Below the pieces are notes generated by a model. The model was not told where the DNA came from. It did not search any database and saw only the letters and a program-made list of their open reading frames with translations. A stretch of 58,958 nt of DNA from a virus (lineage: Duplodnaviria > Caudoviricetes), in the IMG/VR virus record IMGVR_UViG_3300032322_001673, positions 1 through 58,958 of that record. The stretch is one strand, 5' to 3'. Made by a program: the position numbers and the translations under genes. Every line of letters begins with the position of its first letter. Position 1 is the stretch's first letter. Shown here in pieces: positions 1 to 58,958 of the stretch.

Positions 1-62
1 GAATCGAACCAAGCACCCCCGCGTTATCAACACGGTGCTCTAACCGAATGAGCTAAGCAGGC
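1..62 (-). tRNA. tRNA-Ile(GAT), 3' end truncated by window edge
   Basis: Reverse complement GCCTGCT-TA-GCTCATTCGGTTAGAGC-A-CCGTG-TTGATAA-CGCGG-...-GGTTCGATTC; anticodon GAT. Confidence 0.9.
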
Positions 63-65
63 AAT

Positions 66-140
66 TGGCACACCGTAGGAGAATCGAACTCCTCTTACTG
101 CCGTGAAAGGGCAATGTCCTAACCGATAGACGAACGGTGC
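66..140 (-). tRNA. tRNA-Glu(TTC)
   Basis: Cloverleaf GCACCGT...; anticodon arm TTGCC-CTTTCAC-GGCAG; T-loop GTTCGATTC; encoded CCA. Confidence 0.95.
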
Positions 141-163
141 ATAAAACTAAAATTCGAAAACTA

Positions 164-217
164 ACAAGGTGCTGACTGTTACATGGTGCCGAAGTCATTA
201 CCACACCAAAACCTTGT
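164..217 (-). ncRNA. Candidate structured RNA in tRNA-operon leader
   Basis: Closing stem 164-170/211-217 (ACAAGGT/ACCTTGT) encloses two crossing 5-bp pairings (173-177/193-197 and 184-188/204-208). Confidence 0.35.
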
Positions 218-265
218 CAAACTCTTTTCAGAGACGGATTGTTCATTTCCGTTTTATTTTTAAAT

Positions 266-276
266 TGTTAAAGATA
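266..276 (-). promoter_or_regulatory. boxA-like antitermination element
   Basis: TATCTTTAACA just downstream of a sigma70 promoter; rrn boxA consensus is TGCTCTTTAACA. Confidence 0.5.
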
Positions 277-292
277 TTGCTACGATTCAGAC

Positions 293-321
293 ATTGTATC
301 TCGTTTTGGATTTAATGTCAA
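293..321 (-). promoter_or_regulatory. sigma70 promoter
   Basis: TTGACA-17 nt-TACAAT pointing into tRNA-Glu/Ile. Confidence 0.8.
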
Positions 322-479
322 ATGTTTTTAATAAAAGCCTGAAAATAATAAGTTGTCGGAATAGTAAGATATTCTCTTATCACGCTGACACCACCTTGTG
401 GTACCCAGCCCTCACTTATCAATATAGCAACTTGTTTATGAAATTCATCATGTGTTGCATTTATGACTTTATATTCCAT
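318..479 (-). CDS. Small DUF1737-like protein (53 aa, absent from ORF track)
   Basis: MEYKVINATHDEFHKQVAILISEGWVPQGGVSVIREYLTIPTTYYFQAFIKNI; GW.PQGG...Y.QA pattern; GAAAGAG upstream. Confidence 0.6.
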   Translation of the reverse strand: MEYKVINATHDEFHKQVAILISEGWVPQGGVSVIREYLTIPTTYYFQAFIKNI

Positions 480-497
480 AATACTCTTTCGTTGAAA

Positions 498-574
<77 letters not shown>

Positions 575-579
575 AAACT

Positions 580-653
580 TGGTGGAGGATGAGAGAATCG
601 AACTCTCACGAAGGCCTTGCAAAGGCCCCAGGCTCCCATTACATCAATCCCCC
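580..653 (-). tRNA. tRNA-Ala(TGC)
   Basis: Acceptor GGGGGAT/ATCCTCC with the G3:U70 Ala identity pair and A73; loop TTTGCAA; CCA; weak D-stem. Confidence 0.85.
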
Positions 654-654
654 A

Positions 655-807
655 TTAACTTGGTACTATTTTTGGTATATATGGAACTGCTCTAGGTCCA
701 CCATACAATTGTTCAAAAAGTTTTTTAGCCTCTTGCGGTGTATCCGCAAAAACTCTTTTCTTTTCTTCACCACTTGGTGTTCTTACAGTTGTTTCATATA
801 ACGGCAT
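655..807 (-). CDS. Small hypothetical protein (50 aa, MPLYETTVRTP...)
   Basis: AAGGAG Shine-Dalgarno before ATG at 807; the longer track start (858) lies inside tRNA-Arg. Confidence 0.7.
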   Translation of the reverse strand: MPLYETTVRTPSGEEKKRVFADTPQEAKKLFEQLYGGPRAVPYIPKIVPS

Positions 808-823
808 TACAACTCCTTTAAAC

Positions 824-900
824 TGGCCTGCCCGAGACGATTCGAACGTCCGACCCACAGCTTAGAAGGCTGTTGCTCTATCCGACTGAGCTACGGGCAG
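824..900 (-). tRNA. tRNA-Arg(TCT)
   Basis: CTGCCCG acceptor; arm ACAGC-CTTCTAA-GCTGT; GTTCGAATC; CCA. Confidence 0.95.
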
Positions 901-903
901 ATA

Positions 904-942
904 ATTAATTCACAGTATATCTCAACTGTGAATTAATGTCAA
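904..942 (-). promoter_or_regulatory. sigma70 promoter overlapped by a 13-bp perfect inverted repeat
   Basis: TTGACA(942-937)-17-TATACT(919-914); IR ATTAATTCACAGT 904-916 / ACTGTGAATTAAT 925-937. Confidence 0.75.
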
Positions 943-943
943 C

Positions 944-1504
944 CTAAGACTGTAGGATTCGGCTATGTTTGGGCACGCCGCTAATCAAATATTCCATTTG
1001 ATCTGCAAGAATGTTTCTATTTTGCAAAATCATGCTTTCAAAGTGATTAGGTTCATATGGTACGTACAATAGTTCCATACGACTTTCTTTTAATGTTTTA
1101 CTGTCTTTCTTTCCGTTGCATGGTTTACATGCAGTAACAACATTCATCCATGTGTTTACGCCACCTTTGCTTTTAGGTACAATGTGATCACGGCTTAGAT
1201 GATTACTATTAAGAAAATGTCCACCGCAGTATGCACAAACATGTCTATCACGACCGAACAATGTTTTGTTTGTTAGTGCTACTTTGCCATGCTTACTAGG
1301 ATCGAATCCATGTCCTTTAATTGCAATAATACTAGGAGTTTCAATGTAACTTAGGCTTCCATCATTCTGAATTCCCCCACGAAACTTTGCAACAACTTCA
1401 CCTAGCGACCATGCAACCATATCTTTCGCAAAATATGTAATTGCATTTTCATGCGAAATCCATTGTCTTGGGATTCCACCGATGTCCAACGCTAGTACTG
1501 ACAT
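944..1504 (-). CDS. HNH endonuclease
   Basis: RDRHVCAYCG...SRDHIVPKSKGG.NTW.NVVTACKPCNGKK; AAGGAG SD. Confidence 0.92.
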   Translation of the reverse strand: MSVLALDIGGIPRQWISHENAITYFAKDMVAWSLGEVVAKFRGGIQNDGSLSYIETPSIIAIKGHGFDPSKHGKVALTNKTLFGRDRHVCAYCGGHFLNSNHLSRDHIVPKSKGGVNTWMNVVTACKPCNGKKDSKTLKESRMELLYVPYEPNHFESMILQNRNILADQMEYLISGVPKHSRILQS

Positions 1505-1535
1505 GATTCTCTCCTTTTAAGTTAAGTGTATTTAG

Positions 1536-1780
1536 ACACACTCAATTAGGGGTCAGGCTTTCTACCGTCGAAGGGTAATGCCGAGTTCATCTAATAAATG
1601 TGTATGGTAAAGCAAACTTCAAATCTTATACGCCCGTGCCTTGTAAGCCGTTAAAATATAAGCAAATTTGCTTTATCATTCCCGTTTTACTCTGCTGTTA
1701 CCGCCAGCGTTTTCATCAGGGGCTCCGCCCGTTTTGTGCATGTTTATAGTGCGCACTAAGACCTCGTTTCTTACACACTG
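1536..1780 (-). ncRNA. Candidate multi-hairpin structured RNA(s)
   Basis: GC-richer noncoding stretch downstream of a promoter; long stems 1604-1619/1664-1679 and 1536-1549/1591-1603; hairpins GCTG-GCGGTAA-CAGC, GGG-CGGAG-CCC, GTGCG...TGCAC. Confidence 0.45.
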
Positions 1781-1788
1781 TAAACGTA

Positions 1789-1941
1789 TTAAGATTCTAA
1801 CACGTTGTCTGTTTTATTGTCAACCTTTTCAATATAACCATATTGCAACCTTAATCTTTCAAATTTTTCTCTTATCAATTTGTCAAGTTGTTCATCTGAT
1901 AACATATGGTCGTTGACAAACTTATCATTTTTGTAATTCAT
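1789..1941 (-). CDS. Small hypothetical protein (50 aa, absent from ORF track)
   Basis: GGAG SD then MNYKNDKFVNDHMLSDEQLDKLIREKFERLRLQYGYIEKVDNKTDNVLES; first gene after the attenuator. Confidence 0.6.
   Translation of the reverse strand: MNYKNDKFVNDHMLSDEQLDKLIREKFERLRLQYGYIEKVDNKTDNVLES
1794..1823 (-). promoter_or_regulatory. sigma70 promoter (extended -10)
   Basis: TTGACA-18-TAGAAT with TGn before the -10. Confidence 0.7.
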
Positions 1942-1960
1942 TTGTTGTTCTCCATATAAC

Positions 1961-1995
1961 AAAAAACCCTGAGACTTTTTGAGTTCTCAGGGTTT
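1961..1995 (-). terminator. Rho-independent terminator of the attenuator
   Basis: AAACCCTGAGA-loop-TCTCAGGGTTT running into a U tract on the minus strand. Confidence 0.85.
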
Positions 1996-2033
1996 AGATA
2001 ATCCTACTATGCAACTACACTTTACCTAAACCC
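1990..2033 (-). promoter_or_regulatory. Antiterminator hairpin
   Basis: GGGTTTAGGTAA (2033-2022) pairs with TTATCTAAACCC (2001-1990), 12 bp with one G-U, overlapping the terminator 5' arm. Confidence 0.7.
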
Positions 2034-2144
2034 CAAATCCTCAATAATATTGCGGTCACTTGTTAAGGCATAAAACCCTACAGGCATCCACACCATTAGT
2101 GACGGCTGCTTTTTGGTTATATGTATACAAGTAAAGTTTCTCAT
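2022..2144 (-). CDS. Leader peptide (40 aa) containing all 20 amino acids
   Basis: MRNFTCIHITKKQPSLMVWMPVGFYALTSDRNIIEDLGFR*, located between a consensus promoter and the terminator. Confidence 0.65.
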   Translation of the reverse strand: MRNFTCIHITKKQPSLMVWMPVGFYALTSDRNIIEDLGFR

Positions 2145-2173
2145 AGTAATTTTATTTAGTCCTGATTCAAAAT

Positions 2174-2202
2174 ATTATACTTTTTAATGCAATAAATGTC
2201 AA
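2174..2202 (-). promoter_or_regulatory. Perfect-consensus sigma70 promoter
   Basis: TTGACA-17-TATAAT; CTAAATA late-type motif also present near 2153-2159. Confidence 0.88.
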
Positions 2203-2204
2203 TT

Positions 2205-2702
2205 TTAAATTTGCCCAGTCATTTGTTTCAAAGTTGACAAGATTGAAGTTACCGAACTTACAGTATCTAAATCATCTTCCTTAATGTACTGTATAACATC
2301 ATTATCGTCAACAATACAGAAGGTTCTTATTACCCTATCTTTGTCAGTATTTGCTTCTAACTTATGTGCCAAACTATATTGTTCTTGCGAATTGTCAGTA
2401 AACAGATGTAATGTAGGGGTTTCAACCTTACTTATGATTGACCAGGCCATGTTACTAAACTGCAGTTCCGTAGAACCTACAAATAACATGACTCCATTCT
2501 TTGCTAATTGTTCAGATATTTTATTAAATCCTACTAGTTCCTCTGGAAACACGTATGAAAAGTTATTTGGATAGAATACAAATATTTTCCAAACGCCTTC
2601 AAACGTCTTTTCGTTTACTAATTTTCTTCCATTTGGAGTAGGTTCATTTGGTTTAATACAATTGATAGCAAATGATCCTAACTTATCACCTATAATTTTC
2701 AT
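2205..2702 (-). CDS. Peroxiredoxin (AhpC)-like protein lacking the peroxidatic Cys
   Basis: Aligns by eye with 3655-4188: FYPNNFSYVFPEE vs YYPKDFTFVCPTE; RTFCIVDDNDVIQ vs RATFIVDPDNVIQ. Confidence 0.7.
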   Translation of the reverse strand: MKIIGDKLGSFAINCIKPNEPTPNGRKLVNEKTFEGVWKIFVFYPNNFSYVFPEELVGFNKISEQLAKNGVMLFVGSTELQFSNMAWSIISKVETPTLHLFTDNSQEQYSLAHKLEANTDKDRVIRTFCIVDDNDVIQYIKEDDLDTVSSVTSILSTLKQMTGQI

Positions 2703-2722
2703 TTATCATTTTCCTGTTATAT

Positions 2723-2742
2723 AAAAAGCCCCTTACGGGGCT
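2723..2742 (-). terminator. Rho-independent terminator after ahpD
   Basis: AGCCCC-GTAA-GGGGCT followed by TTTT. Confidence 0.8.
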
Positions 2743-2744
2743 GA

Positions 2745-3263
2745 TTAATTACTTAACACTCTTGCTACTGACGTTATAACTGCTGCTATTCGTCCAATGT
2801 CACGTAATTGTTCTACCGTGTATCCTTCTTTTTTAAGTGTTTCATAATGTGCTTTCACACAAAAATGGCACTTGCCTACAATACTTGCTGCTAAACTATA
2901 TGCTTCAAACCTTGCTTTGGTTGTGCCACCATGACTTGAAATTGCATTCATACGCAATTGTGCTGGTAAGCCTTTAAGATTTTCGTCATCAGCCATTTCA
3001 ACAAATGGATACCAAATGTTGTTTTGTGCCATCAAACTTGCTGCTGTTAATGCTGCGTCAGCCTCTTTACGGTCAGCTAATTGACTATGAACCCATGTCC
3101 AAAATTTGCTATTACCAGTTGCAAACGCTGCTGCAAGTGCCACTGCCTCTGCTTCTTCAACTGGTAATGTGCTACGCTTGATTACTGCATCTATGTTTAA
3201 TTTTGTATCCTTAGCATATTCAGGAATACTTTGTTCTTTTAATGCGTCTACCCATGCTGTCAT
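2745..3263 (-). CDS. ahpD: Alkyl hydroperoxide reductase AhpD
   Basis: YAKDTKLN, MAQNNIWY, LRMN, SLAASIVGKCHFCVKAH (CxxC). Confidence 0.9.
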   Translation of the reverse strand: MTAWVDALKEQSIPEYAKDTKLNIDAVIKRSTLPVEEAEAVALAAAFATGNSKFWTWVHSQLADRKEADAALTAASLMAQNNIWYPFVEMADDENLKGLPAQLRMNAISSHGGTTKARFEAYSLAASIVGKCHFCVKAHYETLKKEGYTVEQLRDIGRIAAVITSVARVLSN

Positions 3264-3655
3264 TTTGTTAATGCTCCTAGTTGTTTATATCCTTTATATG
3301 TAGGATGTACCTTATCTGTAGATAGTTCAGGAATAATAACGAAAGTATCACCATAGTGCCTAGCAATCTTTTTTACTATTTCTTGTTTCTCTGGTTTAAT
3401 CGCAGGAACAATCCAAAACACACGATCAGAATTAACAAAGCTTCTTAATGCTACTAATTCTATTTCGGTATTTAAATGTTTAAAATCATTACTACCTAAA
3501 CTAATAATTGTAGCTTTAGCAGGTCTGATTTTTTTAACGTATGCATCATTCCAGTCTTTGCTGTTGATACCGCTTTGAGCATAAGCCACACATTCAGTGC
3601 GTATTTGGCTTACGCCCTTTGCTATACTATCTCCTAAGATAAGGCACTCTAACAT
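3260..3655 (-). CDS. SGNH/GDSL hydrolase-like protein
   Basis: Blocks GDSIA, LGSND, DKVHPT..GY. Confidence 0.8.
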   Translation of the reverse strand: MLECLILGDSIAKGVSQIRTECVAYAQSGINSKDWNDAYVKKIRPAKATIISLGSNDFKHLNTEIELVALRSFVNSDRVFWIVPAIKPEKQEIVKKIARHYGDTFVIIPELSTDKVHPTYKGYKQLGALTK

Positions 3656-4188
3656 TATAGTGTCTCGCCACCAACTGTGCGATTACATGCACACAATTCA
3701 CCTGTTTGTAGTGCATCCAATACACGCAATGTTTCTTCTGGGCTACGACCAACGTTTAGATTGTTGACTGTAACATGTTGAATAACATTGTCTGGGTCAA
3801 CGATGAATGTAGCACGAAGTGCTGCACCTGCTGGAGCAAAGAAAATACCAAGCTGATTGATCAAACTTGATTCGCCACGCTGCGTATCTGCAAATTGCAC
3901 GTGAGTAATCTTAGCAAGATCAGGGTGAGCTTTTTGCCATGCAAGTTTACAGAACTCGTTGTCTGTAGAGCCTGTTAGCAAAACAGCATCACGGTCTTTG
4001 AAATCATTTGCCAACTTGTCATAGGCAACGATTTCAGTTGGACATACGAATGTGAAATCTTTTGGGTAGTAAACTATAACTTTCCATTTACCTTCGAAAC
4101 TTGTGTCAGTAATATCAAAAAACTGATCACTGCCTGGGTTGACGCCTGTTACTGCGAACTTCTCAATTTTATCACCTACTGTTTTCAT
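3655..4188 (-). CDS. ahpC: Peroxiredoxin AhpC
   Basis: YPKDFTFVCPTE peroxidatic motif; VGRSPEETLRVLDALQTGELC. Confidence 0.95.
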   Translation of the reverse strand: MKTVGDKIEKFAVTGVNPGSDQFFDITDTSFEGKWKVIVYYPKDFTFVCPTEIVAYDKLANDFKDRDAVLLTGSTDNEFCKLAWQKAHPDLAKITHVQFADTQRGESSLINQLGIFFAPAGAALRATFIVDPDNVIQHVTVNNLNVGRSPEETLRVLDALQTGELCACNRTVGGETL

Positions 4189-4298
4189 TTGTGTCTCCTT
4201 ATGTGTGAATGAAATTATAAAAATATTGCATATTATAATCTAATTATTTAGCTTTTTTAATTTGTTTGGGTAAATTAATTTCACATTAAATATGTATT

Positions 4299-5210
4299 AT
4301 GAATACCTTTGCATTAAATCCAAACTTATATGATGTTGTTTTTCTAAGTTATGATGAACCAAACGCTGAAGAAAACTATCAACATTTACTTTCACTAAAA
4401 CCAAAAGCAAAAAGAATTGATGGAGTTAAGGGCAGTGATGCTGCGCATAAGGCCGTCGCGGATATAGTTAAGACAGATAGAGTTATCATTGTAGATGGTG
4501 ACAATAAAATTGCTACAAACTTTTTTCGCTTTAATGTTTACACCAAACCACATTTTGATTGGACTGATTACGTTTTTAGTTACAGCAGTTTTAATCCTGT
4601 AAACAACAATTGCTATGGTAATGGTGGTATTAAGTGCTGGCCTGTGCATTTATTAAAGGAAATGCGTACACATGAAGCAGGTGATAGTGTTGATTTTCAG
4701 CTTGACAAGTACCTAGAACTAAACAGAATCGGCAGTGAAACAATTATAAATCAAAGTCCACAACAAGCATTTCGTGCAGGCTTTAGAGATGGTATGAAGT
4801 TACTAGATAGCGGAGAAAAAGATTTTGAAAAAATGGATTGGCGCAACCGTGAAAGACTTTATAATTGGATGCATTTAGGCAGTGATGTTAAGAATGGATT
4901 ATGGGCAATATATGGTGCAAGACTAGGAGCATTTTTGTTGCTTAGAGGGTATGATATAAGAGTACTAAATGACTTTAGCCAATTAGATGAAATATTTGAA
5001 GTCTATAGCAGAATAGCAACAGCCAATCTACAATTAGAATGCGACAAGTTGGGGAAAACATTTAATAGCAAATATGTGCATGATGTTTTAAGTAGTGACG
5101 AAAGTATGGAAATCAAAAAGAACTATATTCCACCAAAACGCAGTGCAGAAGAATTTTTAGCAGTTACAAGTAAGGAAGATATAGAACAATTTTATGCAAA
5201 TACCATTTGA
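4299..5210 (+). CDS. Glycosyltransferase-like (GT-A) phage protein
   Basis: YDVVFLSYDEPNA, IIVDGDN (DxD), YGNGGIK, QAFRAGFR. Confidence 0.5.
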   Translation: MNTFALNPNLYDVVFLSYDEPNAEENYQHLLSLKPKAKRIDGVKGSDAAHKAVADIVKTDRVIIVDGDNKIATNFFRFNVYTKPHFDWTDYVFSYSSFNPVNNNCYGNGGIKCWPVHLLKEMRTHEAGDSVDFQLDKYLELNRIGSETIINQSPQQAFRAGFRDGMKLLDSGEKDFEKMDWRNRERLYNWMHLGSDVKNGLWAIYGARLGAFLLLRGYDIRVLNDFSQLDEIFEVYSRIATANLQLECDKLGKTFNSKYVHDVLSSDESMEIKKNYIPPKRSAEEFLAVTSKEDIEQFYANTI

Positions 5211-6186
5211 GAAAATAGTAAGGTTTGGTCAGCACACAATGCTGGAACATCCTCTCTTTTCCGTGAGTTGGATACTAGGCAGATTCTGTAATTATAAATG
5301 TAGTTATTGTTGGCCATACGCAAATACTGACACTCCCGATCATCAATCACTGGATGTTTACAAACACGCAATAGATCAAATTAAATTGCAAGCAAGGCAA
5401 AATAAATTTACTGATTTTCACTGGTCGTTTAGTGGCGGAGAGCCAACCGCTTATAAACATTTACATGAATTAATTAAACATTTAGAAGATGGCATAACAC
5501 CATATCAAAGCATTCACATGACTACCAATTTAAGTCCTAGTAAGAAATGGTGGGCTAAGTGGTGTAGTAACACCGACCTTCTTCAACGTAGATCAATAAC
5601 TGCAAGTTATCATAGTGAATTTGCAAATGAGAATGAGTTTGCAGAAAAATGTTTATTCTTAATGGGTGAGAATGTTTATGTGACTATTAATCAAGTTATG
5701 GTTCCTAATCAGTTCTATGAGTTATATGAAAGATGTCAGCGTTTTCATGATAAAGGGATCAATGTTACACTAAAGCCACAAAGCAATGAAAGTGCAAATG
5801 CAATTGTAGATGGATATACACCTGACATGATTGAGATAATGCAGAACGGATTCCCGCAAAAAGTTAATGAACAAGAATTATACCAAATACGATTATACGA
5901 TTCTGATAATGTAGAATATAAATTTGATCAAGCCGAAAGATTTAATGCTTTTGGTTTCAACCAATTCACCAATTGGCATTGCAATAGCGGCTATCAAAGT
6001 GTTATAATAAGAGGTTCGGAGGTGAAGCGTGGTTACAGTTGCAGCGAAAGACATTTAGGCACTTTGCAGCAAGGGTTTAGTTTATTTACCAAACCTACAA
6101 TGTGCATCACAAACCGATGCGTGAGTAGTGCTGACAGTAAAATACCAAAAGAAAAATGTCACATTGATAGTTTTAATAATGAATAA
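5194..6186 (+). CDS. Radical SAM protein
   Basis: CNYKCSYC, SGGEPT, C-terminal Cys cluster. Confidence 0.9.
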   Translation: MQIPFEKIVRFGQHTMLEHPLFSVSWILGRFCNYKCSYCWPYANTDTPDHQSLDVYKHAIDQIKLQARQNKFTDFHWSFSGGEPTAYKHLHELIKHLEDGITPYQSIHMTTNLSPSKKWWAKWCSNTDLLQRRSITASYHSEFANENEFAEKCLFLMGENVYVTINQVMVPNQFYELYERCQRFHDKGINVTLKPQSNESANAIVDGYTPDMIEIMQNGFPQKVNEQELYQIRLYDSDNVEYKFDQAERFNAFGFNQFTNWHCNSGYQSVIIRGSEVKRGYSCSERHLGTLQQGFSLFTKPTMCITNRCVSSADSKIPKEKCHIDSFNNE

Positions 6187-7564
6187 AATACCAACATACA
6201 TCAAACTTATTGAAGAAAAGACAGGGTCACCTACCTTTTGCGTTTTACCATGGATTCATTTAGCAACCAGACCCAATGGTGATGCAAGACTGTGTTGCGG
6301 TAGTAATGCTAGTCAAGCAACGAAAGGAATACTAGATGCTGGTCTAGTTAGAAAAGAAAATGGAGAAGTTGCTAACTTCGGAAAAGACACACTACAACAA
6401 GCCTTTAATAATGTTTACATGCGTGATGTAAGGAAAACAATGCTAGAAGGCAAAATACCTTCTAGTTGCACTAAGTGTTTTGAAGAAGAACAAAATGGCA
6501 TTCTAAGTAAAAGAATTTGGGAAATGTATGAATGGGATAAAGATGGAATAGATTTTAAACAACTTATTGCTGACACAAAAGAAGATGGTGAAGTTCCTAC
6601 TGCTATACGATACTTTGACATTAGATTAGGACACACCTGTAATTTAAAGTGCGTTATGTGTACACCGCACGACAGTTCAAAGTGGGTACAAGATCATAAG
6701 AAAATTATTCCTATTACAAAAAGCGAGACCGTGTTGCAACAGATAGCATGGGATCAATCCACATTTGACAATACCTGGTATGAGAAATCAGAGTTTTGGG
6801 AAGAAGTGTTTGAACAGATTCCTAATATACAACAAATGTATTTTGCAGGTGGCGAACCTTTAATGATTAAGGAACATCATAAATTCCTAGAGGAAATCAT
6901 TAAGCGAGGGTATGAAAAACAAATAACACTAAGATATAACAGTAACGGTATATTTGTAGATGATTATATCATTGACATGTGGAGTAAATTTAAAAAGGTT
7001 AAATTTGCATTCAGTATTGATGCAGTCAATGAAAGAAATCACTACATAAGATATCCTGCAGAGTGGGATATTATTGTTAAAAATTTACATAAATTAGACA
7101 ACACACCTGACAACATACATATAGGAATCGCATGTGCTGTGCAAATTTTTAATATCAAGCATATCATAGATTTCGCTAAATGGAAAATACAACAAAACTT
7201 TAAGAAAATAAACAAATACCAAGTAGAAAACTACCTAGTGGGCGGCGGTATTTTGAACATGCATATGTTGTATATACCAACCTTCTTAAGTGCAAGAATG
7301 TTACCCGAAGAAGATAAAAAAGAATTAAGAAATCAATTTATAGAATTTAAAAATTGGTTATGGGATAACTATACTCAGGATGATGTATTTTGGAATTCTA
7401 GTCCATATGGTTGGCAAAGATGGGAAGGTATATTAAAATTTGTAGAGGCAGAAGATCATAGCCACTTGTTGCCAGACTTTAAGGAATATGTTTCTAATTT
7501 AGACGTAATTAGAGGCACAAATTCAAAACAAATATTTCCAGAATTAGCCAGTTTACTAAAATGA
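6179..7564 (+). CDS. Radical SAM protein with N-terminal SPASM/twitch-like domain
   Basis: FCVLPWIH...LCC...CTKC then CNLKCVMC, AGGEPL; start moved to ATG 6179, overlapping the previous stop. Confidence 0.9.
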   Translation: MNKIPTYIKLIEEKTGSPTFCVLPWIHLATRPNGDARLCCGSNASQATKGILDAGLVRKENGEVANFGKDTLQQAFNNVYMRDVRKTMLEGKIPSSCTKCFEEEQNGILSKRIWEMYEWDKDGIDFKQLIADTKEDGEVPTAIRYFDIRLGHTCNLKCVMCTPHDSSKWVQDHKKIIPITKSETVLQQIAWDQSTFDNTWYEKSEFWEEVFEQIPNIQQMYFAGGEPLMIKEHHKFLEEIIKRGYEKQITLRYNSNGIFVDDYIIDMWSKFKKVKFAFSIDAVNERNHYIRYPAEWDIIVKNLHKLDNTPDNIHIGIACAVQIFNIKHIIDFAKWKIQQNFKKINKYQVENYLVGGGILNMHMLYIPTFLSARMLPEEDKKELRNQFIEFKNWLWDNYTQDDVFWNSSPYGWQRWEGILKFVEAEDHSHLLPDFKEYVSNLDVIRGTNSKQIFPELASLLK

Positions 7565-8514
7565 AAATTATAAAAATAAAAAATTTGTCAACAGACCATC
7601 TCAGTGTAGAATTTGTTTTAGGTAATGTTTGTAACTATAAATGTCACTACTGCTTTAAGGGATGCAATGAGGGAACTCATAGATGGCCGAATCACGACAT
7701 TGTGCTAAAAAACATGAAGTCACTTTTTTCTTACTATCGATCTCAAGGAAAAACAAATATTGATTTAAAAATCATAGGAGGGGAAACAACACTTTGGCCC
7801 TATTTAGAACATTTTGTTAAAGATATAAAACAAGTAGCAAATGTTTTTGTTAGAGTCAGTACCAATGCTAGTAGAACAATTGACTATTGGAATGATAAGT
7901 CACATTTATTTGATGAAATTACAATTAGTGTTCATAATGAGTTTGCAAATTTAAATCACATTATTAAAGTTGCAGATTTAATTTATAGTAAGAAACAAAG
8001 TAATCTTTATGTGTTTGTTTTGATGGATCCATACAATTGGAAAAAATCGATAGAATGCTTTGATTACTTACATTCAAATAGTGAAGGATGGTTTTTATCT
8101 CCCCAACCAGTATTGTTTGATAATGTTACAACCTATTCACAAGAACAGACAGAATATCTTACTACAGTTAAAAAAAGAGTATGTGACGATGTAAAGAAAG
8201 TAAAGCCAAAATATGCAATGATGTTCACGCAAGACGGAACTGTAGAACCCTATGACTATAAAAAAATTGTTCTTAATAAAGCTAACAATTTTTACGGTTA
8301 TAAATGCAATATTGGAATAGACAGAATTTATATTGACATTGAAGGTGAGATACGAGGAGCTTGCGGTGAACAATTGTTTGATGGAAATTTAAATATAAAA
8401 GATCAAAATTTTGAAGAAAAGATAAAGTTATATAAAAATCTTGAACCTGTCATATGTAGTAAGAATGTTTGTGGGTGCGGTGCTGAAATAATGTTAGATA
8501 AAGAATTAATATGA
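7561..8514 (+). CDS. Radical SAM protein
   Basis: CNYKCHYC, GGETT, C-terminal C...C...CSKNVCGC. Confidence 0.9.
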   Translation: MKIIKIKNLSTDHLSVEFVLGNVCNYKCHYCFKGCNEGTHRWPNHDIVLKNMKSLFSYYRSQGKTNIDLKIIGGETTLWPYLEHFVKDIKQVANVFVRVSTNASRTIDYWNDKSHLFDEITISVHNEFANLNHIIKVADLIYSKKQSNLYVFVLMDPYNWKKSIECFDYLHSNSEGWFLSPQPVLFDNVTTYSQEQTEYLTTVKKRVCDDVKKVKPKYAMMFTQDGTVEPYDYKKIVLNKANNFYGYKCNIGIDRIYIDIEGEIRGACGEQLFDGNLNIKDQNFEEKIKLYKNLEPVICSKNVCGCGAEIMLDKELI

Positions 8515-9104
8515 AAATTGACTTAGAACATATAATGTTTTGGATGGATGCTATACGTAATAGCGAGGATCCAAAACGTACATTAGAAAGTTTTTGGAAG
8601 GGTCAACTACGTAGCAAAGAATGGCTTATAAAAGAATTAGGAGTTTTTGTAGGTAAACCAGTATGCATCGACATTTTTGGTGGTTGGAACGGAGTATTGG
8701 CTAGTATGCTATTTCATGCTCCTTATCCAATTAAATCAATTCGTAGTATTGACATAGACCCAAAATGTGAAGAAATAGCAAACACAATGAACAAGATAGA
8801 GTTAATGAAGGGTGTTTTTCATGCAGTAACCGCGGACATGTGCAATTTACGTAGTGATGCGGATATTGCTATTAATACTAGTTGCGAACACATAACTCAA
8901 GATCAATATGAACAATGGCTGACTTGTTTGCCACAAAATAGTTTACTTGTTCTACAAAGTAACAATTATAAAATTTATGAACATATTAGAATAAGCGAAG
9001 GATTAGATGACTTTGTAGAGCAATCACAATTATCAAAAGTTTTATATTGTGATAAATTAGACTTGCCTTTATATGACAGGTACATGATCATAGGATACAA
9101 ATAA
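8511..9104 (+). CDS. Class I SAM-dependent methyltransferase
   Basis: IDIFGGWNG motif I, SIDIDP, INTSCEH. Confidence 0.75.
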   Translation: MKIDLEHIMFWMDAIRNSEDPKRTLESFWKGQLRSKEWLIKELGVFVGKPVCIDIFGGWNGVLASMLFHAPYPIKSIRSIDIDPKCEEIANTMNKIELMKGVFHAVTADMCNLRSDADIAINTSCEHITQDQYEQWLTCLPQNSLLVLQSNNYKIYEHIRISEGLDDFVEQSQLSKVLYCDKLDLPLYDRYMIIGYK

Positions 9105-10204
9105 TGTTTAAATTTTCAGAATTAAAATCTATACATTTAGAAATAAGCACACGCTGTCAAGCAAGCTGTCCTATGTGCCCAAGGAAATATCACGGTGGTG
9201 TTGAGAATACAAATCTTAAAATAGCAGATTGGACTATCCAAGAATTTAAACATATATTTACGGATGAACTATTGAATCAACTAGATATGATTTACTTTTG
9301 TGGTAATTATGGTGATCCAATTATGAATGATGATTTGATATCCATGTGCCAATACATTAAAGACAAAAAACCCAATATGCAAGTTAGAATACATACCAAT
9401 GGTGGCGCACGTTCAACAAAATGGTGGGTTGATTTATTTAACAGTCTTAATGAAAATCACTTAATTTATTTTGGAATAGACGGTCTAGAAGATACAAATC
9501 ACATTTATAGAATTGGAGTTAATTTTGATATTACGATTCGCAATGCACAAGCATTTATAGATGCGGGAGGCAAAGCTGAATGGGTTTTTATTAAATTTAA
9601 ACACAACGAACATCAAACAGAGTTAGCAGAACAATGTAGTAAAGACATGGGTTTTGTGAGTTTTACCATAAAGAACACTACTAGATTTATTGGGGAAAAT
9701 AGATATAGTGTAGTAGATGAAAGCGGAAACATTTTATATTATCTTGAACCACCAACTGATAATCAAGTTGTGTTTATATCACCTGAACAAATAAAAAGAT
9801 CAGGTGAAATTATTAACAGTTCTAAAATAAGTTGTTATGTGCAAAATTTAAAAGAAATTTATATTGATGCACACAAAAATGTTTTTCCTTGCTGTTTTTT
9901 AGCAAGTGCCCCTTACCACTATCAACAGAAAGAAGAACCTACTGATCCATTTAGAAAAATGATTTACAATTTTCATTATAAGGTATTATCCCAATATCAT
10001 AATTTAGTAGAAACGTTGGGGAGTATAGAAAATATACACGCTATGAATAAACCAATCAAAGATATCATTAGTAGCACAGAATGGCAAACAGTTTGGGATC
10101 ATCACTGGAACGTTGAAAAATTATATACCTGTGCTAGGGTATGTGGGAAAACAGGTAACTCTAAACCTAAAGATCAATTTGTTAAGAGAGTAAAAAATGA
10201 TTGA
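9104..10204 (+). CDS. Radical SAM/SPASM-type protein
   Basis: CQASCPMC, CGNYGDP, VFPCC, CARVC. Confidence 0.9.
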   Translation: MFKFSELKSIHLEISTRCQASCPMCPRKYHGGVENTNLKIADWTIQEFKHIFTDELLNQLDMIYFCGNYGDPIMNDDLISMCQYIKDKKPNMQVRIHTNGGARSTKWWVDLFNSLNENHLIYFGIDGLEDTNHIYRIGVNFDITIRNAQAFIDAGGKAEWVFIKFKHNEHQTELAEQCSKDMGFVSFTIKNTTRFIGENRYSVVDESGNILYYLEPPTDNQVVFISPEQIKRSGEIINSSKISCYVQNLKEIYIDAHKNVFPCCFLASAPYHYQQKEEPTDPFRKMIYNFHYKVLSQYHNLVETLGSIENIHAMNKPIKDIISSTEWQTVWDHHWNVEKLYTCARVCGKTGNSKPKDQFVKRVKND

Positions 10205-11270
10205 TTTTCACACCATAAAAAATGATGGCTCAAACTCATTTGTGATTACTTGGGATTTAGGTAGGCGTTGTAATTTTGATTGTAGTTATTGCCCAGTGCA
10301 TAGACATGATAATTTCAGTAGTCACGCTAGTTTGATAGAGTTAAAAAACACATGTAATTTCTTATTTGAGTATATTTCATTAATATCGCAACATCGACAT
10401 AACAAAGATTTTTATATTAGTTTTACAGGAGGCGAACCTACTGTTAATCCCAATTTTATAAAGTTTGCGGAGCATTTAAATAATGAATGGAAAAATAAGT
10501 TTGATAAAGATATCAAAATAAAATTAGATGTGACTTCAAATGGTGCGATGAGCGAAAAAATAGCTACAAGTATTATTAGAAATTTTGATCATGTAACAAT
10601 AAGTTACCATGCTGAATCAGATGAAATAACAAAAAAGAATGTAATAGATAGGATATTACAATTACATCAAGGTGAAGTAGACATGAAAGTAAATGTTATG
10701 ATGCATGCCAAACATTTTGATGAGTGTGTAAAGGTATGTAACATTTTAAAAGAAAATAATGTTAAGTATATACCTAGACCAATTGGTGAAGATCCTGACA
10801 GTATGCTTGCCACCGCTCACAAATATTCTGATGAACAAAAACAATGGTACAGTGACTTTTTTAACACACCAATTACACCCACCACAAGACCTTGTTGCGG
10901 TGGAAGAAGTTTTACATTATGCAACAATGAAGAATCGATAGAAACGAAGGTAATAGGATTTAGAAATTTTAAAGATTGGTATTGTAGTGTAAATTGGTAT
11001 TTCTTACATGTTGAACAGCAAACAGATTTAGTCTATCACCATCAAACCTGTCAGGCCAATTTCAACGGGGAACGTGGGAGTATCGGAACCATAACAAATT
11101 ATGCTGATATTATCAGTAATCTAAAAAACAACCTTAACAATAAACAAATGCCCACTATTGTTTGCCCTAATAAATTATGCGGATGCGGGTTATGTATTCC
11201 TAAAAGCAAACACAAAGATCAATATTTAGTAAACATAAACAATACAGTTAATCAATCCATATTATCATGA
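10197..11270 (+). CDS. Radical SAM protein
   Basis: CNFDCSYC, TGGEPT, CPNKLCGCGLC. Confidence 0.9.
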   Translation: MIDFHTIKNDGSNSFVITWDLGRRCNFDCSYCPVHRHDNFSSHASLIELKNTCNFLFEYISLISQHRHNKDFYISFTGGEPTVNPNFIKFAEHLNNEWKNKFDKDIKIKLDVTSNGAMSEKIATSIIRNFDHVTISYHAESDEITKKNVIDRILQLHQGEVDMKVNVMMHAKHFDECVKVCNILKENNVKYIPRPIGEDPDSMLATAHKYSDEQKQWYSDFFNTPITPTTRPCCGGRSFTLCNNEESIETKVIGFRNFKDWYCSVNWYFLHVEQQTDLVYHHQTCQANFNGERGSIGTITNYADIISNLKNNLNNKQMPTIVCPNKLCGCGLCIPKSKHKDQYLVNINNTVNQSILS

Positions 11271-11983
11271 AAATTAACGCACAAGATATATTACAAGAAA
11301 CATATGATGTTTTCATTAAAGCTGGATTTAAAAAAATACTTGATAACAGTATTACAATATCTGAAATAGAGTATTATAAATTACATACAGCTTTTTTGGT
11401 TCCTACTTCAATTAAAATTGATACTGAATTATTTGTGGAACAAGTTAAAGAATTTAAATTCCAACAATGGGGAAAAAATCACACTCATTTGCCTAGATAC
11501 GGATTGGCATTAGTAAATAAAAGCGGAGAACTAATTGAGGATGATCCAATTAATGGTAGTTTAATGACATGGAATAAAGATCATCCTAATGATCCTATTA
11601 TTGAAACTGATTGTTTGACGCCTACACCAGTAATGAAGATATCATCCCTAGAGCCATTAAGGATATTTGACGATTACTGGACTAGAAGTAATATACTTAA
11701 ATGGAATAATGGGGCTATGTTTTTACCACATATTGATACAGTTGTACCAAGCATGTGGCTTAGGTTATGGATGAGTACTGAAGGGCTAACGGTTAGATAT
11801 TACGATGAGACATCGGAAGAATTAAAAGAAATAGAGTACGAACCCGGACGAGTTTATTTAATAGATACTTCAAAAATTCATGATGCATACTCAACAAATG
11901 ATAATGTTTACCAATTGTTTTTAAGTGTACTTACGACTGCGGATTATTTAATTTCTTCTGTAATTCTTCCCACGCAAATCTAA
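11267..11983 (+). CDS. Fe(II)/2OG oxygenase-like (AspH-type cupin)
   Basis: PHID (HxD) and distal GRVYLIDTSKIH. Confidence 0.6.
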   Translation: MKINAQDILQETYDVFIKAGFKKILDNSITISEIEYYKLHTAFLVPTSIKIDTELFVEQVKEFKFQQWGKNHTHLPRYGLALVNKSGELIEDDPINGSLMTWNKDHPNDPIIETDCLTPTPVMKISSLEPLRIFDDYWTRSNILKWNNGAMFLPHIDTVVPSMWLRLWMSTEGLTVRYYDETSEELKEIEYEPGRVYLIDTSKIHDAYSTNDNVYQLFLSVLTTADYLISSVILPTQI

Positions 11984-12782
11984 CGGTATCGTTTCTATAA
12001 ACAGTTTTATCTTCAATACCTAATTTAGCAAAAGCATCATATCTCTGCTGACAATTAAAGCAAGTTCCACAATGGATATAATTTTCTCTTACTGAGTTAG
12101 TCACGCACGAAATAGTTTGGTATGCTAAATCTAAATATCCTAACTGTATGTACAAATCAAGAACTTCACTTTTATTAAGGGTATCAAAAGGTCTTAAAGT
12201 TACTTTTCGATTGAAATCTGATCTTAGCATTGGATAAACTAGACCCGAAATTTCCAAATCTTTTATGTATTCGGTAAACGTACCTGTAGGTACGTGAAAT
12301 TCTTCAATAACATCTCTATATTTTTCGTAATTACTATAACACTTTTGAACAATACTTTCATGTGTTGAATTTTTATCTTCTTTGAATTCTGCTACGTTAA
12401 AGAATAATTTAGTAAAGCCCCACATGGTAAATTCAATATTGTGTGTATTTTTCATATATTCAAATATTTGGTAACTCCACGTTTGAATGTCTTTTTTATG
12501 TAATTCAATATCTACAGGAATATAATGTACAGGATGTCCCAATATTTCGCTAGCGTTATCTACGTTTATTTTTACATTCTTGTTTGATTCAGGATTACTG
12601 ACTGTGAACATATCATCAGAATACACTAATACAACATTTTTAGGACCATATTTGTCTAACGCAATTTTGGCAATCAAAGTGGATTCAAGTCCGCCACTTA
12701 TTGCTACGCCTGCTTTACCCCATGACAGTGTAGGGAAATGATCATCAATATGATATTCGATGTTAGTTGGTTTAAGTATCAT
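11931..12782 (-). CDS. QueC-like PP-loop ATPase
   Basis: SGGLES PP-loop variant; RPF..LNK; TISC...HCGTCFNC..R Zn site. Confidence 0.75.
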   Translation of the reverse strand: MILKPTNIEYHIDDHFPTLSWGKAGVAISGGLESTLIAKIALDKYGPKNVVLVYSDDMFTVSNPESNKNVKINVDNASEILGHPVHYIPVDIELHKKDIQTWSYQIFEYMKNTHNIEFTMWGFTKLFFNVAEFKEDKNSTHESIVQKCYSNYEKYRDVIEEFHVPTGTFTEYIKDLEISGLVYPMLRSDFNRKVTLRPFDTLNKSEVLDLYIQLGYLDLAYQTISCVTNSVRENYIHCGTCFNCQQRYDAFAKLGIEDKTVYRNDTVRFAWEELQKKLNNPQS

Positions 12783-13507
12783 TTTTTAAATACCTTTTCT
12801 AATACGTATCCTAATAAATCATATTTGTGAAATCTCACATTACCTGGATATCGATGATGATTTTCATGATAGGCTTCGCCTCCTATAAAAAAATTAACTA
12901 GAAATTTGTTAGAAGGAACGTCACGACTCCAATCATGAGTCCACGTATTTATAAAACCCTCAAAATGAAATACTATTGCAATTGGTGCCCAAAAAATTGC
13001 TAGGGCTAGGTTGAAAGGTAAAATAAATAATGAACCAATAATTATAGGTAGATAAATCCAATAATAATAACGATGCCATAATACATGATAAGTTCGCAAT
13101 AAGCTACCGGCAAACTTAGGATCTATTTTACTAAAGCTATATCCAAATAATTGTACATACCATGTACCCATTATTTTCGGGCTATGAGGATCTTTATGAG
13201 TGCCTTGGTACTTATGATGTTGTCTATGAGTTGCAGTCCAACTTAATGCACTACCTTGCATACTAAATCCTGCGATAAAGCATCCCAACATTTCTAACCA
13301 TTTTGGAACTTTAACGGCTTGGTGTGAAACTACTCTATGATAAAATGTGCTGATGCCTAAAATAGCAACAACATAATGCACACCTAAAGCAATTAATAAC
13401 ATTTGCCATTGTAGTGTTGCAATCAAATAAATTAGCGCAACATGCCCTAACAATATCCAAAAATATCCGTATAGTCTACTAAAATTTACTTCCTCAAATC
13501 TTTTCAT
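12779..13507 (-). CDS. Membrane fatty acid desaturase (delta-9-like)
   Basis: His boxes HRVVSH, HRQHH..DPHSP, HENHH; hydrophobic segments. Confidence 0.9.
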   Translation of the reverse strand: MKRFEEVNFSRLYGYFWILLGHVALIYLIATLQWQMLLIALGVHYVVAILGISTFYHRVVSHQAVKVPKWLEMLGCFIAGFSMQGSALSWTATHRQHHKYQGTHKDPHSPKIMGTWYVQLFGYSFSKIDPKFAGSLLRTYHVLWHRYYYWIYLPIIIGSLFILPFNLALAIFWAPIAIVFHFEGFINTWTHDWSRDVPSNKFLVNFFIGGEAYHENHHRYPGNVRFHKYDLLGYVLEKVFKK

Positions 13508-14228
13508 TTGTCCAACCTAATTTAGTTATTAAATATCCTGCAGGGTCATATTTTGTGTAATTTAATTTTGGATTTGAGTGATGGGATGCATGATATATAC
13601 CATCAGAAAATATTAAAGGCCAATATAATTTAGCAATGTTTCTTGCTTCACCGTTTTTGTGACTAATAACATTAACAAAAAGATTTGTGTTAAAAATCAT
13701 AAATGCTACAGGAATTGCCCAAAGCGTCATAAACCATACAAATGGCAATAATAAAAATAATATTAAATTTCCTAATATGATGAAATGAATTTCATATTTA
13801 CTTAGAAATAAAAAATAAGAATCTCTAAGTCTATCTATACCTCTTTTTAATTGTGCCTCATGAAAACGAGAACAAAAAATGATATAATACCATGATTTAT
13901 ATTTAGGACTATGTGGATCGTTTTCTGTATCTGTATAATGATGATGTGTTCTATGCCATGCTGCCCATGTTATTGGCGTTCCAATTAACGCTAACACACT
14001 TATAGTTGCTAATATGTTCTGAACAAATTTAGGAGGATTCCATAAATTATGGCTAGCCCAACGATGACAAAACAAACTTTGAACTACATCAATCATAAAC
14101 CAATAACTGATATAACCTATAATTAATTGATACCATGTTGCATGATAAAGCCAAACAGGAAATAACAATAGATAAGTTATGAACAAAAACGTTGATGTAT
14201 ATTTGGATAGTGTAATTTGAGAAATCAT
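13494..14228 (-). CDS. Membrane fatty acid desaturase (delta-9-like)
   Basis: HRWASH, HRTHH..DPHSP, HASHH; start at ATGA overlap 14228. Confidence 0.9.
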   Translation of the reverse strand: MISQITLSKYTSTFLFITYLLLFPVWLYHATWYQLIIGYISYWFMIDVVQSLFCHRWASHNLWNPPKFVQNILATISVLALIGTPITWAAWHRTHHHYTDTENDPHSPKYKSWYYIIFCSRFHEAQLKRGIDRLRDSYFLFLSKYEIHFIILGNLILFLLLPFVWFMTLWAIPVAFMIFNTNLFVNVISHKNGEARNIAKLYWPLIFSDGIYHASHHSNPKLNYTKYDPAGYLITKLGWTNEKI

Positions 14229-14983
14229 TTTTTTATCATCCAAATAATCATTGCGGGCAGATCCACTTCCCACCAACGTTCCCAATTACTCCAATTATAA
14301 GGTTTAGCATGATGATTATTGTGCCATCCCTCACCTAAGGCTAAAATATTTGCGATCCAACTATTTCGGCTTTCATCATGTCTTAAGTCATACGTTTTGT
14401 ATCCATGTCTATGAGCAATAACAATGATAGAACTTGTAGAGTGCAATACAATACATGCAGGAATACTATACACAAATATAACGAACCATGGATTAATACA
14501 AAATAAAATGAAACAGTATAACAATATAATTTCTAGATAATAGTTATGTAAAAATTTTTGAAATTTATCTTTTCGTAAATCTCTCACTAATTTTAAATCT
14601 AATTTTACTAAGTTCCATAGTCCAAACCATGCTCTAAAATTTCCTATTAGGTGGGGGCTATGTGGATCCCCTGCCTTTTCACAACTACGGTGATGTTGTC
14701 TATGAATTGCTACCCATGCTAAAGGACTACCTATTGTAGTAACTACACCAATAATACTTAAAGTTTTTTCCCAAAATTTTGATGTCTTAAAACTTTTATG
14801 GGAAAGATATCTGTGATATCCAACTCCTACACCCATAGGACCAATTATAAGCCAAGTTATAAGAGATATTACTAGGTACATATATTGTCCTGTCGTAAAC
14901 ACAAAGGCAAATCCAATCATAAGCAATAAATGATTTATGATCTGCATCCCTCTAACTAATTGATTATGTGTAATTTTATGCAT
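14225..14983 (-). CDS. Membrane fatty acid desaturase (delta-9-like)
   Basis: HRYLSH, HRQHH..DPHSP, GEGWHNNHH. Confidence 0.92.
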   Translation of the reverse strand: MHKITHNQLVRGMQIINHLLLMIGFAFVFTTGQYMYLVISLITWLIIGPMGVGVGYHRYLSHKSFKTSKFWEKTLSIIGVVTTIGSPLAWVAIHRQHHRSCEKAGDPHSPHLIGNFRAWFGLWNLVKLDLKLVRDLRKDKFQKFLHNYYLEIILLYCFILFCINPWFVIFVYSIPACIVLHSTSSIIVIAHRHGYKTYDLRHDESRNSWIANILALGEGWHNNHHAKPYNWSNWERWWEVDLPAMIIWMIKK

Positions 14984-15604
14984 TTATATTCCAAAATCTA
15001 ACATTTCCCATTCTGCATGAGTTATTAACTTCGGGTTCCATTTCTGAAAACTGTTAGGTACAACCTCATAGTACAAATAATTTTGCCAGCATTTTTGCAC
15101 TTCAAATGGGCAAGTTTGAATATAGTTTTCTCCTATTTTCCATTCAGGAGCCACTGATACGATTGCTTCACTAAATATTTTCCAATAACCCTTAGATTGC
15201 TTTTTCTCTCTATTTTGCATTGCTATAATGTAGCAATCAAAATTATTAATATTTGTTAAAGGCTTCACTAAATGTTCATTGTATAATGTAGGAACTTGCA
15301 GATACCCTTTGCGAGAATTTTGTCTAAACTTAGGAAATAGATATTCTCTATGCAAATGTCTAGCAATATTTTTTGGATATCTGCCATCGTTGAAAACACC
15401 TCCCATTCCAACAGGTTCATGCGTATATTTAGTAAAAACTACAGCAAATCCACTGTGGTTTTCAATCTTTAAATTTTCAGGAGTATATAAATGTCTTAAC
15501 CAATTATCTTCTAATAAACATAGCTCACGAATTTCTTCAAACTCTTTGCATGGTTCTGTATAAATTTTGTGATAAAACTCATTAACATTAGACGTTAGCA
15601 ACAT
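14984..15604 (-). CDS. Hypothetical protein, possible GNAT fold
   Basis: PVGMGGV...ARHLHREYLFPKFR resembles GNAT motif A. Confidence 0.45.
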   Translation of the reverse strand: MLLTSNVNEFYHKIYTEPCKEFEEIRELCLLEDNWLRHLYTPENLKIENHSGFAVVFTKYTHEPVGMGGVFNDGRYPKNIARHLHREYLFPKFRQNSRKGYLQVPTLYNEHLVKPLTNINNFDCYIIAMQNREKKQSKGYWKIFSEAIVSVAPEWKIGENYIQTCPFEVQKCWQNYLYYEVVPNSFQKWNPKLITHAEWEMLDFGI

Positions 15605-15617
15605 ATTTATATTTATT
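15604..15617 (-). promoter_or_regulatory. T4-type late promoter motif(s)
   Basis: AATAAATATAAATA contains an exact TATAAATA abutting the ATG. Confidence 0.5.
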
Positions 15618-15665
15618 GTGCTTCAATTATGTCAAATAAATAAATAAGAAATATATTATTAAACC

Positions 15666-16190
15666 ATGCACAAAGAAAAATTTATAGACAATTTAATTAA
15701 TAATTGGCAAACTATATCAGAAGAATACAGTCAAGTTAAAAAAACAATTCCATTGTATGATTTTGATGAGAAACCTAAGTACACTCCTGATTGGAGAGCC
15801 GTAACACTTTGGTGGAATTATAAACCATTGCCTCCTTTTCAAAAACAATTACCCAAAACAACTGAGTTAGTTACACACGGACCTAGTCATCGTGCTACTG
15901 GATGGTTAATATTAAATCCCCATTCCAGAACTCCTGAACATAATCATTTAGATTGGGGACATAAAATCATTGTTCACATTCCAACATATATACCTGAAGG
16001 TGATGTAGGATTTTACGTAAATGGTAACTTATACCGTTGGAAAATGGGAGAAATCTTTGCGTTTGATTGCTATAACAATCATTATGGATTTAATAATACT
16101 GATGAGGCTAGATCAATAATGGTAATGGATTTTGAATATGATGAATGGATAGATGTATTAAGACCTTATATGCGCATGGAAAAACAGTGA
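15666..16190 (+). CDS. Aspartyl/asparaginyl beta-hydroxylase family oxygenase
   Basis: LNPHSRTPEH, VHIP, WKMGEIFAFD...H...NNTDEAR. Confidence 0.8.
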   Translation: MHKEKFIDNLINNWQTISEEYSQVKKTIPLYDFDEKPKYTPDWRAVTLWWNYKPLPPFQKQLPKTTELVTHGPSHRATGWLILNPHSRTPEHNHLDWGHKIIVHIPTYIPEGDVGFYVNGNLYRWKMGEIFAFDCYNNHYGFNNTDEARSIMVMDFEYDEWIDVLRPYMRMEKQ

Positions 16191-16759
16191 GATTTATAGA
16201 AAAAATTAATTTTACCGCTGATGTTAATCAAATGATTAATGATTTAAATTTGTTTATATCTAGAAACCCATGGCCAAATACTACGTTCATGTATAATAAT
16301 CAAAAATATCATGCTAATCAATTAGGTCTTACTTATCGTCCTAATGCAGATTATCCATTAGGGGATGCAGGCGGTAGCTTATACGATCCTGTAACCAATT
16401 CATTCACTAGCAGTGAAACAGACTTTACTGAATGGACTGATGTAGAGCCTTATACAAAAAACATAATAGAACAATTCAGCACTTTCGTAGATTCTAAATT
16501 TGGGAGAATTCGCTATATGCGATTGATGCCTAAAACAGGATTAAGTGTACACGCTGACTTTGAATGTAGATACCATTATGTTTTAGAAACAAACAAATAT
16601 GCATACTTTGGTGAAGCAGTTAGCGACAATGACTTATCTGCTAAATGTTATAATATACCAGCAGATGGTTCTTTTTATAGAGTAGATACTACCAAAGAAC
16701 ATTTTGTCTATAATGGTGGTTGGGAGCCACGCATACATTTAGTTATATGTTCTGCTTAA
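16187..16759 (+). CDS. AspH-like Fe(II)/2OG oxygenase
   Basis: GRIRYMRL, SVHAD, RYH, DTTKEHFVYNGG..RIHLV; probable GTG start overlapping the previous TGA. Confidence 0.7.
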   Translation: MRFIEKINFTADVNQMINDLNLFISRNPWPNTTFMYNNQKYHANQLGLTYRPNADYPLGDAGGSLYDPVTNSFTSSETDFTEWTDVEPYTKNIIEQFSTFVDSKFGRIRYMRLMPKTGLSVHADFECRYHYVLETNKYAYFGEAVSDNDLSAKCYNIPADGSFYRVDTTKEHFVYNGGWEPRIHLVICSA

Positions 16760-16761
16760 GA

Positions 16762-17139
16762 TTAAGCTTGTTTTTTCTTATAATCAGCAATAGCAGACTT
16801 TATAGCATCTTCCGCCAATATTGAGCAATGAATTTTGACCGGCGGTAAAGCCAACTCCTCTGCAATTTCCGTGTTCTTAATTGCATTTGCTTCTGCAAGA
16901 GTTTTTCCCTTAAGCCAAGTCGTGACGAGCGAACTACTAGCAATCGCCGACCCGCAGCCATACGTTTTAAATTTCGCATCGGTGATAATTTCATTTTCTA
17001 CCTTTATTTGTAGTTTTAAAACATCCCCACACGCAGGCGCCCCGACAAGACCTGTACCGACTGATTCGTCATTCATGTCAAGGCTACCAACGTTGCGTGG
17101 ATTTTCGTAATGATCTAATACTTGTTGTGAATATGACAT
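16762..17139 (-). CDS. iscU: Fe-S cluster scaffold IscU
   Basis: DHYENPRNVG, APACGD, FKTYGCGSAIASSS, LPPVKIHC. Confidence 0.97.
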   Translation of the reverse strand: MSYSQQVLDHYENPRNVGSLDMNDESVGTGLVGAPACGDVLKLQIKVENEIITDAKFKTYGCGSAIASSSLVTTWLKGKTLAEANAIKNTEIAEELALPPVKIHCSILAEDAIKSAIADYKKKQA

Positions 17140-17162
17140 AAGTTATCCTCTAAATGTATTTA

Positions 17163-17687
17163 TTAAATCGTTTGATCGTCTGTTTCCATAACGATCCAAC
17201 CTAAGTTGAATAAATCTTCTTTAACTTCATCGGTTACAAATCCTTCACCTACATTGTATCTACTTGTATCGGGAGTCTCAGTAGCCTCTTCATCACGAAT
17301 GCCGCTGCAATACCAATCTAAGTAGTCACCTTCGCCGCGCAAGTCTGCTACAATACCACCTGCATATCTCCAACTACAACTCCAGCTATCTTCCTTTAAA
17401 ATGTGAATAACCTCATTTTTGCGAAAATAATTATTACATAGTGCTGCATAGACATTTTGAGCATAGTATTCGTCCTTACATTTTTCCACAATGTACTCAC
17501 TTGCTCTTAAATCATATTCTAAATTGTTTTTAGCCCATTCAGGATCAAGTTCAGCCTGTTCTTTTTGATTCAAAAAGCTATCGTAGAATTCCCATAACTT
17601 TTCTTGATCACTAATTGAGGTTAGTTTTTCTTTTTTCTTTTTTATGTTTTCTCTACGGTCTTTATTAGTTGCTAGCTTTTTCATCAA
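17163..17687 (-). CDS. Phage hypothetical protein
   Basis: Protein-like ORF in operon; YAALCNN, WSCSWRYAGG, DYLDWYCSG. Confidence 0.75.
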   Translation of the reverse strand: MMKKLATNKDRRENIKKKKEKLTSISDQEKLWEFYDSFLNQKEQAELDPEWAKNNLEYDLRASEYIVEKCKDEYYAQNVYAALCNNYFRKNEVIHILKEDSWSCSWRYAGGIVADLRGEGDYLDWYCSGIRDEEATETPDTSRYNVGEGFVTDEVKEDLFNLGWIVMETDDQTI

Positions 17688-18099
17688 ACACCTCTATCCA
17701 AGTATGATCACCTAAATATTGAACTTGTGCTATGTATTCATAACTATCAGGTACACCCGTAGTCCAATCATTGGGACCACTTTGAGATAATATGGTTCTT
17801 TGTATTCTGTTGTCAAATGCTAGCCAATATGATTTACCATGGAATATTTGAAATTTATATTCCGCTGCATGAACCATATCAGTAATGTCAAGTCTACGCT
17901 TGATTTGTTCTGCTTGTTTTTGTAATACGGTAACAAGCTCCATTATTCTATTATATTCTTGCTGAGCATACATTCTTGCTGTATTCAGCATTAAATCTTT
18001 TTGTTGCTTTACTGGTACAAGTTCAAACTTCGGAGCCCCGATGTCCATAGGATATGTTAAGCTATGGTGTTTATCGGGGTCCGAAGGTTGTAGTTTCAT
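17665..18099 (-). CDS. DUF2452-like protein
   Basis: YPMDIGAPKF, coiled segment, DHTW at the C-terminus. Confidence 0.55.
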   Translation of the reverse strand: MKLQPSDPDKHHSLTYPMDIGAPKFELVPVKQQKDLMLNTARMYAQQEYNRIMELVTVLQKQAEQIKRRLDITDMVHAAEYKFQIFHGKSYWLAFDNRIQRTILSQSGPNDWTTGVPDSYEYIAQVQYLGDHTWIEVFDEKASN

Positions 18100-18100
18100 C

Positions 18101-18748
18101 TTAAATTTTTGCTAAGACTTGCGGTTGCTTTTGTACTTTCTTTTTTGGTTTTTCATAGAAGATATGATTACCAATCTGTGCAACCTTTCTGTAAGGCCAC
18201 ATAGGGTTCACCCATAAGTTATGAAAAAACAATACTGTACTAGGTACAACATCTTTGTACGAATCATATGCTAATACGTTATAAGCAATTCGTTCGCTTT
18301 GTTTGTATCTAGGATCGTTTACATTTAATGGGCGGCGATCACTTTCGCATACCCAACTAAATTGGCACAATTTTACTCTTTTATGTCCCTCATTATCAAT
18401 TTCGGGATCATTGTCTATTGGAACCATTATTGTGCTGACTTGATAAACAACTGAGCAAGGATTAGGTGCGAATCCATGATTAACACGATTCATTACAACT
18501 CTTGCAACAGCTTGTTTACCTTTTTCGGGTTCACTGCCTGCTTCATAGAATATATTTGTAGCCAAACATTTTAGTTGTTTTTGGTCTACAGGTTTTGGTT
18601 GAGGCTTAGATACCGCAACTACTTGTTGCTGTTCTTCTTCAAAAAAGACCTCATGGTTGGGTATAATTATAATGGCAGCTGCTAAAATCAAAATCGCTGC
18701 TAGTATGTTTTCCACACGCGGATTGCGTAAAAAATTTATTAATTTCAT
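18101..18748 (-). CDS. SleB-type cell wall hydrolase (Hydrolase_2)
   Basis: CLATNIFYEA, AVARVVMNRV, CQFSW, IGNHIFY; N-terminal transmembrane segment. Confidence 0.9.
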   Translation of the reverse strand: MKLINFLRNPRVENILAAILILAAAIIIIPNHEVFFEEEQQQVVAVSKPQPKPVDQKQLKCLATNIFYEAGSEPEKGKQAVARVVMNRVNHGFAPNPCSVVYQVSTIMVPIDNDPEIDNEGHKRVKLCQFSWVCESDRRPLNVNDPRYKQSERIAYNVLAYDSYKDVVPSTVLFFHNLWVNPMWPYRKVAQIGNHIFYEKPKKKVQKQPQVLAKI

Positions 18749-18767
18749 AATTTCCTTTCCGAACGAT

Positions 18768-18796
18768 AGTATACACTATGTTCTATTAAAAGACAA
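18768..18796 (-). promoter_or_regulatory. sigma70-like promoter for the hydrolase
   Basis: TTGTCT-17-TATACT. Confidence 0.55.
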
Positions 18797-18836
18797 GAAT
18801 TTTGGTTTTAACTTATTATTAAGTTAATATCACAAT

Positions 18837-20846
18837 TCAAAGATTGTCCCAGCAGTCACAGTTACAATCTATTACTTCTTGTAACGCTTGACTTGGTGTT
18901 TGAGTTGGTACTGAGACGGATGTAGATATATTAAATATATCTAAATTGAGAGGGACGAGATCGGTTTCTGGTGATCCAGCAAAACTTCCAGGTATATTAC
19001 TTGCACCTGTAACTCTTGTTACATTCCCTATAGAGGTTTGCGGAGTTACGGTCTGACTATTACTAATGTTATTGTCAAGTTCTAACCCACACAATCCTAA
19101 CCTGTTTGCGTTTCTAATTTCACGCATTAATGCTATTAAACTTTGTCCTCCTAAAGTAGTTGTATTTGCTATGGCTTCTAATACTGCAGCAGATTGATAT
19201 TGTGCAGTATCAAGAGCATAGAAATTAATATTGTCTACAAACGAAAGTATTGAATTTGTTGTAGACGTTGCGTTTGAAGGAAGTGCTGCTAATCTTGATG
19301 CTGTTTCCTTCGTTAAATTTGTTCCTATTTGGCTCCATAGTGTGTTTAATTCTGTTGCTGCAGACGCATTACTATTGTTAATATTTGAAATTTCTGTATT
19401 AGCCTGCGATATAAATGTTGTTAAATCAGTATTGTATGGTCCAGCACCAGATAATTTATTAAAAATATTAGTATAGATGGTAGAAAGATTACTAGTCGCT
19501 AATTGTATTAACAATTGTTGTATTCTTGAATAATTATAATTTAATCCAGTCATTGCACCAAAAAAATCAGTAGCTAAGTATGTTCCATTTGTACCTGATC
19601 CTAATGCTATAGAAGATAAAGCACTTGTTATACCTGAATTAACTGGTGTACCATTAGCGCCATTAACTAGAGTAAGACCATCCATTGTTTCCAAATTGGT
19701 AACTACCTGTGAAAATCTTTCTATAGGTACATTTTTAATATTTCTAATTTGCATCATTGCATTTGCAAAGGCACCACATGCAACACGAATATCGTCAGGT
19801 AATACAGACGTTAAATATTCACCATAATTAAAAACTCTTACGTTTGGATTTATCCCACCACTTGAATAGATTGGATAGTAAATTTTACTGTTTGCTGCCG
19901 AAGATGTTGTATTATATCTAGGCACAGTCAAACTTGCATAGCTGGTTGGAAATAATTTTATAGGATTAAGTAAGTCTGCTAGAGACCTCAATCCTGTAGT
20001 TTGAACATTTAACGGAATTAAGATGTCAGTTAAATCAGTACCAGTTACCAGTACAAATGCATTGTATATTTTCTGTTCCTGTGTGCGAGAAATTTCACCA
20101 CCATTAATAAAGTTATTAACTTCCGTAGTAGTCAATCCACTAAAAATTAATGCATAAGATAACGCTTGAGTAATAGCGTTATTTCTCTGTAATGTTTTAA
20201 GTAACACACTAGGTAATCCAAATACATCTATGTTAGATAAGTCAATAGCCCTGCCTGTTTCAATTAAATCTTGTCCCCAATACAATGTAGATATATTGAC
20301 TCCAGTAATGTCTGCAGTTACAAGATCATTCATGTTGCTATATACACCTTGTAAATAATTTACACTATTAGCCAGTGAGTTTATAGTTGGATTAGTGCTA
20401 TCTCTAAAAGACATTGCAGTGATAAAACTTAAACAAAAATCTCTGTAGGTGCCACCATTAACTACAAACTCATTATATGCTTGCAATGCAGGAAATCTTA
20501 TAAAGCCATATCGTGCTAATGAATTAGATACTGTGCCGGTATATGTAGCAGGTTTGCTGTTGCCTAATGCAGGAATAGTAGAACTGCCAATTGATATTAA
20601 TGAATCATAAACTGCTTGGCTTACGTCATTAACACCCACACCAATTTTACCAAAAGCTAAATTAGTTGAATCAATTAATCTGTTTAATGCTGTAGCGGAC
20701 CCGATTGTGCCTTTGGTGTAATTAGCTTCTGCTGTACTTGAACCCATGAATCCTGCAGCAGTGGTATTAATAGTTAAACCATTACTTACAAGAAGTTGAC
20801 TGAGTAAATTAATGCTGTTGGGTGTTTGTAAACCTTGTAGACTCAT
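18837..20846 (-). CDS. Probable virion/baseplate structural protein
   Basis: S/T/N/G-rich ORF coupled (ATGA) to the PAAR gene; ends in CNCDCW. Confidence 0.55.
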   Translation of the reverse strand: MSLQGLQTPNSINLLSQLLVSNGLTINTTAAGFMGSSTAEANYTKGTIGSATALNRLIDSTNLAFGKIGVGVNDVSQAVYDSLISIGSSTIPALGNSKPATYTGTVSNSLARYGFIRFPALQAYNEFVVNGGTYRDFCLSFITAMSFRDSTNPTINSLANSVNYLQGVYSNMNDLVTADITGVNISTLYWGQDLIETGRAIDLSNIDVFGLPSVLLKTLQRNNAITQALSYALIFSGLTTTEVNNFINGGEISRTQEQKIYNAFVLVTGTDLTDILIPLNVQTTGLRSLADLLNPIKLFPTSYASLTVPRYNTTSSAANSKIYYPIYSSGGINPNVRVFNYGEYLTSVLPDDIRVACGAFANAMMQIRNIKNVPIERFSQVVTNLETMDGLTLVNGANGTPVNSGITSALSSIALGSGTNGTYLATDFFGAMTGLNYNYSRIQQLLIQLATSNLSTIYTNIFNKLSGAGPYNTDLTTFISQANTEISNINNSNASAATELNTLWSQIGTNLTKETASRLAALPSNATSTTNSILSFVDNINFYALDTAQYQSAAVLEAIANTTTLGGQSLIALMREIRNANRLGLCGLELDNNISNSQTVTPQTSIGNVTRVTGASNIPGSFAGSPETDLVPLNLDIFNISTSVSVPTQTPSQALQEVIDCNCDCWDNL

Positions 20847-21124
20847 GGGCAAAATATGTCAGGACTGCCTTGAACGATACTATGTCCGCAACTATTTCCT
20901 GAACCGACTCTAAGCACAGGACTACCTTCAGCAAAAACAGTTGGGCTTCCGTCTGTTGTGGTTGCTGCCGCATGTGGCGGGTGAGGTGATCCAAATGGTG
21001 CGTGTGGTGTTATTTGACTTACATGTAAGCCAACTGGTATACCATTCGCAAATACAGTTCCAGCGCCTCGCATTATAGCTCCGCCTGGTTGATCTGTATC
21101 CCCTTTTCTACTTAATTGTGGCAT
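20843..21124 (-). CDS. PAAR spike-tip protein
   Basis: SRKGD, TVFANGIP, GSPTVFAEG.PVLRVG..CGH..GSPDIF. Confidence 0.9.
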   Translation of the reverse strand: MPQLSRKGDTDQPGGAIMRGAGTVFANGIPVGLHVSQITPHAPFGSPHPPHAAATTTDGSPTVFAEGSPVLRVGSGNSCGHSIVQGSPDIFCP

Positions 21125-21126
21125 CC

Positions 21127-21426
21127 TTATCCTAATATAATTTGCTTTTCTGGTACTGTAATACCGGTAGTAGCCTCGATATACTTTACCTTTACTTGTT
21201 CGTTAGTGTCTGCAACAATTGCGACACTATTAATATTTAGTCTAAAATGACCGTTCATATCTGTAGTAAATAGACTAGGAACCATTCCTATGCCTTTTTG
21301 ACTAGGAGCAATGCTCACAGGCTCACTGATTTCAACGGTATTATCAGTTACTTTTATAACTTTTGCTACTAATTCTTCACCACTATTTAATTTGAACGAA
21401 TATACTTCATTTATGTTAAGATCCAT
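21127..21426 (-). CDS. Small phage protein, possible Sm-like fold
   Basis: FKLNSGEELVAKV...YIEATTGI. Confidence 0.5.
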   Translation of the reverse strand: MDLNINEVYSFKLNSGEELVAKVIKVTDNTVEISEPVSIAPSQKGIGMVPSLFTTDMNGHFRLNINSVAIVADTNEQVKVKYIEATTGITVPEKQIILG

Positions 21427-21428
21427 GT

Positions 21429-21653
21429 TTATCCCATTAATTTTCTGTGTAATTCTGTATATCCACCAACTAACTCCTCATTGATGAATATCTGTGGCAC
21501 TGTACGTGCATTTGGTACTGCTTCTAGTAACTGATCTTTAGACCAATCTTTAGTTATGTTTCTTTCTTCGTATTCAATGCCCTTTAACTTTAACAAAGCC
21601 TTGGCTTTATCGCAGAAAGGACACATGTCCTTACTCCAAACTATTGCTTTCAT
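21429..21653 (-). CDS. Glutaredoxin
   Basis: CPFC, RTVPQIF, VGGYTEL. Confidence 0.95.
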   Translation of the reverse strand: MKAIVWSKDMCPFCDKAKALLKLKGIEYEERNITKDWSKDQLLEAVPNARTVPQIFINEELVGGYTELHRKLMG

Positions 21654-21662
21654 TTTTTCCTC

Positions 21663-22763
21663 TTATAAAACTGGTAACGCATCGTAATCAACGGTGTCGC
21701 TCATCACGCCGATTACGTAATTTGTACTCTCATTTTCTTGTAGGGCAGTTTGCTTTTTGTTGATATTCACATGTTTATTGAACCATGGAATAGGACTTGT
21801 TTTTGGATGACTCTCTAGATACTTAATACCAATATCCTTAAGCCTATTAAAAGCGGTCCAGTCTACAAAATCTTTAAGTATATCTGCATTTAGTCCTATT
21901 ACAACGCCTTTACTAAAAAGATACTCAGCCCAATCTTTTTCTTCTTTGATTACTTCTAAGTACATGTTGTAAACTTCTTGTTCGCATTCAACTTTTGCTT
22001 TTGTAAATCTTTCATCTTCTTTTACTACTTGATTAATTAAATATGCTGTCCATTCAGTATGCAACAATTCATCTTGTAGTATAAGACTTATGATATTACC
22101 ATTGCCAATATAAATTCTGTTTTCTACCATTGCAAGGCTTGTAGCGAAACTAACCATAAAGCGTAATGCCTCAAGTGCATAACTAGCATTTAATGCTAGC
22201 CAAATAGCTTTAACGTGATCATCCTCTGATACAATAGCTCCTGTTTCTTTGCTACAGTTAAGTTGATGTAGTTGTTCATAATATCTACCTACATTTGCTG
22301 CCATCTCAACAATTTCTTTTGTTTCATGTATCTTATTAAATTCTTCTTTAGGCACACCATATACATTACGAATAATATGACTATATGATTTGCTATGTAT
22401 ATTAGTTTCAAAGAAACTCCAGTTATTAACTAGTGCTTCTAATTCTGGAATACTGATTACTGGGCCGAATACTTGTGCTGGTGCTCTGCCTTGTATGCTG
22501 TCGAGAGCCGTCTGGCGGAGAAGATTACTAGTAAAGATATGCTTAACAGCATCACTTGCCTCCTTGTGATCAATTTTATCTTTTGTTAATGTTACTTCTT
22601 CTGGTACCCAAAAGAATCCACGTGCAGTTTCTTCATATTTGGCAACTTTTGGGTACTTAACTTCTTCAAATCGCTGTACTGTTACAGGTCCCTCAGGGTC
22701 TAAAAACATTGTGCGTTTCAAGTAATTAGTTTGCTTCGTTAAATTGTATTGTTCTTTACTCAT
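21663..22763 (-). CDS. nrdB: Ribonucleotide reductase class Ia beta subunit
   Basis: FFWVPEE, LDSIQ, ETNIHSKSY (radical Tyr), EALRF, DELLH. Confidence 0.95.
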   Translation of the reverse strand: MSKEQYNLTKQTNYLKRTMFLDPEGPVTVQRFEEVKYPKVAKYEETARGFFWVPEEVTLTKDKIDHKEASDAVKHIFTSNLLRQTALDSIQGRAPAQVFGPVISIPELEALVNNWSFFETNIHSKSYSHIIRNVYGVPKEEFNKIHETKEIVEMAANVGRYYEQLHQLNCSKETGAIVSEDDHVKAIWLALNASYALEALRFMVSFATSLAMVENRIYIGNGNIISLILQDELLHTEWTAYLINQVVKEDERFTKAKVECEQEVYNMYLEVIKEEKDWAEYLFSKGVVIGLNADILKDFVDWTAFNRLKDIGIKYLESHPKTSPIPWFNKHVNINKKQTALQENESTNYVIGVMSDTVDYDALPVL

Positions 22764-23406
22764 TATTGTCCTCTTCATACATAACTGTGTTTGTGTCTCC
22801 TAAAAACCACTTTGGATTTTGTTCAACAACATATTTTTTCGTGCATACTTTAAAATCAGGAAACTTTAATTCTTTTGGATTACTCGCAGCATCTAAAAAC
22901 AAACATCTATTGTTTGGTTGTGCTGCATATTGTCCATTGTCTAATTCTATAAAATTAAAACTTTTGTGATCTTCTGGCCATTCAGCATAACTAGTGTCTA
23001 TTATGTTAAAATCGGGCGCAGAGTGATCAACTGTAAACATGTAATTACCTTGATAAAAATTTTTATCTTTTGCATAAAACTTTGCAGATAGATTTCTCAA
23101 AAATGGTTTTTGAATTATAGTAAAATCATAACTAAAACAATCCCAAATTTGCAATACGTCTAAAGGTAAAAATTTCTTAGAGTCAATATTCTCTGTGCGT
23201 GATACAAACGCATGGAGAGGTAACTTGTCATAAAGTGCGCCATAATTTGGTAAGTAACTTTCTATTCTGAATGCTTGTCCACGAATGCTTTTGATTGATA
23301 CCCATATACAAGGTTCATATTCTCCATGACCTTTTTGAAAGTCATAGAGAAATTCTTTACGAATGTAACAGTGTACTGGTGGTATACTTGCGACTAAATG
23401 TGCCAT
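22756..23406 (-). CDS. Phage hypothetical protein between nrdA and nrdB
   Basis: Overlaps both RNR genes; no HNH/GIY-YIG/LAGLIDADG motif seen. Confidence 0.7.
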   Translation of the reverse strand: MAHLVASIPPVHCYIRKEFLYDFQKGHGEYEPCIWVSIKSIRGQAFRIESYLPNYGALYDKLPLHAFVSRTENIDSKKFLPLDVLQIWDCFSYDFTIIQKPFLRNLSAKFYAKDKNFYQGNYMFTVDHSAPDFNIIDTSYAEWPEDHKSFNFIELDNGQYAAQPNNRCLFLDAASNPKELKFPDFKVCTKKYVVEQNPKWFLGDTNTVMYEEDNNE

Positions 23407-25730
23407 TATAACACACAAGCTTCACAAGCTTCTTCATCTTCTAATGGCTCTAATTTAGTAAATTCAATAACATTATCTTTGTCAGTTAGTGCAGCCTTAG
23501 AACCCATTTTGTTAATTAAACTATAATAAATTGTTTTTAATCCCCACTTATATGCTAGCATAAGATTTTTAGCTATTAATGTAGCACTCACTTTACCTTC
23601 AGGGAAAAATGCAGGATTATAAAAAGTATTCGTTGATATGCTTTGATCAACATATACTGCCAGTACTGCACTTGTCTTTAAGTAGTCTATACAATCACTT
23701 TGTTCCCACATTAATTGATAACGATTTTTTAATCTCTTGTATTCAGGAACAACTTGTACAAAACTACCAGCTTTACTTTCTTTAACACTGATTAGTTCCA
23801 TTGGCAATTCAATGCCATTTGTAGAATTTAATACTACACTAGAACTTTCTACAGGAGCAATTGCCATTAATGTTGCATTACGAATACCATATTCTTTTAG
23901 TTTCTCACGCAATGATTCCCAATCCATACTAGGACTAAAATCAGTTAATTCGTTTGCTCCTTCTGCTCTACGCTCCCAAGGAAAAATTCCTTTGCCATAG
24001 TATGTACGTGAACTATTTTTACAAGCACCTCGCTCTTGTGCTAACTCAACACTGGTTTCAGTGAGGTAGTATGCTTGATGTTCCATCCAACGTTTTACTT
24101 CTGCAAGGGCTTCGTCTGTGCCATAACGTAAGTGACGTTTTGCATGCCAATAGGCAAGATTAGTAATACCAACACCCAACGGCTCAAAATCTTCATTTGC
24201 CAATTTACTTTGTACACTTAAAAAATCCTGATAGCTTAGGAGATTGCTTAGACTGCGCACAAGTACTCTACAGGCTTTTCGCATGTCTTGTGGATTTTTA
24301 AATGCACCCCAGTTTACACTACCTAATGTGCAGAGAGCGATACGACCCTTTTCATCTTCGATTCTCTGAAATGGTTTCGTAGGTAGTAGTATTTCCTGAC
24401 AAAGGTTACTTTGATATATTGGATCAGTTTTAGTATCAAAAGGACCTTGATTAATAACATTATCTATATTGACTAGATAGACACGACCCGTGTCTGTTCT
24501 TTCCTTTAGTATACCGTTTTTGAATATTTCTACTGCTGGTAAAACTTTCTTGCGCAAACCTTTTTTATGTTCATACATTGTGTATAAACGTTCAAATTCT
24601 TCTGTATCACTATAAAATGCCTCATATAAATTTGGCACCTCATGTGGATCAAATAATGTAATGTTCTCATTACGCTTGTAACGATTCCAAAACATTTTAT
24701 TAACTACAACACTATAGTCCATTTGACGAACACGTGTTTCTTCTGGTCCTTGATTATTTTTAAGCACAATCAAATCTTCAAACTGATAGTGCCATATAGG
24801 GAATGTAACTGTGCAACTTGCATTACGTACACCACCTTGACTGCAACTACGTAGGTCACCAAACCATTTCTTTAAAAATGGAATCATACCAGTGTGTTTG
24901 ATTTCGCCATTACGAATAGGTGCGCCTAGTGGGCGAATACGACCAATTTCTAATCCGATGCCAGCACGTTTGCTAGCATACTTAGCCATCATCTCGCCGG
25001 CTGCAAAAATTGAATCAAGAGTATCATCGCTACTAATAAGCACACAACTACTAAATTGCTTTGTAGTAGTGCCAAGGCCTGCCAACACCGGAGTTGCCAA
25101 TGTAAAATGCCCGTCACTAGCGCACTCATAATATTCTTTAACATATTTTAGTCTCTTTTCCTTAGGTTCGTTATGGAAAGCAGTGGCGGCAGCTATTGCA
25201 TAACGCACCTGCGGAGTTTCAAAGATTTGTCCTGTAGCACGATTTTGAACCAAATATTTTTCAGTTAGTTGTGCTATTGCTGCATAGGTGTAGTTTTCAT
25301 CCTTGCCATGATCAATAAACAAATCAATGATATCCCATTCTTCTTTGGTATACCAATCTAGTAATTCACGTGTATACATCCCGTGTTCTACATTTTTAAC
25401 TACGATTTCGTACAATGAAGGTGGCTCATATTGACCATAGACTTCTTTACGCAACATTGAAACTTTCTGTCTACCCGCTACATATTGATAGTTTACATCA
25501 TTTATGTCTTTGTTTTCACTTTCATCAATAAGATCAACCATTGCTTTAAGTAATAGTTCATCTATTGTTTCTGTATGAATTCCGTCATGTAGTTGTATTT
25601 GTGCTTTGATTTCTATCATACTAGGGCTTACGTTATCTATGCCCTTGCACCCGTATGCGACTTGTCTTTGAATTTTGCTTATGTCTAGTGGAACAGATTC
25701 CCCGTTTCTTTTTATTACGTTTATATTCAT
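23406..25730 (-). CDS. nrdA: Ribonucleotide reductase class Ia alpha subunit with ATP cone
   Basis: VIKRNG ATP cone, QFSSC, SNLCQE, TIYY, C-terminal CEAC. Confidence 0.97.
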   Translation of the reverse strand: MNINVIKRNGESVPLDISKIQRQVAYGCKGIDNVSPSMIEIKAQIQLHDGIHTETIDELLLKAMVDLIDESENKDINDVNYQYVAGRQKVSMLRKEVYGQYEPPSLYEIVVKNVEHGMYTRELLDWYTKEEWDIIDLFIDHGKDENYTYAAIAQLTEKYLVQNRATGQIFETPQVRYAIAAATAFHNEPKEKRLKYVKEYYECASDGHFTLATPVLAGLGTTTKQFSSCVLISSDDTLDSIFAAGEMMAKYASKRAGIGLEIGRIRPLGAPIRNGEIKHTGMIPFLKKWFGDLRSCSQGGVRNASCTVTFPIWHYQFEDLIVLKNNQGPEETRVRQMDYSVVVNKMFWNRYKRNENITLFDPHEVPNLYEAFYSDTEEFERLYTMYEHKKGLRKKVLPAVEIFKNGILKERTDTGRVYLVNIDNVINQGPFDTKTDPIYQSNLCQEILLPTKPFQRIEDEKGRIALCTLGSVNWGAFKNPQDMRKACRVLVRSLSNLLSYQDFLSVQSKLANEDFEPLGVGITNLAYWHAKRHLRYGTDEALAEVKRWMEHQAYYLTETSVELAQERGACKNSSRTYYGKGIFPWERRAEGANELTDFSPSMDWESLREKLKEYGIRNATLMAIAPVESSSVVLNSTNGIELPMELISVKESKAGSFVQVVPEYKRLKNRYQLMWEQSDCIDYLKTSAVLAVYVDQSISTNTFYNPAFFPEGKVSATLIAKNLMLAYKWGLKTIYYSLINKMGSKAALTDKDNVIEFTKLEPLEDEEACEACVL

Positions 25731-25850
25731 GTATATGCCTATGTTATTGTTATTTGTGTTTTTGAAGTGATTAGATATTTAACTAATTGGTTAGAATTAA
25801 CTACATATATATTTTGCGTATCACCCTAGACTACAACTTTGCCTAGTAAA

Positions 25851-26285
25851 TTACGCTAGTCTTTCCAATTGTTTTTCAATGCTAATTTCACCTTTTATAG
25901 TAAAATCACACAGCTTATTTGTCTCTACGGTGTTAGGCCAATAGTTTAAAATATATGTATCGTCTACTAATACCAATACTACATCGTTTCCCAGTTGATC
26001 CGTTGCAGTAACCATTTTAAAGTTTTTCTCCCCTGTCATGTATAAAGTATAACATATACCCAAGGCTTTAGCAACATTACAATACAAATTTTCTACCAAA
26101 AGTTCCCAAGGATCGGGCCAATTTTGCGTATCCTTTAAATGGAGATAATGATTCACTGTGGGTGCGTTTTGCCACCAGTTATCTATTTTTATAGATTTAG
26201 ATTTTAATTCTGATACTCTAACATCTTCTTTGAGGTCATGCCAACTTTGCAGTCTTGTTTCATATTCAAGTTGAAAAATGTTCAT
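25851..26285 (-). CDS. Hypothetical protein, transglutaminase-like
   Basis: WPDPWELL...YC...ALGICYTL...LNY. Confidence 0.4.
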   Translation of the reverse strand: MNIFQLEYETRLQSWHDLKEDVRVSELKSKSIKIDNWWQNAPTVNHYLHLKDTQNWPDPWELLVENLYCNVAKALGICYTLYMTGEKNFKMVTATDQLGNDVVLVLVDDTYILNYWPNTVETNKLCDFTIKGEISIEKQLERLA

Positions 26286-27060
26286 TTATTGTTTTTGTTA
26301 GTTTAGTTAAATCAGCACACGTATATTTTTGGTAGCTGTGAATTAGTTCTTGTGGCATTGGAATTTCTTTAATTGTTGCGCCTGTTTGTGTAGCTATAAT
26401 TGCTGCTATTTCCATAAAGCTACGTGCAGACCCTGTTCCAATATTATAAATTCCTGTAGATTTTATATTAAGAAATTTTTTGTGTACCTCAACTACTTTA
26501 TTCACGTGAACAAAATCACGCAGATAATTCTGACTGTCAGCAAAAACCTTTATCTCTCCAGTTTCGTTAGCTTGCTTTAAAAATTGTGTATAAGGACTTG
26601 CTTGACCACCTTTATGCTCTTCCCCGTCACCATACACGTTGAAGTATCTGAACCCTTGTATGCTGATGTTTTTTTGATTTGCAATTTCGTATTTTTCAGC
26701 AGCATATCGTTCAAACATATATTTACTCCAAGCATACGGAGTTCTCGGATCGACGGGGCTATCTTCTTTGAATTCTTCTTTGTGTCCATATATACTTGCA
26801 CTACTACTATACTGGAAGTTAATGTTTAGTTCTAAACATTTATCCAATAGATCACAACTGAAGTCATAATTTTGTGTCATTATTTTTTCAATATTGGTTT
26901 CAGTTGTGCTACTTATTCCACCAATATGTATTATAGTATCAACCCCATCAAGTTTAGGGAACGTATCCTTCCACTCAAACGTAATGACTTCGTGATCCGA
27001 TAAGGCTTTCAATACATGACTGCCAATAAAACCTTTATGTCCTGTTACTAATATTTTCAT
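26266..27060 (-). CDS. hldD: ADP-L-glycero-D-manno-heptose 6-epimerase-like SDR
   Basis: TGHKGFIG, SSTTE, YSSSASIYG, YAWSK, FRYFNVYG..E.HKG.QAS, RDFVHV, YQKYTCAD. Confidence 0.85.
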   Translation of the reverse strand: MKILVTGHKGFIGSHVLKALSDHEVITFEWKDTFPKLDGVDTIIHIGGISSTTETNIEKIMTQNYDFSCDLLDKCLELNINFQYSSSASIYGHKEEFKEDSPVDPRTPYAWSKYMFERYAAEKYEIANQKNISIQGFRYFNVYGDGEEHKGGQASPYTQFLKQANETGEIKVFADSQNYLRDFVHVNKVVEVHKKFLNIKSTGIYNIGTGSARSFMEIAAIIATQTGATIKEIPMPQELIHSYQKYTCADLTKLTKTINEHFST

Positions 27061-27422
27061 GTTTTACTCTGACTATCACCGGGTAATACTCTATAATTAT
27101 CTTCGACACTATCTGCAGTGCTAACTTCTATAAGACTACCTTCCTCAATACAAATAAGTTGATGTGGGAACAATGGTTTGTTTCTCCAAACATTGCCCGG
27201 TAATAGTTCTACCTCATGTTGTGATGCATCTGCCAAATCAATATATTTCACTAAAAATTTACCTGACAGTACCAACCATGTCTCATCTTTTTCTTTGTGA
27301 AAGTGCATACTAAATTTAGAATCAGCATTAAAGTTTAGTAGTTTCCCACAATAATGTTCATTAGTGGCAAAAATGAATTCATTGCCCCAACCCTTTTCTA
27401 CATGTCCTTCAAGCCTTGTCAT
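27057..27422 (-). CDS. Cupin, sugar-isomerase-like
   Basis: KGWG.E, YCGKLL, SMHFH..KDETW, EVST...DNYR. Confidence 0.75.
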   Translation of the reverse strand: MTRLEGHVEKGWGNEFIFATNEHYCGKLLNFNADSKFSMHFHKEKDETWLVLSGKFLVKYIDLADASQHEVELLPGNVWRNKPLFPHQLICIEEGSLIEVSTADSVEDNYRVLPGDSQSKT

Positions 27423-28176
27423 CTAATTCCTCAATTTCTGTTAATGTGGGACTGTAAACCCCTATGTGTTGTATTGTAACTGAACTAGCTTTTATTGCAA
27501 ATTTAATGGATTTTATAATATCTTTAGTATTACAATATTGATAAGTCAATGCTGCAAGAAATGTGTCACCTGCACCACATACATCAAATGCTTCTATATT
27601 TAACGCAGGTATCAATTCACCTTTATAAGTTGCTCCCTTGCTTCCCTTTGTAACTATTAAATCTGAAGGGAAAGTTTTGGCTGCATCAAATTCTTTTTGA
27701 TTAATCTTTACATAGCAGCCTTCAAATCTAACTAAGTCTGTCTTTTTAGTATCAATGAATATAGGACCTATGTAATTGGTACGTAGATTTTCTATCACAT
27801 CATATGTTACTGACCCTTTTTCATAATCACTAATCACGATTGCATCATAACTATTGATAGTTTCATAGTCAACTTTTACTGGTCTGCTAGGTGTATCTTG
27901 ATCAATTCTTATTAAATGATGTTTGGTTCTTGAATCTATTACTCTTGTTTTTATAGAAGTTTTTATGCCATGAATGAAATCAACAACACAATCTAATTTC
28001 TCTAAATTATCTTTGACATTTGCAGCCATGCCAGGCTTAGTGACAGTATGTGTATAGTTTATTATGGGTACAGGTGCCTCTGGACTAATCCTGTCCACAG
28101 TTCCATATTGATACTGATCAATTCCATTATCCCCGATCAGCAATATCTTGAATTTTTTGTGTTGTGCTGAATCCAT
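27409..28176 (-). CDS. PfkB-family heptose-7-phosphate kinase (RfaE domain I / HldA-like)
   Basis: RISPEAPVP, KTRV, ISDYEKG, DVCGAGDTF. Confidence 0.88.
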   Translation of the reverse strand: MDSAQHKKFKILLIGDNGIDQYQYGTVDRISPEAPVPIINYTHTVTKPGMAANVKDNLEKLDCVVDFIHGIKTSIKTRVIDSRTKHHLIRIDQDTPSRPVKVDYETINSYDAIVISDYEKGSVTYDVIENLRTNYIGPIFIDTKKTDLVRFEGCYVKINQKEFDAAKTFPSDLIVTKGSKGATYKGELIPALNIEAFDVCGAGDTFLAALTYQYCNTKDIIKSIKFAIKASSVTIQHIGVYSPTLTEIEELDDKA

Positions 28177-28522
28177 CTATTCTATCAAAAAATACTAATT
28201 CTTTACAAACATCTTGACCAATAATTGATTTATCTTTGTAATCACTTCCCTTTACCATTACGTCATGGATTGACACAAGATACTCTAATTCTTCATCTGT
28301 ATCAAATATGTATACGTTATCTACTGCTTTTAAATTAATTAGTAATGTTGATCTTTCTGCTTGATTATTGATAGGTCTAGATTCACCTTTTAATCTTTTA
28401 ACACGGTCATCACTATCAATTGCTACATTGACTTCATCACCTAAACTTTTTGCATAGTTTATTAGAGCAATATGCCCCTCATGTAATAAATCAAAAGTGC
28501 CATTTACAAATATTTTTTTCAT
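28127..28522 (-). CDS. Heptose-1-phosphate adenylyltransferase (RfaE domain II / HldC-like)
   Basis: NGTFDLLHEGH, LKGESRPIN, KGSDY, GFSTT. Confidence 0.88.
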   Translation of the reverse strand: MKKIFVNGTFDLLHEGHIALINYAKSLGDEVNVAIDSDDRVKRLKGESRPINNQAERSTLLINLKAVDNVYIFDTDEELEYLVSIHDVMVKGSDYKDKSIIGQDVCKELVFFDRIDGFSTTQKIQDIADRG

Positions 28523-28531
28523 ACTGTACCT

Positions 28532-29311
28532 TTATTCAAATTGATCCCATAGTTTTTTCCAATCAATGTATGGATCCTTTTCCGTATCTGCTTGTGAGTG
28601 AAGTGCTAAACTAGGAATAGGGGTAAACAACAAGCAACCTCTTTCTCTAAACAATCTATTAATGGTTTCATCTTCCATCACGCTATCTATTGCATGATTA
28701 CCCATAGCCTCAAACAAATCAAAGTTTTGCACAAGTGTAGGGTAATCAACCATAAAGCAACTAGCAGTACCAAATGCAGTTTTCCAATGTCTGTTTAATC
28801 CTAAGTGAACTGTTACTAGTGGTTGTCTATCAGGTGGTATTACATATCTATATGGATCATCAAATGGGTAAACGCAGACAGGTAATTTTGACTTTTCACT
28901 AAATCTAAAATATGCGTCTAACATTTCATACATGCATGTTTCAAAATATAGATAGTCGTCCTGTGCAAAATAAACTAAATCTTTACCATGTTTTTTACCA
29001 TATTCGTAACAAGCCATAATACTTGGCATTATACCATATGTTTCTAAATGCTGTAATTCATAATTGAAATTACATGACTGTAATATAGTGTTTAGTTTAT
29101 TTAAAAACTGTTCATCACTATGATCGTCTAAGACTTGTAATTTAATCTTAACTTCGTTTGGTTTTACTGTCATCAAATGATTTAATGTATTAACCAAACT
29201 CTTAATACAACGATAGCTTATCTCAGCCTTATCATCGGACATATATCTTGTAATCTGTTTTTGATTATTTGATTTACTATGACTTTGTAATACTACCAAT
29301 AGTTCTACCAT
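28532..29311 (-). CDS. GT-A family glycosyltransferase
   Basis: VLDDHS, VYFAQDDYL, PIPSLALH. Confidence 0.65.
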   Translation of the reverse strand: MVELLVVLQSHSKSNNQKQITRYMSDDKAEISYRCIKSLVNTLNHLMTVKPNEVKIKLQVLDDHSDEQFLNKLNTILQSCNFNYELQHLETYGIMPSIMACYEYGKKHGKDLVYFAQDDYLYFETCMYEMLDAYFRFSEKSKLPVCVYPFDDPYRYVIPPDRQPLVTVHLGLNRHWKTAFGTASCFMVDYPTLVQNFDLFEAMGNHAIDSVMEDETINRLFRERGCLLFTPIPSLALHSQADTEKDPYIDWKKLWDQFE

Positions 29312-29312
29312 A

Positions 29313-29990
29313 TCAACCCCAACTGAAAACAGGATTTCTATTTGCTGTACTGACGGCTTCAGTTGGTGGTCTTGTTACACCTTTTTCTAACACAACCATA
29401 CTGTTGTGAAACGTAACTGATTTTAAATCAACAAACGCTTTTGCTAAAGCGGGCGGAGCACTTTCTCTAATATGAGGTGCATGTAACAAATCTATAAGTT
29501 GTTTGGCAAATTCTATGAAAGTTCCTTGCTTGTGTAATCCACCGCCCCACTCAGACCAATAACTTGTGTGCGTATCCTCTACAACATAGATGCCACCTTC
29601 ATTTAACTTAGGGAACAATGTCAACAATGTAAGAATTTGATGTTCGCTATCATGACTACCATCATCTACTACAATATCAAATTTAGGTTTACCAGTTAAA
29701 TATGCATTCCAATGTTCTGTGCTGCTTTGATCAACACAGGCATAATCTACTTTAGTATCAAACTTATAGTCTAAAAAATCTTTATTAATATCTACTGCAT
29801 AAAGGTCTACTTCATTATCAAAATACTTTAACCAAAGTTCTAGACTGCCACCGTGTGCTACACCTATCTCTAACATCTTAGGATTTTTTCCTACGTAGTT
29901 TTTTAATATGTTGTCATAAACTTCAAAATAGTTATTCCATTTTTTGCTTAATAACTTTAACTTGTAGAAAATATCATATGTACTTGTCAT
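29313..29990 (-). CDS. Class I SAM methyltransferase (sugar O-methyltransferase-like)
   Basis: LEIGVAHGGS, DIVVDDGSH, GGIYVVED. Confidence 0.85.
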   Translation of the reverse strand: MTSTYDIFYKLKLLSKKWNNYFEVYDNILKNYVGKNPKMLEIGVAHGGSLELWLKYFDNEVDLYAVDINKDFLDYKFDTKVDYACVDQSSTEHWNAYLTGKPKFDIVVDDGSHDSEHQILTLLTLFPKLNEGGIYVVEDTHTSYWSEWGGGLHKQGTFIEFAKQLIDLLHAPHIRESAPPALAKAFVDLKSVTFHNSMVVLEKGVTRPPTEAVSTANRNPVFSWG

Positions 29991-31285
29991 AGCATAACAC
30001 TCGCACATTTAAGGAAGAACAAATGATTAAACACATTTAATCTACTTTGGAATAAATGATAAAACATTTCATTGCCATCTTTGTCTACGAAAGTAGTGCC
30101 AATACCAAACTGTGGATCGCCGTCACGTAAGTCCCATGGTTTACGTTCCCCTGTATTCCAATATGGTATTTCTTCATACTTGCCTGGCATGTACATTTCA
30201 ATTTCTATACCTTGTTTTTCTGCTTCATAGCATAGTTCTTCACCTATATCGCTACGTGCGTTTGGCTTCCAACTAGGCTTACCTAATTTTTCATACATAT
30301 CCCTAGTCAATGCAATGCAACTTGGGGCAGGGTAAATGTGTTTACCATTGTCTAAATGATTACTGCGTTGAACGTTGCCTATTAGTACACCTTCTTCTGC
30401 ACGTTGAAATGTATACTCTAGTGCATGTTCGCTCAATGGTACGCAATCAATATCTAGCATTAAGATAGTATGATAGTTATCTTCATAGAATAACTTTTCT
30501 AAACCATATTCAATGACTTGATCAGGTGTCATTTCACCATCAGGTTTTTTATAATGCAAATATTCGTATTTGCACAGTTTATTTTTGTTAAATTTACCTA
30601 TCATTTGTTTTTGAAGATAACTGATCTTATCCTCAATCTGATGATTACTATAAGTAAATATGGCTCTTTTCTTCATAATATTCTCACTGTAAAGTTGTTT
30701 GGTACTCTTTCTTTGGAAATGATACACGAAACTGTTGACTAAAGCAAATTTATATCCTAAATTTGGTAAAACTGAATGAAAAAGTGTCACATCATTGGCA
30801 TATAAAGGGAATTTGTCAATATTTGGATATGACACGAAACTTTTTTTGTGCACCACAAAGGGCATGTACCAACCAATTTTATTAAACTCTATTTCAGGTA
30901 CATAAGCTTTATTAACATCTACGTAATTTTGAAATTTATCATAATCAAAATTTTCTAAATTATCACCGCAATCGTATTCAATACATTCTGGACCATTCAT
31001 TTTTCCTGGATATGGTTCAACTACATGCATAGTTAAAAATGTATCTTCAGCAAGATACATAGGAAATACTTCGTCCCAATTCTTGCTAACAAGCATATCA
31101 TCACTAAGCAAAACAACTATATCATATTTTGCCTGATAGACACCTTTATTAAAGGCATAGTAAACATCAGTCTCATCAATTATCTGAATAATTTCAGGAT
31201 CATATTTACTATTCTTTTTAATATATTCAATACAAGTATCTATATATTTGCTGTTGCTTAAGTGTGGTATTACGATTGAATACAT
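29987..31285 (-). CDS. Two-domain GT-A glycosyltransferase
   Basis: N-domain YSIVIP...AFNKG...LSDDM; C-domain MLDIDCVPL...RSDIGE. Confidence 0.7.
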   Translation of the reverse strand: MYSIVIPHLSNSKYIDTCIEYIKKNSKYDPEIIQIIDETDVYYAFNKGVYQAKYDIVVLLSDDMLVSKNWDEVFPMYLAEDTFLTMHVVEPYPGKMNGPECIEYDCGDNLENFDYDKFQNYVDVNKAYVPEIEFNKIGWYMPFVVHKKSFVSYPNIDKFPLYANDVTLFHSVLPNLGYKFALVNSFVYHFQRKSTKQLYSENIMKKRAIFTYSNHQIEDKISYLQKQMIGKFNKNKLCKYEYLHYKKPDGEMTPDQVIEYGLEKLFYEDNYHTILMLDIDCVPLSEHALEYTFQRAEEGVLIGNVQRSNHLDNGKHIYPAPSCIALTRDMYEKLGKPSWKPNARSDIGEELCYEAEKQGIEIEMYMPGKYEEIPYWNTGERKPWDLRDGDPQFGIGTTFVDKDGNEMFYHLFQSRLNVFNHLFFLKCASVML

Positions 31286-31968
31286 TAACGCTCCTTACCA
31301 TCTATGGTTTTTTTACGTCCTACAATTGTAGTATTTGCAATATCACTTTCATCATACGCATATAAACCTAATTGTATTGCAGGAATTATATCACTACGCA
31401 ACATAATATCCAATGATTCGCAAATACCGTATTTGATTACATATGATAGTGCATTTTTTGCTGCCCAAGGATCTATACTATAGGCATGCGCTCTGCAAAT
31501 AAAGTGATAGTTATTACCATTAGTGGCATGCGGTGGTGTTATTAGAACAGGCCAACCTTTTTTAGCCTGTTCATAACTTCCTAAATAATGTATTATTCCA
31601 GTTACTGGATGATCTCTAAGTTCTTTAAGCATAATTGCATCATGCTCAAGTATTATTATTGGTCTGTCAAGTTCAATGCAATGCGCCCATAAACTAATAT
31701 GGCTTAACGCAACACTTACTTCAGTAAGACTTAGTTCTTTATCGACCCATTTGATCCAACTAGTCCAAGTCGCATCTTTACTGTGATCTGGTTCAATAAT
31801 TGTGCCTGATGTTCCATCAAATGCATCCCATACTTTATATGGCATATTTAATGCAGCGAGGCTTTGTTGACACCTCGCTGACATTCTTTCACTTATTGGA
31901 TGATTTTTTAAAGTGATAATATAAGCAGATTCAATTGACAGATTGTAACTGTAATCTAACTTTAACAT
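31285..31968 (-). CDS. Glycosyltransferase family 25-like
   Basis: AYIITL, DAFDG, SHISLW..C, IILEHDA. Confidence 0.8.
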   Translation of the reverse strand: MLKLDYSYNLSIESAYIITLKNHPISERMSARCQQSLAALNMPYKVWDAFDGTSGTIIEPDHSKDATWTSWIKWVDKELSLTEVSVALSHISLWAHCIELDRPIIILEHDAIMLKELRDHPVTGIIHYLGSYEQAKKGWPVLITPPHATNGNNYHFICRAHAYSIDPWAAKNALSYVIKYGICESLDIMLRSDIIPAIQLGLYAYDESDIANTTIVGRKKTIDGKER

Positions 31969-33683
31969 TATCTATTTGCAATAAAATTTTCTATCTCTGA
32001 TTGTGACACACGACCGGGTTTGTTTACTTGAACTAACAAGCGCATTGACAATGCAACATTGTTAAATGTGTTTAGTGCATAGTTCAAATCTTCTTCGGTG
32101 ATTTCACCACGTTTACGTCTTTCTTCCCAATGCGGCAAGTACTCAAACTGTACGTCACATATTTCTAAATCGATGCCATGTTCAAATGCTATCAATGAAT
32201 CACTTTGATTGTCTTTTGTTCTTTCATATATTTTCTTTTGATTGAACAACATGAATGTACCCAATGTTATTAAACGCTTGTGCGTTGGGTCATCTATTGC
32301 AACATCACAACGCCAATGTGGAACTTGAACTTCCCAAACAGCACCATTGTCACTAATACGATACATTTCTTTAATAACAGATACAAAATCATTTGAATCA
32401 CCACCTAGATGTTCGAGTACATCTTTCGCAACGATATGACCAAACTCATTATCTTTCCATGGCCAAGGAGTAACATTTAAATCAACTATTTGATCTGGTT
32501 TTACTAAATCACTTACATCAACGTTTAGATATCCGTCAAATTTATTAAGTCCACATCCTAAGTTAAGGCGTTTTAATACCTTATCTTCATTCGGCATTTC
32601 AACATGTTCTAGATTAAACTTTTCTTCTAATGCAGTGTATAGTTTTTGGAATGTAGTATTCCATTTACCTGCTTCTTCTTGCCTAAACAACTTAACACAT
32701 TCGTAATAAGGACTGGTTGTGTTTTCAGGACTTCCATAAGCCCAAGTATGATAAGGGAGAATAGGAGGTGTAACCCACGTTTCTTTACCCATTGCAGCAG
32801 CAATGTGTGCGATACTTGTGCAACTAGTAATTACAATATCTAAGTTAGCAATACATGCCATTGTATCTTCCCAACTTAGCAAGAAGTGTTGTAAGTCAGT
32901 AACACCTTCTGGTAATTGAATAATATTATGATCACGTTGTAAACTATAAATCTGCAATTCTTTATATTTTGCAAGATTAGTCATGAAAGCTTCAGGAAAC
33001 TTTCTGAACTGTTGATGTTCAAATTTAGGATTACCTGCCCAACGAATACCAACTTTAACTTTATCACTATTAATTAAATTTTTCCATATATCGACACTTG
33101 CTTGAAGTGGACTCATATATGGTTTGCCGGGGAAGTTTTCAAAAGTGTGGCCTGCTACCCAACCTGCACTAAAGCCGGGTACCCAGTAATCATGTTGAAC
33201 AGTATCTGCCGCATTGCGTAATATAACATCATCAACACCTGGTATGCGTTTAAATACACTAACCATTTCAGGTGCTGCTGCTAGATATACTTTACTCGCA
33301 CCTTGTTGTTTAAAACTTTGTGCAAAACGTGCATGAATAATTTCATCACCATAACCACCTTCTAGTGATATGATAATACTTTTACCTTTAATATCGTGCT
33401 GTTCTGGGTTGAAAATAGGTGCGTCAGTCTTTAATGGTCCACTTCCATATACACTTATGAATCTTCCATTTTCTAATAACTGACAACCTTTTTGATAATC
33501 GCCTTGTTGTAGTAAGAACCAACCGCGATTGAAACTGTGTCGTATCCATGTTTCTGGATTTACTTTACCTGATGGGTCACGACATTCATCAGGTCCTGCT
33601 TTTTCCATTTCTTCAGAAATAGCCCAAGCTTCTTTTTGTTTTCCTTCTAATTGATAAGCCAATAATTGATCAATTGGATGCAT
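31968..33683 (-). CDS. GT-B (GT9/heptosyltransferase-like) protein fused to a methyltransferase domain
   Basis: Helical N-terminus; EGGYGDEI..ARF; VGIRWAGNP; LDIVITSCTSIAHIAAAMGK; C-terminal LNLGCG...DVLEHL...DPTH. Confidence 0.75.
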   Translation of the reverse strand: MHPIDQLLAYQLEGKQKEAWAISEEMEKAGPDECRDPSGKVNPETWIRHSFNRGWFLLQQGDYQKGCQLLENGRFISVYGSGPLKTDAPIFNPEQHDIKGKSIIISLEGGYGDEIIHARFAQSFKQQGASKVYLAAAPEMVSVFKRIPGVDDVILRNAADTVQHDYWVPGFSAGWVAGHTFENFPGKPYMSPLQASVDIWKNLINSDKVKVGIRWAGNPKFEHQQFRKFPEAFMTNLAKYKELQIYSLQRDHNIIQLPEGVTDLQHFLLSWEDTMACIANLDIVITSCTSIAHIAAAMGKETWVTPPILPYHTWAYGSPENTTSPYYECVKLFRQEEAGKWNTTFQKLYTALEEKFNLEHVEMPNEDKVLKRLNLGCGLNKFDGYLNVDVSDLVKPDQIVDLNVTPWPWKDNEFGHIVAKDVLEHLGGDSNDFVSVIKEMYRISDNGAVWEVQVPHWRCDVAIDDPTHKRLITLGTFMLFNQKKIYERTKDNQSDSLIAFEHGIDLEICDVQFEYLPHWEERRKRGEITEEDLNYALNTFNNVALSMRLLVQVNKPGRVSQSEIENFIANR

Positions 33684-33711
33684 TTTAAATTCCCTTTAAT
33701 AAAACGTCTTT

Positions 33712-33719
33712 TATTTATA
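33712..33719 (-). promoter_or_regulatory. T4-type late promoter TATAAATA
   Basis: Exact TATAAATA about 30 nt upstream of the glycosylation cluster. Confidence 0.6.
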
Positions 33720-33744
33720 AACTAAAAACGTAGTCTAAAAGAAT

Positions 33745-36700
33745 TTAAGTTGCTTTACCTATTGCACCTGTATTTGATGTACCTGTGCTTGATGATAGAT
33801 ATGTATTGACACCAATTTGACTTGGTTCTGATCTATTGATTGTGTCATTTTGTCCAAGTTGTCCTGCATTATTAATTCCCCAAGCAAATAATCTGTCATT
33901 TGATGTAATAGCAGTTGTAAAAGAATTGCCTGCGTTTACTGATTTCCAAAGAATATTACCTACTTTAACTGGAATACGTGTAGTAGTACCTGCAGCAGCG
34001 TATTGGTTACCTAATTGTACAGGGCTTGAAAGTTGCACTCCCCAGAACCAGAAGGTTCCTAATTGACCTTGATTTGAGCTGCCCCAATTGAATAGTGTAT
34101 TGTTGCTTCTAATACCAGCCGAGTTGTTATTACCAGCAACCACTGAGGTCCAGCTGCTTGTGCCCACTTGCACAGGACTGCTTCTACTAACTGCAGTACC
34201 GTAACCTAATTGACCACTTGTTCCTAATCCCCACATAAACAATGCACCAGCAGTAGTTACTCCACCTGTAAACGATGATCCTGCTGAAATTGAACTAAAA
34301 TATGTAGGAGAACCTCCGCTTATTGACGCTCCCTGAGTCGTATAGGTAAGCAACGAAGTTTGCCCTGCTGTTATCGCACTTATATTAGTACCTGCACTTT
34401 GAGTAGCAGTTAGAACACTTGTAGGGACAGTAAAGTTACCTGTGTATACAGCTACACCTTTTACTATTCTGACGTTACTTATATTACCATTATAAGGTGT
34501 TCCAGTTTGTCCAGTAGCATCACCTCCCACGTATATGGCTTGTGCTCCAACATCACCTACTGCTGCAGCACTTGTATTTGTAGATTCAGCTATTCCATTT
34601 ACAAACATAGTCCAATTACTTCCTGATCTAACTACTGCTACATGATACCATGTATTATTTACAATTGTGGTTGTGCTTATTAGGAAATTAACATCAACTT
34701 GTATGCTCCTAACACCAAACGTTAATTTGGTAGGATAATTATTGTGTCTATCATTTAATTGCCATTTGCCAGCACCAAAATTACCGTTAGTTATTAATAT
34801 TGGGAAACTACTAGCTGCTCTGCTGTTAGTATAGAACCAAAGCTCAATTGTAAAATCTGAGGTACCTAATAAAAATACTGTACTTGATGCAGTTGCAAGT
34901 CTGTTTAGACTGTTTCCGGCAAATACACCTGATACAGCGCCAATAATAGGAACTATGCTAGTAGTGAAACTAGTAGCGTTGGCGGTGATCGTTATTCCAT
35001 TACCACTTGTGTCTAATACAGTAAGTGCTGCACCAACTAAAACAGGGCTACTTCTGTTTATTGTATCACCTGATGCATTAATATTTGTTAATCCTAATTG
35101 ACCATTTGCATTTAATCCCCATGTATATAGTTGACCAATTGGACCTAATCCTATCATATGTGTATCATAAACACTGACTTGTGTCCAACTACTGTTGCCT
35201 ATTTGAACTGGGCTTGATTTAGCAATAGTAGTACCGTCCCCTATTGCCCCACCTGTTCCAAAACTTCCCCATGTAAATAATAATCCATCACTACGTATTG
35301 CTGCACTTACACTATTCCCAGCACTTACTTTACTCCAACTACCTGCAGCAATTTGCACTGGACTACTTGGATTTACACTAATATAGTTGTTACCTATTTG
35401 GCTATAGTTAGATTTAGTGACCGTTTCCATAAATCCACTAATCTCGCCACCAGTATTAGAACCTGTTGCAAACATGGGTCCGTTTGTTCTTATAGCAAAT
35501 GTAGCTGCTGTTCCAGCATATACAGTTTGATAACCAACACTAGGACTTGCTGCTAACAATAACAATTGTGTATTTGCAACTGCAGTCAATGGAGATGCTG
35601 GCGGCGTAAAGTTAGCTGTATAAATTGCAGTGCCCTTTACAATGCGTATATTAGATACAAAGCCGTTTAAGAAGTTAGTGCTAGTATACCCACCTATAAT
35701 TAATGGAACAGTATTCAAACTTTGTGGTGTACCAACTATAGCGGTTGTAGATTGTAGTAACCCATTGGTGAATAATAGTATATTAGAACCATTTACAACT
35801 AATGCCAAATGTGTCCATTGGAACAATCCTACTTGTGTAGTACCAGTAATAGTATTACCAGCACCATTAAAATAGTAGAATGCAATTTGACCTATTGTGT
35901 TTAATCCTAACCCCCAATAAATTGTTCCTGCTGTTGGTGTCATGTTACCAATTATTGTATTTGCGCCAGTAAAGCTGGTTGGATAAACCCAAAATTCAAC
36001 GGTATAATTTGAACTCCACCAGTCAAAGTTAGCAGGAACATATGAAAGTTGCAGATAGTTTAAGTTTCCAGGTAAGAAAACAGAACTGCTACTAGTATAC
36101 AAGTTAAATGCATTTTGGACACGTACAGTACCAAAATTAGTTACTGTATAATTATTTGTGCTTGCATCCGTAATAGTTAATCCTTCTATACCTACCACTG
36201 TTGGACTTGATCTTGCAAGTGCATCATTTGTACCTAATTGACCTTCTGTGTTTCTCCCCCAAACATACAGTGTAGTTTCACTACGTGCTGCAGTATGAGA
36301 GAAACCAGCACTTACACTATTCCATGATCCTGCTAATATTGTTGGTGATTTAGTTTCATAATTAATACCTTGAACAAGTGTAGGACTACTACGGTTAAAG
36401 CTAGCTGCTAACGAATTTGCAAATTGACCTACGGTGCCTCCTCCCCAAATATACAACATACCAACTTGATTTATTGCACCACCTGTTATGTTTCCTGTAG
36501 TAATAACGCTATAACTTGTCCCTACAAACACAGGGCTACTTCTGGTTATAACGGTCATGTTTCCAACTTGGCCACTTGTTCCTAATCCCCATGCAAATAA
36601 TCTATTCGCAACATCTATTGCAACTGTTGTACTATGTCCTGCTCTTACAGATGTATAAGAACTTGTGCCTATCTGAACTATACTTGAGCGGATTACAGCA

Positions 36701-39700
36701 TCACTTGTACCCAACTGACCTGAACTATTAAGTCCCCAAGCCCATAATGTTCCATTTGAATTTATTGCCAATGAATAGCTTGTACCTGCGCTTGCAGCTG
36801 TCCAACTTGCACTTGCTGCTAATACTGGACTGATTGTATTTGTATTAAAGATGTTACCAATTAACACAGGACTTTGTCTATTGACAGTTGTATTATCTCC
36901 AATCTGACCACTTGAGTTTAATCCTAAAGTGTACAAGGTATTATTAGGATATGTTACAGCTACATGTGATTGACCAGTGGAAACTAAATTATAGTTGACA
37001 GCACCAGTAACATTTGTAGTTGAAGCTAAGAGTAACAATCCAATATTTGATGAAGTGAACGCATTTATATTTCCACCTCCACCGCCTGATGTAGTTAATG
37101 GAACAGTAGAGATTGTGAATGATCCTGTGTATAGAGCAGTGTTAGAAATTCTAAGATTACTTATGTATCCATTAATACCATTACCAACTGTTATGGTTCC
37201 TCCGTTGTACCCTCTACTACCAGTTCCTCCAAGCCCACCATACGCACCATTTGTTCCAGCGAACCAGCTATTATTACTTTGAACTGTAATTTGAAAGTAT
37301 GTCCAAGTGTTTAATGGGAAACTTGCAGTAGTAGCTACAGTAAAACCATTATAACTTCCGCCTGATGACGGAGATATATTAAACACTAAGTTCGAACCTG
37401 ACCATCCAATAAAATATGCAGATAAGCCGCCATCAGTATTAATATTATTAATTATTGTACCTCCGTATGAAAGAGGATAATACCAAAATTCAATTGTACC
37501 ACTTGGTGTATTTAAATTATTGTTAACGTTTGTTGATACGCTAAGTGAATTTGATCCAGTAAATAAACCAGACACTGCTCCGGCAAATGGAACAATATTT
37601 GTAACATATGACACTCCGCCGTTATTTGTAATTGTATTATTATACTGACTACCGTCCAATAATACAGAGGTTGCACCGAGTAATGTTGGACTTGATCTAG
37701 CGATAGTATCACTAAAACCTAATACTGCATTGGAGTTAAGTCCCCAAGCATAGGTCTGTCCTAAACTATTTCTTGCATATGAATAACTTGTGCCAGCACT
37801 GACACTTGTCCAACTATTAGGTAAACCAAATCCAACTTGAATTGGACTTAACGTTCCACTGTTTATATGTGTGCCATTACCAACCAACACAAATGAATTT
37901 CTATTGCCACCACCTGCTTGTCCTAACTGCCCTGAACCATCGCCACCTTGCGTATACATCTTGTTATTCGCAACCCAACTAATACTAGCAGCCTCAGTTG
38001 TGAATAATAACAATGAAGTTTGAGTGCCTGTGATTGCACTTATGTTAGTGCCTGAACTTTGTGTTGCTGCTAGTGGACTTGTAGGTACCGTGAATGTTCC
38101 TGTGTATACAGCAACTCCCTTAACTATTCTTAAATTACTTAAATATCCGTCAAATGAATAACCAATTGTATCTATAAGTCTACCAACATACTGTAATGTA
38201 GTTTGTGCGTTCAATGCAGTAGATTGACTTGTAAATGCAGTGTCTAATACTCCATTCACCCATAATGAAATTGTTGTTCCGCTACGTGTCGCTGCTATGT
38301 GTGTCCAAACACTGTTAAGCACCGATCTACTTCCTGTTAATGCTCCGCCGGTAAAGAAATCTACTCTAGCAGTACCACTTGTTGTTCTTAAACCAAATGC
38401 CCATGCCGTTGCAACTGCGCCTGCTCTAGCATCAAAAATACCTGAATAAACAGCATTTATAGATAATGGATAAACCCATGCTTCAACAGTAAAATCTCCT
38501 GTACCAAAAGATAACGGCGTTTGAGCGTTAATCGTAAGTGCTGGGTTATTTACTGTCTGTAGCATTGATACCGCGGTTGCGAAAGGTGTTACAGAAGTAT
38601 TGTATCTTATTCCAGTTCCAACTTTTGTAACAGTAGTTGCAAATGTACTTACGTCTAATGGTATCCAATCTGTTACACGTACTTGTGCCCAGTGACTGTA
38701 ACCAACACTTAATACTTGATTAAAGCTTTGATAATTTGTCATTAATACAGGACTCGATCTTGTTATCGCATCACCTAAACCTAATTGTGATGATGTGTTA
38801 AGTCCCCAAACAAAAATATCACCATTGCTTCTTCTTGCTGCACTAAAACTTTGTCCTGCCCAAACTTGTGCATATCCACTAGTGCCTGGTGTTACTTGTA
38901 CTGGGCTTGTAGTATATGTGTTAAGTGTTTGTCCACTAGCTCCTACTTGTACAAAATTTGAACGATTTATATTACTTGCAATACCTATTTGACCTACATT
39001 ATTAGTACCAGTGCCATATAGTGCATTAGTGTTATCTACACCATGTATAGTATTTTTTGCTGAAGTTTGTGTGTAACTAAATCCTGTAATATTTGAAGGT
39101 GTATTAAGTGTTAACAATGCGGTTTGCGCTGCTGTTACAGCATTTGTAAATGTACCTGAACTTTGTGTCGCAGCAAGAGGACTTGTTGGTACTGGGAAAC
39201 TTGCAATATAAGGCAACTGATTTCTAACTAATCTTACGTTAGATACATGACCTATAAAAGGATTAGTGCCTGTTTCTTCTGCTCCAATGGTTACTTGTCT
39301 TGCTGGACTGTATCCCGAACCCCAAGTGTAACTAGTTAAAATTTCAACTAATCCATTTATATATAAAGTTAACACTGTTGTTGATACTTTATGTAAAGCT
39401 ACATGATACCATTGATTAGGTAAAATGACAGTAGTACCAGTTACGGGATTAGGAGAAGCGTTTGTACCAGTTCTAACAAGTAACACATTGCTTGCATTTA
39501 ATGATAATGAGAATGGTCCGCCAACACCTGAATTCCAAGCTGCAATTATAGTTTTAGTAGTAGCACTAGCGATTGAAGTTGGATAGAACCAGCATTCTAT
39601 TGAATAAACACTAAAATCTCCTACATTTAATTGCGACAACGAAAGTGGTGTGTTGATGTAACTACCAGCACCAGTAAACTGAACGCTAAAGGTGGTAGGC

Positions 39701-42700
39701 GTGAATGGGCTTAGCGTTTGTACGGTTGTAGCACCATTGACTGTTAATGGAGTCACATTTCTGTACACACTATTATCTATAATTGTAGCAGATTGACAGG
39801 TTAATAATGTAACGTTTGTTTCAAGAGTATTTGCTAATGTAGTTAAACTAGTTGTAGGTACAGTAAAGCCTGGATTATACGCTGTTGTGCCATTTACAAC
39901 ACGGAAGTTTGATATGTATCCTATAAAACTGGCATCATTCAATGAAAACCCACTAGTGCCTAATGCTGGACGATTTACTGTACCTGTACCTATTGTGTAG
40001 ACATTTGTATCGGCTGCAGGTGTGCCTACTAACAAACCATTGATAAACATTCTTGTAATGGAGTTTTGTCTTTGTACAGCAACATGGTACCATGTATTGA
40101 GATTTAATGCAGGTCCTGCTATGAGGTTACCACTATTAGTAAAGTAATAAAATCCAACGTTGTTACCATATAAAGTTGGAAACAGTCCCTGAGTACTGAA
40201 TGGACGCCAATCAAGAACTACATAGGTGCTTTGATTATTACCAACAATAGATGTCGGATATAACCATAATTCTATAGTAAAGTTTGATGAGCCGAAGGCT
40301 AAATTGCTAGGACTTGTAAGCTGTAAATATGTATTAAAATAACTAAACTGCCCAGACACAGCTCCTGCAAACGGTATTACTGCAGTAGTATATCCTAATC
40401 CTGTATTGTATATGGTTTGATTACTTGAACTTGAATCAGTTACATTAAACACCTGTATGGCTAAAGGTGGACTACGTGTAGTTGATGTATAATCTCCTGT
40501 TTGTCCATTTGTGTTTAAGCCCCAAACCCAAAGGGTGTTGTCTGATCGTAATGCGCTGCTTGTAGAATTTCCTGCACTTATATTAGTCCATGACCCTGAA
40601 GTTACTAATACAGGACTTAAAATGCCTGTGTTAGGAGCAAAGAATCTATCAGGATTTCCAACTACAATTGGATTACTACGTGTAAGTGCCGCACCATCAG
40701 CAATTTGTCCAGTGGTTCCTAAGCCAGTTTTGTTTAATAAATTATTACTTGTTATAAAGGTAGTTGTTCCACCATTTGCACTTATCCAATTGTTTGTTGT
40801 TGGAGTTATACCACGGAAACATAATAATACAACGTCACCAGACGTTGCTCCTTGACTAGTTGTTGTTACTGGACTAGTAGGAGGTGTAAAAATTGTTGCT
40901 CCTATTGTTGAACTAACTGTTTGATAACTAGTTGGTATAGAACCATTACAGAATCTAAAGTTGCTTAAGTATCCATTAAAATATCCTGAATCCTCATTAC
41001 CAAATATGAAAGCTTCCTGTCTATTAATAACGTAATTGATTCCAGTAACATAATCTCTTAAAACACCATTAACAAAAAATCTTACTACGCCTCCTGTTAT
41101 TGTAACAACTAAATGATACCACGTATTAGTAACAATAGCTGTTTCACCCCTTACTGTGTCATCATTAACTGAATATCTCACAGAGGCGTCACTACCAAAT
41201 AAGTTTGACCAAATTTTTATTGTAGCAAACGCTCCGCTGTTTTGACCAAATAAGGTCATATAACTTATACTAGTTCTGAAAGTGTTCCAATACGCCCAAA
41301 CTTCCATAGAAGCTGAGTTTGTTCCTATATCATATCTAGTGTTCCATGGATACTGTATCCAATCAACAAGGTTAAATTGCATACTACCACCTAAGGTTGT
41401 AGTATCATATGGATTAGTTGCGAACGGACTGAAATCAACAAACTTAGGTGCACCTTGAACAGAACTAGGAAGCACACCATTACTGCTTTCGTCTAAATAT
41501 GTGTTTACACCAACAAATACAGGATTTGATCTACTTGAATTTACGAGTGAATTGTCCCCGAATTGACCTGAAGTATTAAGACCCCATCCCATTAAAGCTG
41601 TATCGCTTCTTCTTGCTATGCTAAAGGATAACCCAATACTTACATTTGTCCAGCTAGTGTCATGTAAAAATGGTGATGGAATTTGTGTTGGTGTTGATGC
41701 GTAAACTAATGTAGGTGAACTACGATTAACAACATCATTGAACAACATTTGATTACCTGAATTCATACCCCATAAGAACAATTTGTTTCTTGTTCCTTGA
41801 CCTGTAGCTATGGCTGCATTGGTGCTTAATCCTGCAGCTATAGTTAACCATTGTGCATTTCCAAATGCTACTTGCACTGGACTTGATTTGTTTATTGAAG
41901 TTGCATCGCCTAACTGACCATTATTGTTTAATCCCCATGTCCATAATGTATTATCATTACGCAGTGCCATTGTGTATGATATGCCTAATCCAACTTGTGT
42001 ATAACTTGGTACAGTAGGTGTAAATGATGTTGAACCTAGTAGGAAAACAGTATTTGTAATTGCAGTGAAATTACCAGTTGGAATAGTGTAACTTGTACCA
42101 CTATATAATGCAGTACCAGCTAACATTCTAAAGTTGCTTATATAACCGCGGGTGTATGTTCCGTTATTATCCCAATCTCTTCCATTTGAACCAATGTATA
42201 AACTGCCTCCATAACCAGGTGTTATGACAAATGATGCATTAGTTGCTACACGTGAACCATTCCAATATAGTGAAACAGTTGAACCTGATTTTACCATAGC
42301 AGCATGATACCATGTATTTAAAATATAACCTGTGATGGTACCTGAAATTGATGTTGTCCAAGCCCATGTTCCTGATCCATATTCAAATACTAAACTTGTA
42401 GTAGTTACATAAAGTCTTGACCAGGCTTGCTGACCTATATTAGCCATCGTATAAAAAATTGCTCCGGTTCCTGCTGGGGTAGCAACTAAATGTATCCAAC
42501 CTTCAATTGTATAATCAGTAAATGATCCTACGTTAAAGTTTGAAGTGGCTGGTAAAATAATTCCATCAGCCCTATTGATCTGTCCTAAGGTTTTATTAAG
42601 ATTTAATTGCACAGAACTACTTGGCGTGAATGGTCCAAAACTAATTGGAACTGCATCGTTATCAAAAGTTAATCTTAAATTACTTGTGCTTAAATCATTT

Positions 42701-45700
42701 AAGAATATGTTATTACGTTGTACTAGTGTTGGTATTGTTGTACCTGTATCTAATTGTTGTGCTAAGTTTAATTGTACAGGTCTCGATCTGCTTAACGCAT
42801 CGTATATACCAAGTTGTCCTGTAGTGTTAAGTCCCCATGCAAATAATAAGTTAGCGGAATTTATCATAAATGATAAATCTCTACCTGCAGAAATTACAGT
42901 TGAACTTAGTAATACTGGACTTGACGCATTAATTAATACAGGACTTGATTTTGTAATTGCAGTATTATCGCCTAATTGACCTGAAGTGTTAAGTCCCCAT
43001 GCAAAAACTTGTTCGTTCGTAGTTTTTGCAATGCTATGTGATGCTCCAGCTGACACAGTTGACCAACTTAATACATTGTTTATTATAGTTGGGATTCCTA
43101 ATTGTGTATATAAACCTGAATTAGTTACTAATGTAGGACTGGATCTATTTACTGCAGTATTATTTCCTAATTGTCCACTTGTGTTTAATCCCCAAACATA
43201 TAAGCCGCTGCTATTATACCCAAACGAACTAGAACCTGCTGTTTGCGCTTTTGTAGTAAAAGGAGTTGATATATTTGATAACGATGCGCCTAATGTAGTG
43301 TATGTTAATAGTGCTGTCTGTCCTGCAGTAATAGCACTTATATTGGTACCTGCACTCTGTGTAGCTGTTAGTACAGTCGTTGGCACAGTAAAGTTACCTG
43401 TGTACACTGCTACACCTTTAACTACACGCATGTTTGATATTAAACCAAACCAAAACTGACCGTTGCTGTTGTTACTTCCTATACGTGATATACCTGTGCT
43501 ACCAGAAAAATCACGAGAGATCCCCGAAGCCACTTGGACACCGTCTCTAAATATTCTACAATAATTTCCAGCTGCAGAATTAACAAGCGCATAATGATAC
43601 CATGTATTAATAACTACTGGATTTGGATCATTTAATAAACCAACTGCATTATTTGTCAGCCAAATTCTTTGGTTAAAGATACCAAAACTAAATGTAGTTC
43701 CTAATAATAAATGTTGATACCCATCAGCTGGAGCAAATGATGCTAAGTAGAACCATGCTTCAACAGTGTATTCACCTGACAATGCTGTTATGTTTGCTGC
43801 TACAGGCATTGCAATATTATCACCATTACCATTAAAGTAACCTGAAACAGCTCCTGTTACAGGGAAAGTATTTGTAGTATATGTTGTTCCAGTTCTAGTT
43901 AATGTGTATGCATAACTACTCACATCTAAAACTGTAAAAGTTTGCGGGAATAACACCACCGGAAATGATTTTGAAATAACTGTATTGTCACCCAACTGTC
44001 CACTAGTGCCTAACCCCCATGCATATACCATTCCAAGTTCATCAGTAACCACTGAAGTGCTTTGGCCAGCTGAAACACTTACATATGAACTTCCTGCTAC
44101 TTGCGCTGGGAATCTATACCTGTTTGGTATATTAAATCCAGTGTTCAAACTGTTAGGAGCACCTACTAAAGTAGGAACTGATCTAGTAGCTGTAGCAAGA
44201 TTATCACCAATTGCACCATTATTACCTAATCCCCAAGCATACATTAAACCAGTATTTTGAACTGCTGCCCCATGAATCCAACCTGCACTTATCTGTGTAT
44301 AACTGCTTGTACCTGCACCAGTTACTAAAACTGGATTTGATCGGTTAATTGATGTACCATCACCTAATTGATTAGAGTCATTTAAACCCCATGCATAAGG
44401 AATGCCATTACTAGTAAATCCACTAATCCCTAACAATCCCATTGACCAGTTTTGTCCAGCACTTACTGTCACCCAACTACCTGATCCTATTTGTACTGGG
44501 GCAGAGCGATTTATAGTATTGTTAATACCCAGTTGACCTCTATTATTATTTCCCCATCCAAATATTAATCCTGAACCAACTTCTTTACCTAAAACATGAT
44601 CAAACCCTAATGACACTAATTGAACTAAGTTACCGAAGAATCCAGTAGTTACTTGTGTCGGAATACTTCTGTTTATTGTATTACCTAATCCTAATTGACC
44701 TGAGCTATTAAGTCCAAATGTGTAAAGATTTAAATTTGTGTTAATTATCGCTGCAAAACTTGCACCGGCGTATACCTGATCGCCATTAGCCACTATAGTA
44801 AATGATGCAGGAGTAGTTCTATTAACAGTTGTTCCTGTCCCTAATTGACCTACATTATTTAATCCCCAACTCCAAACTGATAAATTATCACGCAACGCTA
44901 AACCATGTGCGCCGCCTGCAGCAATTTTTGTAAAAATATTACCTGCAGCAATATTAACGGGACTTGATTTGTTGATGGATGTGCCATCACCTAATTGATT
45001 GCTGGTATTACTTCCCCAACTCCATAAGCTTCCATCTGAGCGAATTGCTAAACTAAAGTTACTACCTGCAGCAACAGCATTCCAACTGTTGGTGCCACCT
45101 ACCAACACTGGGCTAGAACGATTCACAGCATCGTTTGTACCTAATTGACCTCCAGTGCCAGCTCCCCAAGCGTATAAGAATCCGTCGCTACGAATAGCTA
45201 GTGTATGGCTACCTCCTGCTGATAACTGTGCCCAACTTTGTGGTTGAATAATTAATGAAATTGCTGTTGAGTTACCCCATGTATAAAGACCAAAATTTTG
45301 ATCTACAGCTAGGTTATGATCAAAGAACGATGAAATTTGTGTCCAACTAGTTGCAATTTTCTTATTAGCATCAACTTGTACAGGACTTGAGCGATTAATA
45401 GAAGTAGAATCACCTAATTGATTAACTGAGTTTTGTCCCCAACCCCATAATGTATAGTCATTTCGTATAGCAACAGTGTGGCTTATACCAGCTGATACAC
45501 TTATCCAACTATTAGTTCCTAATTGTAACGGTGTTGATCTATTGATTGTATTATTAAATCCGGTTTGTCCTAACCCACCAGAACCCCAAGCATATATTCT
45601 ACCTAAAGTATCTATACCAGCCGCATGAAAGTTACCGCCTGCTACACTAACAAAACTAACTCCTGCTGCCACTACCTGTACTGGACTTGACTTAGTGATA

Positions 45701-48700
45701 GTGGTGTTGTCGCCTAAAATTCCGGTAGTATTTCCTCCCCATGCCCATAGTGTACCATCTGTTCTGACTGCAAAGCTATTGTTTGTTGCTGCACCAATAA
45801 ACGTATATCTACTATTACCAATAACAACTGGACTTGATTTAGTTACTGTGGTCCCATCACCTAGTTGTCCACTTGTATTAGAACCCCAAGCAAATAATAT
45901 ACCATCACTACGAATTCCTAATGTGTGTGCTGAGCCTGGTGCAATTTGTGTCCATGATGTAGGTGATTCAGTATTAGTTAATATTACACTGTTTACATCA
46001 CCCCATGTCCATAAGTTTAAATTACTTGAAATAGCAAGTGCATGGTTCGCACCTATACTTAATTGCGTAAAGCTAGTTGTACCACTAATTAATACTGGAC
46101 TTGATTTAGCTAAGGTAGTACCATCACCTAGTTGATACAATGTGTTTTGACCCCATGACCACATTGAATTATTATTACGTAATGCAATAGTATAAGATAA
46201 ACCTGAACTTACCGTAGTCCAGCTATTTGCAATTGAGCCTACTAATACAGGACTACTCCTATTAATTGTAGTACCGTCACCTAATTGACCTGTGTTATTG
46301 CTACCAAACGTAAATAGTCTACCATCACTAAATGTTAATGCAGTGTGTAATTCACCTGCTGATAGTGTGTTTGTAGCAGGAGCAATTAATGTATTTCCTG
46401 TTGTTAATGCTAATACTACAGTTTGTGATCCGAACAGTGGTGTAAATGGTCCTCTGTATGGTACCATACCTGTAGGGAATAAAGCGGTTGTGTATAGTGC
46501 TGTACCATTTATAATTCTTACGTTGTTTAAATTTTGGTTAGCTCCTGCAGCTCCTCCACCATCACCTGAAGCATATATTAATGGATTAGTTGCATCCCCT
46601 ACATTACCTGAATAAATGGCAATTGATTGTACACTACCATTGACCCAAAGATTCATGTTTGAACCTGATCTTGTTACTGCAATATGATACCATGTGTTTA
46701 CTGCTATAATGCTAGCTATAGAAAGAGTAGGCACTCCTCCAGATCCAATGAATTCTAGTTGTGCCGGTGATGCTATTGTTGTACGGAATCTCCATCCTGT
46801 TGTTCCTGTTAATCTTAACGAATCATTTACTGCTCCATTATTCGTTGATCGGAACCACATTTCAATTGTAAAGTCCCCTGTCATTAATAGATTTGCATTT
46901 GCTGGTGTTGATGCGAATCCACTGTTAGGTGTGCTTACAGTGCTTAATGCAATAGCTCCAGGGTACAATGTATTATCTGTTACAAATGAAACAAAGGCAT
47001 TAACTGTTGCAGTTGATTGTGATATTTGTTCCACAAAATTAGTAGGTGCAGTTAATGAAGAAACTAACGTTGGATTACTACGATTTATCGTATCATTTAA
47101 TCCAAGTTGTCCTGAACTATTCAAGCCCCAAGTATAAATTCTACCATCACTATTTCTTGCGACACTATGACTACCACCTGCAGTAACATTTGTCCAACTA
47201 CCATACCATGACCCTGGTATACCAAATACACCTGCTACTAGTGTTGGACTTGAACGGTTGACTGCAGAGTTATCTCCTAGTTGCCCTACTGCATTACTTC
47301 CCCATGCATATAATAATCCATCACTACGTATAGCTAGTACATGTGCTACAGAACCTTCACCAACACTAATTTGTGTCCAACTAAATGTTTCTGTGCTTAA
47401 GTTAGTGACTGCACCTGGACCCCATAGATATAGTCTTCCCGAAGTATCTCTTGCTCCTGCATGACTCCAACCTGCACTTACTGTAGCCCAACTTACGTTA
47501 GGTGCAATTTGAACGGGCATTGATCTATTAATTGCATTTGTGTTACCTAATTGGAATCCACTGTTCAGTCCCCATGCATATAATCTACCATTTGAATCAA
47601 CTGCTGTTGCAAAACTGTTGCCACCTGCTATAGATACAAAACTTCCCCCACCGTTCGCTGTTATAATGATAGGACTACTTCTATTAATTGTAGAATTATT
47701 TCCTAATTGTCCTGCTGTATTTTGACCCCACATATAAAGTATGCCGGTATTTGTAAGTGCCATACCAAATTGGAATCCTGATGCTACAGCAGTAATTCCA
47801 GCACCTGTGATTGCACTTATGTTAGCGCCTGAACTTTGTGTTGTTGCTAATGGTCTTGATGGTACTGTGAATCCTATTCCTGTGTATACAGCAACACCTG
47901 AAACAATTCTTAAATCTGAAATAAATCCATTGAAGAAACTAGCCGCACTTAAATTACTTGCAATTCCTATAAACAAATCACCCGTAGTACTTGACATTGG
48001 GTTAATGTCTGTAGTGCTTGTAGATAGTGATCCATTAATATATATTCTTACTAAGTTAGCAGAAGTTTTAACAAACGCTAAGTGTGTCCAAGCTCCGGTA
48101 CTGATTGATAAGGCTGGGGTTTCTGCTAATATACCTGAAGCAGTTCCAGTAAATCCATAACGCCAAGATACACTAGCGTTTTGTTGAACAGAGAAGGCCC
48201 ATGTTGATGTTGCCGTTACTCCATAGTTCCAGTTTCTAGAAGCAATTACAAATTGATTTTGTACGGCACCTGTTGTTCCAGTAGGTATAGAATTTAAATA
48301 TATCCAACATTCAAATGTCCAGTTCGTTGATGCAGGTATACTGAATAAATCTAATCCACTAAGTGGTACTTGTAAATATCCATTTCCTGTAAATGAAACT
48401 GCATATCCTGCATAACTTCCTATATCACGTGTGATTGTAGGAATTGTACCCCCTGCAGTGCTTATAGTATTGATACCAACGGTATCTATGAAAGCTGCTT
48501 GTTGTAATCCTAAGAATTTTGTTCCGCCTGAGAACAATACTGTAGGATTTGATCTATTGATAGTAGTGTTATCACCTACTGATCCTAAATTGTTTTGACC
48601 CCAACCGTATAAATTACCTATGCTATCTATTGCATATGCGTTACTTGTTTGTACGCTAATCTGTGACCAACTAACTGAACTTTGCGCTGGGCCAACTAAT

Positions 48701-51700
48701 ACAGGACTTGATCTATTAATTGCATCGTTTGATCCCAATTGACCTGAACTATTTAATCCCCATGCAAATAATCTGCCATCACTTCTAATTGCCATCGCAG
48801 AACTGTCTGTATATGCAACTTGAGTCCAACTGTTTGGATCAATTAATATATTAAGGTCTCTACCCCACAACCAAAGCTTGTTATTTGTATCAATAGCAGC
48901 AGAATTGAATTCCCCTCCCACAACTGAAGTAAAGCTTGCACTTGCAGTTATGAGTACCGGACTTGATCTGTTAATTGTAGTGTTGTTTCCTAATTGAAAA
49001 CTTGTGTTTAATCCCCAACCAAACAAATTATTTCTACTATTAATAGCTAAAGTATAGAAATATGCCGATGATACTGAATTCCAGCTACCTGCTATTTGTA
49101 CCGGACTTGATTTGCTAATAGTTGTGCCATCACCAAGTTGACCCTGATCATTTCTTCCCCAAACATATAAGAAATTATTTCTAATAGCTGCAAGATTAAA
49201 TTCACTTGCACTTATCGAACTCCAACTATTTGTGTCTAATTGCGTTGGGCTACTTCTACTAATGACATCATTAAAACCAAGTTGTCCATCGCTATTGCGT
49301 CCCCAAACAAAAATATTACCACCTAATCGTATTGCTGCAACAAATTCAGTTCCTACATTTACACTAGTCCAACTACTAGTACTAACAAGAACAGGACTTG
49401 ATCGTGAAATTACATCACTTACTCCTAATTGACCTATAGTACCTAAACCCCATGTCCAAAGTGAACCATCGCTACGTATCGCAGCAGTAAAACTTCCTCT
49501 ACCACCATTACTAACTTGACTCCATGAGAATGGTGTTACGTTGTTTATGTTTAATGAAGGGCCGGCTCCCCAACCAAATAATGCACCATCACTGCGAATT
49601 GCTAAACTATGGCTTGCACCAGAACTTACTTTAGTCCAGCTTCCTGATGCAATAACAACAGGACTAAATTTGTTTACCGTTGTAGTATCTCCTACCTGTC
49701 TATTATTGTTCCAGCCCCAACCATATAATTGACCTGCACTATCAATACCTGAGCTAAATGAAATTCCTGCATCAACTTGACTCCAACTGCTACTAGCTAC
49801 CTGTACAGGACTCCAACGATTCATATCAGGTATATTACCAACTAAAACAGGACTTGACCTATTAATTGCATCATTATATCCCATTTGTCCGCTTGCATTT
49901 GCTCCCCATGCCCATAAGGTGCCATCTGATTGTCTAGCGACCACATGACTTTGACCTGCACCTACTTGTGACCAAGAATTACCTAGTGTTACTGAATTTG
50001 TGTCTGTCAATAACAACAATGATGTTTGTCCTGCAGTGATAGCACTTATATTAACCCCTGCACTTTGTGTTGCTGTTAATGGGCTAGTTGGTACTGTGAA
50101 GTTGCCTGTGTATACAGCTACTCCTCTTACTACCCTTACATTTGATACATATCCAGAAAGGAAAACAGTAGCGGGGTTTGTGGCATCTGCCCCTAAAAGT
50201 GGTCTGTTTGCACCATTATTATAATTATTTGGATCAGTGTATGTACTGCCTGCTTGTGTTCCATTTATATACATTCTTGTTGAGGTTGAACTTTTTACAA
50301 CGGCAACATGATACCATGTATTAACAGAAACGGTTGATGAATTTATAGCATCTACAACATTTACAAAATACGTAATTGAAACTGTAGCTAATCTAAAATA
50401 GATAGTTGGGAAAGGTCCGTTACTTCCAGCTGGTCTTTGGTCATAAATATTTTGGTTAGCAGAGACACTCCTTAAATATACCCATAGTTCAATGGTAAAA
50501 TCGCCTGTACCAAAAATAAAATTACCTGATGTCGCTGCAGTGTTTAAAGTATCAATTCCCGAAAATAATGCTGATACTGTATTTGCAAATGGTATTATTG
50601 AAGTTGTAACAGCTAGGGTCGAAGTTGCAGCCATTGGTAATAAATTTGTACCACCGTCTGTTACTGTTAAACTTCTGACTTGTGTTGGTCTTGATCTATC
50701 AATTGTCTCACCGTTACCTAGTTGTCCTAAATTATTTTGTCCCCATGCCCAAAGAGTTGAATCTGTTGCTATCGCTGTTGCAAAAACTCCGCCTGCTGAA
50801 ATTGTTGTCCAACTAATTAGCCCTACTGTTGATACTAATGTTGCATTACTACGGTTTATACTTGTATTATTACCTAATTGACCATTAGAATTAATACCCC
50901 AACCATATGCTAAACCGTTAGTTAAGCGTGCCATTGTGAAATCAAGTCCAGCTGAGACAATAGTCCAAGATGAAACATCAAAAGGTGTGGCTAATAGCGT
51001 AGGATTTGATCTATTAATAATTGTGTTATTACCTAATTGTCCACTTGTGTTAAGGCCCCATGCATATGCTGTACCTGTTGTTGTAATGCCAGCTGTATGT
51101 GAATACCCTGCGGTCACCGCACTCCAACTTCCTGCAATTGTTGTTATCTGTACAGGAGTTGATCTATTAATTGTAGAGTTGATGCCTAAAATGCCATTAG
51201 TATTATTACCCCAAGCGTATAATTTTCCAGTCTCAGTGATTCCCACGCTGTGTGTAACACCTGCTGATACAACTGTCCAACTTTCTGATATAGATGTTAC
51301 CTGTACAGGAGATCCAGTGTTTGTTGTATTATTAACTCCTAGTTGACCGCTTGTACCTAAGCCCCATGCCCATAGTGTACCATCATTTCTAATTGCTAAT
51401 GTGTGAAATCTACCTGTTGAAATACTAGTCCAACTACTTGTTCCAATTTGTACAGGGCTACTACGTGCTAATATATCACCAGTTCCTATTTGACCTTGAT
51501 CATTATCTCCCCAAATGAATAGTATACCATCATTACGTATTCCATTAGAATTAAAAGAACTACTATTAGTGGTAATTAAAGTAAATGATTGCGCAGTGTT
51601 TAATCTTCCTGCTTGACCTACGTTATTAACACCCCAACTCCACAATGAACCATCTGTTCTTGTTGCTAGTGCGTGTGTATCACCTGCTGATACAGTAACC

Positions 51701-54700
51701 CAACTGTTACCTAATATAGTTGCAGGAGATGTAAGCACTAGTAATGATGTTTGTCCTGAAGTAATTGCACTAATATTATATCCTGCACTTTGTGTTGCTG
51801 TTAAATTAGTTGTAGGTGGGAAAAACTCTCCAGTGTAAACAACTACACCTTTTACTATACGTACATTAGATACATAACCATTAAACGTTGTACCCTGCAC
51901 TGCGCCTATATTAACTTCAAATCTGTTGTCTGCTTGCGGTGTGCCTACTTTTGCTGCAGTAGCAACTAAAACTCCATTATGATATAAGCGTATTATACCA
52001 GTGGAATTGGTATGTGTCATTGCAATATGATGCCAGTTGTTTATATTACAACTACCACCTTGTGCTACAGTTACGGCTCCGCCGTTGAAATAATAAAAAT
52101 AAACATTACCATTAGTGTTAACACCAAACGCCCAATATGTACTAGTTGACCATGCTAATCCATGACTTAATACTAGTGGGGTTGAGTTACTCGGACTTAC
52201 AGCCAACACCAATGGATAAATCCAACATTCCATTGTGTAGTCAGCATCGTACCAAACTGCCATGTTTGCGTTATATGGCATTTCCATACCCCAAGTTAAA
52301 CCTGGTGCACAAAACGCACTTACACTATTTGCAAATGGTACAATTGTTCTTTCTATATTCTGTCCATATGCTCTAATTTGATTGTTAAAAGTACTTTGAT
52401 CTTGTATTGTATAACCTATTTGTGTTGGTAATGATTTACTAACGTTAAAATTATCACCTGTTTGGAATGATGTGTTTAACCCCCAACCGTATAATCTATT
52501 ATTAGAATCAATAGCCAGTGAAAAATTATTACCTGCACTTACTTGACTCCAGCTACTACTGCTGACTAGTGTAGGACTATTTCTGTCTACAGCATTGCCT
52601 AATCCTAATTGACCTGAACTATTTAAGCCCCATGCAAAAAGTGAGCCATCACTACGAATAGCTAGTGTATGACTGAATCCTGTGCTAACTTGACTCCAAC
52701 TTTGCGGTAATGTCACTAATCCTATTGCTGTGCTATTACCCCATGTCCACAATGTTGTATCACTACGTATTGCTAATACGTGATCAAATTCTGCTGCTAC
52801 TGCTAGCCAACTACTTGCATTTAATTGTATAGGACTACTACGATTAATTGTATCATTTTGACCTAACTGTCCACTTGTGTTTAATCCCCAACCATACAAT
52901 AAATTATTTAAATCAATGGCTACACTAAAACTACTAGCTGCTTCTACAGTAGTCCAGCTACTACTACCAACTTGCGCTGGGCTATAATTTTGTGCTGTTA
53001 CTCTAGCTCCTACTTGTACTGGACTTGAGAAAACAGTTGTTACTAAGCCTACATTGTCAGGTCCCCAAACTAATCCAGCATAGTTTGAAGTTATTGTTGA
53101 TGCAGGACCAACTCTTGTGTAGTTTGTTGCGGCTCCTATTTGTATCGGCACTGAGGCAGCGTTAAAGTTTGCAAAATTTATATTTTGAGCAATTAAACCA
53201 TTGTTATTGGTTCCCCATACCCATAATGCGCCGGTTGTTGTAATACCGTAACTTGAATCACTATGTGTTGCAACCTGTGACCAGCTATTTGTTCCTATTT
53301 GTACTGGGTTTGAAATATTATTTCCCGAAGGCGGTGTTCCATTGCCCCATGGAGCTCCCCAACCAAATGCTGCACGATCTGTTGTTCTGATTGCTATTAA
53401 ATGACTCGCACCTGAACTCACTGTTGTCCAACTAGTTGTATTAAATGGAGATGCTAACAATACAGGGTTACTGCGGTTAACACCAGGTTGACTATTACCT
53501 AACTGTCCTATATTATTTCTACCCCACGTGTACATTATGGAGTCAGTGCGTAATGCAGCCATATGGCTATAACCAACACTTACTAAAGTCCAACTACTTG
53601 CATTGAACGGTGATGCTAATAGTACAGGGCTTGATTTGTTTATGGTAGTATTATCACCTAATTGCCCACTTGAATTATTACCCCATGTGAATAATATATT
53701 ACTTGAATTTAATGCTGCTGTGTTGCTTAACTGTGTGCTAACTTGATTCCAACTACCAGTGACTTGTACAGGACTACTACGGTTAATAGTATCATTCTGA
53801 CCTAGTTGACCATTACTATTATCACCCCACATCCAGAGTGTTCTATCTGTTTTAATCGCAGCTTTTGCGAAAGTAGATTGATATATTGGTGCAATACTAG
53901 CCCATTCATTTGTACCTATTTGTACAGGACTTGATCTAAAAATTGTTGTTCCGTCACCTGGATTACTTCCCCAACTCCATAGCGTACCGTCTGCTCTTAA
54001 TGCAAGGCCTCCTGCAATAGCTACATAAGATGGATTAACATCTGCTATTCCATTTTGTCCAAATGTGTTATTACCCCAACCAAACAATCTACCTACTGCA
54101 TCAATACCTAATGTTTGATCGACACCGTTACTAATTAATGTCCAACTACTTGCGCCTATTTGTACAGGGCTTGATTTATTAATACTTGTACCATCACCTA
54201 ATTGACCACTAGAATTAAAGCCCCACGCATATAGTAAATTATTGTTATTAGTTGCGAATGATGCACTATTACCTGCAAATACACTAGTCCAACCTGAGCC
54301 GGCAATGTTTACCGGACTATTTTTTAATGTGACCGTCAAATCTCCAACCTGTCCCTGAGCATTTGCACCCCAAGCCCACAATGTATTGTCAGATTTAATT
54401 GCAAGTGTGTTTTGAGCACCTGCACTTATTGTAGTCCATGATTGAACTTCTGTTACAAGGCCAATCGCATTAAAATTACCCCATGTCCAAAGTGTATTAT
54501 CACTGCGTATAGCTAAGACATGATCTAGCCCTGTGCTAAGAGTTAGCCAGCTACCTGAAGCAGTTTGAATTGGACTACTTCTACTTGTTATAGTAGAGAT
54601 ACCCATTTGACCTGATGTGCCTAATCCCCAGGCCCATAATGTTCCGTCACTTCGTTTAGCTACAAAGAATCTATCTCCTGCATCAACTTGACTCCAACTT

Positions 54701-57558
54701 TGTGCACCTGTTGAAACAACTGAAGATAAGTTAACTGCTGTTAGAAGATAAGTTTGTCCTGTAGTAATAGCACTTATATTAGTCCCTGAACTTTGTGTTG
54801 CAGTTAACGTACTTGTAGGTACGGTAAACGCACCCGTATAAACTTGTACATTATAAACTATTCTAGCGTTTGAAATATATCCATTGAGGCCAGTTGTGTC
54901 AACAAAAAATCCAGATGGGTTAGTTGCAAAGAAATTTGCACCTATATAAAGATTAAACACTGCTGCAGTGGTAAAAGGATTTACTATTGTTCCTGCCGTT
55001 ATTATCTGAGTTCCGTCTAAAAATACATCAGTTAAATTTGCACTTGCTCCGGTTCTTCTTACCCATGCTATGTGATACCAAACAGATGTGCTAGTAATTA
55101 AATTTGATGCACTTGAAGTTTGAGTCGTATTTCCCGGAGAAGTTATTGACCATACAGTAAAACCGTTACTTGTGTTTCTATATATCCAAGCACCGTTTCC
55201 ACCGCTAATATTCAATCCAAAAATACCTGCTGTTGTACCTAAATCATTAAATTTAACCCATGCTTCTGCAGTGAATCCTACATTGGTGGCTCCAAAATTT
55301 ACTGGATTAGCAGCTAATGCTGAACTAACATAATTAGTACCATCAAAATAGTATGAAATAGGTGTTCCGGTTAGAGTTGGAGTAGTTCCACTGTATATTA
55401 CAGTGTTACGTGTTAATGAATATGCATAAGAACTTGTATCAATAAAATTGTAACTTGTTATATTAATTGATGCAAGATTTGTAGCCAGTAATAATCTTGT
55501 TTGACTTGCGGTTATTGCACTTATATTAGTACCGGCACTTTGAGAAGTAGTTAGTACACTTGTAGGTGGTGTAAAAGCTCCGGTGTATACCGCAACTCCA
55601 CTAACAATTCTTAAATTAGAAATATAACCTAATAGGAACCCAGTAGTAAAACTCCAATTACCGCCGCCAGAGAAATTAGCTCCTATCCATAATGGATATT
55701 CTGCAAGAGACCAACCATCTATTGCACCGTTACTAATAACTATGGTACCATTTACATAAACATTAACAACTGTACTCACTTTAACAAAAGCAATATGGTA
55801 CCAAATTGATGTGCTAGTAAATATGTTGCCAGCAGAATCAACTTGACCACCTATGCCGCCACCTGCCTTAATGCTTAATCCATTGTTGGAAAGTCGTCTA
55901 AAAATAATTCCCTGTCCACTAGAACCAATGGGTGTAGGAATATTGAATGCTACTAAACCTCGTTCTGTACTTAAATCATCAAATTTCACCCAAAATTCAC
56001 ACGTGAAGGTTGATCCACCTGCACCTAAATTTACACCTGTTGTTGTTTCTATATATGGACCGCCATTAAAGTATAATGATACTGGATTAGCACTAAGATT
56101 GGGAATTTCAACAATTGTGTTAGTTGTTCCAACACTAGTTACTGTATTAATATAGGTACTTGTATCTATTGGATTTCCGCCTGAACCAAGTTGCACTGGA
56201 CTAGATTTACTTACTACCTCTGAATTACCTAACTGACCAGCTGTTGAATCCCCCCAAATGTATATTGAGCTATCGCTACTTCTTATAGCAGCAGTGTTTG
56301 ATGTACCTGTAGTTACTGAAGCCCAACTAGTTGCACTGAATGGAGAAACTAATGTTACAGGACTTGATCTATTAAGTGTACTATTATTTCCTAATTGACC
56401 TGCGTTATTAAGACCCCATACTAATAGTGTGCCGTCTGCACGTATTGCAGCACTATTGCTATATTTTGATGAAACTTGTGTAAAACTACTGCTGGTTACT
56501 TGCACAGGACTTGAACGTGCAATTGTAGTATTAGGTTGTCCTAACTGACCAACTGCGTTGTTGCCCCATGTCCATACTGTACCATCACTTCTTAAAGCTG
56601 ATGTATGTTGTCCGCCTGCACTTAGTTGTGTCCAACTATATATTGTTGTTGGTATTGGAGCGAAAGCACTATTAAAATTACCCCAAACATACAGATTACC
56701 TAAAACATCTATGCCTACACTGTGGTCACCTAACCCTCCTGCACTTACACTTGTCCAACTACTAGTGCCTATTTGTACAGGGCTTGATCTCCAACCGGCG
56801 TCTAATTGATCATTTAATCCTAACTGGTATAAGTTATTTAAACCCCAAGTAAACAAACTATTAGTTGAATCTATTGCTAAGTAGTATTGATTTCCTGCAG
56901 AAACTTGTATCCAACTTCTTCCACTTCTTGCAGGTATTTGAATAGGACTGCTACGACTCACTACAACAAGATTACCCATTTGACCTGCACTACCTAAGCC
57001 CCAAATAAATAATTGCCCAGTGTTTGTAATCGCAGCAGAGTTATAATAACCTGCACTAATTTGTGTATAATTACTTGCACTACCTAATTGTACAGGACTT
57101 GATCTGTTAAGTGTTGTATTATCACCTATTTGTCCTTCAGCATTTCTTCCCCATAACCAAACAGTGCCGTTAGCACGTAAGCCAATAAAATGATCGCCAC
57201 CTGTTGCAATGCTAGTCCATGATTGAAAATCTGTAAGAACTGCAGTGCTAGGTTGATTACCCCAAACAAAAAGTCTGTTTGTTGTTGTTAGTGCTGCACT
57301 ATGATCAAACCCCGCGCTTACTTGTGAAAAACTACTTGTAGAAATTTGTACAGGTAATGATTTATTTGTTGTTGTACCATCACCCACTTGGAAAACATTA
57401 TTAGTGCCCCAAGCAAAAAGTAAATTATTACTTTGTATACCAGTTGTAAAGTTGTTTAGGGCACTTACTGCGACCCAACTATTGTTGTCAACTTTTTGTG
57501 GTTCTGGTAAATTCTGAGGTAATCTGTTTCCTAAAATAACTGGTGAAAAAATTGGCAT
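33745..57558 (-). CDS. Giant (7937 aa) RCC1-repeat beta-propeller protein with 15 LamG/ConA-like domains; probable virion fibre/adhesin
   Basis: About 86 repeats SWxQVSAG..H..AI..DG.LWAWG.N..GQLG...NRSSPVQ; 15 modules with FTxExW, W(Y)H, ISNxR; no obvious signal peptide. Confidence 0.9.
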   Translation of the reverse strand: MPIFSPVILGNRLPQNLPEPQKVDNNSWVAVSALNNFTTGIQSNNLLFAWGTNNVFQVGDGTTTNKSLPVQISTSSFSQVSAGFDHSAALTTTNRLFVWGNQPSTAVLTDFQSWTSIATGGDHFIGLRANGTVWLWGRNAEGQIGDNTTLNRSSPVQLGSASNYTQISAGYYNSAAITNTGQLFIWGLGSAGQMGNLVVVSRSSPIQIPARSGRSWIQVSAGNQYYLAIDSTNSLFTWGLNNLYQLGLNDQLDAGWRSSPVQIGTSSWTSVSAGGLGDHSVGIDVLGNLYVWGNFNSAFAPIPTTIYSWTQLSAGGQHTSALRSDGTVWTWGNNAVGQLGQPNTTIARSSPVQVTSSSFTQVSSKYSNSAAIRADGTLLVWGLNNAGQLGNNSTLNRSSPVTLVSPFSATSWASVTTGTSNTAAIRSSDSSIYIWGDSTAGQLGNSEVVSKSSPVQLGSGGNPIDTSTYINTVTSVGTTNTIVEIPNLSANPVSLYFNGGPYIETTTGVNLGAGGSTFTCEFWVKFDDLSTERGLVAFNIPTPIGSSGQGIIFRRLSNNGLSIKAGGGIGGQVDSAGNIFTSTSIWYHIAFVKVSTVVNVYVNGTIVISNGAIDGWSLAEYPLWIGANFSGGGNWSFTTGFLLGYISNLRIVSGVAVYTGAFTPPTSVLTTSQSAGTNISAITASQTRLLLATNLASINITSYNFIDTSSYAYSLTRNTVIYSGTTPTLTGTPISYYFDGTNYVSSALAANPVNFGATNVGFTAEAWVKFNDLGTTAGIFGLNISGGNGAWIYRNTSNGFTVWSITSPGNTTQTSSASNLITSTSVWYHIAWVRRTGASANLTDVFLDGTQIITAGTIVNPFTTAAVFNLYIGANFFATNPSGFFVDTTGLNGYISNARIVYNVQVYTGAFTVPTSTLTATQSSGTNISAITTGQTYLLTAVNLSSVVSTGAQSWSQVDAGDRFFVAKRSDGTLWAWGLGTSGQMGISTITSRSSPIQTASGSWLTLSTGLDHVLAIRSDNTLWTWGNFNAIGLVTEVQSWTTISAGAQNTLAIKSDNTLWAWGANAQGQVGDLTVTLKNSPVNIAGSGWTSVFAGNSASFATNNNNLLYAWGFNSSGQLGDGTSINKSSPVQIGASSWTLISNGVDQTLGIDAVGRLFGWGNNTFGQNGIADVNPSYVAIAGGLALRADGTLWSWGSNPGDGTTIFRSSPVQIGTNEWASIAPIYQSTFAKAAIKTDRTLWMWGDNSNGQLGQNDTINRSSPVQVTGSWNQVSTQLSNTAALNSSNILFTWGNNSSGQLGDNTTINKSSPVLLASPFNASSWTLVSVGYSHMAALRTDSIMYTWGRNNIGQLGNSQPGVNRSNPVLLASPFNTTSWTTVSSGASHLIAIRTTDRAAFGWGAPWGNGTPPSGNNISNPVQIGTNSWSQVATHSDSSYGITTTGALWVWGTNNNGLIAQNINFANFNAASVPIQIGAATNYTRVGPASTITSNYAGLVWGPDNVGLVTTVFSSPVQVGARVTAQNYSPAQVGSSSWTTVEAASSFSVAIDLNNLLYGWGLNTSGQLGQNDTINRSSPIQLNASSWLAVAAEFDHVLAIRSDTTLWTWGNSTAIGLVTLPQSWSQVSTGFSHTLAIRSDGSLFAWGLNSSGQLGLGNAVDRNSPTLVSSSSWSQVSAGNNFSLAIDSNNRLYGWGLNTSFQTGDNFNVSKSLPTQIGYTIQDQSTFNNQIRAYGQNIERTIVPFANSVSAFCAPGLTWGMEMPYNANMAVWYDADYTMECWIYPLVLAVSPSNSTPLVLSHGLAWSTSTYWAFGVNTNGNVYFYYFNGGAVTVAQGGSCNINNWHHIAMTHTNSTGIIRLYHNGVLVATAAKVGTPQADNRFEVNIGAVQGTTFNGYVSNVRIVKGVVVYTGEFFPPTTNLTATQSAGYNISAITSGQTSLLVLTSPATILGNSWVTVSAGDTHALATRTDGSLWSWGVNNVGQAGRLNTAQSFTLITTNSSSFNSNGIRNDGILFIWGDNDQGQIGTGDILARSSPVQIGTSSWTSISTGRFHTLAIRNDGTLWAWGLGTSGQLGVNNTTNTGSPVQVTSISESWTVVSAGVTHSVGITETGKLYAWGNNTNGILGINSTINRSTPVQITTIAGSWSAVTAGYSHTAGITTTGTAYAWGLNTSGQLGNNTIINRSNPTLLATPFDVSSWTIVSAGLDFTMARLTNGLAYGWGINSNGQLGNNTSINRSNATLVSTVGLISWTTISAGGVFATAIATDSTLWAWGQNNLGQLGNGETIDRSRPTQVRSLTVTDGGTNLLPMAATSTLAVTTSIIPFANTVSALFSGIDTLNTAATSGNFIFGTGDFTIELWVYLRSVSANQNIYDQRPAGSNGPFPTIYFRLATVSITYFVNVVDAINSSTVSVNTWYHVAVVKSSTSTRMYINGTQAGSTYTDPNNYNNGANRPLLGADATNPATVFLSGYVSNVRVVRGVAVYTGNFTVPTSPLTATQSAGVNISAITAGQTSLLLLTDTNSVTLGNSWSQVGAGQSHVVARQSDGTLWAWGANASGQMGYNDAINRSSPVLVGNIPDMNRWSPVQVASSSWSQVDAGISFSSGIDSAGQLYGWGWNNNRQVGDTTTVNKFSPVVIASGSWTKVSSGASHSLAIRSDGALFGWGAGPSLNINNVTPFSWSQVSNGGRGSFTAAIRSDGSLWTWGLGTIGQLGVSDVISRSSPVLVSTSSWTSVNVGTEFVAAIRLGGNIFVWGRNSDGQLGFNDVISRSSPTQLDTNSWSSISASEFNLAAIRNNFLYVWGRNDQGQLGDGTTISKSSPVQIAGSWNSVSSAYFYTLAINSRNNLFGWGLNTSFQLGNNTTINRSSPVLITASASFTSVVGGEFNSAAIDTNNKLWLWGRDLNILIDPNSWTQVAYTDSSAMAIRSDGRLFAWGLNSSGQLGSNDAINRSSPVLVGPAQSSVSWSQISVQTSNAYAIDSIGNLYGWGQNNLGSVGDNTTINRSNPTVLFSGGTKFLGLQQAAFIDTVGINTISTAGGTIPTITRDIGSYAGYAVSFTGNGYLQVPLSGLDLFSIPASTNWTFECWIYLNSIPTGTTGAVQNQFVIASRNWNYGVTATSTWAFSVQQNASVSWRYGFTGTASGILAETPALSISTGAWTHLAFVKTSANLVRIYINGSLSTSTTDINPMSSTTGDLFIGIASNLSAASFFNGFISDLRIVSGVAVYTGIGFTVPSRPLATTQSSGANISAITGAGITAVASGFQFGMALTNTGILYMWGQNTAGQLGNNSTINRSSPIIITANGGGSFVSIAGGNSFATAVDSNGRLYAWGLNSGFQLGNTNAINRSMPVQIAPNVSWATVSAGWSHAGARDTSGRLYLWGPGAVTNLSTETFSWTQISVGEGSVAHVLAIRSDGLLYAWGSNAVGQLGDNSAVNRSSPTLVAGVFGIPGSWYGSWTNVTAGGSHSVARNSDGRIYTWGLNSSGQLGLNDTINRSNPTLVSSLTAPTNFVEQISQSTATVNAFVSFVTDNTLYPGAIALSTVSTPNSGFASTPANANLLMTGDFTIEMWFRSTNNGAVNDSLRLTGTTGWRFRTTIASPAQLEFIGSGGVPTLSIASIIAVNTWYHIAVTRSGSNMNLWVNGSVQSIAIYSGNVGDATNPLIYASGDGGGAAGANQNLNNVRIINGTALYTTALFPTGMVPYRGPFTPLFGSQTVVLALTTGNTLIAPATNTLSAGELHTALTFSDGRLFTFGSNNTGQLGDGTTINRSSPVLVGSIANSWTTVSSGLSYTIALRNNNSMWSWGQNTLYQLGDGTTLAKSSPVLISGTTSFTQLSIGANHALAISSNLNLWTWGDVNSVILTNTESPTSWTQIAPGSAHTLGIRSDGILFAWGSNTSGQLGDGTTVTKSSPVVIGNSRYTFIGAATNNSFAVRTDGTLWAWGGNTTGILGDNTTITKSSPVQVVAAGVSFVSVAGGNFHAAGIDTLGRIYAWGSGGLGQTGFNNTINRSTPLQLGTNSWISVSAGISHTVAIRNDYTLWGWGQNSVNQLGDSTSINRSSPVQVDANKKIATSWTQISSFFDHNLAVDQNFGLYTWGNSTAISLIIQPQSWAQLSAGGSHTLAIRSDGFLYAWGAGTGGQLGTNDAVNRSSPVLVGGTNSWNAVAAGSNFSLAIRSDGSLWSWGSNTSNQLGDGTSINKSSPVNIAAGNIFTKIAAGGAHGLALRDNLSVWSWGLNNVGQLGTGTTVNRTTPASFTIVANGDQVYAGASFAAIINTNLNLYTFGLNSSGQLGLGNTINRSIPTQVTTGFFGNLVQLVSLGFDHVLGKEVGSGLIFGWGNNNRGQLGINNTINRSAPVQIGSGSWVTVSAGQNWSMGLLGISGFTSNGIPYAWGLNDSNQLGDGTSINRSNPVLVTGAGTSSYTQISAGWIHGAAVQNTGLMYAWGLGNNGAIGDNLATATRSVPTLVGAPNSLNTGFNIPNRYRFPAQVAGSSYVSVSAGQSTSVVTDELGMVYAWGLGTSGQLGDNTVISKSFPVVLFPQTFTVLDVSSYAYTLTRTGTTYTTNTFPVTGAVSGYFNGNGDNIAMPVAANITALSGEYTVEAWFYLASFAPADGYQHLLLGTTFSFGIFNQRIWLTNNAVGLLNDPNPVVINTWYHYALVNSAAGNYCRIFRDGVQVASGISRDFSGSTGISRIGSNNSNGQFWFGLISNMRVVKGVAVYTGNFTVPTTVLTATQSAGTNISAITAGQTALLTYTTLGASLSNISTPFTTKAQTAGSSSFGYNSSGLYVWGLNTSGQLGNNTAVNRSSPTLVTNSGLYTQLGIPTIINNVLSWSTVSAGASHSIAKTTNEQVFAWGLNTSGQLGDNTAITKSSPVLINASSPVLLSSTVISAGRDLSFMINSANLLFAWGLNTTGQLGIYDALSRSRPVQLNLAQQLDTGTTIPTLVQRNNIFLNDLSTSNLRLTFDNDAVPISFGPFTPSSSVQLNLNKTLGQINRADGIILPATSNFNVGSFTDYTIEGWIHLVATPAGTGAIFYTMANIGQQAWSRLYVTTTSLVFEYGSGTWAWTTSISGTITGYILNTWYHAAMVKSGSTVSLYWNGSRVATNASFVITPGYGGSLYIGSNGRDWDNNGTYTRGYISNFRMLAGTALYSGTSYTIPTGNFTAITNTVFLLGSTSFTPTVPSYTQVGLGISYTMALRNDNTLWTWGLNNNGQLGDATSINKSSPVQVAFGNAQWLTIAAGLSTNAAIATGQGTRNKLFLWGMNSGNQMLFNDVVNRSSPTLVYASTPTQIPSPFLHDTSWTNVSIGLSFSIARRSDTALMGWGLNTSGQFGDNSLVNSSRSNPVFVGVNTYLDESSNGVLPSSVQGAPKFVDFSPFATNPYDTTTLGGSMQFNLVDWIQYPWNTRYDIGTNSASMEVWAYWNTFRTSISYMTLFGQNSGAFATIKIWSNLFGSDASVRYSVNDDTVRGETAIVTNTWYHLVVTITGGVVRFFVNGVLRDYVTGINYVINRQEAFIFGNEDSGYFNGYLSNFRFCNGSIPTSYQTVSSTIGATIFTPPTSPVTTTSQGATSGDVVLLCFRGITPTTNNWISANGGTTTFITSNNLLNKTGLGTTGQIADGAALTRSNPIVVGNPDRFFAPNTGILSPVLVTSGSWTNISAGNSTSSALRSDNTLWVWGLNTNGQTGDYTSTTRSPPLAIQVFNVTDSSSSNQTIYNTGLGYTTAVIPFAGAVSGQFSYFNTYLQLTSPSNLAFGSSNFTIELWLYPTSIVGNNQSTYVVLDWRPFSTQGLFPTLYGNNVGFYYFTNSGNLIAGPALNLNTWYHVAVQRQNSITRMFINGLLVGTPAADTNVYTIGTGTVNRPALGTSGFSLNDASFIGYISNFRVVNGTTAYNPGFTVPTTSLTTLANTLETNVTLLTCQSATIIDNSVYRNVTPLTVNGATTVQTLSPFTPTTFSVQFTGAGSYINTPLSLSQLNVGDFSVYSIECWFYPTSIASATTKTIIAAWNSGVGGPFSLSLNASNVLLVRTGTNASPNPVTGTTVILPNQWYHVALHKVSTTVLTLYINGLVEILTSYTWGSGYSPARQVTIGAEETGTNPFIGHVSNVRLVRNQLPYIASFPVPTSPLAATQSSGTFTNAVTAAQTALLTLNTPSNITGFSYTQTSAKNTIHGVDNTNALYGTGTNNVGQIGIASNINRSNFVQVGASGQTLNTYTTSPVQVTPGTSGYAQVWAGQSFSAARRSNGDIFVWGLNTSSQLGLGDAITRSSPVLMTNYQSFNQVLSVGYSHWAQVRVTDWIPLDVSTFATTVTKVGTGIRYNTSVTPFATAVSMLQTVNNPALTINAQTPLSFGTGDFTVEAWVYPLSINAVYSGIFDARAGAVATAWAFGLRTTSGTARVDFFTGGALTGSRSVLNSVWTHIAATRSGTTISLWVNGVLDTAFTSQSTALNAQTTLQYVGRLIDTIGYSFDGYLSNLRIVKGVAVYTGTFTVPTSPLAATQSSGTNISAITGTQTSLLLFTTEAASISWVANNKMYTQGGDGSGQLGQAGGGNRNSFVLVGNGTHINSGTLSPIQVGFGLPNSWTSVSAGTSYSYARNSLGQTYAWGLNSNAVLGFSDTIARSSPTLLGATSVLLDGSQYNNTITNNGGVSYVTNIVPFAGAVSGLFTGSNSLSVSTNVNNNLNTPSGTIEFWYYPLSYGGTIINNINTDGGLSAYFIGWSGSNLVFNISPSSGGSYNGFTVATTASFPLNTWTYFQITVQSNNSWFAGTNGAYGGLGGTGSRGYNGGTITVGNGINGYISNLRISNTALYTGSFTISTVPLTTSGGGGGNINAFTSSNIGLLLLASTTNVTGAVNYNLVSTGQSHVAVTYPNNTLYTLGLNSSGQIGDNTTVNRQSPVLIGNIFNTNTISPVLAASASWTAASAGTSYSLAINSNGTLWAWGLNSSGQLGTSDAVIRSSIVQIGTSSYTSVRAGHSTTVAIDVANRLFAWGLGTSGQVGNMTVITRSSPVFVGTSYSVITTGNITGGAINQVGMLYIWGGGTVGQFANSLAASFNRSSPTLVQGINYETKSPTILAGSWNSVSAGFSHTAARSETTLYVWGRNTEGQLGTNDALARSSPTVVGIEGLTITDASTNNYTVTNFGTVRVQNAFNLYTSSSSVFLPGNLNYLQLSYVPANFDWWSSNYTVEFWVYPTSFTGANTIIGNMTPTAGTIYWGLGLNTIGQIAFYYFNGAGNTITGTTQVGLFQWTHLALVVNGSNILLFTNGLLQSTTAIVGTPQSLNTVPLIIGGYTSTNFLNGFVSNIRIVKGTAIYTANFTPPASPLTAVANTQLLLLAASPSVGYQTVYAGTAATFAIRTNGPMFATGSNTGGEISGFMETVTKSNYSQIGNNYISVNPSSPVQIAAGSWSKVSAGNSVSAAIRSDGLLFTWGSFGTGGAIGDGTTIAKSSPVQIGNSSWTQVSVYDTHMIGLGPIGQLYTWGLNANGQLGLTNINASGDTINRSSPVLVGAALTVLDTSGNGITITANATSFTTSIVPIIGAVSGVFAGNSLNRLATASSTVFLLGTSDFTIELWFYTNSRAASSFPILITNGNFGAGKWQLNDRHNNYPTKLTFGVRSIQVDVNFLISTTTIVNNTWYHVAVVRSGSNWTMFVNGIAESTNTSAAAVGDVGAQAIYVGGDATGQTGTPYNGNISNVRIVKGVAVYTGNFTVPTSVLTATQSAGTNISAITAGQTSLLTYTTQGASISGGSPTYFSSISAGSSFTGGVTTAGALFMWGLGTSGQLGYGTAVSRSSPVQVGTSSWTSVVAGNNNSAGIRSNNTLFNWGSSNQGQLGTFWFWGVQLSSPVQLGNQYAAAGTTTRIPVKVGNILWKSVNAGNSFTTAITSNDRLFAWGINNAGQLGQNDTINRSEPSQIGVNTYLSSSTGTSNTGAIGKAT
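34340..55620 (-). repeat. Dispersed conserved LamG-tail repeat (VYTGxFTVPTxxLTATQSxGxNISAIT), 8 copies
   Basis: Copies near 34376, 38036, 43334, 47813, 50042, 51767, 54770, 55517. Confidence 0.8.
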
Positions 57559-58958
57559 TTATAAACCTAATTGTCCTGATGTATCCTGTCCCCAAGCATA
57601 AAGAATATTATTAGTATCTCTTGCTAGTGTATATTGGTTTCCTGCATTTACCTGATTCCAACTACCCGGTATTTGTGCAGGTGTTCTAGTATTTATGTCA
57701 ATATTATTACCTATTAATGTAGGACTGCTTCTAGAGAATACAAATCCTAAACCTGCTTCTCCGTGTGTATCTACTCCCCAAGTATAGAGTGTATTGTTTA
57801 GTGTTGCGAAACTGTCTTGTACACCAGCACTTATTAATCCCCAACTATTTGTACCTATTTGTGTTGGACTAGACCTATCTATGCTATTGCTTAATCCTAA
57901 TGCACCTGTATTATTACGACCCCAAGCAAATAACGAGCCATCAGATGTTTTACCTAAAACATGCCAATAACCACTTGTTACACTTACCCAACTTGACGTT
58001 GCTCCTATTTGCACTAAACTTGTTGCTCTTGCTGTAGTATTATTACCTATTTGTCCATATGTATTATCTCCCCACATATACATTGCACCAGTAGTGGTAA
58101 GTAATGCACTTTGGAATCCCCCTGCAGAAACCATACTCCAGCTTATTGTAGTATTGTTGACTGCCGGTCTACCATCTTGATTACCCCCACGCCAAGCTTC
58201 ACCTGAAGTTCCTCCGCCCGCATACGCACTTTGTCCTCCACCACTGCCACCGCCACCACCTGCAACTAAAATAGCAGTAGAAGTTGTAGCAAATTCTAGT
58301 CCGGTACCACCACCTCCACCTGCACCAGTTGTACCTTGAGTGGCAGTACCTCCCCCGGTTCCACCTTGACCTATAATCATTCTATATTGTACACCACTGT
58401 TAAAAGTAACAGTGCCGCCCCCAAAGCCGCCGCCTCCACCTACTTTTCCTGCAAAGATCGTAGTAACGCCGCCGCCTGCACCCCACATTTTTACTGATAC
58501 TGAAAAAGTTTGTGCTGCAGTGAATGTATATGTTCCGAATGTATTAACTGTAATGTCTCCGTCGGCAGCTGTCCATGTGGTTTTTGCCGAAATTGCAGGA
58601 CTTATACTTGTAAATAAATTACCTACAGGACCCGTACTCATGTTTATCCAAATTAGACCATGACCACCGGTTGTTGAAACAGTTTGATCTCCACCATTAC
58701 CTGCTGTACCTCTGAGAGGATCTGTAGAATTTCCGGGAGTATTATAACTACCAGTGGTTAGAGTTGCACTTGTGACAAAATTAGGATTCGCAAATCCACT
58801 GGCACCACCCCCGCCACCGCCAGAGCCATTACCGAAGGCACCTGCCCCACCTCCGCCACCAAACATTCCGCCACCGCCGCCGCCACCACCACCGCCGTTT
58901 GGCGAATTAAAATATCTGAATCCTGTGCCGCCATTACCAAAACCGGTACCGCCGGCAC
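57559..58958 (-). CDS. RCC1-repeat plus glycine-rich domain protein, 5' part outside window
   Basis: Frame stays open to the window edge (AGGTGFGNGG... before the track's Met); Gly-rich domain then 4 RCC1 blades ending GQLGL*. Confidence 0.85.
   Translation of the reverse strand, partial: AGGTGFGNGGTGFRYFNSPNGGGGGGGGGGMFGGGGGAGAFGNGSGGGGGGASGFANPNFVTSATLTTGSYNTPGNSTDPLRGTAGNGGDQTVSTTGGHGLIWINMSTGPVGNLFTSISPAISAKTTWTAADGDITVNTFGTYTFTAAQTFSVSVKMWGAGGGVTTIFAGKVGGGGGFGGGTVTFNSGVQYRMIIGQGGTGGGTATQGTTGAGGGGGTGLEFATTSTAILVAGGGGGSGGGQSAYAGGGTSGEAWRGGNQDGRPAVNNTTISWSMVSAGGFQSALLTTTGAMYMWGDNTYGQIGNNTTARATSLVQIGATSSWVSVTSGYWHVLGKTSDGSLFAWGRNNTGALGLSNSIDRSSPTQIGTNSWGLISAGVQDSFATLNNTLYTWGVDTHGEAGLGFVFSRSSPTLIGNNIDINTRTPAQIPGSWNQVNAGNQYTLARDTNNILYAWGQDTSGQLGL

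What the first reader, a model, noticed from the sequence alone, without database searches (positions are those of the whole stretch)
1961..2202. Leader-peptide attenuator using all 20 amino acids upstream of the phage tRNA array
Seen: a perfect sigma70 promoter, then a 40-codon ORF containing all 20 amino acids and 33 distinct codons (including AGA, AGG, ATA, CTA), then a strong intrinsic terminator. The last codons GGG TTT AGG TAA pair over 12 bp with the terminator 5' arm region. Established: in trp/his-type attenuators a ribosome reaching the stop masks the antiterminator, and stalling permits readthrough; those leaders are enriched for one amino acid. Inference: here the design is inverted, so loss of almost any tRNA (starvation or host anticodon nucleases such as PrrC/VapC-type) would stall the ribosome and allow readthrough toward the small ORF, structured RNAs, HNH and tRNA genes. 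Caveats: the Shine-Dalgarno (AGGA) is far from the ATG, and downstream sigma70 promoters exist.
Basis: partly seen in the sequence, partly recalled or inferred. Interest (0 to 1): 0.87.

Follow-up and report, generated by a model that had tools for sequence, protein, structure and literature searches.

The report
All-amino-acid leader switch before phage tRNAs
A giant lake-water phage and its many relatives begin their tRNA gene block with a tiny translated gene that keeps at least one codon for each of the 20 amino acids and is wired to a stop/go RNA switch, so it probably lets the phage read how well the cell can decode and transcribe on when decoding falters.

Summary
On the minus strand lie a 12/12 sigma70 promoter (2202-2174), a 40-codon ORF (2144-2022) with all 20 amino acids and 33 codons, a 15-bp antiterminator that includes the stop codon, and an 11-bp terminator with T6.

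One such 40-mer is only mildly unusual: 79 of 3339 other ORFs of 40-59 aa. The family is not. Of 181 distinct peptides, often under 35% identical, 159 hold all 20 residues and 21 hold 19. When the usual Cys, Trp, His, Asp or Tyr site is lost, a copy appears elsewhere, for example Trp in 6/6 against 7/175.

The ORF is under coding selection (dN/dS 0.38). The antiterminator covaries, and the stop-to-terminator distance is fixed.

All 88 contexts with a downstream tRNA within reach have co-oriented arrays. None of 106 has a tRNA within 5 kb upstream.

A conserved ~50-aa gene after the terminator has no promoter of its own.

I read this as a ribosome-mediated attenuator gauging overall decoding capacity. 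It is untested experimentally, and promoters after the terminator limit its reach.

The scan noted the same design earlier on other genomes (e1-5403646, e1-5403659).

The parts
2174..2202 (-). Promoter P1: TTGACA (2202-2197), 17 nt, TATAAT (2179-2174). The transcript probably starts near 2168-2166.
   Evidence: 12 of 12. A promoter scoring at least 10/12 lies within 120 nt upstream of the element in 76 of 88 contexts.
2151..2164 (-). Motif M, CAGGACTAAATAAA. It is nearly invariant, holds the only SD-like AGGA (15 nt before the ATG) and is complementary to the terminator flank and arm.
   Evidence: Invariant columns of alignment A1. M:R3 duplex mean -8.7 kcal/mol, z -4.2 against shuffled M, z below -1.64 in 97% of 86.
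2022..2144 (-). Leader ORF, 40 codons plus TAA, with all 20 amino acids and 33 codons.
   Evidence: An ORF from the conserved ATG ends within 80 codons in all 149 elements recorded; motif hits lacking one were skipped by the script and not counted. dN/dS 0.38, and no stop-free pair in the other two frames. 159 of 181 family peptides hold all 20 residues.
2022..2036 (-). R2, the 5' strand of the antiterminator (TTGGGGTTTAGGTAA): the last four codons plus the stop.
   Evidence: 15-bp helix. Native R2:R3 -13.7 against foreign -10.7 kcal/mol. Covariation.
1987..2001 (-). R3, the 3' strand of the antiterminator: the flank TTATCT plus the first 9 bases of the terminator 5' arm.
2003..2011 (-). Spacer segment (GCATAGTAG region) that pairs with the start-codon region (TTACTATG, 2149-2142) in the closed form.
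   Evidence: The AUG is fully paired in the full-length MFE of 67 of 86. Helix 1 is 78.7% paired; this is the weakest helix.
1961..1995 (-). Intrinsic terminator: AAACCCTGAGA, a 10-nt loop, TCTCAGGGTTT, then T6.
   Evidence: A hairpin of -8 kcal/mol or better followed by at least four T occurs in 84 of 97 distinct elements. Helix 3 is 97.4% paired, with 4 pairs changed on both sides.
1789..1941 (-). Small ORF X (50 aa, motif H-x-L-S/T-x-E-Q). Its ATG lies 20 nt after the T run and it has no promoter of its own, so it is the gene most directly dependent on readthrough.
   Evidence: 38 of 95 loci have it, and 0 of 38 have a promoter wholly upstream of its ATG. No Pfam, PHROG or Atlas match.
1794..1823 (-). 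Second sigma70-type promoter (11/12), at the 3' end of ORF X, ahead of the structured RNA.
1510..1790 (-). Conserved non-coding RNA region (AACGAGG ... GGGCGG ... GGCGGTAAC) between the leader unit and the tRNAs.
Evidence: The motif occurs in 51 of 90 loci. No Rfam family.
944..1504 (-). HNH endonuclease gene, an insertion of this clade between the RNA region and the first tRNA.
   Evidence: HNH_5, E 2.5e-15. The first tRNA lies at +1122 here against +166 to +650 in most relatives.
1..900 (-). Start of the co-oriented tRNA array: Arg-TCT 900-824, Ala-TGC 653-580, Pro-TGG 574-498, Glu-TTC 140-66 and a cut tRNA at 62-1. Promoters lie at 942 and 321. The array runs off the contig.

Best explanation
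This is a ribosome-mediated transcription attenuator at the head of the phage's tRNA gene block. Its leader peptide is built to need every one of the 20 aminoacyl-tRNAs.

Proposed mechanism:
1. Host RNA polymerase starts at P1 and transcribes the leader.
2. The end of the ORF (R2, including the stop codon) is complementary to the flank and most of the 5' arm of the terminator (R3).
3. If no ribosome occupies R2 when R3 emerges, the R2:R3 antiterminator forms and the polymerase runs on. It then transcribes the small gene X, the conserved RNA and the tRNA array.
4. If a ribosome has translated the whole leader and sits on or near the stop codon, R2 is masked. The terminator forms 21-31 nt further on and the transcript ends.
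5. Any missing or scarce charged tRNA, or a general block of translation, delays the ribosome and raises readthrough.

The released RNA then closes on itself, with the start codon and motif M paired.

Shown: the anatomy, its conservation, the selection for all 20 residues, the covariation and the genomic linkage.

Inferred: translation in vivo, the polarity of the switch and the signal sensed.
For: (1) The all-20 property is selected.
- 75 of 85 peptides found by DNA motif hold all 20 residues.
- 90 of 116 further gene-called proteins from an independent profile search do so. Nine of the 26 that fall short are 37-38 aa calls from an internal Met that cut off the Cys.
- The pooled figure is 159 of 181, against 2.4% in 3339 other ORFs and 3.6% for random draws from the family's own composition.
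- The window peptide is 16-40% identical to most of the others.

(2) Rare residues relocate. The first figure is for peptides lacking the usual site that have a copy elsewhere. The second is for peptides with the usual site that have an extra copy.
- Cys 27/36 against 3/145.
- Trp 6/6 against 7/175.
- His 20/23 against 30/158.
- Asp 64/69 against 26/112.
- Tyr 21/21 against 58/160.

(3) The ORF is coding.
- dN/dS is 0.38 over 144 pairs.
- Differences at codon positions 1/2/3 number 648/701/1037.
- No stop-free pairs exist in the other two frames.

(4) The switch is conserved.
- With only the last 36 nt of the ORF and the spacer free, the start of the terminator arm pairs with the ORF end in 86 of 86.
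- On average 8.1 of 12 arm bases are sequestered. The antiterminator is -14 to -30 kcal/mol and the terminator -12.5 to -22 kcal/mol.
- The energy z-score is -3.9 against dinucleotide shuffles, and 65 of 86 beat all 30 shuffles.
- Native R2:R3 pairs bind better than foreign ones.
- Compensatory pairs occur, for example columns 227-280: GC 41, CG 22, AU 20. There are 138 double-change cells against 44.7 in shuffles, 0 of 500 shuffles reaching the observed value.

(5) The geometry is fixed. The distance from stop codon to terminator stem has a median of 27 nt (21-31) in short forms and 25 nt (21-27) in forms 10-13 codons longer.

(6) The last four residues, the core of R2, are never needed for the all-20 property: 159 of 159.

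(7) Context.
- All 88 contexts with a downstream tRNA within the DNA held have same-strand arrays starting 166-1997 nt after the stop.
- There are 0 tRNAs within 5 kb upstream in 106 of 106.
- Where enough DNA is held, arrays carry 35-40 tRNAs for all 20 amino acids.

(8) Gene X begins right after the terminator. In 38 of 38 cases no promoter could give a transcript holding its ATG.

(9) Weak hint: contigs of two RNA libraries from two studies bridge the terminator without a mismatch, at 1853-2007 and 1850-2025.
Against: - Nothing here is experimental. Folds are predictions, and RNA-library contigs cannot show ends, strand or exclude carried-over DNA.
- A consensus promoter lies between terminator and first tRNA in 65 of 88 contexts, usually 20-35 nt after the terminator. 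The window has further promoters at 942 and 321. Readthrough can therefore only add to tRNA transcription.
- The only SD-like element is 15 nt from the ATG.
- The peptide is constrained beyond what a pure codon gauge needs: the motif P-T-S-I-R-G is kept through synonymous changes.
- The sole Glu, Asp or Gln often lies 6-10 residues from the C-end. A ribosome stalled there may already mask part of R2.
- 22 of 181 peptides lack one or two residues.
- 13 of 97 elements failed my terminator criterion. Some are cut by contig ends, and several have a hairpin followed by only two or three T.
- At equilibrium the full-length RNA forms the terminator in 75 of 86. The predicted default readthrough of untranslated RNA therefore rests on folding order: arm paired with R2 in 47, with M in 23, free in 16 of 86.
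- The Fisher tests ignore shared descent.
- The structure tested was derived from one member of the alignment.
Confidence: 0.66

Rival explanations
1. An independent small-protein gene. P1, ORF and terminator form a self-contained unit whose 40-58 aa peptide acts in trans, for example on the translation apparatus or on a host defence. The RNA helices would only stabilise the mRNA or tune its translation.
For: - dN/dS is 0.38, and the P-T-S-I-R-G motif is conserved at the amino-acid level.
- The unit has its own promoter in 76 of 88 contexts, a terminator, and a fresh promoter after the terminator in 65 of 88.
- 147 gene-called protein clusters exist.
Against: - No protein-level reason is known for keeping one copy of each of the 20 residues while letting Cys, Trp, His and Asp move to unrelated positions.
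- The helix that includes the stop codon overlaps the terminator arm, so the two exclude each other.
- The stop-to-terminator distance is fixed across length classes.
- Gene X needs readthrough.
- There is no Pfam or PHROG family.

The two readings are not exclusive. Known attenuator peptides and RNAs can also act in trans (rnTrpL/peTrpL, PMC6614838 and PMC7968998; I saw the search listing and the start of each abstract only).
Confidence: 0.14
2. Reverse polarity. Translation of the leader is needed for readthrough. The untranslated RNA folds into the closed hairpin plus terminator and stops, while ribosomes open it and free R2 to form the antiterminator behind them. The tRNA block would then be transcribed more when translation works.
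For: - In the full-length minimum-energy fold the terminator is formed in 75 of 86 and the AUG is fully paired in 67 of 86.
- In the window the 5' codons pair with part of R2.
- In long forms R2 lies about 18 nt before the stop, so it could refold behind a terminating ribosome.
Against: - R2 is inside the ORF in every member, so a ribosome that completes the ORF must melt the antiterminator last.
- Before the 3' arm exists, the arm is predicted to be paired in 70 of 86 even without a ribosome.
- The start:spacer helix is the weakest, at 78.7% paired.
- This polarity gives no role to the need for all 20 residues beyond general coupling.
Confidence: 0.12
3. A non-coding RNA element, either a riboswitch-like or protein-bound leader or a small RNA, in which the ORF is incidental.
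For: - Strong nucleotide conservation of motif M and of the terminator region.
- Fold z-score of -3.0 for the window transcript.
- A poor SD spacing.
Against: - Every one of the 149 recorded elements has an ORF from the same ATG, though the script skipped motif hits without a stop within 80 codons.
- No stop-free pair of sequences exists in the other two frames, differences are biased to third positions, and dN/dS is 0.38.
- Length changes keep the frame.
- There is no Rfam family, T-box included.
Confidence: 0.05

Closest known systems
Leader-peptide transcription attenuators of amino-acid operons (trpL, hisL, leuL, pheL; multivalent thrL and ilvL). Named from general knowledge. For pheL I saw PMC3082878, search listing and start of the abstract only.
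   Same: A short translated leader ORF. An intrinsic terminator. An antiterminator that shares bases with the terminator 5' arm and lies at the ORF end, so that ribosome position decides. The stop codon sits a fixed short distance before the terminator.
   Different: - There is no run of codons for one amino acid. Each of the 20 residues is kept at least once, most rare ones exactly once.
- The genes behind it are a small protein, a structured RNA and a tRNA array of a phage, not a biosynthetic operon.
- A clear pause or anti-antiterminator hairpin that would make untranslated RNA terminate is not evident.
- The peptide has a conserved motif.
uORF attenuators that report general translation stress: antibiotic-inducible leaders of resistance genes and the mycobacterial whiB7 uORF. 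The former are from general knowledge. For whiB7 I saw PMC10274678 and 10.1101/2025.10.10.681568, search listing and start of the abstracts only.
   Same: Slowed ribosomes on a short uORF favour an antiterminator and switch on downstream genes. The signal is the state of translation rather than one metabolite.
   Different: Those respond to drug-stalled ribosomes or to one amino acid (alanine for whiB7). They are not known to keep a complete amino-acid set. They are cellular, not viral, and do not precede tRNA genes.
T-box riboswitches.
   Same: They link the supply of charged tRNA to a choice between terminator and antiterminator.
   Different: T-boxes bind one uncharged tRNA directly and need no translation. 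No T-box or any other Rfam family matched here.

Membership tests
Ribosome-mediated (leader-peptide) transcription attenuator | A short ORF in the 5' leader that is translated. | tested here: inconclusive
   Coding selection is clear: an ORF from the conserved ATG in all 149 recorded elements, dN/dS 0.38, no stop-free pairs in the other frames. Translation itself was not observed, and the SD-like AGGA is 15 nt from the ATG.
Ribosome-mediated (leader-peptide) transcription attenuator | An intrinsic terminator between the leader ORF and the downstream genes. | tested here: met
   In the window, an 11-bp stem plus T6. It is found in 84 of 97 distinct elements. The helix is 97.4% paired, with 4 pairs changed on both sides.
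Ribosome-mediated (leader-peptide) transcription attenuator | An alternative antiterminator that excludes the terminator and whose upstream strand can be masked by the translating ribosome. | tested here: met
   R2 lies inside the ORF in all members and sequesters a mean of 8.1 of 12 arm bases. It is more stable than shuffles (z -3.9) and covaries. All of this rests on prediction and comparison only.
Ribosome-mediated (leader-peptide) transcription attenuator | Control codons: a cluster of codons for the amino acid that is sensed. | tested here: not met
   There is no run of any codon. Instead at least one copy of all 20 residues occurs in 159 of 181 peptides. This is the feature that makes it a variant.
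Ribosome-mediated (leader-peptide) transcription attenuator | A 1:2 hairpin (pause or anti-antiterminator) that makes untranslated RNA terminate. | tested here: inconclusive
   A start:spacer helix and a closed long hairpin exist (78.7% paired). Before the 3' arm is made, however, the arm is predicted to be paired in 70 of 86 without any ribosome.
Ribosome-mediated (leader-peptide) transcription attenuator | Readthrough responds to the supply of charged tRNA. | not testable with these tools
   This needs reporter or 3'-end assays. RNA-library contigs only show that pieces bridge the terminator.
T-box riboswitch | Stem I with a specifier loop, and the T-box sequence, as scored by the Rfam model. 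| tested here: not met
   No match at E up to 1 in window 1-5000, or at E up to 0.1 in six related loci.
Known protein family for the peptide (Pfam, PHROGs) | A significant profile match. | tested here: not met
   No Pfam family for the window peptide. No PHROG family for it or for the leader peptides of two related loci. All 147 database clusters are unnamed or 'hypothetical protein'.

The most novel reading that the evidence does not exclude
The unit is a whole-decoding-capacity gauge with two ribosome-occupancy sensors. Both the ribosome-binding motif M and the ORF end R2 are complementary to the terminator arm, so termination needs ribosomes both loading and finishing.

When any one of the 20 charged tRNAs falls, through starvation or through host tRNA-cleaving defences, the phage switches on a dedicated response. 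That response is the small protein X, a conserved structured RNA and extra transcription of a near-complete tRNA set. The response then restores decoding and shuts the switch again, which makes a feedback loop for tRNA supply run by a virus.
Probability: 0.35. Interest if true: 0.95.

Novelty: new variant of a known kind. Interest (0 to 1): 0.87.

Why it matters
Attenuators are textbook sensors of one amino acid, or at most three. A leader that natural selection keeps complete for all 20 would be a new sensing logic: one short message that reports whether the whole decoding apparatus works.

It would also be the first regulatory link I know of between translation status and tRNA genes carried by a virus. 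It bears on why large phages carry tRNA arrays, whether for codon usage, to replace degraded host tRNAs or as counter-defence.

The element is compact, uses sigma70-type signals and should be directly testable in laboratory bacteria. It could also serve as a natural reporter of charged-tRNA supply.

Three full-text searches found no description of such a leader. I saw only listings and abstract starts, and subscription journals and supplementary files were not searched.

Tried and rejected
- GenBank phage records: blastn of the element and tblastn of a family peptide found nothing. tblastn of the neighbouring AhpC-like protein gave only distant hits. No cultured relative or host could therefore be named.
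- Rfam: only tRNAs and two sub-threshold chance hits.
- Pfam, PHROGs and the ESM Atlas gave nothing for the leader peptide or protein X.
- The listing of cluster members gave no names or accessions.
- Column-wise covariation of the upper GGGG:CCCC part of the antiterminator was not attempted. Bulges shift the register between clades, so I used per-sequence folds, a partner-swap test and shuffles instead.
- My first shuffle control used a criterion that proved too strict, at least 5 of the first 6 arm bases: native 44 of 86 against 28% of shuffles. With the whole arm counted, shuffles also pair often (79% have at least 5 bases paired). Only the energy difference is informative.
- Codon enrichment is real but partly explained by the G+C-rich helices, so I do not use it as independent evidence. 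Rare codons such as CGC, GCC, GGG, CGG and CCG are 3-5 fold enriched, and the share of distinct codons is 0.78 against 0.62-0.70 expected.
- Leader-codon coverage by the phage's own tRNAs was 88-91% in the two loci with 35-40 tRNAs held. It is not meaningful elsewhere because the arrays are cut.
- RNA libraries: parts of 1500-2750 without contig cover, such as the AhpC-like gene, are not used as evidence. One contig reaches 2184, upstream of the predicted start.
- A tmRNA-like reading was dropped, since ARAGORN finds none.
- A link to the radical-SAM operon at 4299-11983, with the peptide as a modified-peptide precursor, was dropped. The conserved neighbour across clades is the tRNA array, not that operon.
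- I did not run structure or complex prediction.
Full report
**What is there**

The window is one viral contig of 58,958 bp, estimated about 12% complete, so it comes from a very large phage. The finding lies on the minus strand. Reading 5' to 3':

- TTGACA (2202-2197), 17 nt, TATAAT (2179-2174). This promoter starts two bases after the stop of an AhpC-like gene.
- A nearly invariant motif, CAGGACTAAATAAA (2164-2151).
- ATG at 2144 and a 40-codon ORF ending in TAA at 2024-2022.
- A 26-nt spacer.
- A terminator: 1995-1985, a 10-nt loop, 1974-1964, and a T run to 1961.
- Twenty bases later, the ATG of a 50-aa ORF (1941-1789).
- A second consensus promoter (1823-1794).
- About 280 nt of non-coding sequence.
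- An HNH endonuclease gene (1504-944).
- A third promoter (942-914).
- tRNA genes running off the contig end.

The leader peptide has all 20 amino acids and 33 different codons. The last codons and the stop pair with the flank and 5' arm of the terminator.

**Is it more than chance?**

Taken alone, barely. All 20 residues occur in 2 of 61 ORFs of 38-42 aa in this window. They occur in 79 of 3339 (2.4%) other distinct ORFs of 40-59 aa in related DNA. The case rests on relatives.

**Relatives**

- GenBank phages gave no match.
- In 209 loci plus the window I found 149 elements with 85 distinct peptides of 40-70 aa. Of these, 75 hold all 20 amino acids and 10 hold 19.
- A profile of 35 peptides was searched against 5.8 billion proteins. 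It returned 147 clusters, all unnamed or 'hypothetical'.
  - Of the 120 listed, 116 were new to me: 90 with 20 residues, 24 with 19 and 2 with 18.
  - Nine of those lacking Cys are 37-38 aa gene calls from an internal Met, which cut off the N-terminal Cys.
- Pooled, among 181 distinct peptides of 40-60 aa, 159 have 20 residues, 21 have 19 and 1 has 18.
- Random draws from the family's own composition give all 20 in 3.6%.
- The peptides are diverse. Mean column identity is 35%, and the window peptide is 16-40% identical to most.

**Relocation**

Most rare residues occur exactly once: Cys in 79 of 85, Trp in 81 of 85 and His in 75 of 85. Homology alone could explain that. It cannot explain what happens when the usual site is lost.

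| Residue | Usual site lost, copy elsewhere | Usual site kept, extra copy |
|---|---|---|
| Cys | 27 of 36 | 3 of 145 |
| Trp | 6 of 6 | 7 of 175 |
| His | 20 of 23 | 30 of 158 |
| Asp | 64 of 69 | 26 of 112 |
| Tyr | 21 of 21 | 58 of 160 |

The Fisher p-values, between 1e-8 and 1e-21, ignore shared descent and are not true probabilities. The new sites are scattered, however. I take this as selection for the presence of each amino acid. Only translation 'sees' such a property.

**Coding**

- Every recorded element has an ORF from the same ATG. The script skipped motif hits without a stop within 80 codons.
- Over 144 pairs of equal length and 75-97% identity, differences at codon positions 1/2/3 number 648/701/1037 and dN/dS is 0.38.
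- No stop-free pairs exist in the other two frames.
- A motif, (P)-T-S-I-R-G, is kept through synonymous changes. A pure codon gauge does not need this. It may be a programmed pause or a second function, and I could not test that.

**RNA switch**

- A terminator-like hairpin followed by at least four T is present in 84 of 97 distinct elements. The others are cut by contig ends or have only two or three T.
- Across 30 groups with different C-termini, the end of the ORF pairs with the flank and most of the terminator 5' arm:
  - a mean of 8.1 of 12 arm bases are sequestered;
  - the antiterminator is -14 to -30 kcal/mol;
  - the terminator is -12.5 to -22 kcal/mol.
- Sequence changes are compensated:
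  - UAGGUAA/UUAUCUA in the PGTR forms;
  - GGAAUAA/UUAUUUU in the RGTE forms;
  - GGGG(A)UUUCAUA/UAUGAAACCCC in forms 10-13 codons longer.
- In the longer forms the stop sits in the loop of a small extra hairpin that itself covaries (GUUAC/GUAAC against GAUAC/GUAUC).
- Formal counts on 90 sequences:
  - 89.9% of cells are paired against 83.1% in shuffles (0 of 500 shuffles reach the observed value);
  - slid controls give 35-52%;
  - there are 138 double-change cells against 44.7;
  - in the antiterminator, columns 226-281 read AU 38, UA 22, GC 8, GU 7, and columns 227-280 read GC 41, CG 22, AU 20.
- Native R2:R3 duplexes average -13.7 kcal/mol against -10.7 for foreign partners.
- Native hairpins beat all 30 dinucleotide shuffles in 65 of 86 (z -3.9).
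- The distance from stop codon to terminator stem is held at 21-31 nt in both length classes. A ribosome at the stop therefore masks R2 but not the terminator.
- The last four residues are never needed for the all-20 property: 159 of 159.

**The 5' motif and the closed form**

- Motif M holds the only SD-like AGGA and is itself complementary to the invariant parts of R3. The duplex averages -8.7 kcal/mol with z -4.2.
- In the full-length minimum-energy fold the terminator is formed in 75 of 86 and the AUG is fully paired in 67 of 86 (window fold, z -3.0).
- Before the 3' arm exists and without a ribosome, the arm is predicted to be paired with R2 in 47, with M in 23, and free in 16 of 86.

I infer that the default of untranslated nascent RNA is readthrough, and that the released RNA shuts itself. 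This is inference from folds.

**Context**

- I found 106 distinct contexts. All 88 in which a downstream tRNA lies within the DNA held have tRNA genes only on the same strand, the first 166-1997 nt after the stop.
- None of the 106 has a tRNA within 5 kb upstream. The element marks the 5' edge of the array.
- Where most DNA is held, arrays carry 40 and 35 tRNAs for all 20 amino acids (L190 and L209).
- A consensus promoter lies within 120 nt upstream in 76 of 88 contexts.
- Another lies between terminator and first tRNA in 65 of 88, mostly just after the terminator. This limits what attenuation can do for the tRNAs.
- By a strict motif, 38 of 95 loci have a homologue of the 50-aa ORF X directly after the terminator.
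  - Its ATG lies inside the spacer of that second promoter in 23, and there is no promoter at all in 15.
  - In 0 of 38 could a promoter after the terminator give a transcript with its start codon.
  - X therefore depends on readthrough.
- After X comes a conserved RNA region without an Rfam family.

**Expression**

Seven metatranscriptome runs held a small share of the stretch. Four were laid, as contigs only. Two contigs from two studies, identical to the window, span 1853-2007 and 1850-2025. They cross the termination point with more than 31 nt on each side. This fits readthrough transcripts. It cannot exclude DNA in the library, and it shows no ends.

**Mechanism, and how sure**

I am nearly sure (about 0.9) that this is a conserved unit of translated leader, antiterminator and terminator tied to phage tRNA arrays. 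I put the following at about 0.66: it works as a ribosome-mediated attenuator in which completed translation causes termination, and any decoding delay causes readthrough, with the complete amino-acid set as the point of the design.

Rivals:
- a trans-acting small protein (0.14, not exclusive with the main reading);
- reverse polarity (0.12);
- a non-coding element (0.05).

**Comparison**

It works like the trp/his class of attenuators and meets their structural criteria. It fails the defining 'control codon cluster' and regulates a different kind of gene. It also resembles uORF sensors of general translation stress. It is not a T-box.

Three full-text searches gave no paper describing such a leader. 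I read listings and abstract starts only.

Two earlier notes of this scan describe the same design in other genomes (e1-5403646, e1-5403659). I saw them after my own analysis, and they are not independent evidence.

Noticed in passing
window 1510-1790 (-); also L167, L093, L100, L106, L123, L137, L147 and L201 downstream of the leader: A conserved non-coding region of about 250-300 nt (AACGAGG ... GGGCGG ... AUGAA ... GGCGGUAAC ... GUAAGAC) sits between the leader unit and the first tRNA, often tRNA-Gln. A strict motif finds it in 51 of 90 loci. No Rfam family matches.
   Followed up: partly
window 1789-1941 (-); homologues in 38 of 95 loci: A small conserved protein X (about 48-58 aa, D-W-F-x-x-H-V-L-T-K-E-Q-L-A-Q-L-I type). 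In many relatives its SD and ATG interleave with the -35 box of the next promoter, with the ATG exactly 10 nt after the start of TTGACA. No family is known for it.
   Followed up: partly
window 2205-4188 (-): Four genes upstream of the leader look like a peroxide-detoxifying set: an AhpC/TSA-like protein, a CMD/AhpD-like protein, a GDSL-like fragment and a second AhpC/TSA protein. This is unusual cargo for a phage.
   Followed up: no
L167, L113, L045, L050 and other loci, about 20-60 nt upstream of motif M: In most clades other than the window's, P1 lies about 87 nt upstream of motif M. A small hairpin followed by a T run sits between P1 and M. This may be a further control point, and the window lacks it.
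   Followed up: no
window 33745-57558 (-): A single ORF of 7937 aa.
   Followed up: no
L165 (70-aa form), L097, L186 and L196 (peptide ending ...SFREGWDG): Some relatives carry variants whose C-terminal part reads in another frame or is extended. Their terminator hairpins are followed by only TTT and then other bases. They may be decaying or differently wired copies.
   Followed up: no

What the first reader, a model, noticed from the sequence alone, without database searches (positions are those of the whole stretch)
36330..57270. Nested (Russian-doll), branched beta-propeller architecture in a 7937-aa protein
Seen: 11 blades are cut short after LxxWG, lack the final SPVQ strand and jump to a new blade ('openers', e.g. 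WGNQPSTAVLTDFQ ~57250, WGNSTAIGLVTLPQ, WGRDLNILIDPN). Other blades carry a second SP-strand ('closers', e.g. SSPVLVGNIPDMNRWSPVQV ~49820, SSPTLVQGINYETKSPTIL ~36350). Treating these as brackets, all 11 enclosed units total exactly 7 blades, the RCC1 propeller number. Outermost unit 4+3; seven spine units 5+2; innermost unit 7 contiguous (~44120-45237); two side branches of 7 (~52990-54030 and ~49820-51588). Inference: the chain runs out leaving partial propellers, turns near 44-45 kb and returns to complete them. This gives a double-linked, branched chain of propellers with both termini at the base, instead of beads on a string. I do not know of this topology being described.
Basis: partly seen in the sequence, partly recalled or inferred. 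Interest (0 to 1): 0.92.

Follow-up and report, generated by a model that had tools for sequence, protein, structure and literature searches.

The report
Nested RCC1 propeller tree, phage protein
A 7,937-residue phage protein is built from about 86 RCC1 blades whose short and long linkers pair like brackets around groups of exactly seven, which points to seven-bladed propellers spliced inside one another, many levels deep, and not strung in a row.

Summary
Blade linkers fall into three length classes. Eleven are short and lack the inner "SPV" strand; these are openers. At least 13 are long and carry two such strands; these are closers.

An untuned stack parse gives 7 blades in 9 of 11 bracketed units. 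The other two sum to 14. None of 20,000 label shuffles reaches this. Relatives with other depths and other splits (4+3, 3+4, 5+2, 6+1, 3+2+2) follow the same rule: 74 of 136 split units equal 7, against a null of 9%. In one relative the brackets close 14 of 14 across two adjacent genes.

Our ORF is likewise preceded by an RCC1 ORF, separated only by a conserved TAA-ATG placed inside a repeat. The nest therefore continues upstream, and "both termini at the base" is not right.

Structure prediction did not settle the topology. Two AlphaFold2 models were unusable. A 5+2 two-chain fold gave only weak support.

The closest solved precedent is Trm734, where one WD40 propeller sits inside another. 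I found no paper describing deep recursion. This scan has noted the same design in other phage genomes.

The parts
33745..57558 (-). Giant ORF, 7,937 aa: about 86 RCC1 blades plus 15 LamG domains
   Evidence: (Pfam RCC1 E=0; Laminin_G_3 7.8e-71 and 3.7e-109, 6+9 stretches)
57559..58956 (-). Upstream ORF, open at the contig end (466 codons seen): Gly-rich region, a D-strand-like 'GEAWRG', then 4 RCC1 blades (U1-U4). A double-SP linker follows U3
57556..57561 (-). TAA-ATG gene boundary inside one RCC1 repeat (..GQLGL* MPIFSPVILG..). With the next 27 residues it forms a 36-37-aa closer-type linker
   Evidence: The same TAA-ATG is in L001, L002 and L003. The same protein starts and ends are seen in P0004/7/8/11/18/19/37 and P0005/P0015
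36370..57219 (-). Nested region proper, residues 114-7063: 11 bracketed units, 77 blades
57220..57258 (-). Opener 1 (residues 101-113, 13 aa, no A strand)
56635..56679 (-). Opener 2 (residues 294-308)
54439..54477 (-). Opener 3 (residues 1028-1040)
54028..54072 (-). Opener 4 (residues 1163-1177; keeps a GQ.G loop but has no SP strand); opens side branch 1178-1518
52699..52737 (-). Opener 5 (residues 1608-1620)
51586..51630 (-). Opener 6 (residues 1977-1991); opens side branch 1992-2574
49525..49566 (-). Opener 7 (residues 2665-2678)
48829..48861 (-). Opener 8 (residues 2900-2910)
47380..47418 (-). Opener 9 (residues 3381-3393)
45955..45999 (-). Opener 10 (residues 3854-3868)
45235..45273 (-). 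Opener 11 (residues 4096-4108); opens the innermost unit
44158..45234 (-). Innermost contiguous 7-blade unit (residues 4109-4467)
53005..54027 (-). Side-branch unit of 7 blades (residues 1178-1518)
49837..51585 (-). Side-branch unit of 7 blades with one LamG inside (residues 1992-2574)
52957..53061 (-). Closer (residues 1500-1534, two SP strands); closes side branch 1
49786..49902 (-). Closer (residues 2553-2591); closes side branch 2
44086..44229 (-). Closer (residues 4444-4491); closes the innermost unit
43066..43188 (-). Closer (residues 4791-4831); closes the 5+2 unit 3869-4095 + 4481-4812
   Evidence: 5+2 co-fold
42724..42831 (-). Inferred closer hidden at a LamG junction (residues 4910-4945, second P-containing strand before the LamG). 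Post hoc assignment
   Evidence: this LamG linker is 276 aa against 249-267 for the other single-LamG linkers without a split blade
41653..41766 (-). Closer (residues 5265-5302)
40591..40722 (-). Closer (residues 5613-5656)
38875..39006 (-). Closer (residues 6185-6228)
37813..37944 (-). Closer (residues 6539-6582). It follows a blade split by a LamG between its C and D strands (6276-6538)
36805..36921 (-). Closer (residues 6880-6918)
36325..36441 (-). Closer (residues 7040-7078); closes the 4+3 unit
35338..35460 (-). Closer with no opener in this ORF (residues 7367-7407)
   Evidence: the counterpart in P0018 closes a unit opened in the upstream protein
33949..34080 (-). Closer with no opener in this ORF (residues 7827-7870)
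47197..47298 (-). Ambiguous 34-aa linker (residues 3421-3454) with one SP strand only. The length rule calls it a closer; I read it as a false call
42901..42993 (-). Ambiguous 31-aa linker with two tandem SSPVL (residues 4856-4886). The length rule does not count it as a closer
54703..56184 (-). Two LamG domains inserted after an A strand (residues 459-952)
51709..52413 (-). LamG (residues 1716-1950)
49981..50673 (-). LamG (residues 2296-2526)
47803..48537 (-). LamG (residues 3008-3252)
46375..47055 (-). LamG (residues 3502-3728)
43255..43953 (-). LamG (residues 4536-4768)
42007..42723 (-). LamG (residues 4946-5184)
40795..41508 (-). LamG (residues 5351-5588)
39079..40455 (-). Two LamG domains (residues 5702-6160)
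37969..38673 (-). LamG inserted between the C and D strands of a blade (residues 6296-6530)
37000..37674 (-). LamG (residues 6629-6853)
35539..36189 (-). LamG (residues 7124-7340)
34306..35028 (-). LamG (residues 7511-7751)

Best explanation
**What it is.** The giant protein is a recursively nested, branched array of seven-bladed RCC1 propellers.

**How a unit is built (inferred).** A blade has four strands: A (..SPVQI..), B (SW..VSAG), C and D (..LW.WG).
- At an opener the chain leaves a host propeller straight after a D strand. It enters the B strand of a new propeller, whose first blade therefore lacks its A strand.
- After seven blades of that new ring, a closer supplies two A strands in a row. 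The first completes the first blade of the inner ring and acts as its velcro. The second starts the next blade of the host.
- Whole propellers thus sit in the D-to-A connection of other propellers.

**Extent in this ORF.** There are nine levels: one 4+3 unit, seven 5+2 spine units (two of them carrying a 7-blade side branch, so 3+2+2), and one innermost 7.

**LamG domains.** Fifteen LamG domains are further insertions, mostly in A-to-B loops. They do not disturb the count.

**Link to the upstream gene.** The nest does not end at the ORF. The N-terminal SPVILG strand and two C-terminal closers most likely complete propellers opened in the protein of the upstream gene. That gene is separated only by a conserved TAA-ATG, so two polypeptides would be locked together by shared propellers.

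**Function (inferred).** The product is a rigid, double-linked, tree-like fibre studded with lectin-like domains, used by a T4-like phage to bind host-surface glycans.

**Shown versus inferred.** Shown: the linker classes, the bracket grammar, and its conservation. Inferred: the 3-D pairing, the two-chain locking and the function.
For: - **Linker lengths are trimodal** in 8 family proteins: 11-21, 23-33 and 34-48 aa. In the window there are 11 short and 13 long linkers.
- **Long linkers carry two A-type strands.** All 13 carry two strands with the conserved proline or its position. The short ones carry none. Spare and missing A strands therefore balance only if they are paired.
- **Untuned stack parse.** Window 9/11 units of 7, and the other two sum to 14. 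P0011 9/9, P0018 8/8, P0019 7/7. 0 of 20,000 label shuffles reach the observed count in any of the four.
- **Pooled over 134 distinct token strings** from 183 proteins or ORFs: 149/283 clean units equal 7 against a null mean of 5.2% (maximum 9.1%, 200 shuffles). For split units alone, 74/136 equal 7 against a null mean of 8.9% (maximum 24%, 300 shuffles). The partitions are 4+3 (29), 5+2 (29), 3+4 (5), 6+1 (5), 3+2+2 (4) and 2+5 (2).
- **Depth varies and stays balanced.** Between 7 and 14 matched pairs occur among relatives. Relatives differ by whole '(7)' side branches or by matched out and return arms.
- **Two-gene closure.** The L003 upstream ORF plus P0018 closes 14 of 14 units at 7 across the boundary. 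It leaves a base ring of 6 blades plus one split blade.
- **Boundary conserved.** The TAA-ATG is present in 4 of 4 DNA junctions read: the window, L001, L002 and L003 (L001 and L003 are identical over the stretch read).
- **Co-fold.** A two-chain fold (ESMFold2) of the 5 outgoing blades with the matching 2 returning blades scored ipSAE 0.40 with best control 0.00, 'weak support'. That mark was reached by 58 of 80 solved complexes and 2 of 110 mismatched pairs. At 0.60 or under, only 7 of the 80 solved complexes and both of those mismatches passed. The runs agree in at least 93% of contacts and partner pLDDT is at least 76. A pass of this kind can come from likeness to solved RCC1 propellers.
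- **Solved precedent for one-level insertion:** Trm734 (PMC6847430, passages read).
- **Context.** A phage-like contig. In the cultured cyanophage S-SRM01, small RCC1 genes lie next to the long-tail-fibre gene, together with similar sugar-modifying genes.
Against: - **No structural confirmation.** AlphaFold2 on window residues 3867-4815 gave mean pLDDT 39.1 and pTM 0.35. On a LamG-free 4(7)3 construct of a relative it gave 44.5 and 0.44.
Its only partly ordered stretch is residues 1-365. That is the five outgoing blades plus the first 2-3 inner blades, which is the naive consecutive window. Somewhere in the model a distorted RCC1-like ring is present (TM 0.52, rmsd 8.3 A to UVR8, which gives no ranges).
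- **The second model** has its better stretch in the bracketed inner unit (about 187-480). The model does not superpose on a propeller (rmsd about 19 A).
- **The complex score is only 'weak support'.** Any 5+2 RCC1 fragments might complement each other.
- **The automatic parse is imperfect.** P0003 7/13, P0004 6/14, P0007 4/10, P0008 5/10 under rule 1. Results shift with the opener threshold (under 20 aa, 22 aa or less).
- **A more distant group does not give all sevens.** It gives 7,7,7,8,10,10,7.
- **Two-level constructs.** 2 of 11 fully bracketed ones sum to 14 (L030/L036, same token string).
- **One window unit needs a post hoc closer.**
- **Ring position gives no help.** Blade similarity between split units and contiguous units shows no peak at shift 0.
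- **Function is untested.** Virion association and glycan binding were not tested, and no structural genes lie in the window.
Confidence: 0.75

Rival explanations
1. Beads on a string. Propellers are made of consecutive blades. Short and long linkers are only loop-length variants inherited through tandem duplication of 5-blade and 2-blade cassettes.
For: - In AlphaFold2 model 1 the only partly ordered part is the first ~365 residues, which cross an opener.
- Giant RCC1 proteins without any brackets exist: P0017, P0020, P0031, P0036, P0039.
- The blade total is a multiple of seven under either model.
Against: - It does not explain why bracket-matched arms sum to 7 with six different partitions.
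- It does not explain why openers and closers stay balanced from 7 to 14 pairs.
- It does not explain why relatives differ by whole '(7)' units.
- It would leave 11 blades with no inner strand and at least 11 orphan strands.
- The AlphaFold2 model has mean pLDDT 39 and is not evidence.
Confidence: 0.1
2. The same grammar, but complementation happens between chains. Outgoing arms of one copy pair with returning arms of another copy (3-D domain swapping), or of a different protein, giving a mesh or an oligomer and not a self-contained tree.
For: - The family already splits propellers between two gene products at the conserved TAA-ATG boundary.
- The 5+2 arms co-fold as separate chains with weak support.
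Against: Openers and closers are only 11-48 aa long. That fits intramolecular nesting, where neighbouring rings are joined by both linkers. Nothing here tests oligomeric state.
Confidence: 0.1
3. Not a functional folded protein: a decaying or misassembled repeat array.
For: A single in-frame TAA separates it from the upstream ORF. The contig is metagenomic.
Against: - A 23.8-kb frame without a stop.
- The TAA-ATG is conserved at 56% protein identity.
- 383 homologs of 4,365-13,890 aa.
- Blades are diverged, so there are no near-identical repeats to misassemble.
- The exact protein is seen on 2 contigs.
Confidence: 0.03

Closest known systems
Trm734 (yeast; WD40 triple propeller, solved) and, as I recall, the DDB1 / CPSF160 / SF3B3 class
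   Same: One complete seven-bladed propeller is inserted into a blade of another. An N-terminal strand closes the last propeller (PMC6847430, passages read). The same principle applies: a host ring interrupted by a guest ring.
   Different: - WD40 repeats, not RCC1.
- The insertion point lies inside a blade (between strands c7 and d7), not between whole blades.
- Depth is 1-2, not 9 or more.
- No branching, no LamG decoration, no split over two genes.
- The DDB1-class topology is recalled. Only the existence of its three WD40 domains is in the passages I read.
RCC1-like domains (RCC1, UVR8, HERC1/HERC2 RLDs, RPGR)
   Same: The repeat family: Pfam RCC1, RCC1_2 and WD40_RLD far above cut-off. 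They are also the best Foldseek matches of both models. Seven blades per ring.
   Different: Known RLDs are seven contiguous repeats. Here 8 of 11 units are split by other units. There is no evidence of Ran or GEF function.
LamG / concanavalin-like lectin domains of phage fibre and surface proteins (Pfam PF13385)
   Same: 15 domains match Laminin_G_3. tblastn also finds LamG-annotated proteins in cyanophages.
   Different: Here they are loop insertions inside propeller blades, roughly one to three per ring.
Small single-propeller RCC1 proteins of cultured cyanophage S-SRM01 (Kyanoviridae)
   Same: The best named phage match: 34% identity, 13 places. The genes sit beside the long-tail-fibre gene and sugar-modifying genes.
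   Different: 344-405 aa, one propeller each as annotated. I did not test them for brackets.
Earlier notes of this scan on other phage genomes (e1-6045740, e1-6068661, e1-5668092, e1-6006589 and others)
   Same: The same bracket grammar of RCC1 blades around sevens. Some notes report nesting across gene boundaries.
   Different: Other DNA. This window adds the 15 LamG insertions, a nine-level spine within one ORF, and the closing strand at the very N-terminus.

Membership tests
RCC1 repeat / RCC1-like domain (Pfam PF00415, PF13540, PF25390) | Repeats of about 50 aa matching the family HMMs above the curated cut-off | tested here: met
   RCC1 scores 1027.9 and 560.2 bits (cut-off 21.7) with 35+20 stretches. 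WD40_RLD scores 1433 and 825.8 bits (cut-off 150).
RCC1 repeat / RCC1-like domain | Seven contiguous repeats forming one ring | tested here: not met
   Only 3 of the 11 bracketed units are contiguous in sequence (one of them with a LamG inside). The other 8 are split into 2 or 3 segments by other units.
RCC1 repeat / RCC1-like domain | Guanine-nucleotide exchange or Ran/chromatin binding | not testable with these tools
The 'regulator of chromosome condensation' label in PHROGs is only a family name.
Laminin_G_3 / LamG (PF13385) | Match to the family HMM above cut-off | tested here: met
   237.6 and 361.9 bits (cut-off 27.6), 6+9 stretches.
Propeller-in-propeller proteins (Trm734 / DDB1 class) | WD40 repeats | tested here: not met
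   One search lists only RCC1-type families. 'WD40_RLD' is the Pfam name of the RCC1-like domain.
Propeller-in-propeller proteins (Trm734 / DDB1 class) | A complete ring inserted so that the host ring's parts flank it in sequence | tested here: inconclusive
   The sequence grammar supports it. The AlphaFold2 models are unusable. The 5+2 co-fold gives weak support.
Propeller-in-propeller proteins (Trm734 / DDB1 class) | An N-terminal strand completes the last ring | tested here: inconclusive
   - The giant ORF ends with strands A, B and C of a blade and no D.
- Upstream proteins of relatives start with a D-type strand (..KLFTWG).
- In the window a D-like 'GEAWRG' precedes U1.
- No structure is available.
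Phage tail fibre / receptor-binding protein | Part of the virion; binds the host surface | not testable with these tools
   Only context is available. Small RCC1 genes lie beside the long-tail-fibre gene in S-SRM01. No structural genes were recognised in the window.

The most novel reading that the evidence does not exclude
A new class of protein architecture. It is a recursive grammar in which whole seven-bladed propellers are spliced into the inter-blade links of other propellers, nine or more levels deep. The array has side branches and lectin-domain insertions. It is closed across two separately translated polypeptides by strand complementation. The result is a megadalton, double-linked tree that serves as a phage adhesion fibre.
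Probability: 0.65. Interest if true: 0.9.

Novelty: new variant of a known kind. Interest (0 to 1): 0.8.

Why it matters
Discontinuous domains are usually one insertion deep. If this reading holds, proteins can be built by deep recursion of a single fold.

That raises sharp folding questions. An outer ring can only close after thousands of residues of inner rings have been made.

It would also give a rigid way to chain propellers, since neighbouring rings are joined by two linkers. And it would tie two giant polypeptides together without a covalent bond.

The family is common. At least 584 stretches in IMG/VR matched in one scan, so a large share of unexplained giant genes in T4-like aquatic phages may be of this kind.

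The bracket rule is simple enough to use for annotation. It could also be used to design split-propeller scaffolds.

Tried and rejected
**AlphaFold2 on window residues 3867-4815.** This construct is five outgoing blades, the inner seven, a blade, a LamG and a blade. With 5 orthologous rows (A1) it gave mean pLDDT 39.1. Not usable.

**AlphaFold2 on the LamG-free 4(7)3 construct L013:3732-5783.** With 9 further rows (A3) it gave 44.5. Not usable.

**Foldseek on both models.** It confirms only the RCC1 family and gives no aligned ranges. The VIA-align library that would give ranges was not on the machine.

**Complex prediction.** Weak support only. It does not discriminate matched from mismatched arms.

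**Ring-position similarity test.**
- The nested assignment beats random cyclic shifts (0 of 2,000).
- This is driven by tandemly related arms.
- Split units compared with contiguous units show no peak at shift 0.
- I therefore dropped it as evidence.

**Interleaved reading of the outer blades.** I considered that the two surplus C-terminal closers mark an interleaved pair of propellers (3+4 and 5+2 among the outer blades). The simpler reading from L003+P0018 is that they close units opened upstream. The window cannot decide, because the upstream gene runs off the contig.

**Fetching the longer contig failed.**
- It was later closed.
- Exact-pattern scans of viral contigs and metagenome contigs with the window's last bases found nothing.

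**Phage database searches.** Megablast of the gene against named phages found no match. The nrd genes gave only distant hits.

**Literature.** Four full-text searches found no paper on nested or inserted RCC1 propellers:
- RCC1 / beta-propeller / nested / phage;
- six phrasings of 'nested/inserted propeller';
- RCC1 / LamG / phage / giant;
- RCC1 / tail fiber / cyanophage / beta-propeller.

I saw listings and abstracts only, except for passages of PMC7247149 (RCC1 genes in phAPEC6, no topology) and PMC6847430. Supplementary files were not consulted.
Full report
**What is there.** The window is the whole 58,958-bp contig that is held. Its minus strand carries one ORF, 33745..57558, of 7,937 codons.
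- Pfam finds RCC1-type repeats throughout: RCC1 at 1027.9 and 560.2 bits, and WD40_RLD at 1433 and 825.8 bits.
- Pfam also finds 15 Laminin_G_3 domains (6+9 stretches).
- The neighbours are phage-like: nrdA and nrdB, glycosyltransferases, methyltransferases, a nucleotide-sugar epimerase, and a run of radical-SAM genes.
- No named phage matches at the DNA level.
- The best named protein match is Synechococcus phage S-SRM01 at 34%. There, small RCC1 genes lie beside the long-tail-fibre gene and a similar set of sugar-modifying genes.

**Checking the observation.** I built a blade HMM from 33 regularly spaced repeats of the protein itself. I then measured every linker from the end of the outer strand (..WG) to the start of the next blade.
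- Eleven linkers are 11-19 aa and contain no 'SPV' strand.
- Normal linkers are 24-32 aa.
- Thirteen are 35-48 aa and contain two such strands.
- Two are ambiguous: 34 aa at residues 3421-3454, and 31 aa with two SSPVL at 4856-4886.
- In eight family proteins the linker lengths are clearly trimodal.

**Why brackets are a reasonable reading.** From the repeat consensus a structural blade is A (SPVQI), B (SW..VSAG), C and D (LW.WG). This strand assignment follows the published RCC1 fold as I recall it, and no usable model confirmed it here.
- A short linker goes from D straight to B, so the following blade has no A strand.
- A long linker carries one A strand too many.
- The books balance only if each spare strand completes a blade that lacks one.
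- LamG domains mostly sit after an A strand and before the B strand of the same blade, so they are neutral. One LamG splits a blade between C and D (residues 6276-6538).

**The count.** I used a naive stack parse. Linkers of 22 aa or less push. Linkers of 34-60 aa pop. LamG is neutral. Undetected blades in 61-145-aa linkers are guessed from length.
- The window gives unit sizes [7,7,1,7,7,13,7,7,7,7,7].
- The 1 and the 13 sum to 14. They become 7+7 if the 34-aa linker is not a closer and if one closer lies at a LamG junction (residues 4925-4945). This is a post hoc choice, and I flag it as such.
- Shuffling junction labels within the protein never reaches nine sevens (0 of 20,000; mean 0.51, maximum 6).
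- The units are one 4+3, seven spine units (five 5+2 and two 3+2+2 with a seven-blade side branch), and an innermost contiguous seven at residues 4109-4467.

**Homologs.** One search returned 383 proteins of 4,365-13,890 aa, of which 120 were listed.
- Close relatives share the head 'bb(bbbb(' and the tail ')b[LamG]b)bb..bb)b' but differ in depth.
- Under the same naive parse, P0011 gives 9/9 units of 7, P0018 8/8 and P0019 7/7. Each leaves nine outer blades and two surplus closers.
- Others parse less cleanly: P0003 7/13 (13/13 if closers that would close fewer than seven blades are skipped), P0004 6/14, P0007 4/10, P0008 5/10.
- The causes I could see are extra long linkers in outgoing arms, a false blade call inside a LamG, and threshold effects (compare).
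- A more distant group gives 7,7,7,8,10,10,7.
- Giant RCC1 proteins with no brackets at all also exist: P0017, P0020, P0031, P0036 and P0039.

**IMG/VR loci.** Three scans of IMG/VR brought 156 loci.
- Many carry LamG-free proteins with other partitions. L013 reads 4(4(4(4(4(7)3)3)3)3)…, L010 has 3+4, 5+2 and 4+3 in one chain, and L113 has three separate (7) insertions in one ring.
- Of 11 fully bracketed two-level constructs, 9 sum to 7. The other 2 (L030 and L036, same string) sum to 14.
- Over 134 distinct token strings, 149 of 283 clean units equal 7 (null mean 5.2%, maximum 9.1%).
- Among split units alone, 74 of 136 equal 7 (null mean 8.9%, maximum 24%). Six different partitions occur.
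- These strings are related to one another, so the counts are not independent events.

**The gene boundary.** The upstream ORF (57559..58956, open at the contig end) ends ..YAWGQDTSGQLGL. The giant ORF begins MPIFSPVILG directly after the TAA, in frame. The stop therefore lies inside one RCC1 repeat.
- The same TAA-ATG is present in L001, L002 and L003, which are 56% identical (L001 and L003 are identical over the stretch read).
- Seven family proteins start with Met and 2-5 residues before the SP strand. P0005 and P0015 end with ..GQLG(I)L.
- This is therefore a conserved two-gene arrangement and not an error.
- The boundary linker (9+27 aa) has closer length.

**Closure across two genes in a relative.** I joined the token strings of the L003 upstream ORF and of P0018. 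P0018's first residues match the ORF downstream of the boundary in L001 and L003. The L003 upstream ORF starts with a D-type strand followed by an opener.
- The join closes 14 of 14 units at seven across the boundary.
- It leaves a base ring of six blades plus one split blade.
- For the pair P0015 + P0019 the same exercise gives 10 of 18. The failures are nearly all in the poorly tokenised P0015 part.

**What this means for the window.** By analogy, four closers have no opener in what is visible: the U3 junction, the boundary, and residues 7367-7407 and 7827-7870. They should be matched upstream of the contig end.
- The visible upstream part shows a Gly-rich stretch of about 240 aa before 'GEAWRG' and blades U1-U4.
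- The closest relative has plain blades at that position instead.

**Structure prediction.** Both AlphaFold2 jobs failed to give usable models: mean pLDDT 39.1 and 44.5.
- In the first, the partly ordered stretch is the first ~365 residues, which cross an opener. The model contains a distorted RCC1-like ring (TM 0.52, rmsd 8.3 A).
- In the second, the better stretch is the bracketed inner unit. The model does not superpose on a propeller (rmsd about 19 A).
Neither supports nesting.

**Two-chain fold.** I folded the five outgoing blades (residues 3867-4098, 11-row alignment) together with the two returning blades including their LamG (residues 4476-4815, 12 rows).
- ipSAE was 0.40 (0.41, 0.36, 0.40), the best control 0.00, and the verdict 'weak support'.
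- That mark was reached by 58 of 80 solved complexes and 2 of 110 mismatched pairs. At 0.60 or under, only 7 of the 80 solved complexes and both of those mismatches passed.
- The runs agree in at least 93% of contacts and partner pLDDT is at least 76.
- Such a pass may reflect likeness to solved RCC1 propellers. It does not distinguish matched from mismatched arms.

**Comparison with what is known.** Trm734 is a solved case in which one WD40 propeller is inserted between strands c7 and d7 of another, and an N-terminal strand closes the third (PMC6847430, passages read). I recall the DDB1 class as similar.
- The present family uses RCC1 blades.
- It inserts between whole blades.
- It recurses nine or more levels, branches, carries LamG insertions, and spans two polypeptides.
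- Four literature searches found no description of this.
- This scan has noted the same grammar in other phage genomes. Those are unchecked notes and not independent evidence. One of them gave me the Trm734 lead.

**Verdict.** The nested reading is the best-supported explanation (about 0.75). It rests on sequence grammar and its conservation, not on a structure. The fibre or adhesin function is inference from domain content and context.

Noticed in passing
window 57556-57561 and 57559-58956 (-): The giant ORF and the upstream RCC1 ORF are one continuous repeat frame broken only by TAA-ATG. The boundary is conserved in relatives. The giant protein's first strand probably completes a propeller of the upstream protein.
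   Followed up: yes
window about 58240-58956 (-): The upstream ORF has a Gly-rich stretch of about 240 aa (runs of G, a 'VKMWGAGGG' motif) before its RCC1 blades. No Pfam hit appeared when the 435-aa ATG-started form of this ORF was scanned. The closest relative (L002) has plain RCC1 blades at that position. It may be another inserted domain.
   Followed up: partly
window 37813-38733 (-), residues 6276-6582: One blade is split by a LamG between its C and D strands, unlike the other LamG insertions, which lie between A and B. P0018 has a hidden blade after a LamG at the matching place.
   Followed up: partly
window 5194-11270 (+): Five of the six consecutive ORFs scanned here hit radical-SAM PHROG families, with a QueC-like gene nearby at 11931-12782. 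This is an unusual density for a phage contig.
   Followed up: no
window 26266-33683 (-): Directly downstream of the giant gene lies a sugar- and methyl-modification cluster: methyltransferase-like 571 aa, GT25, GT2-like, methyltransferase, PfkB-like kinase, epimerase. A similar set flanks the RCC1 and tail-fibre genes of S-SRM01. It may modify the fibre.
   Followed up: partly
P0023, P0024, P0026, P0029, P0030, P0032: A more distant group (start MSITRSSPVQV, end ..GGFIKNI) also nests, but the naive parse gives units of 8 and 10 as well as 7. These are either mis-tokenised or a different ring size.
   Followed up: no
L113, L114, L138: 1,408-aa ORFs with pattern 2(7)2(7)1(7)1: one host ring carrying three separate inserted propellers. 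They are compact test cases for structure work.
   Followed up: no
window 42986-43459 (+): A 157-aa ORF lies antisense inside the giant gene. It is most likely a chance frame.
   Followed up: no
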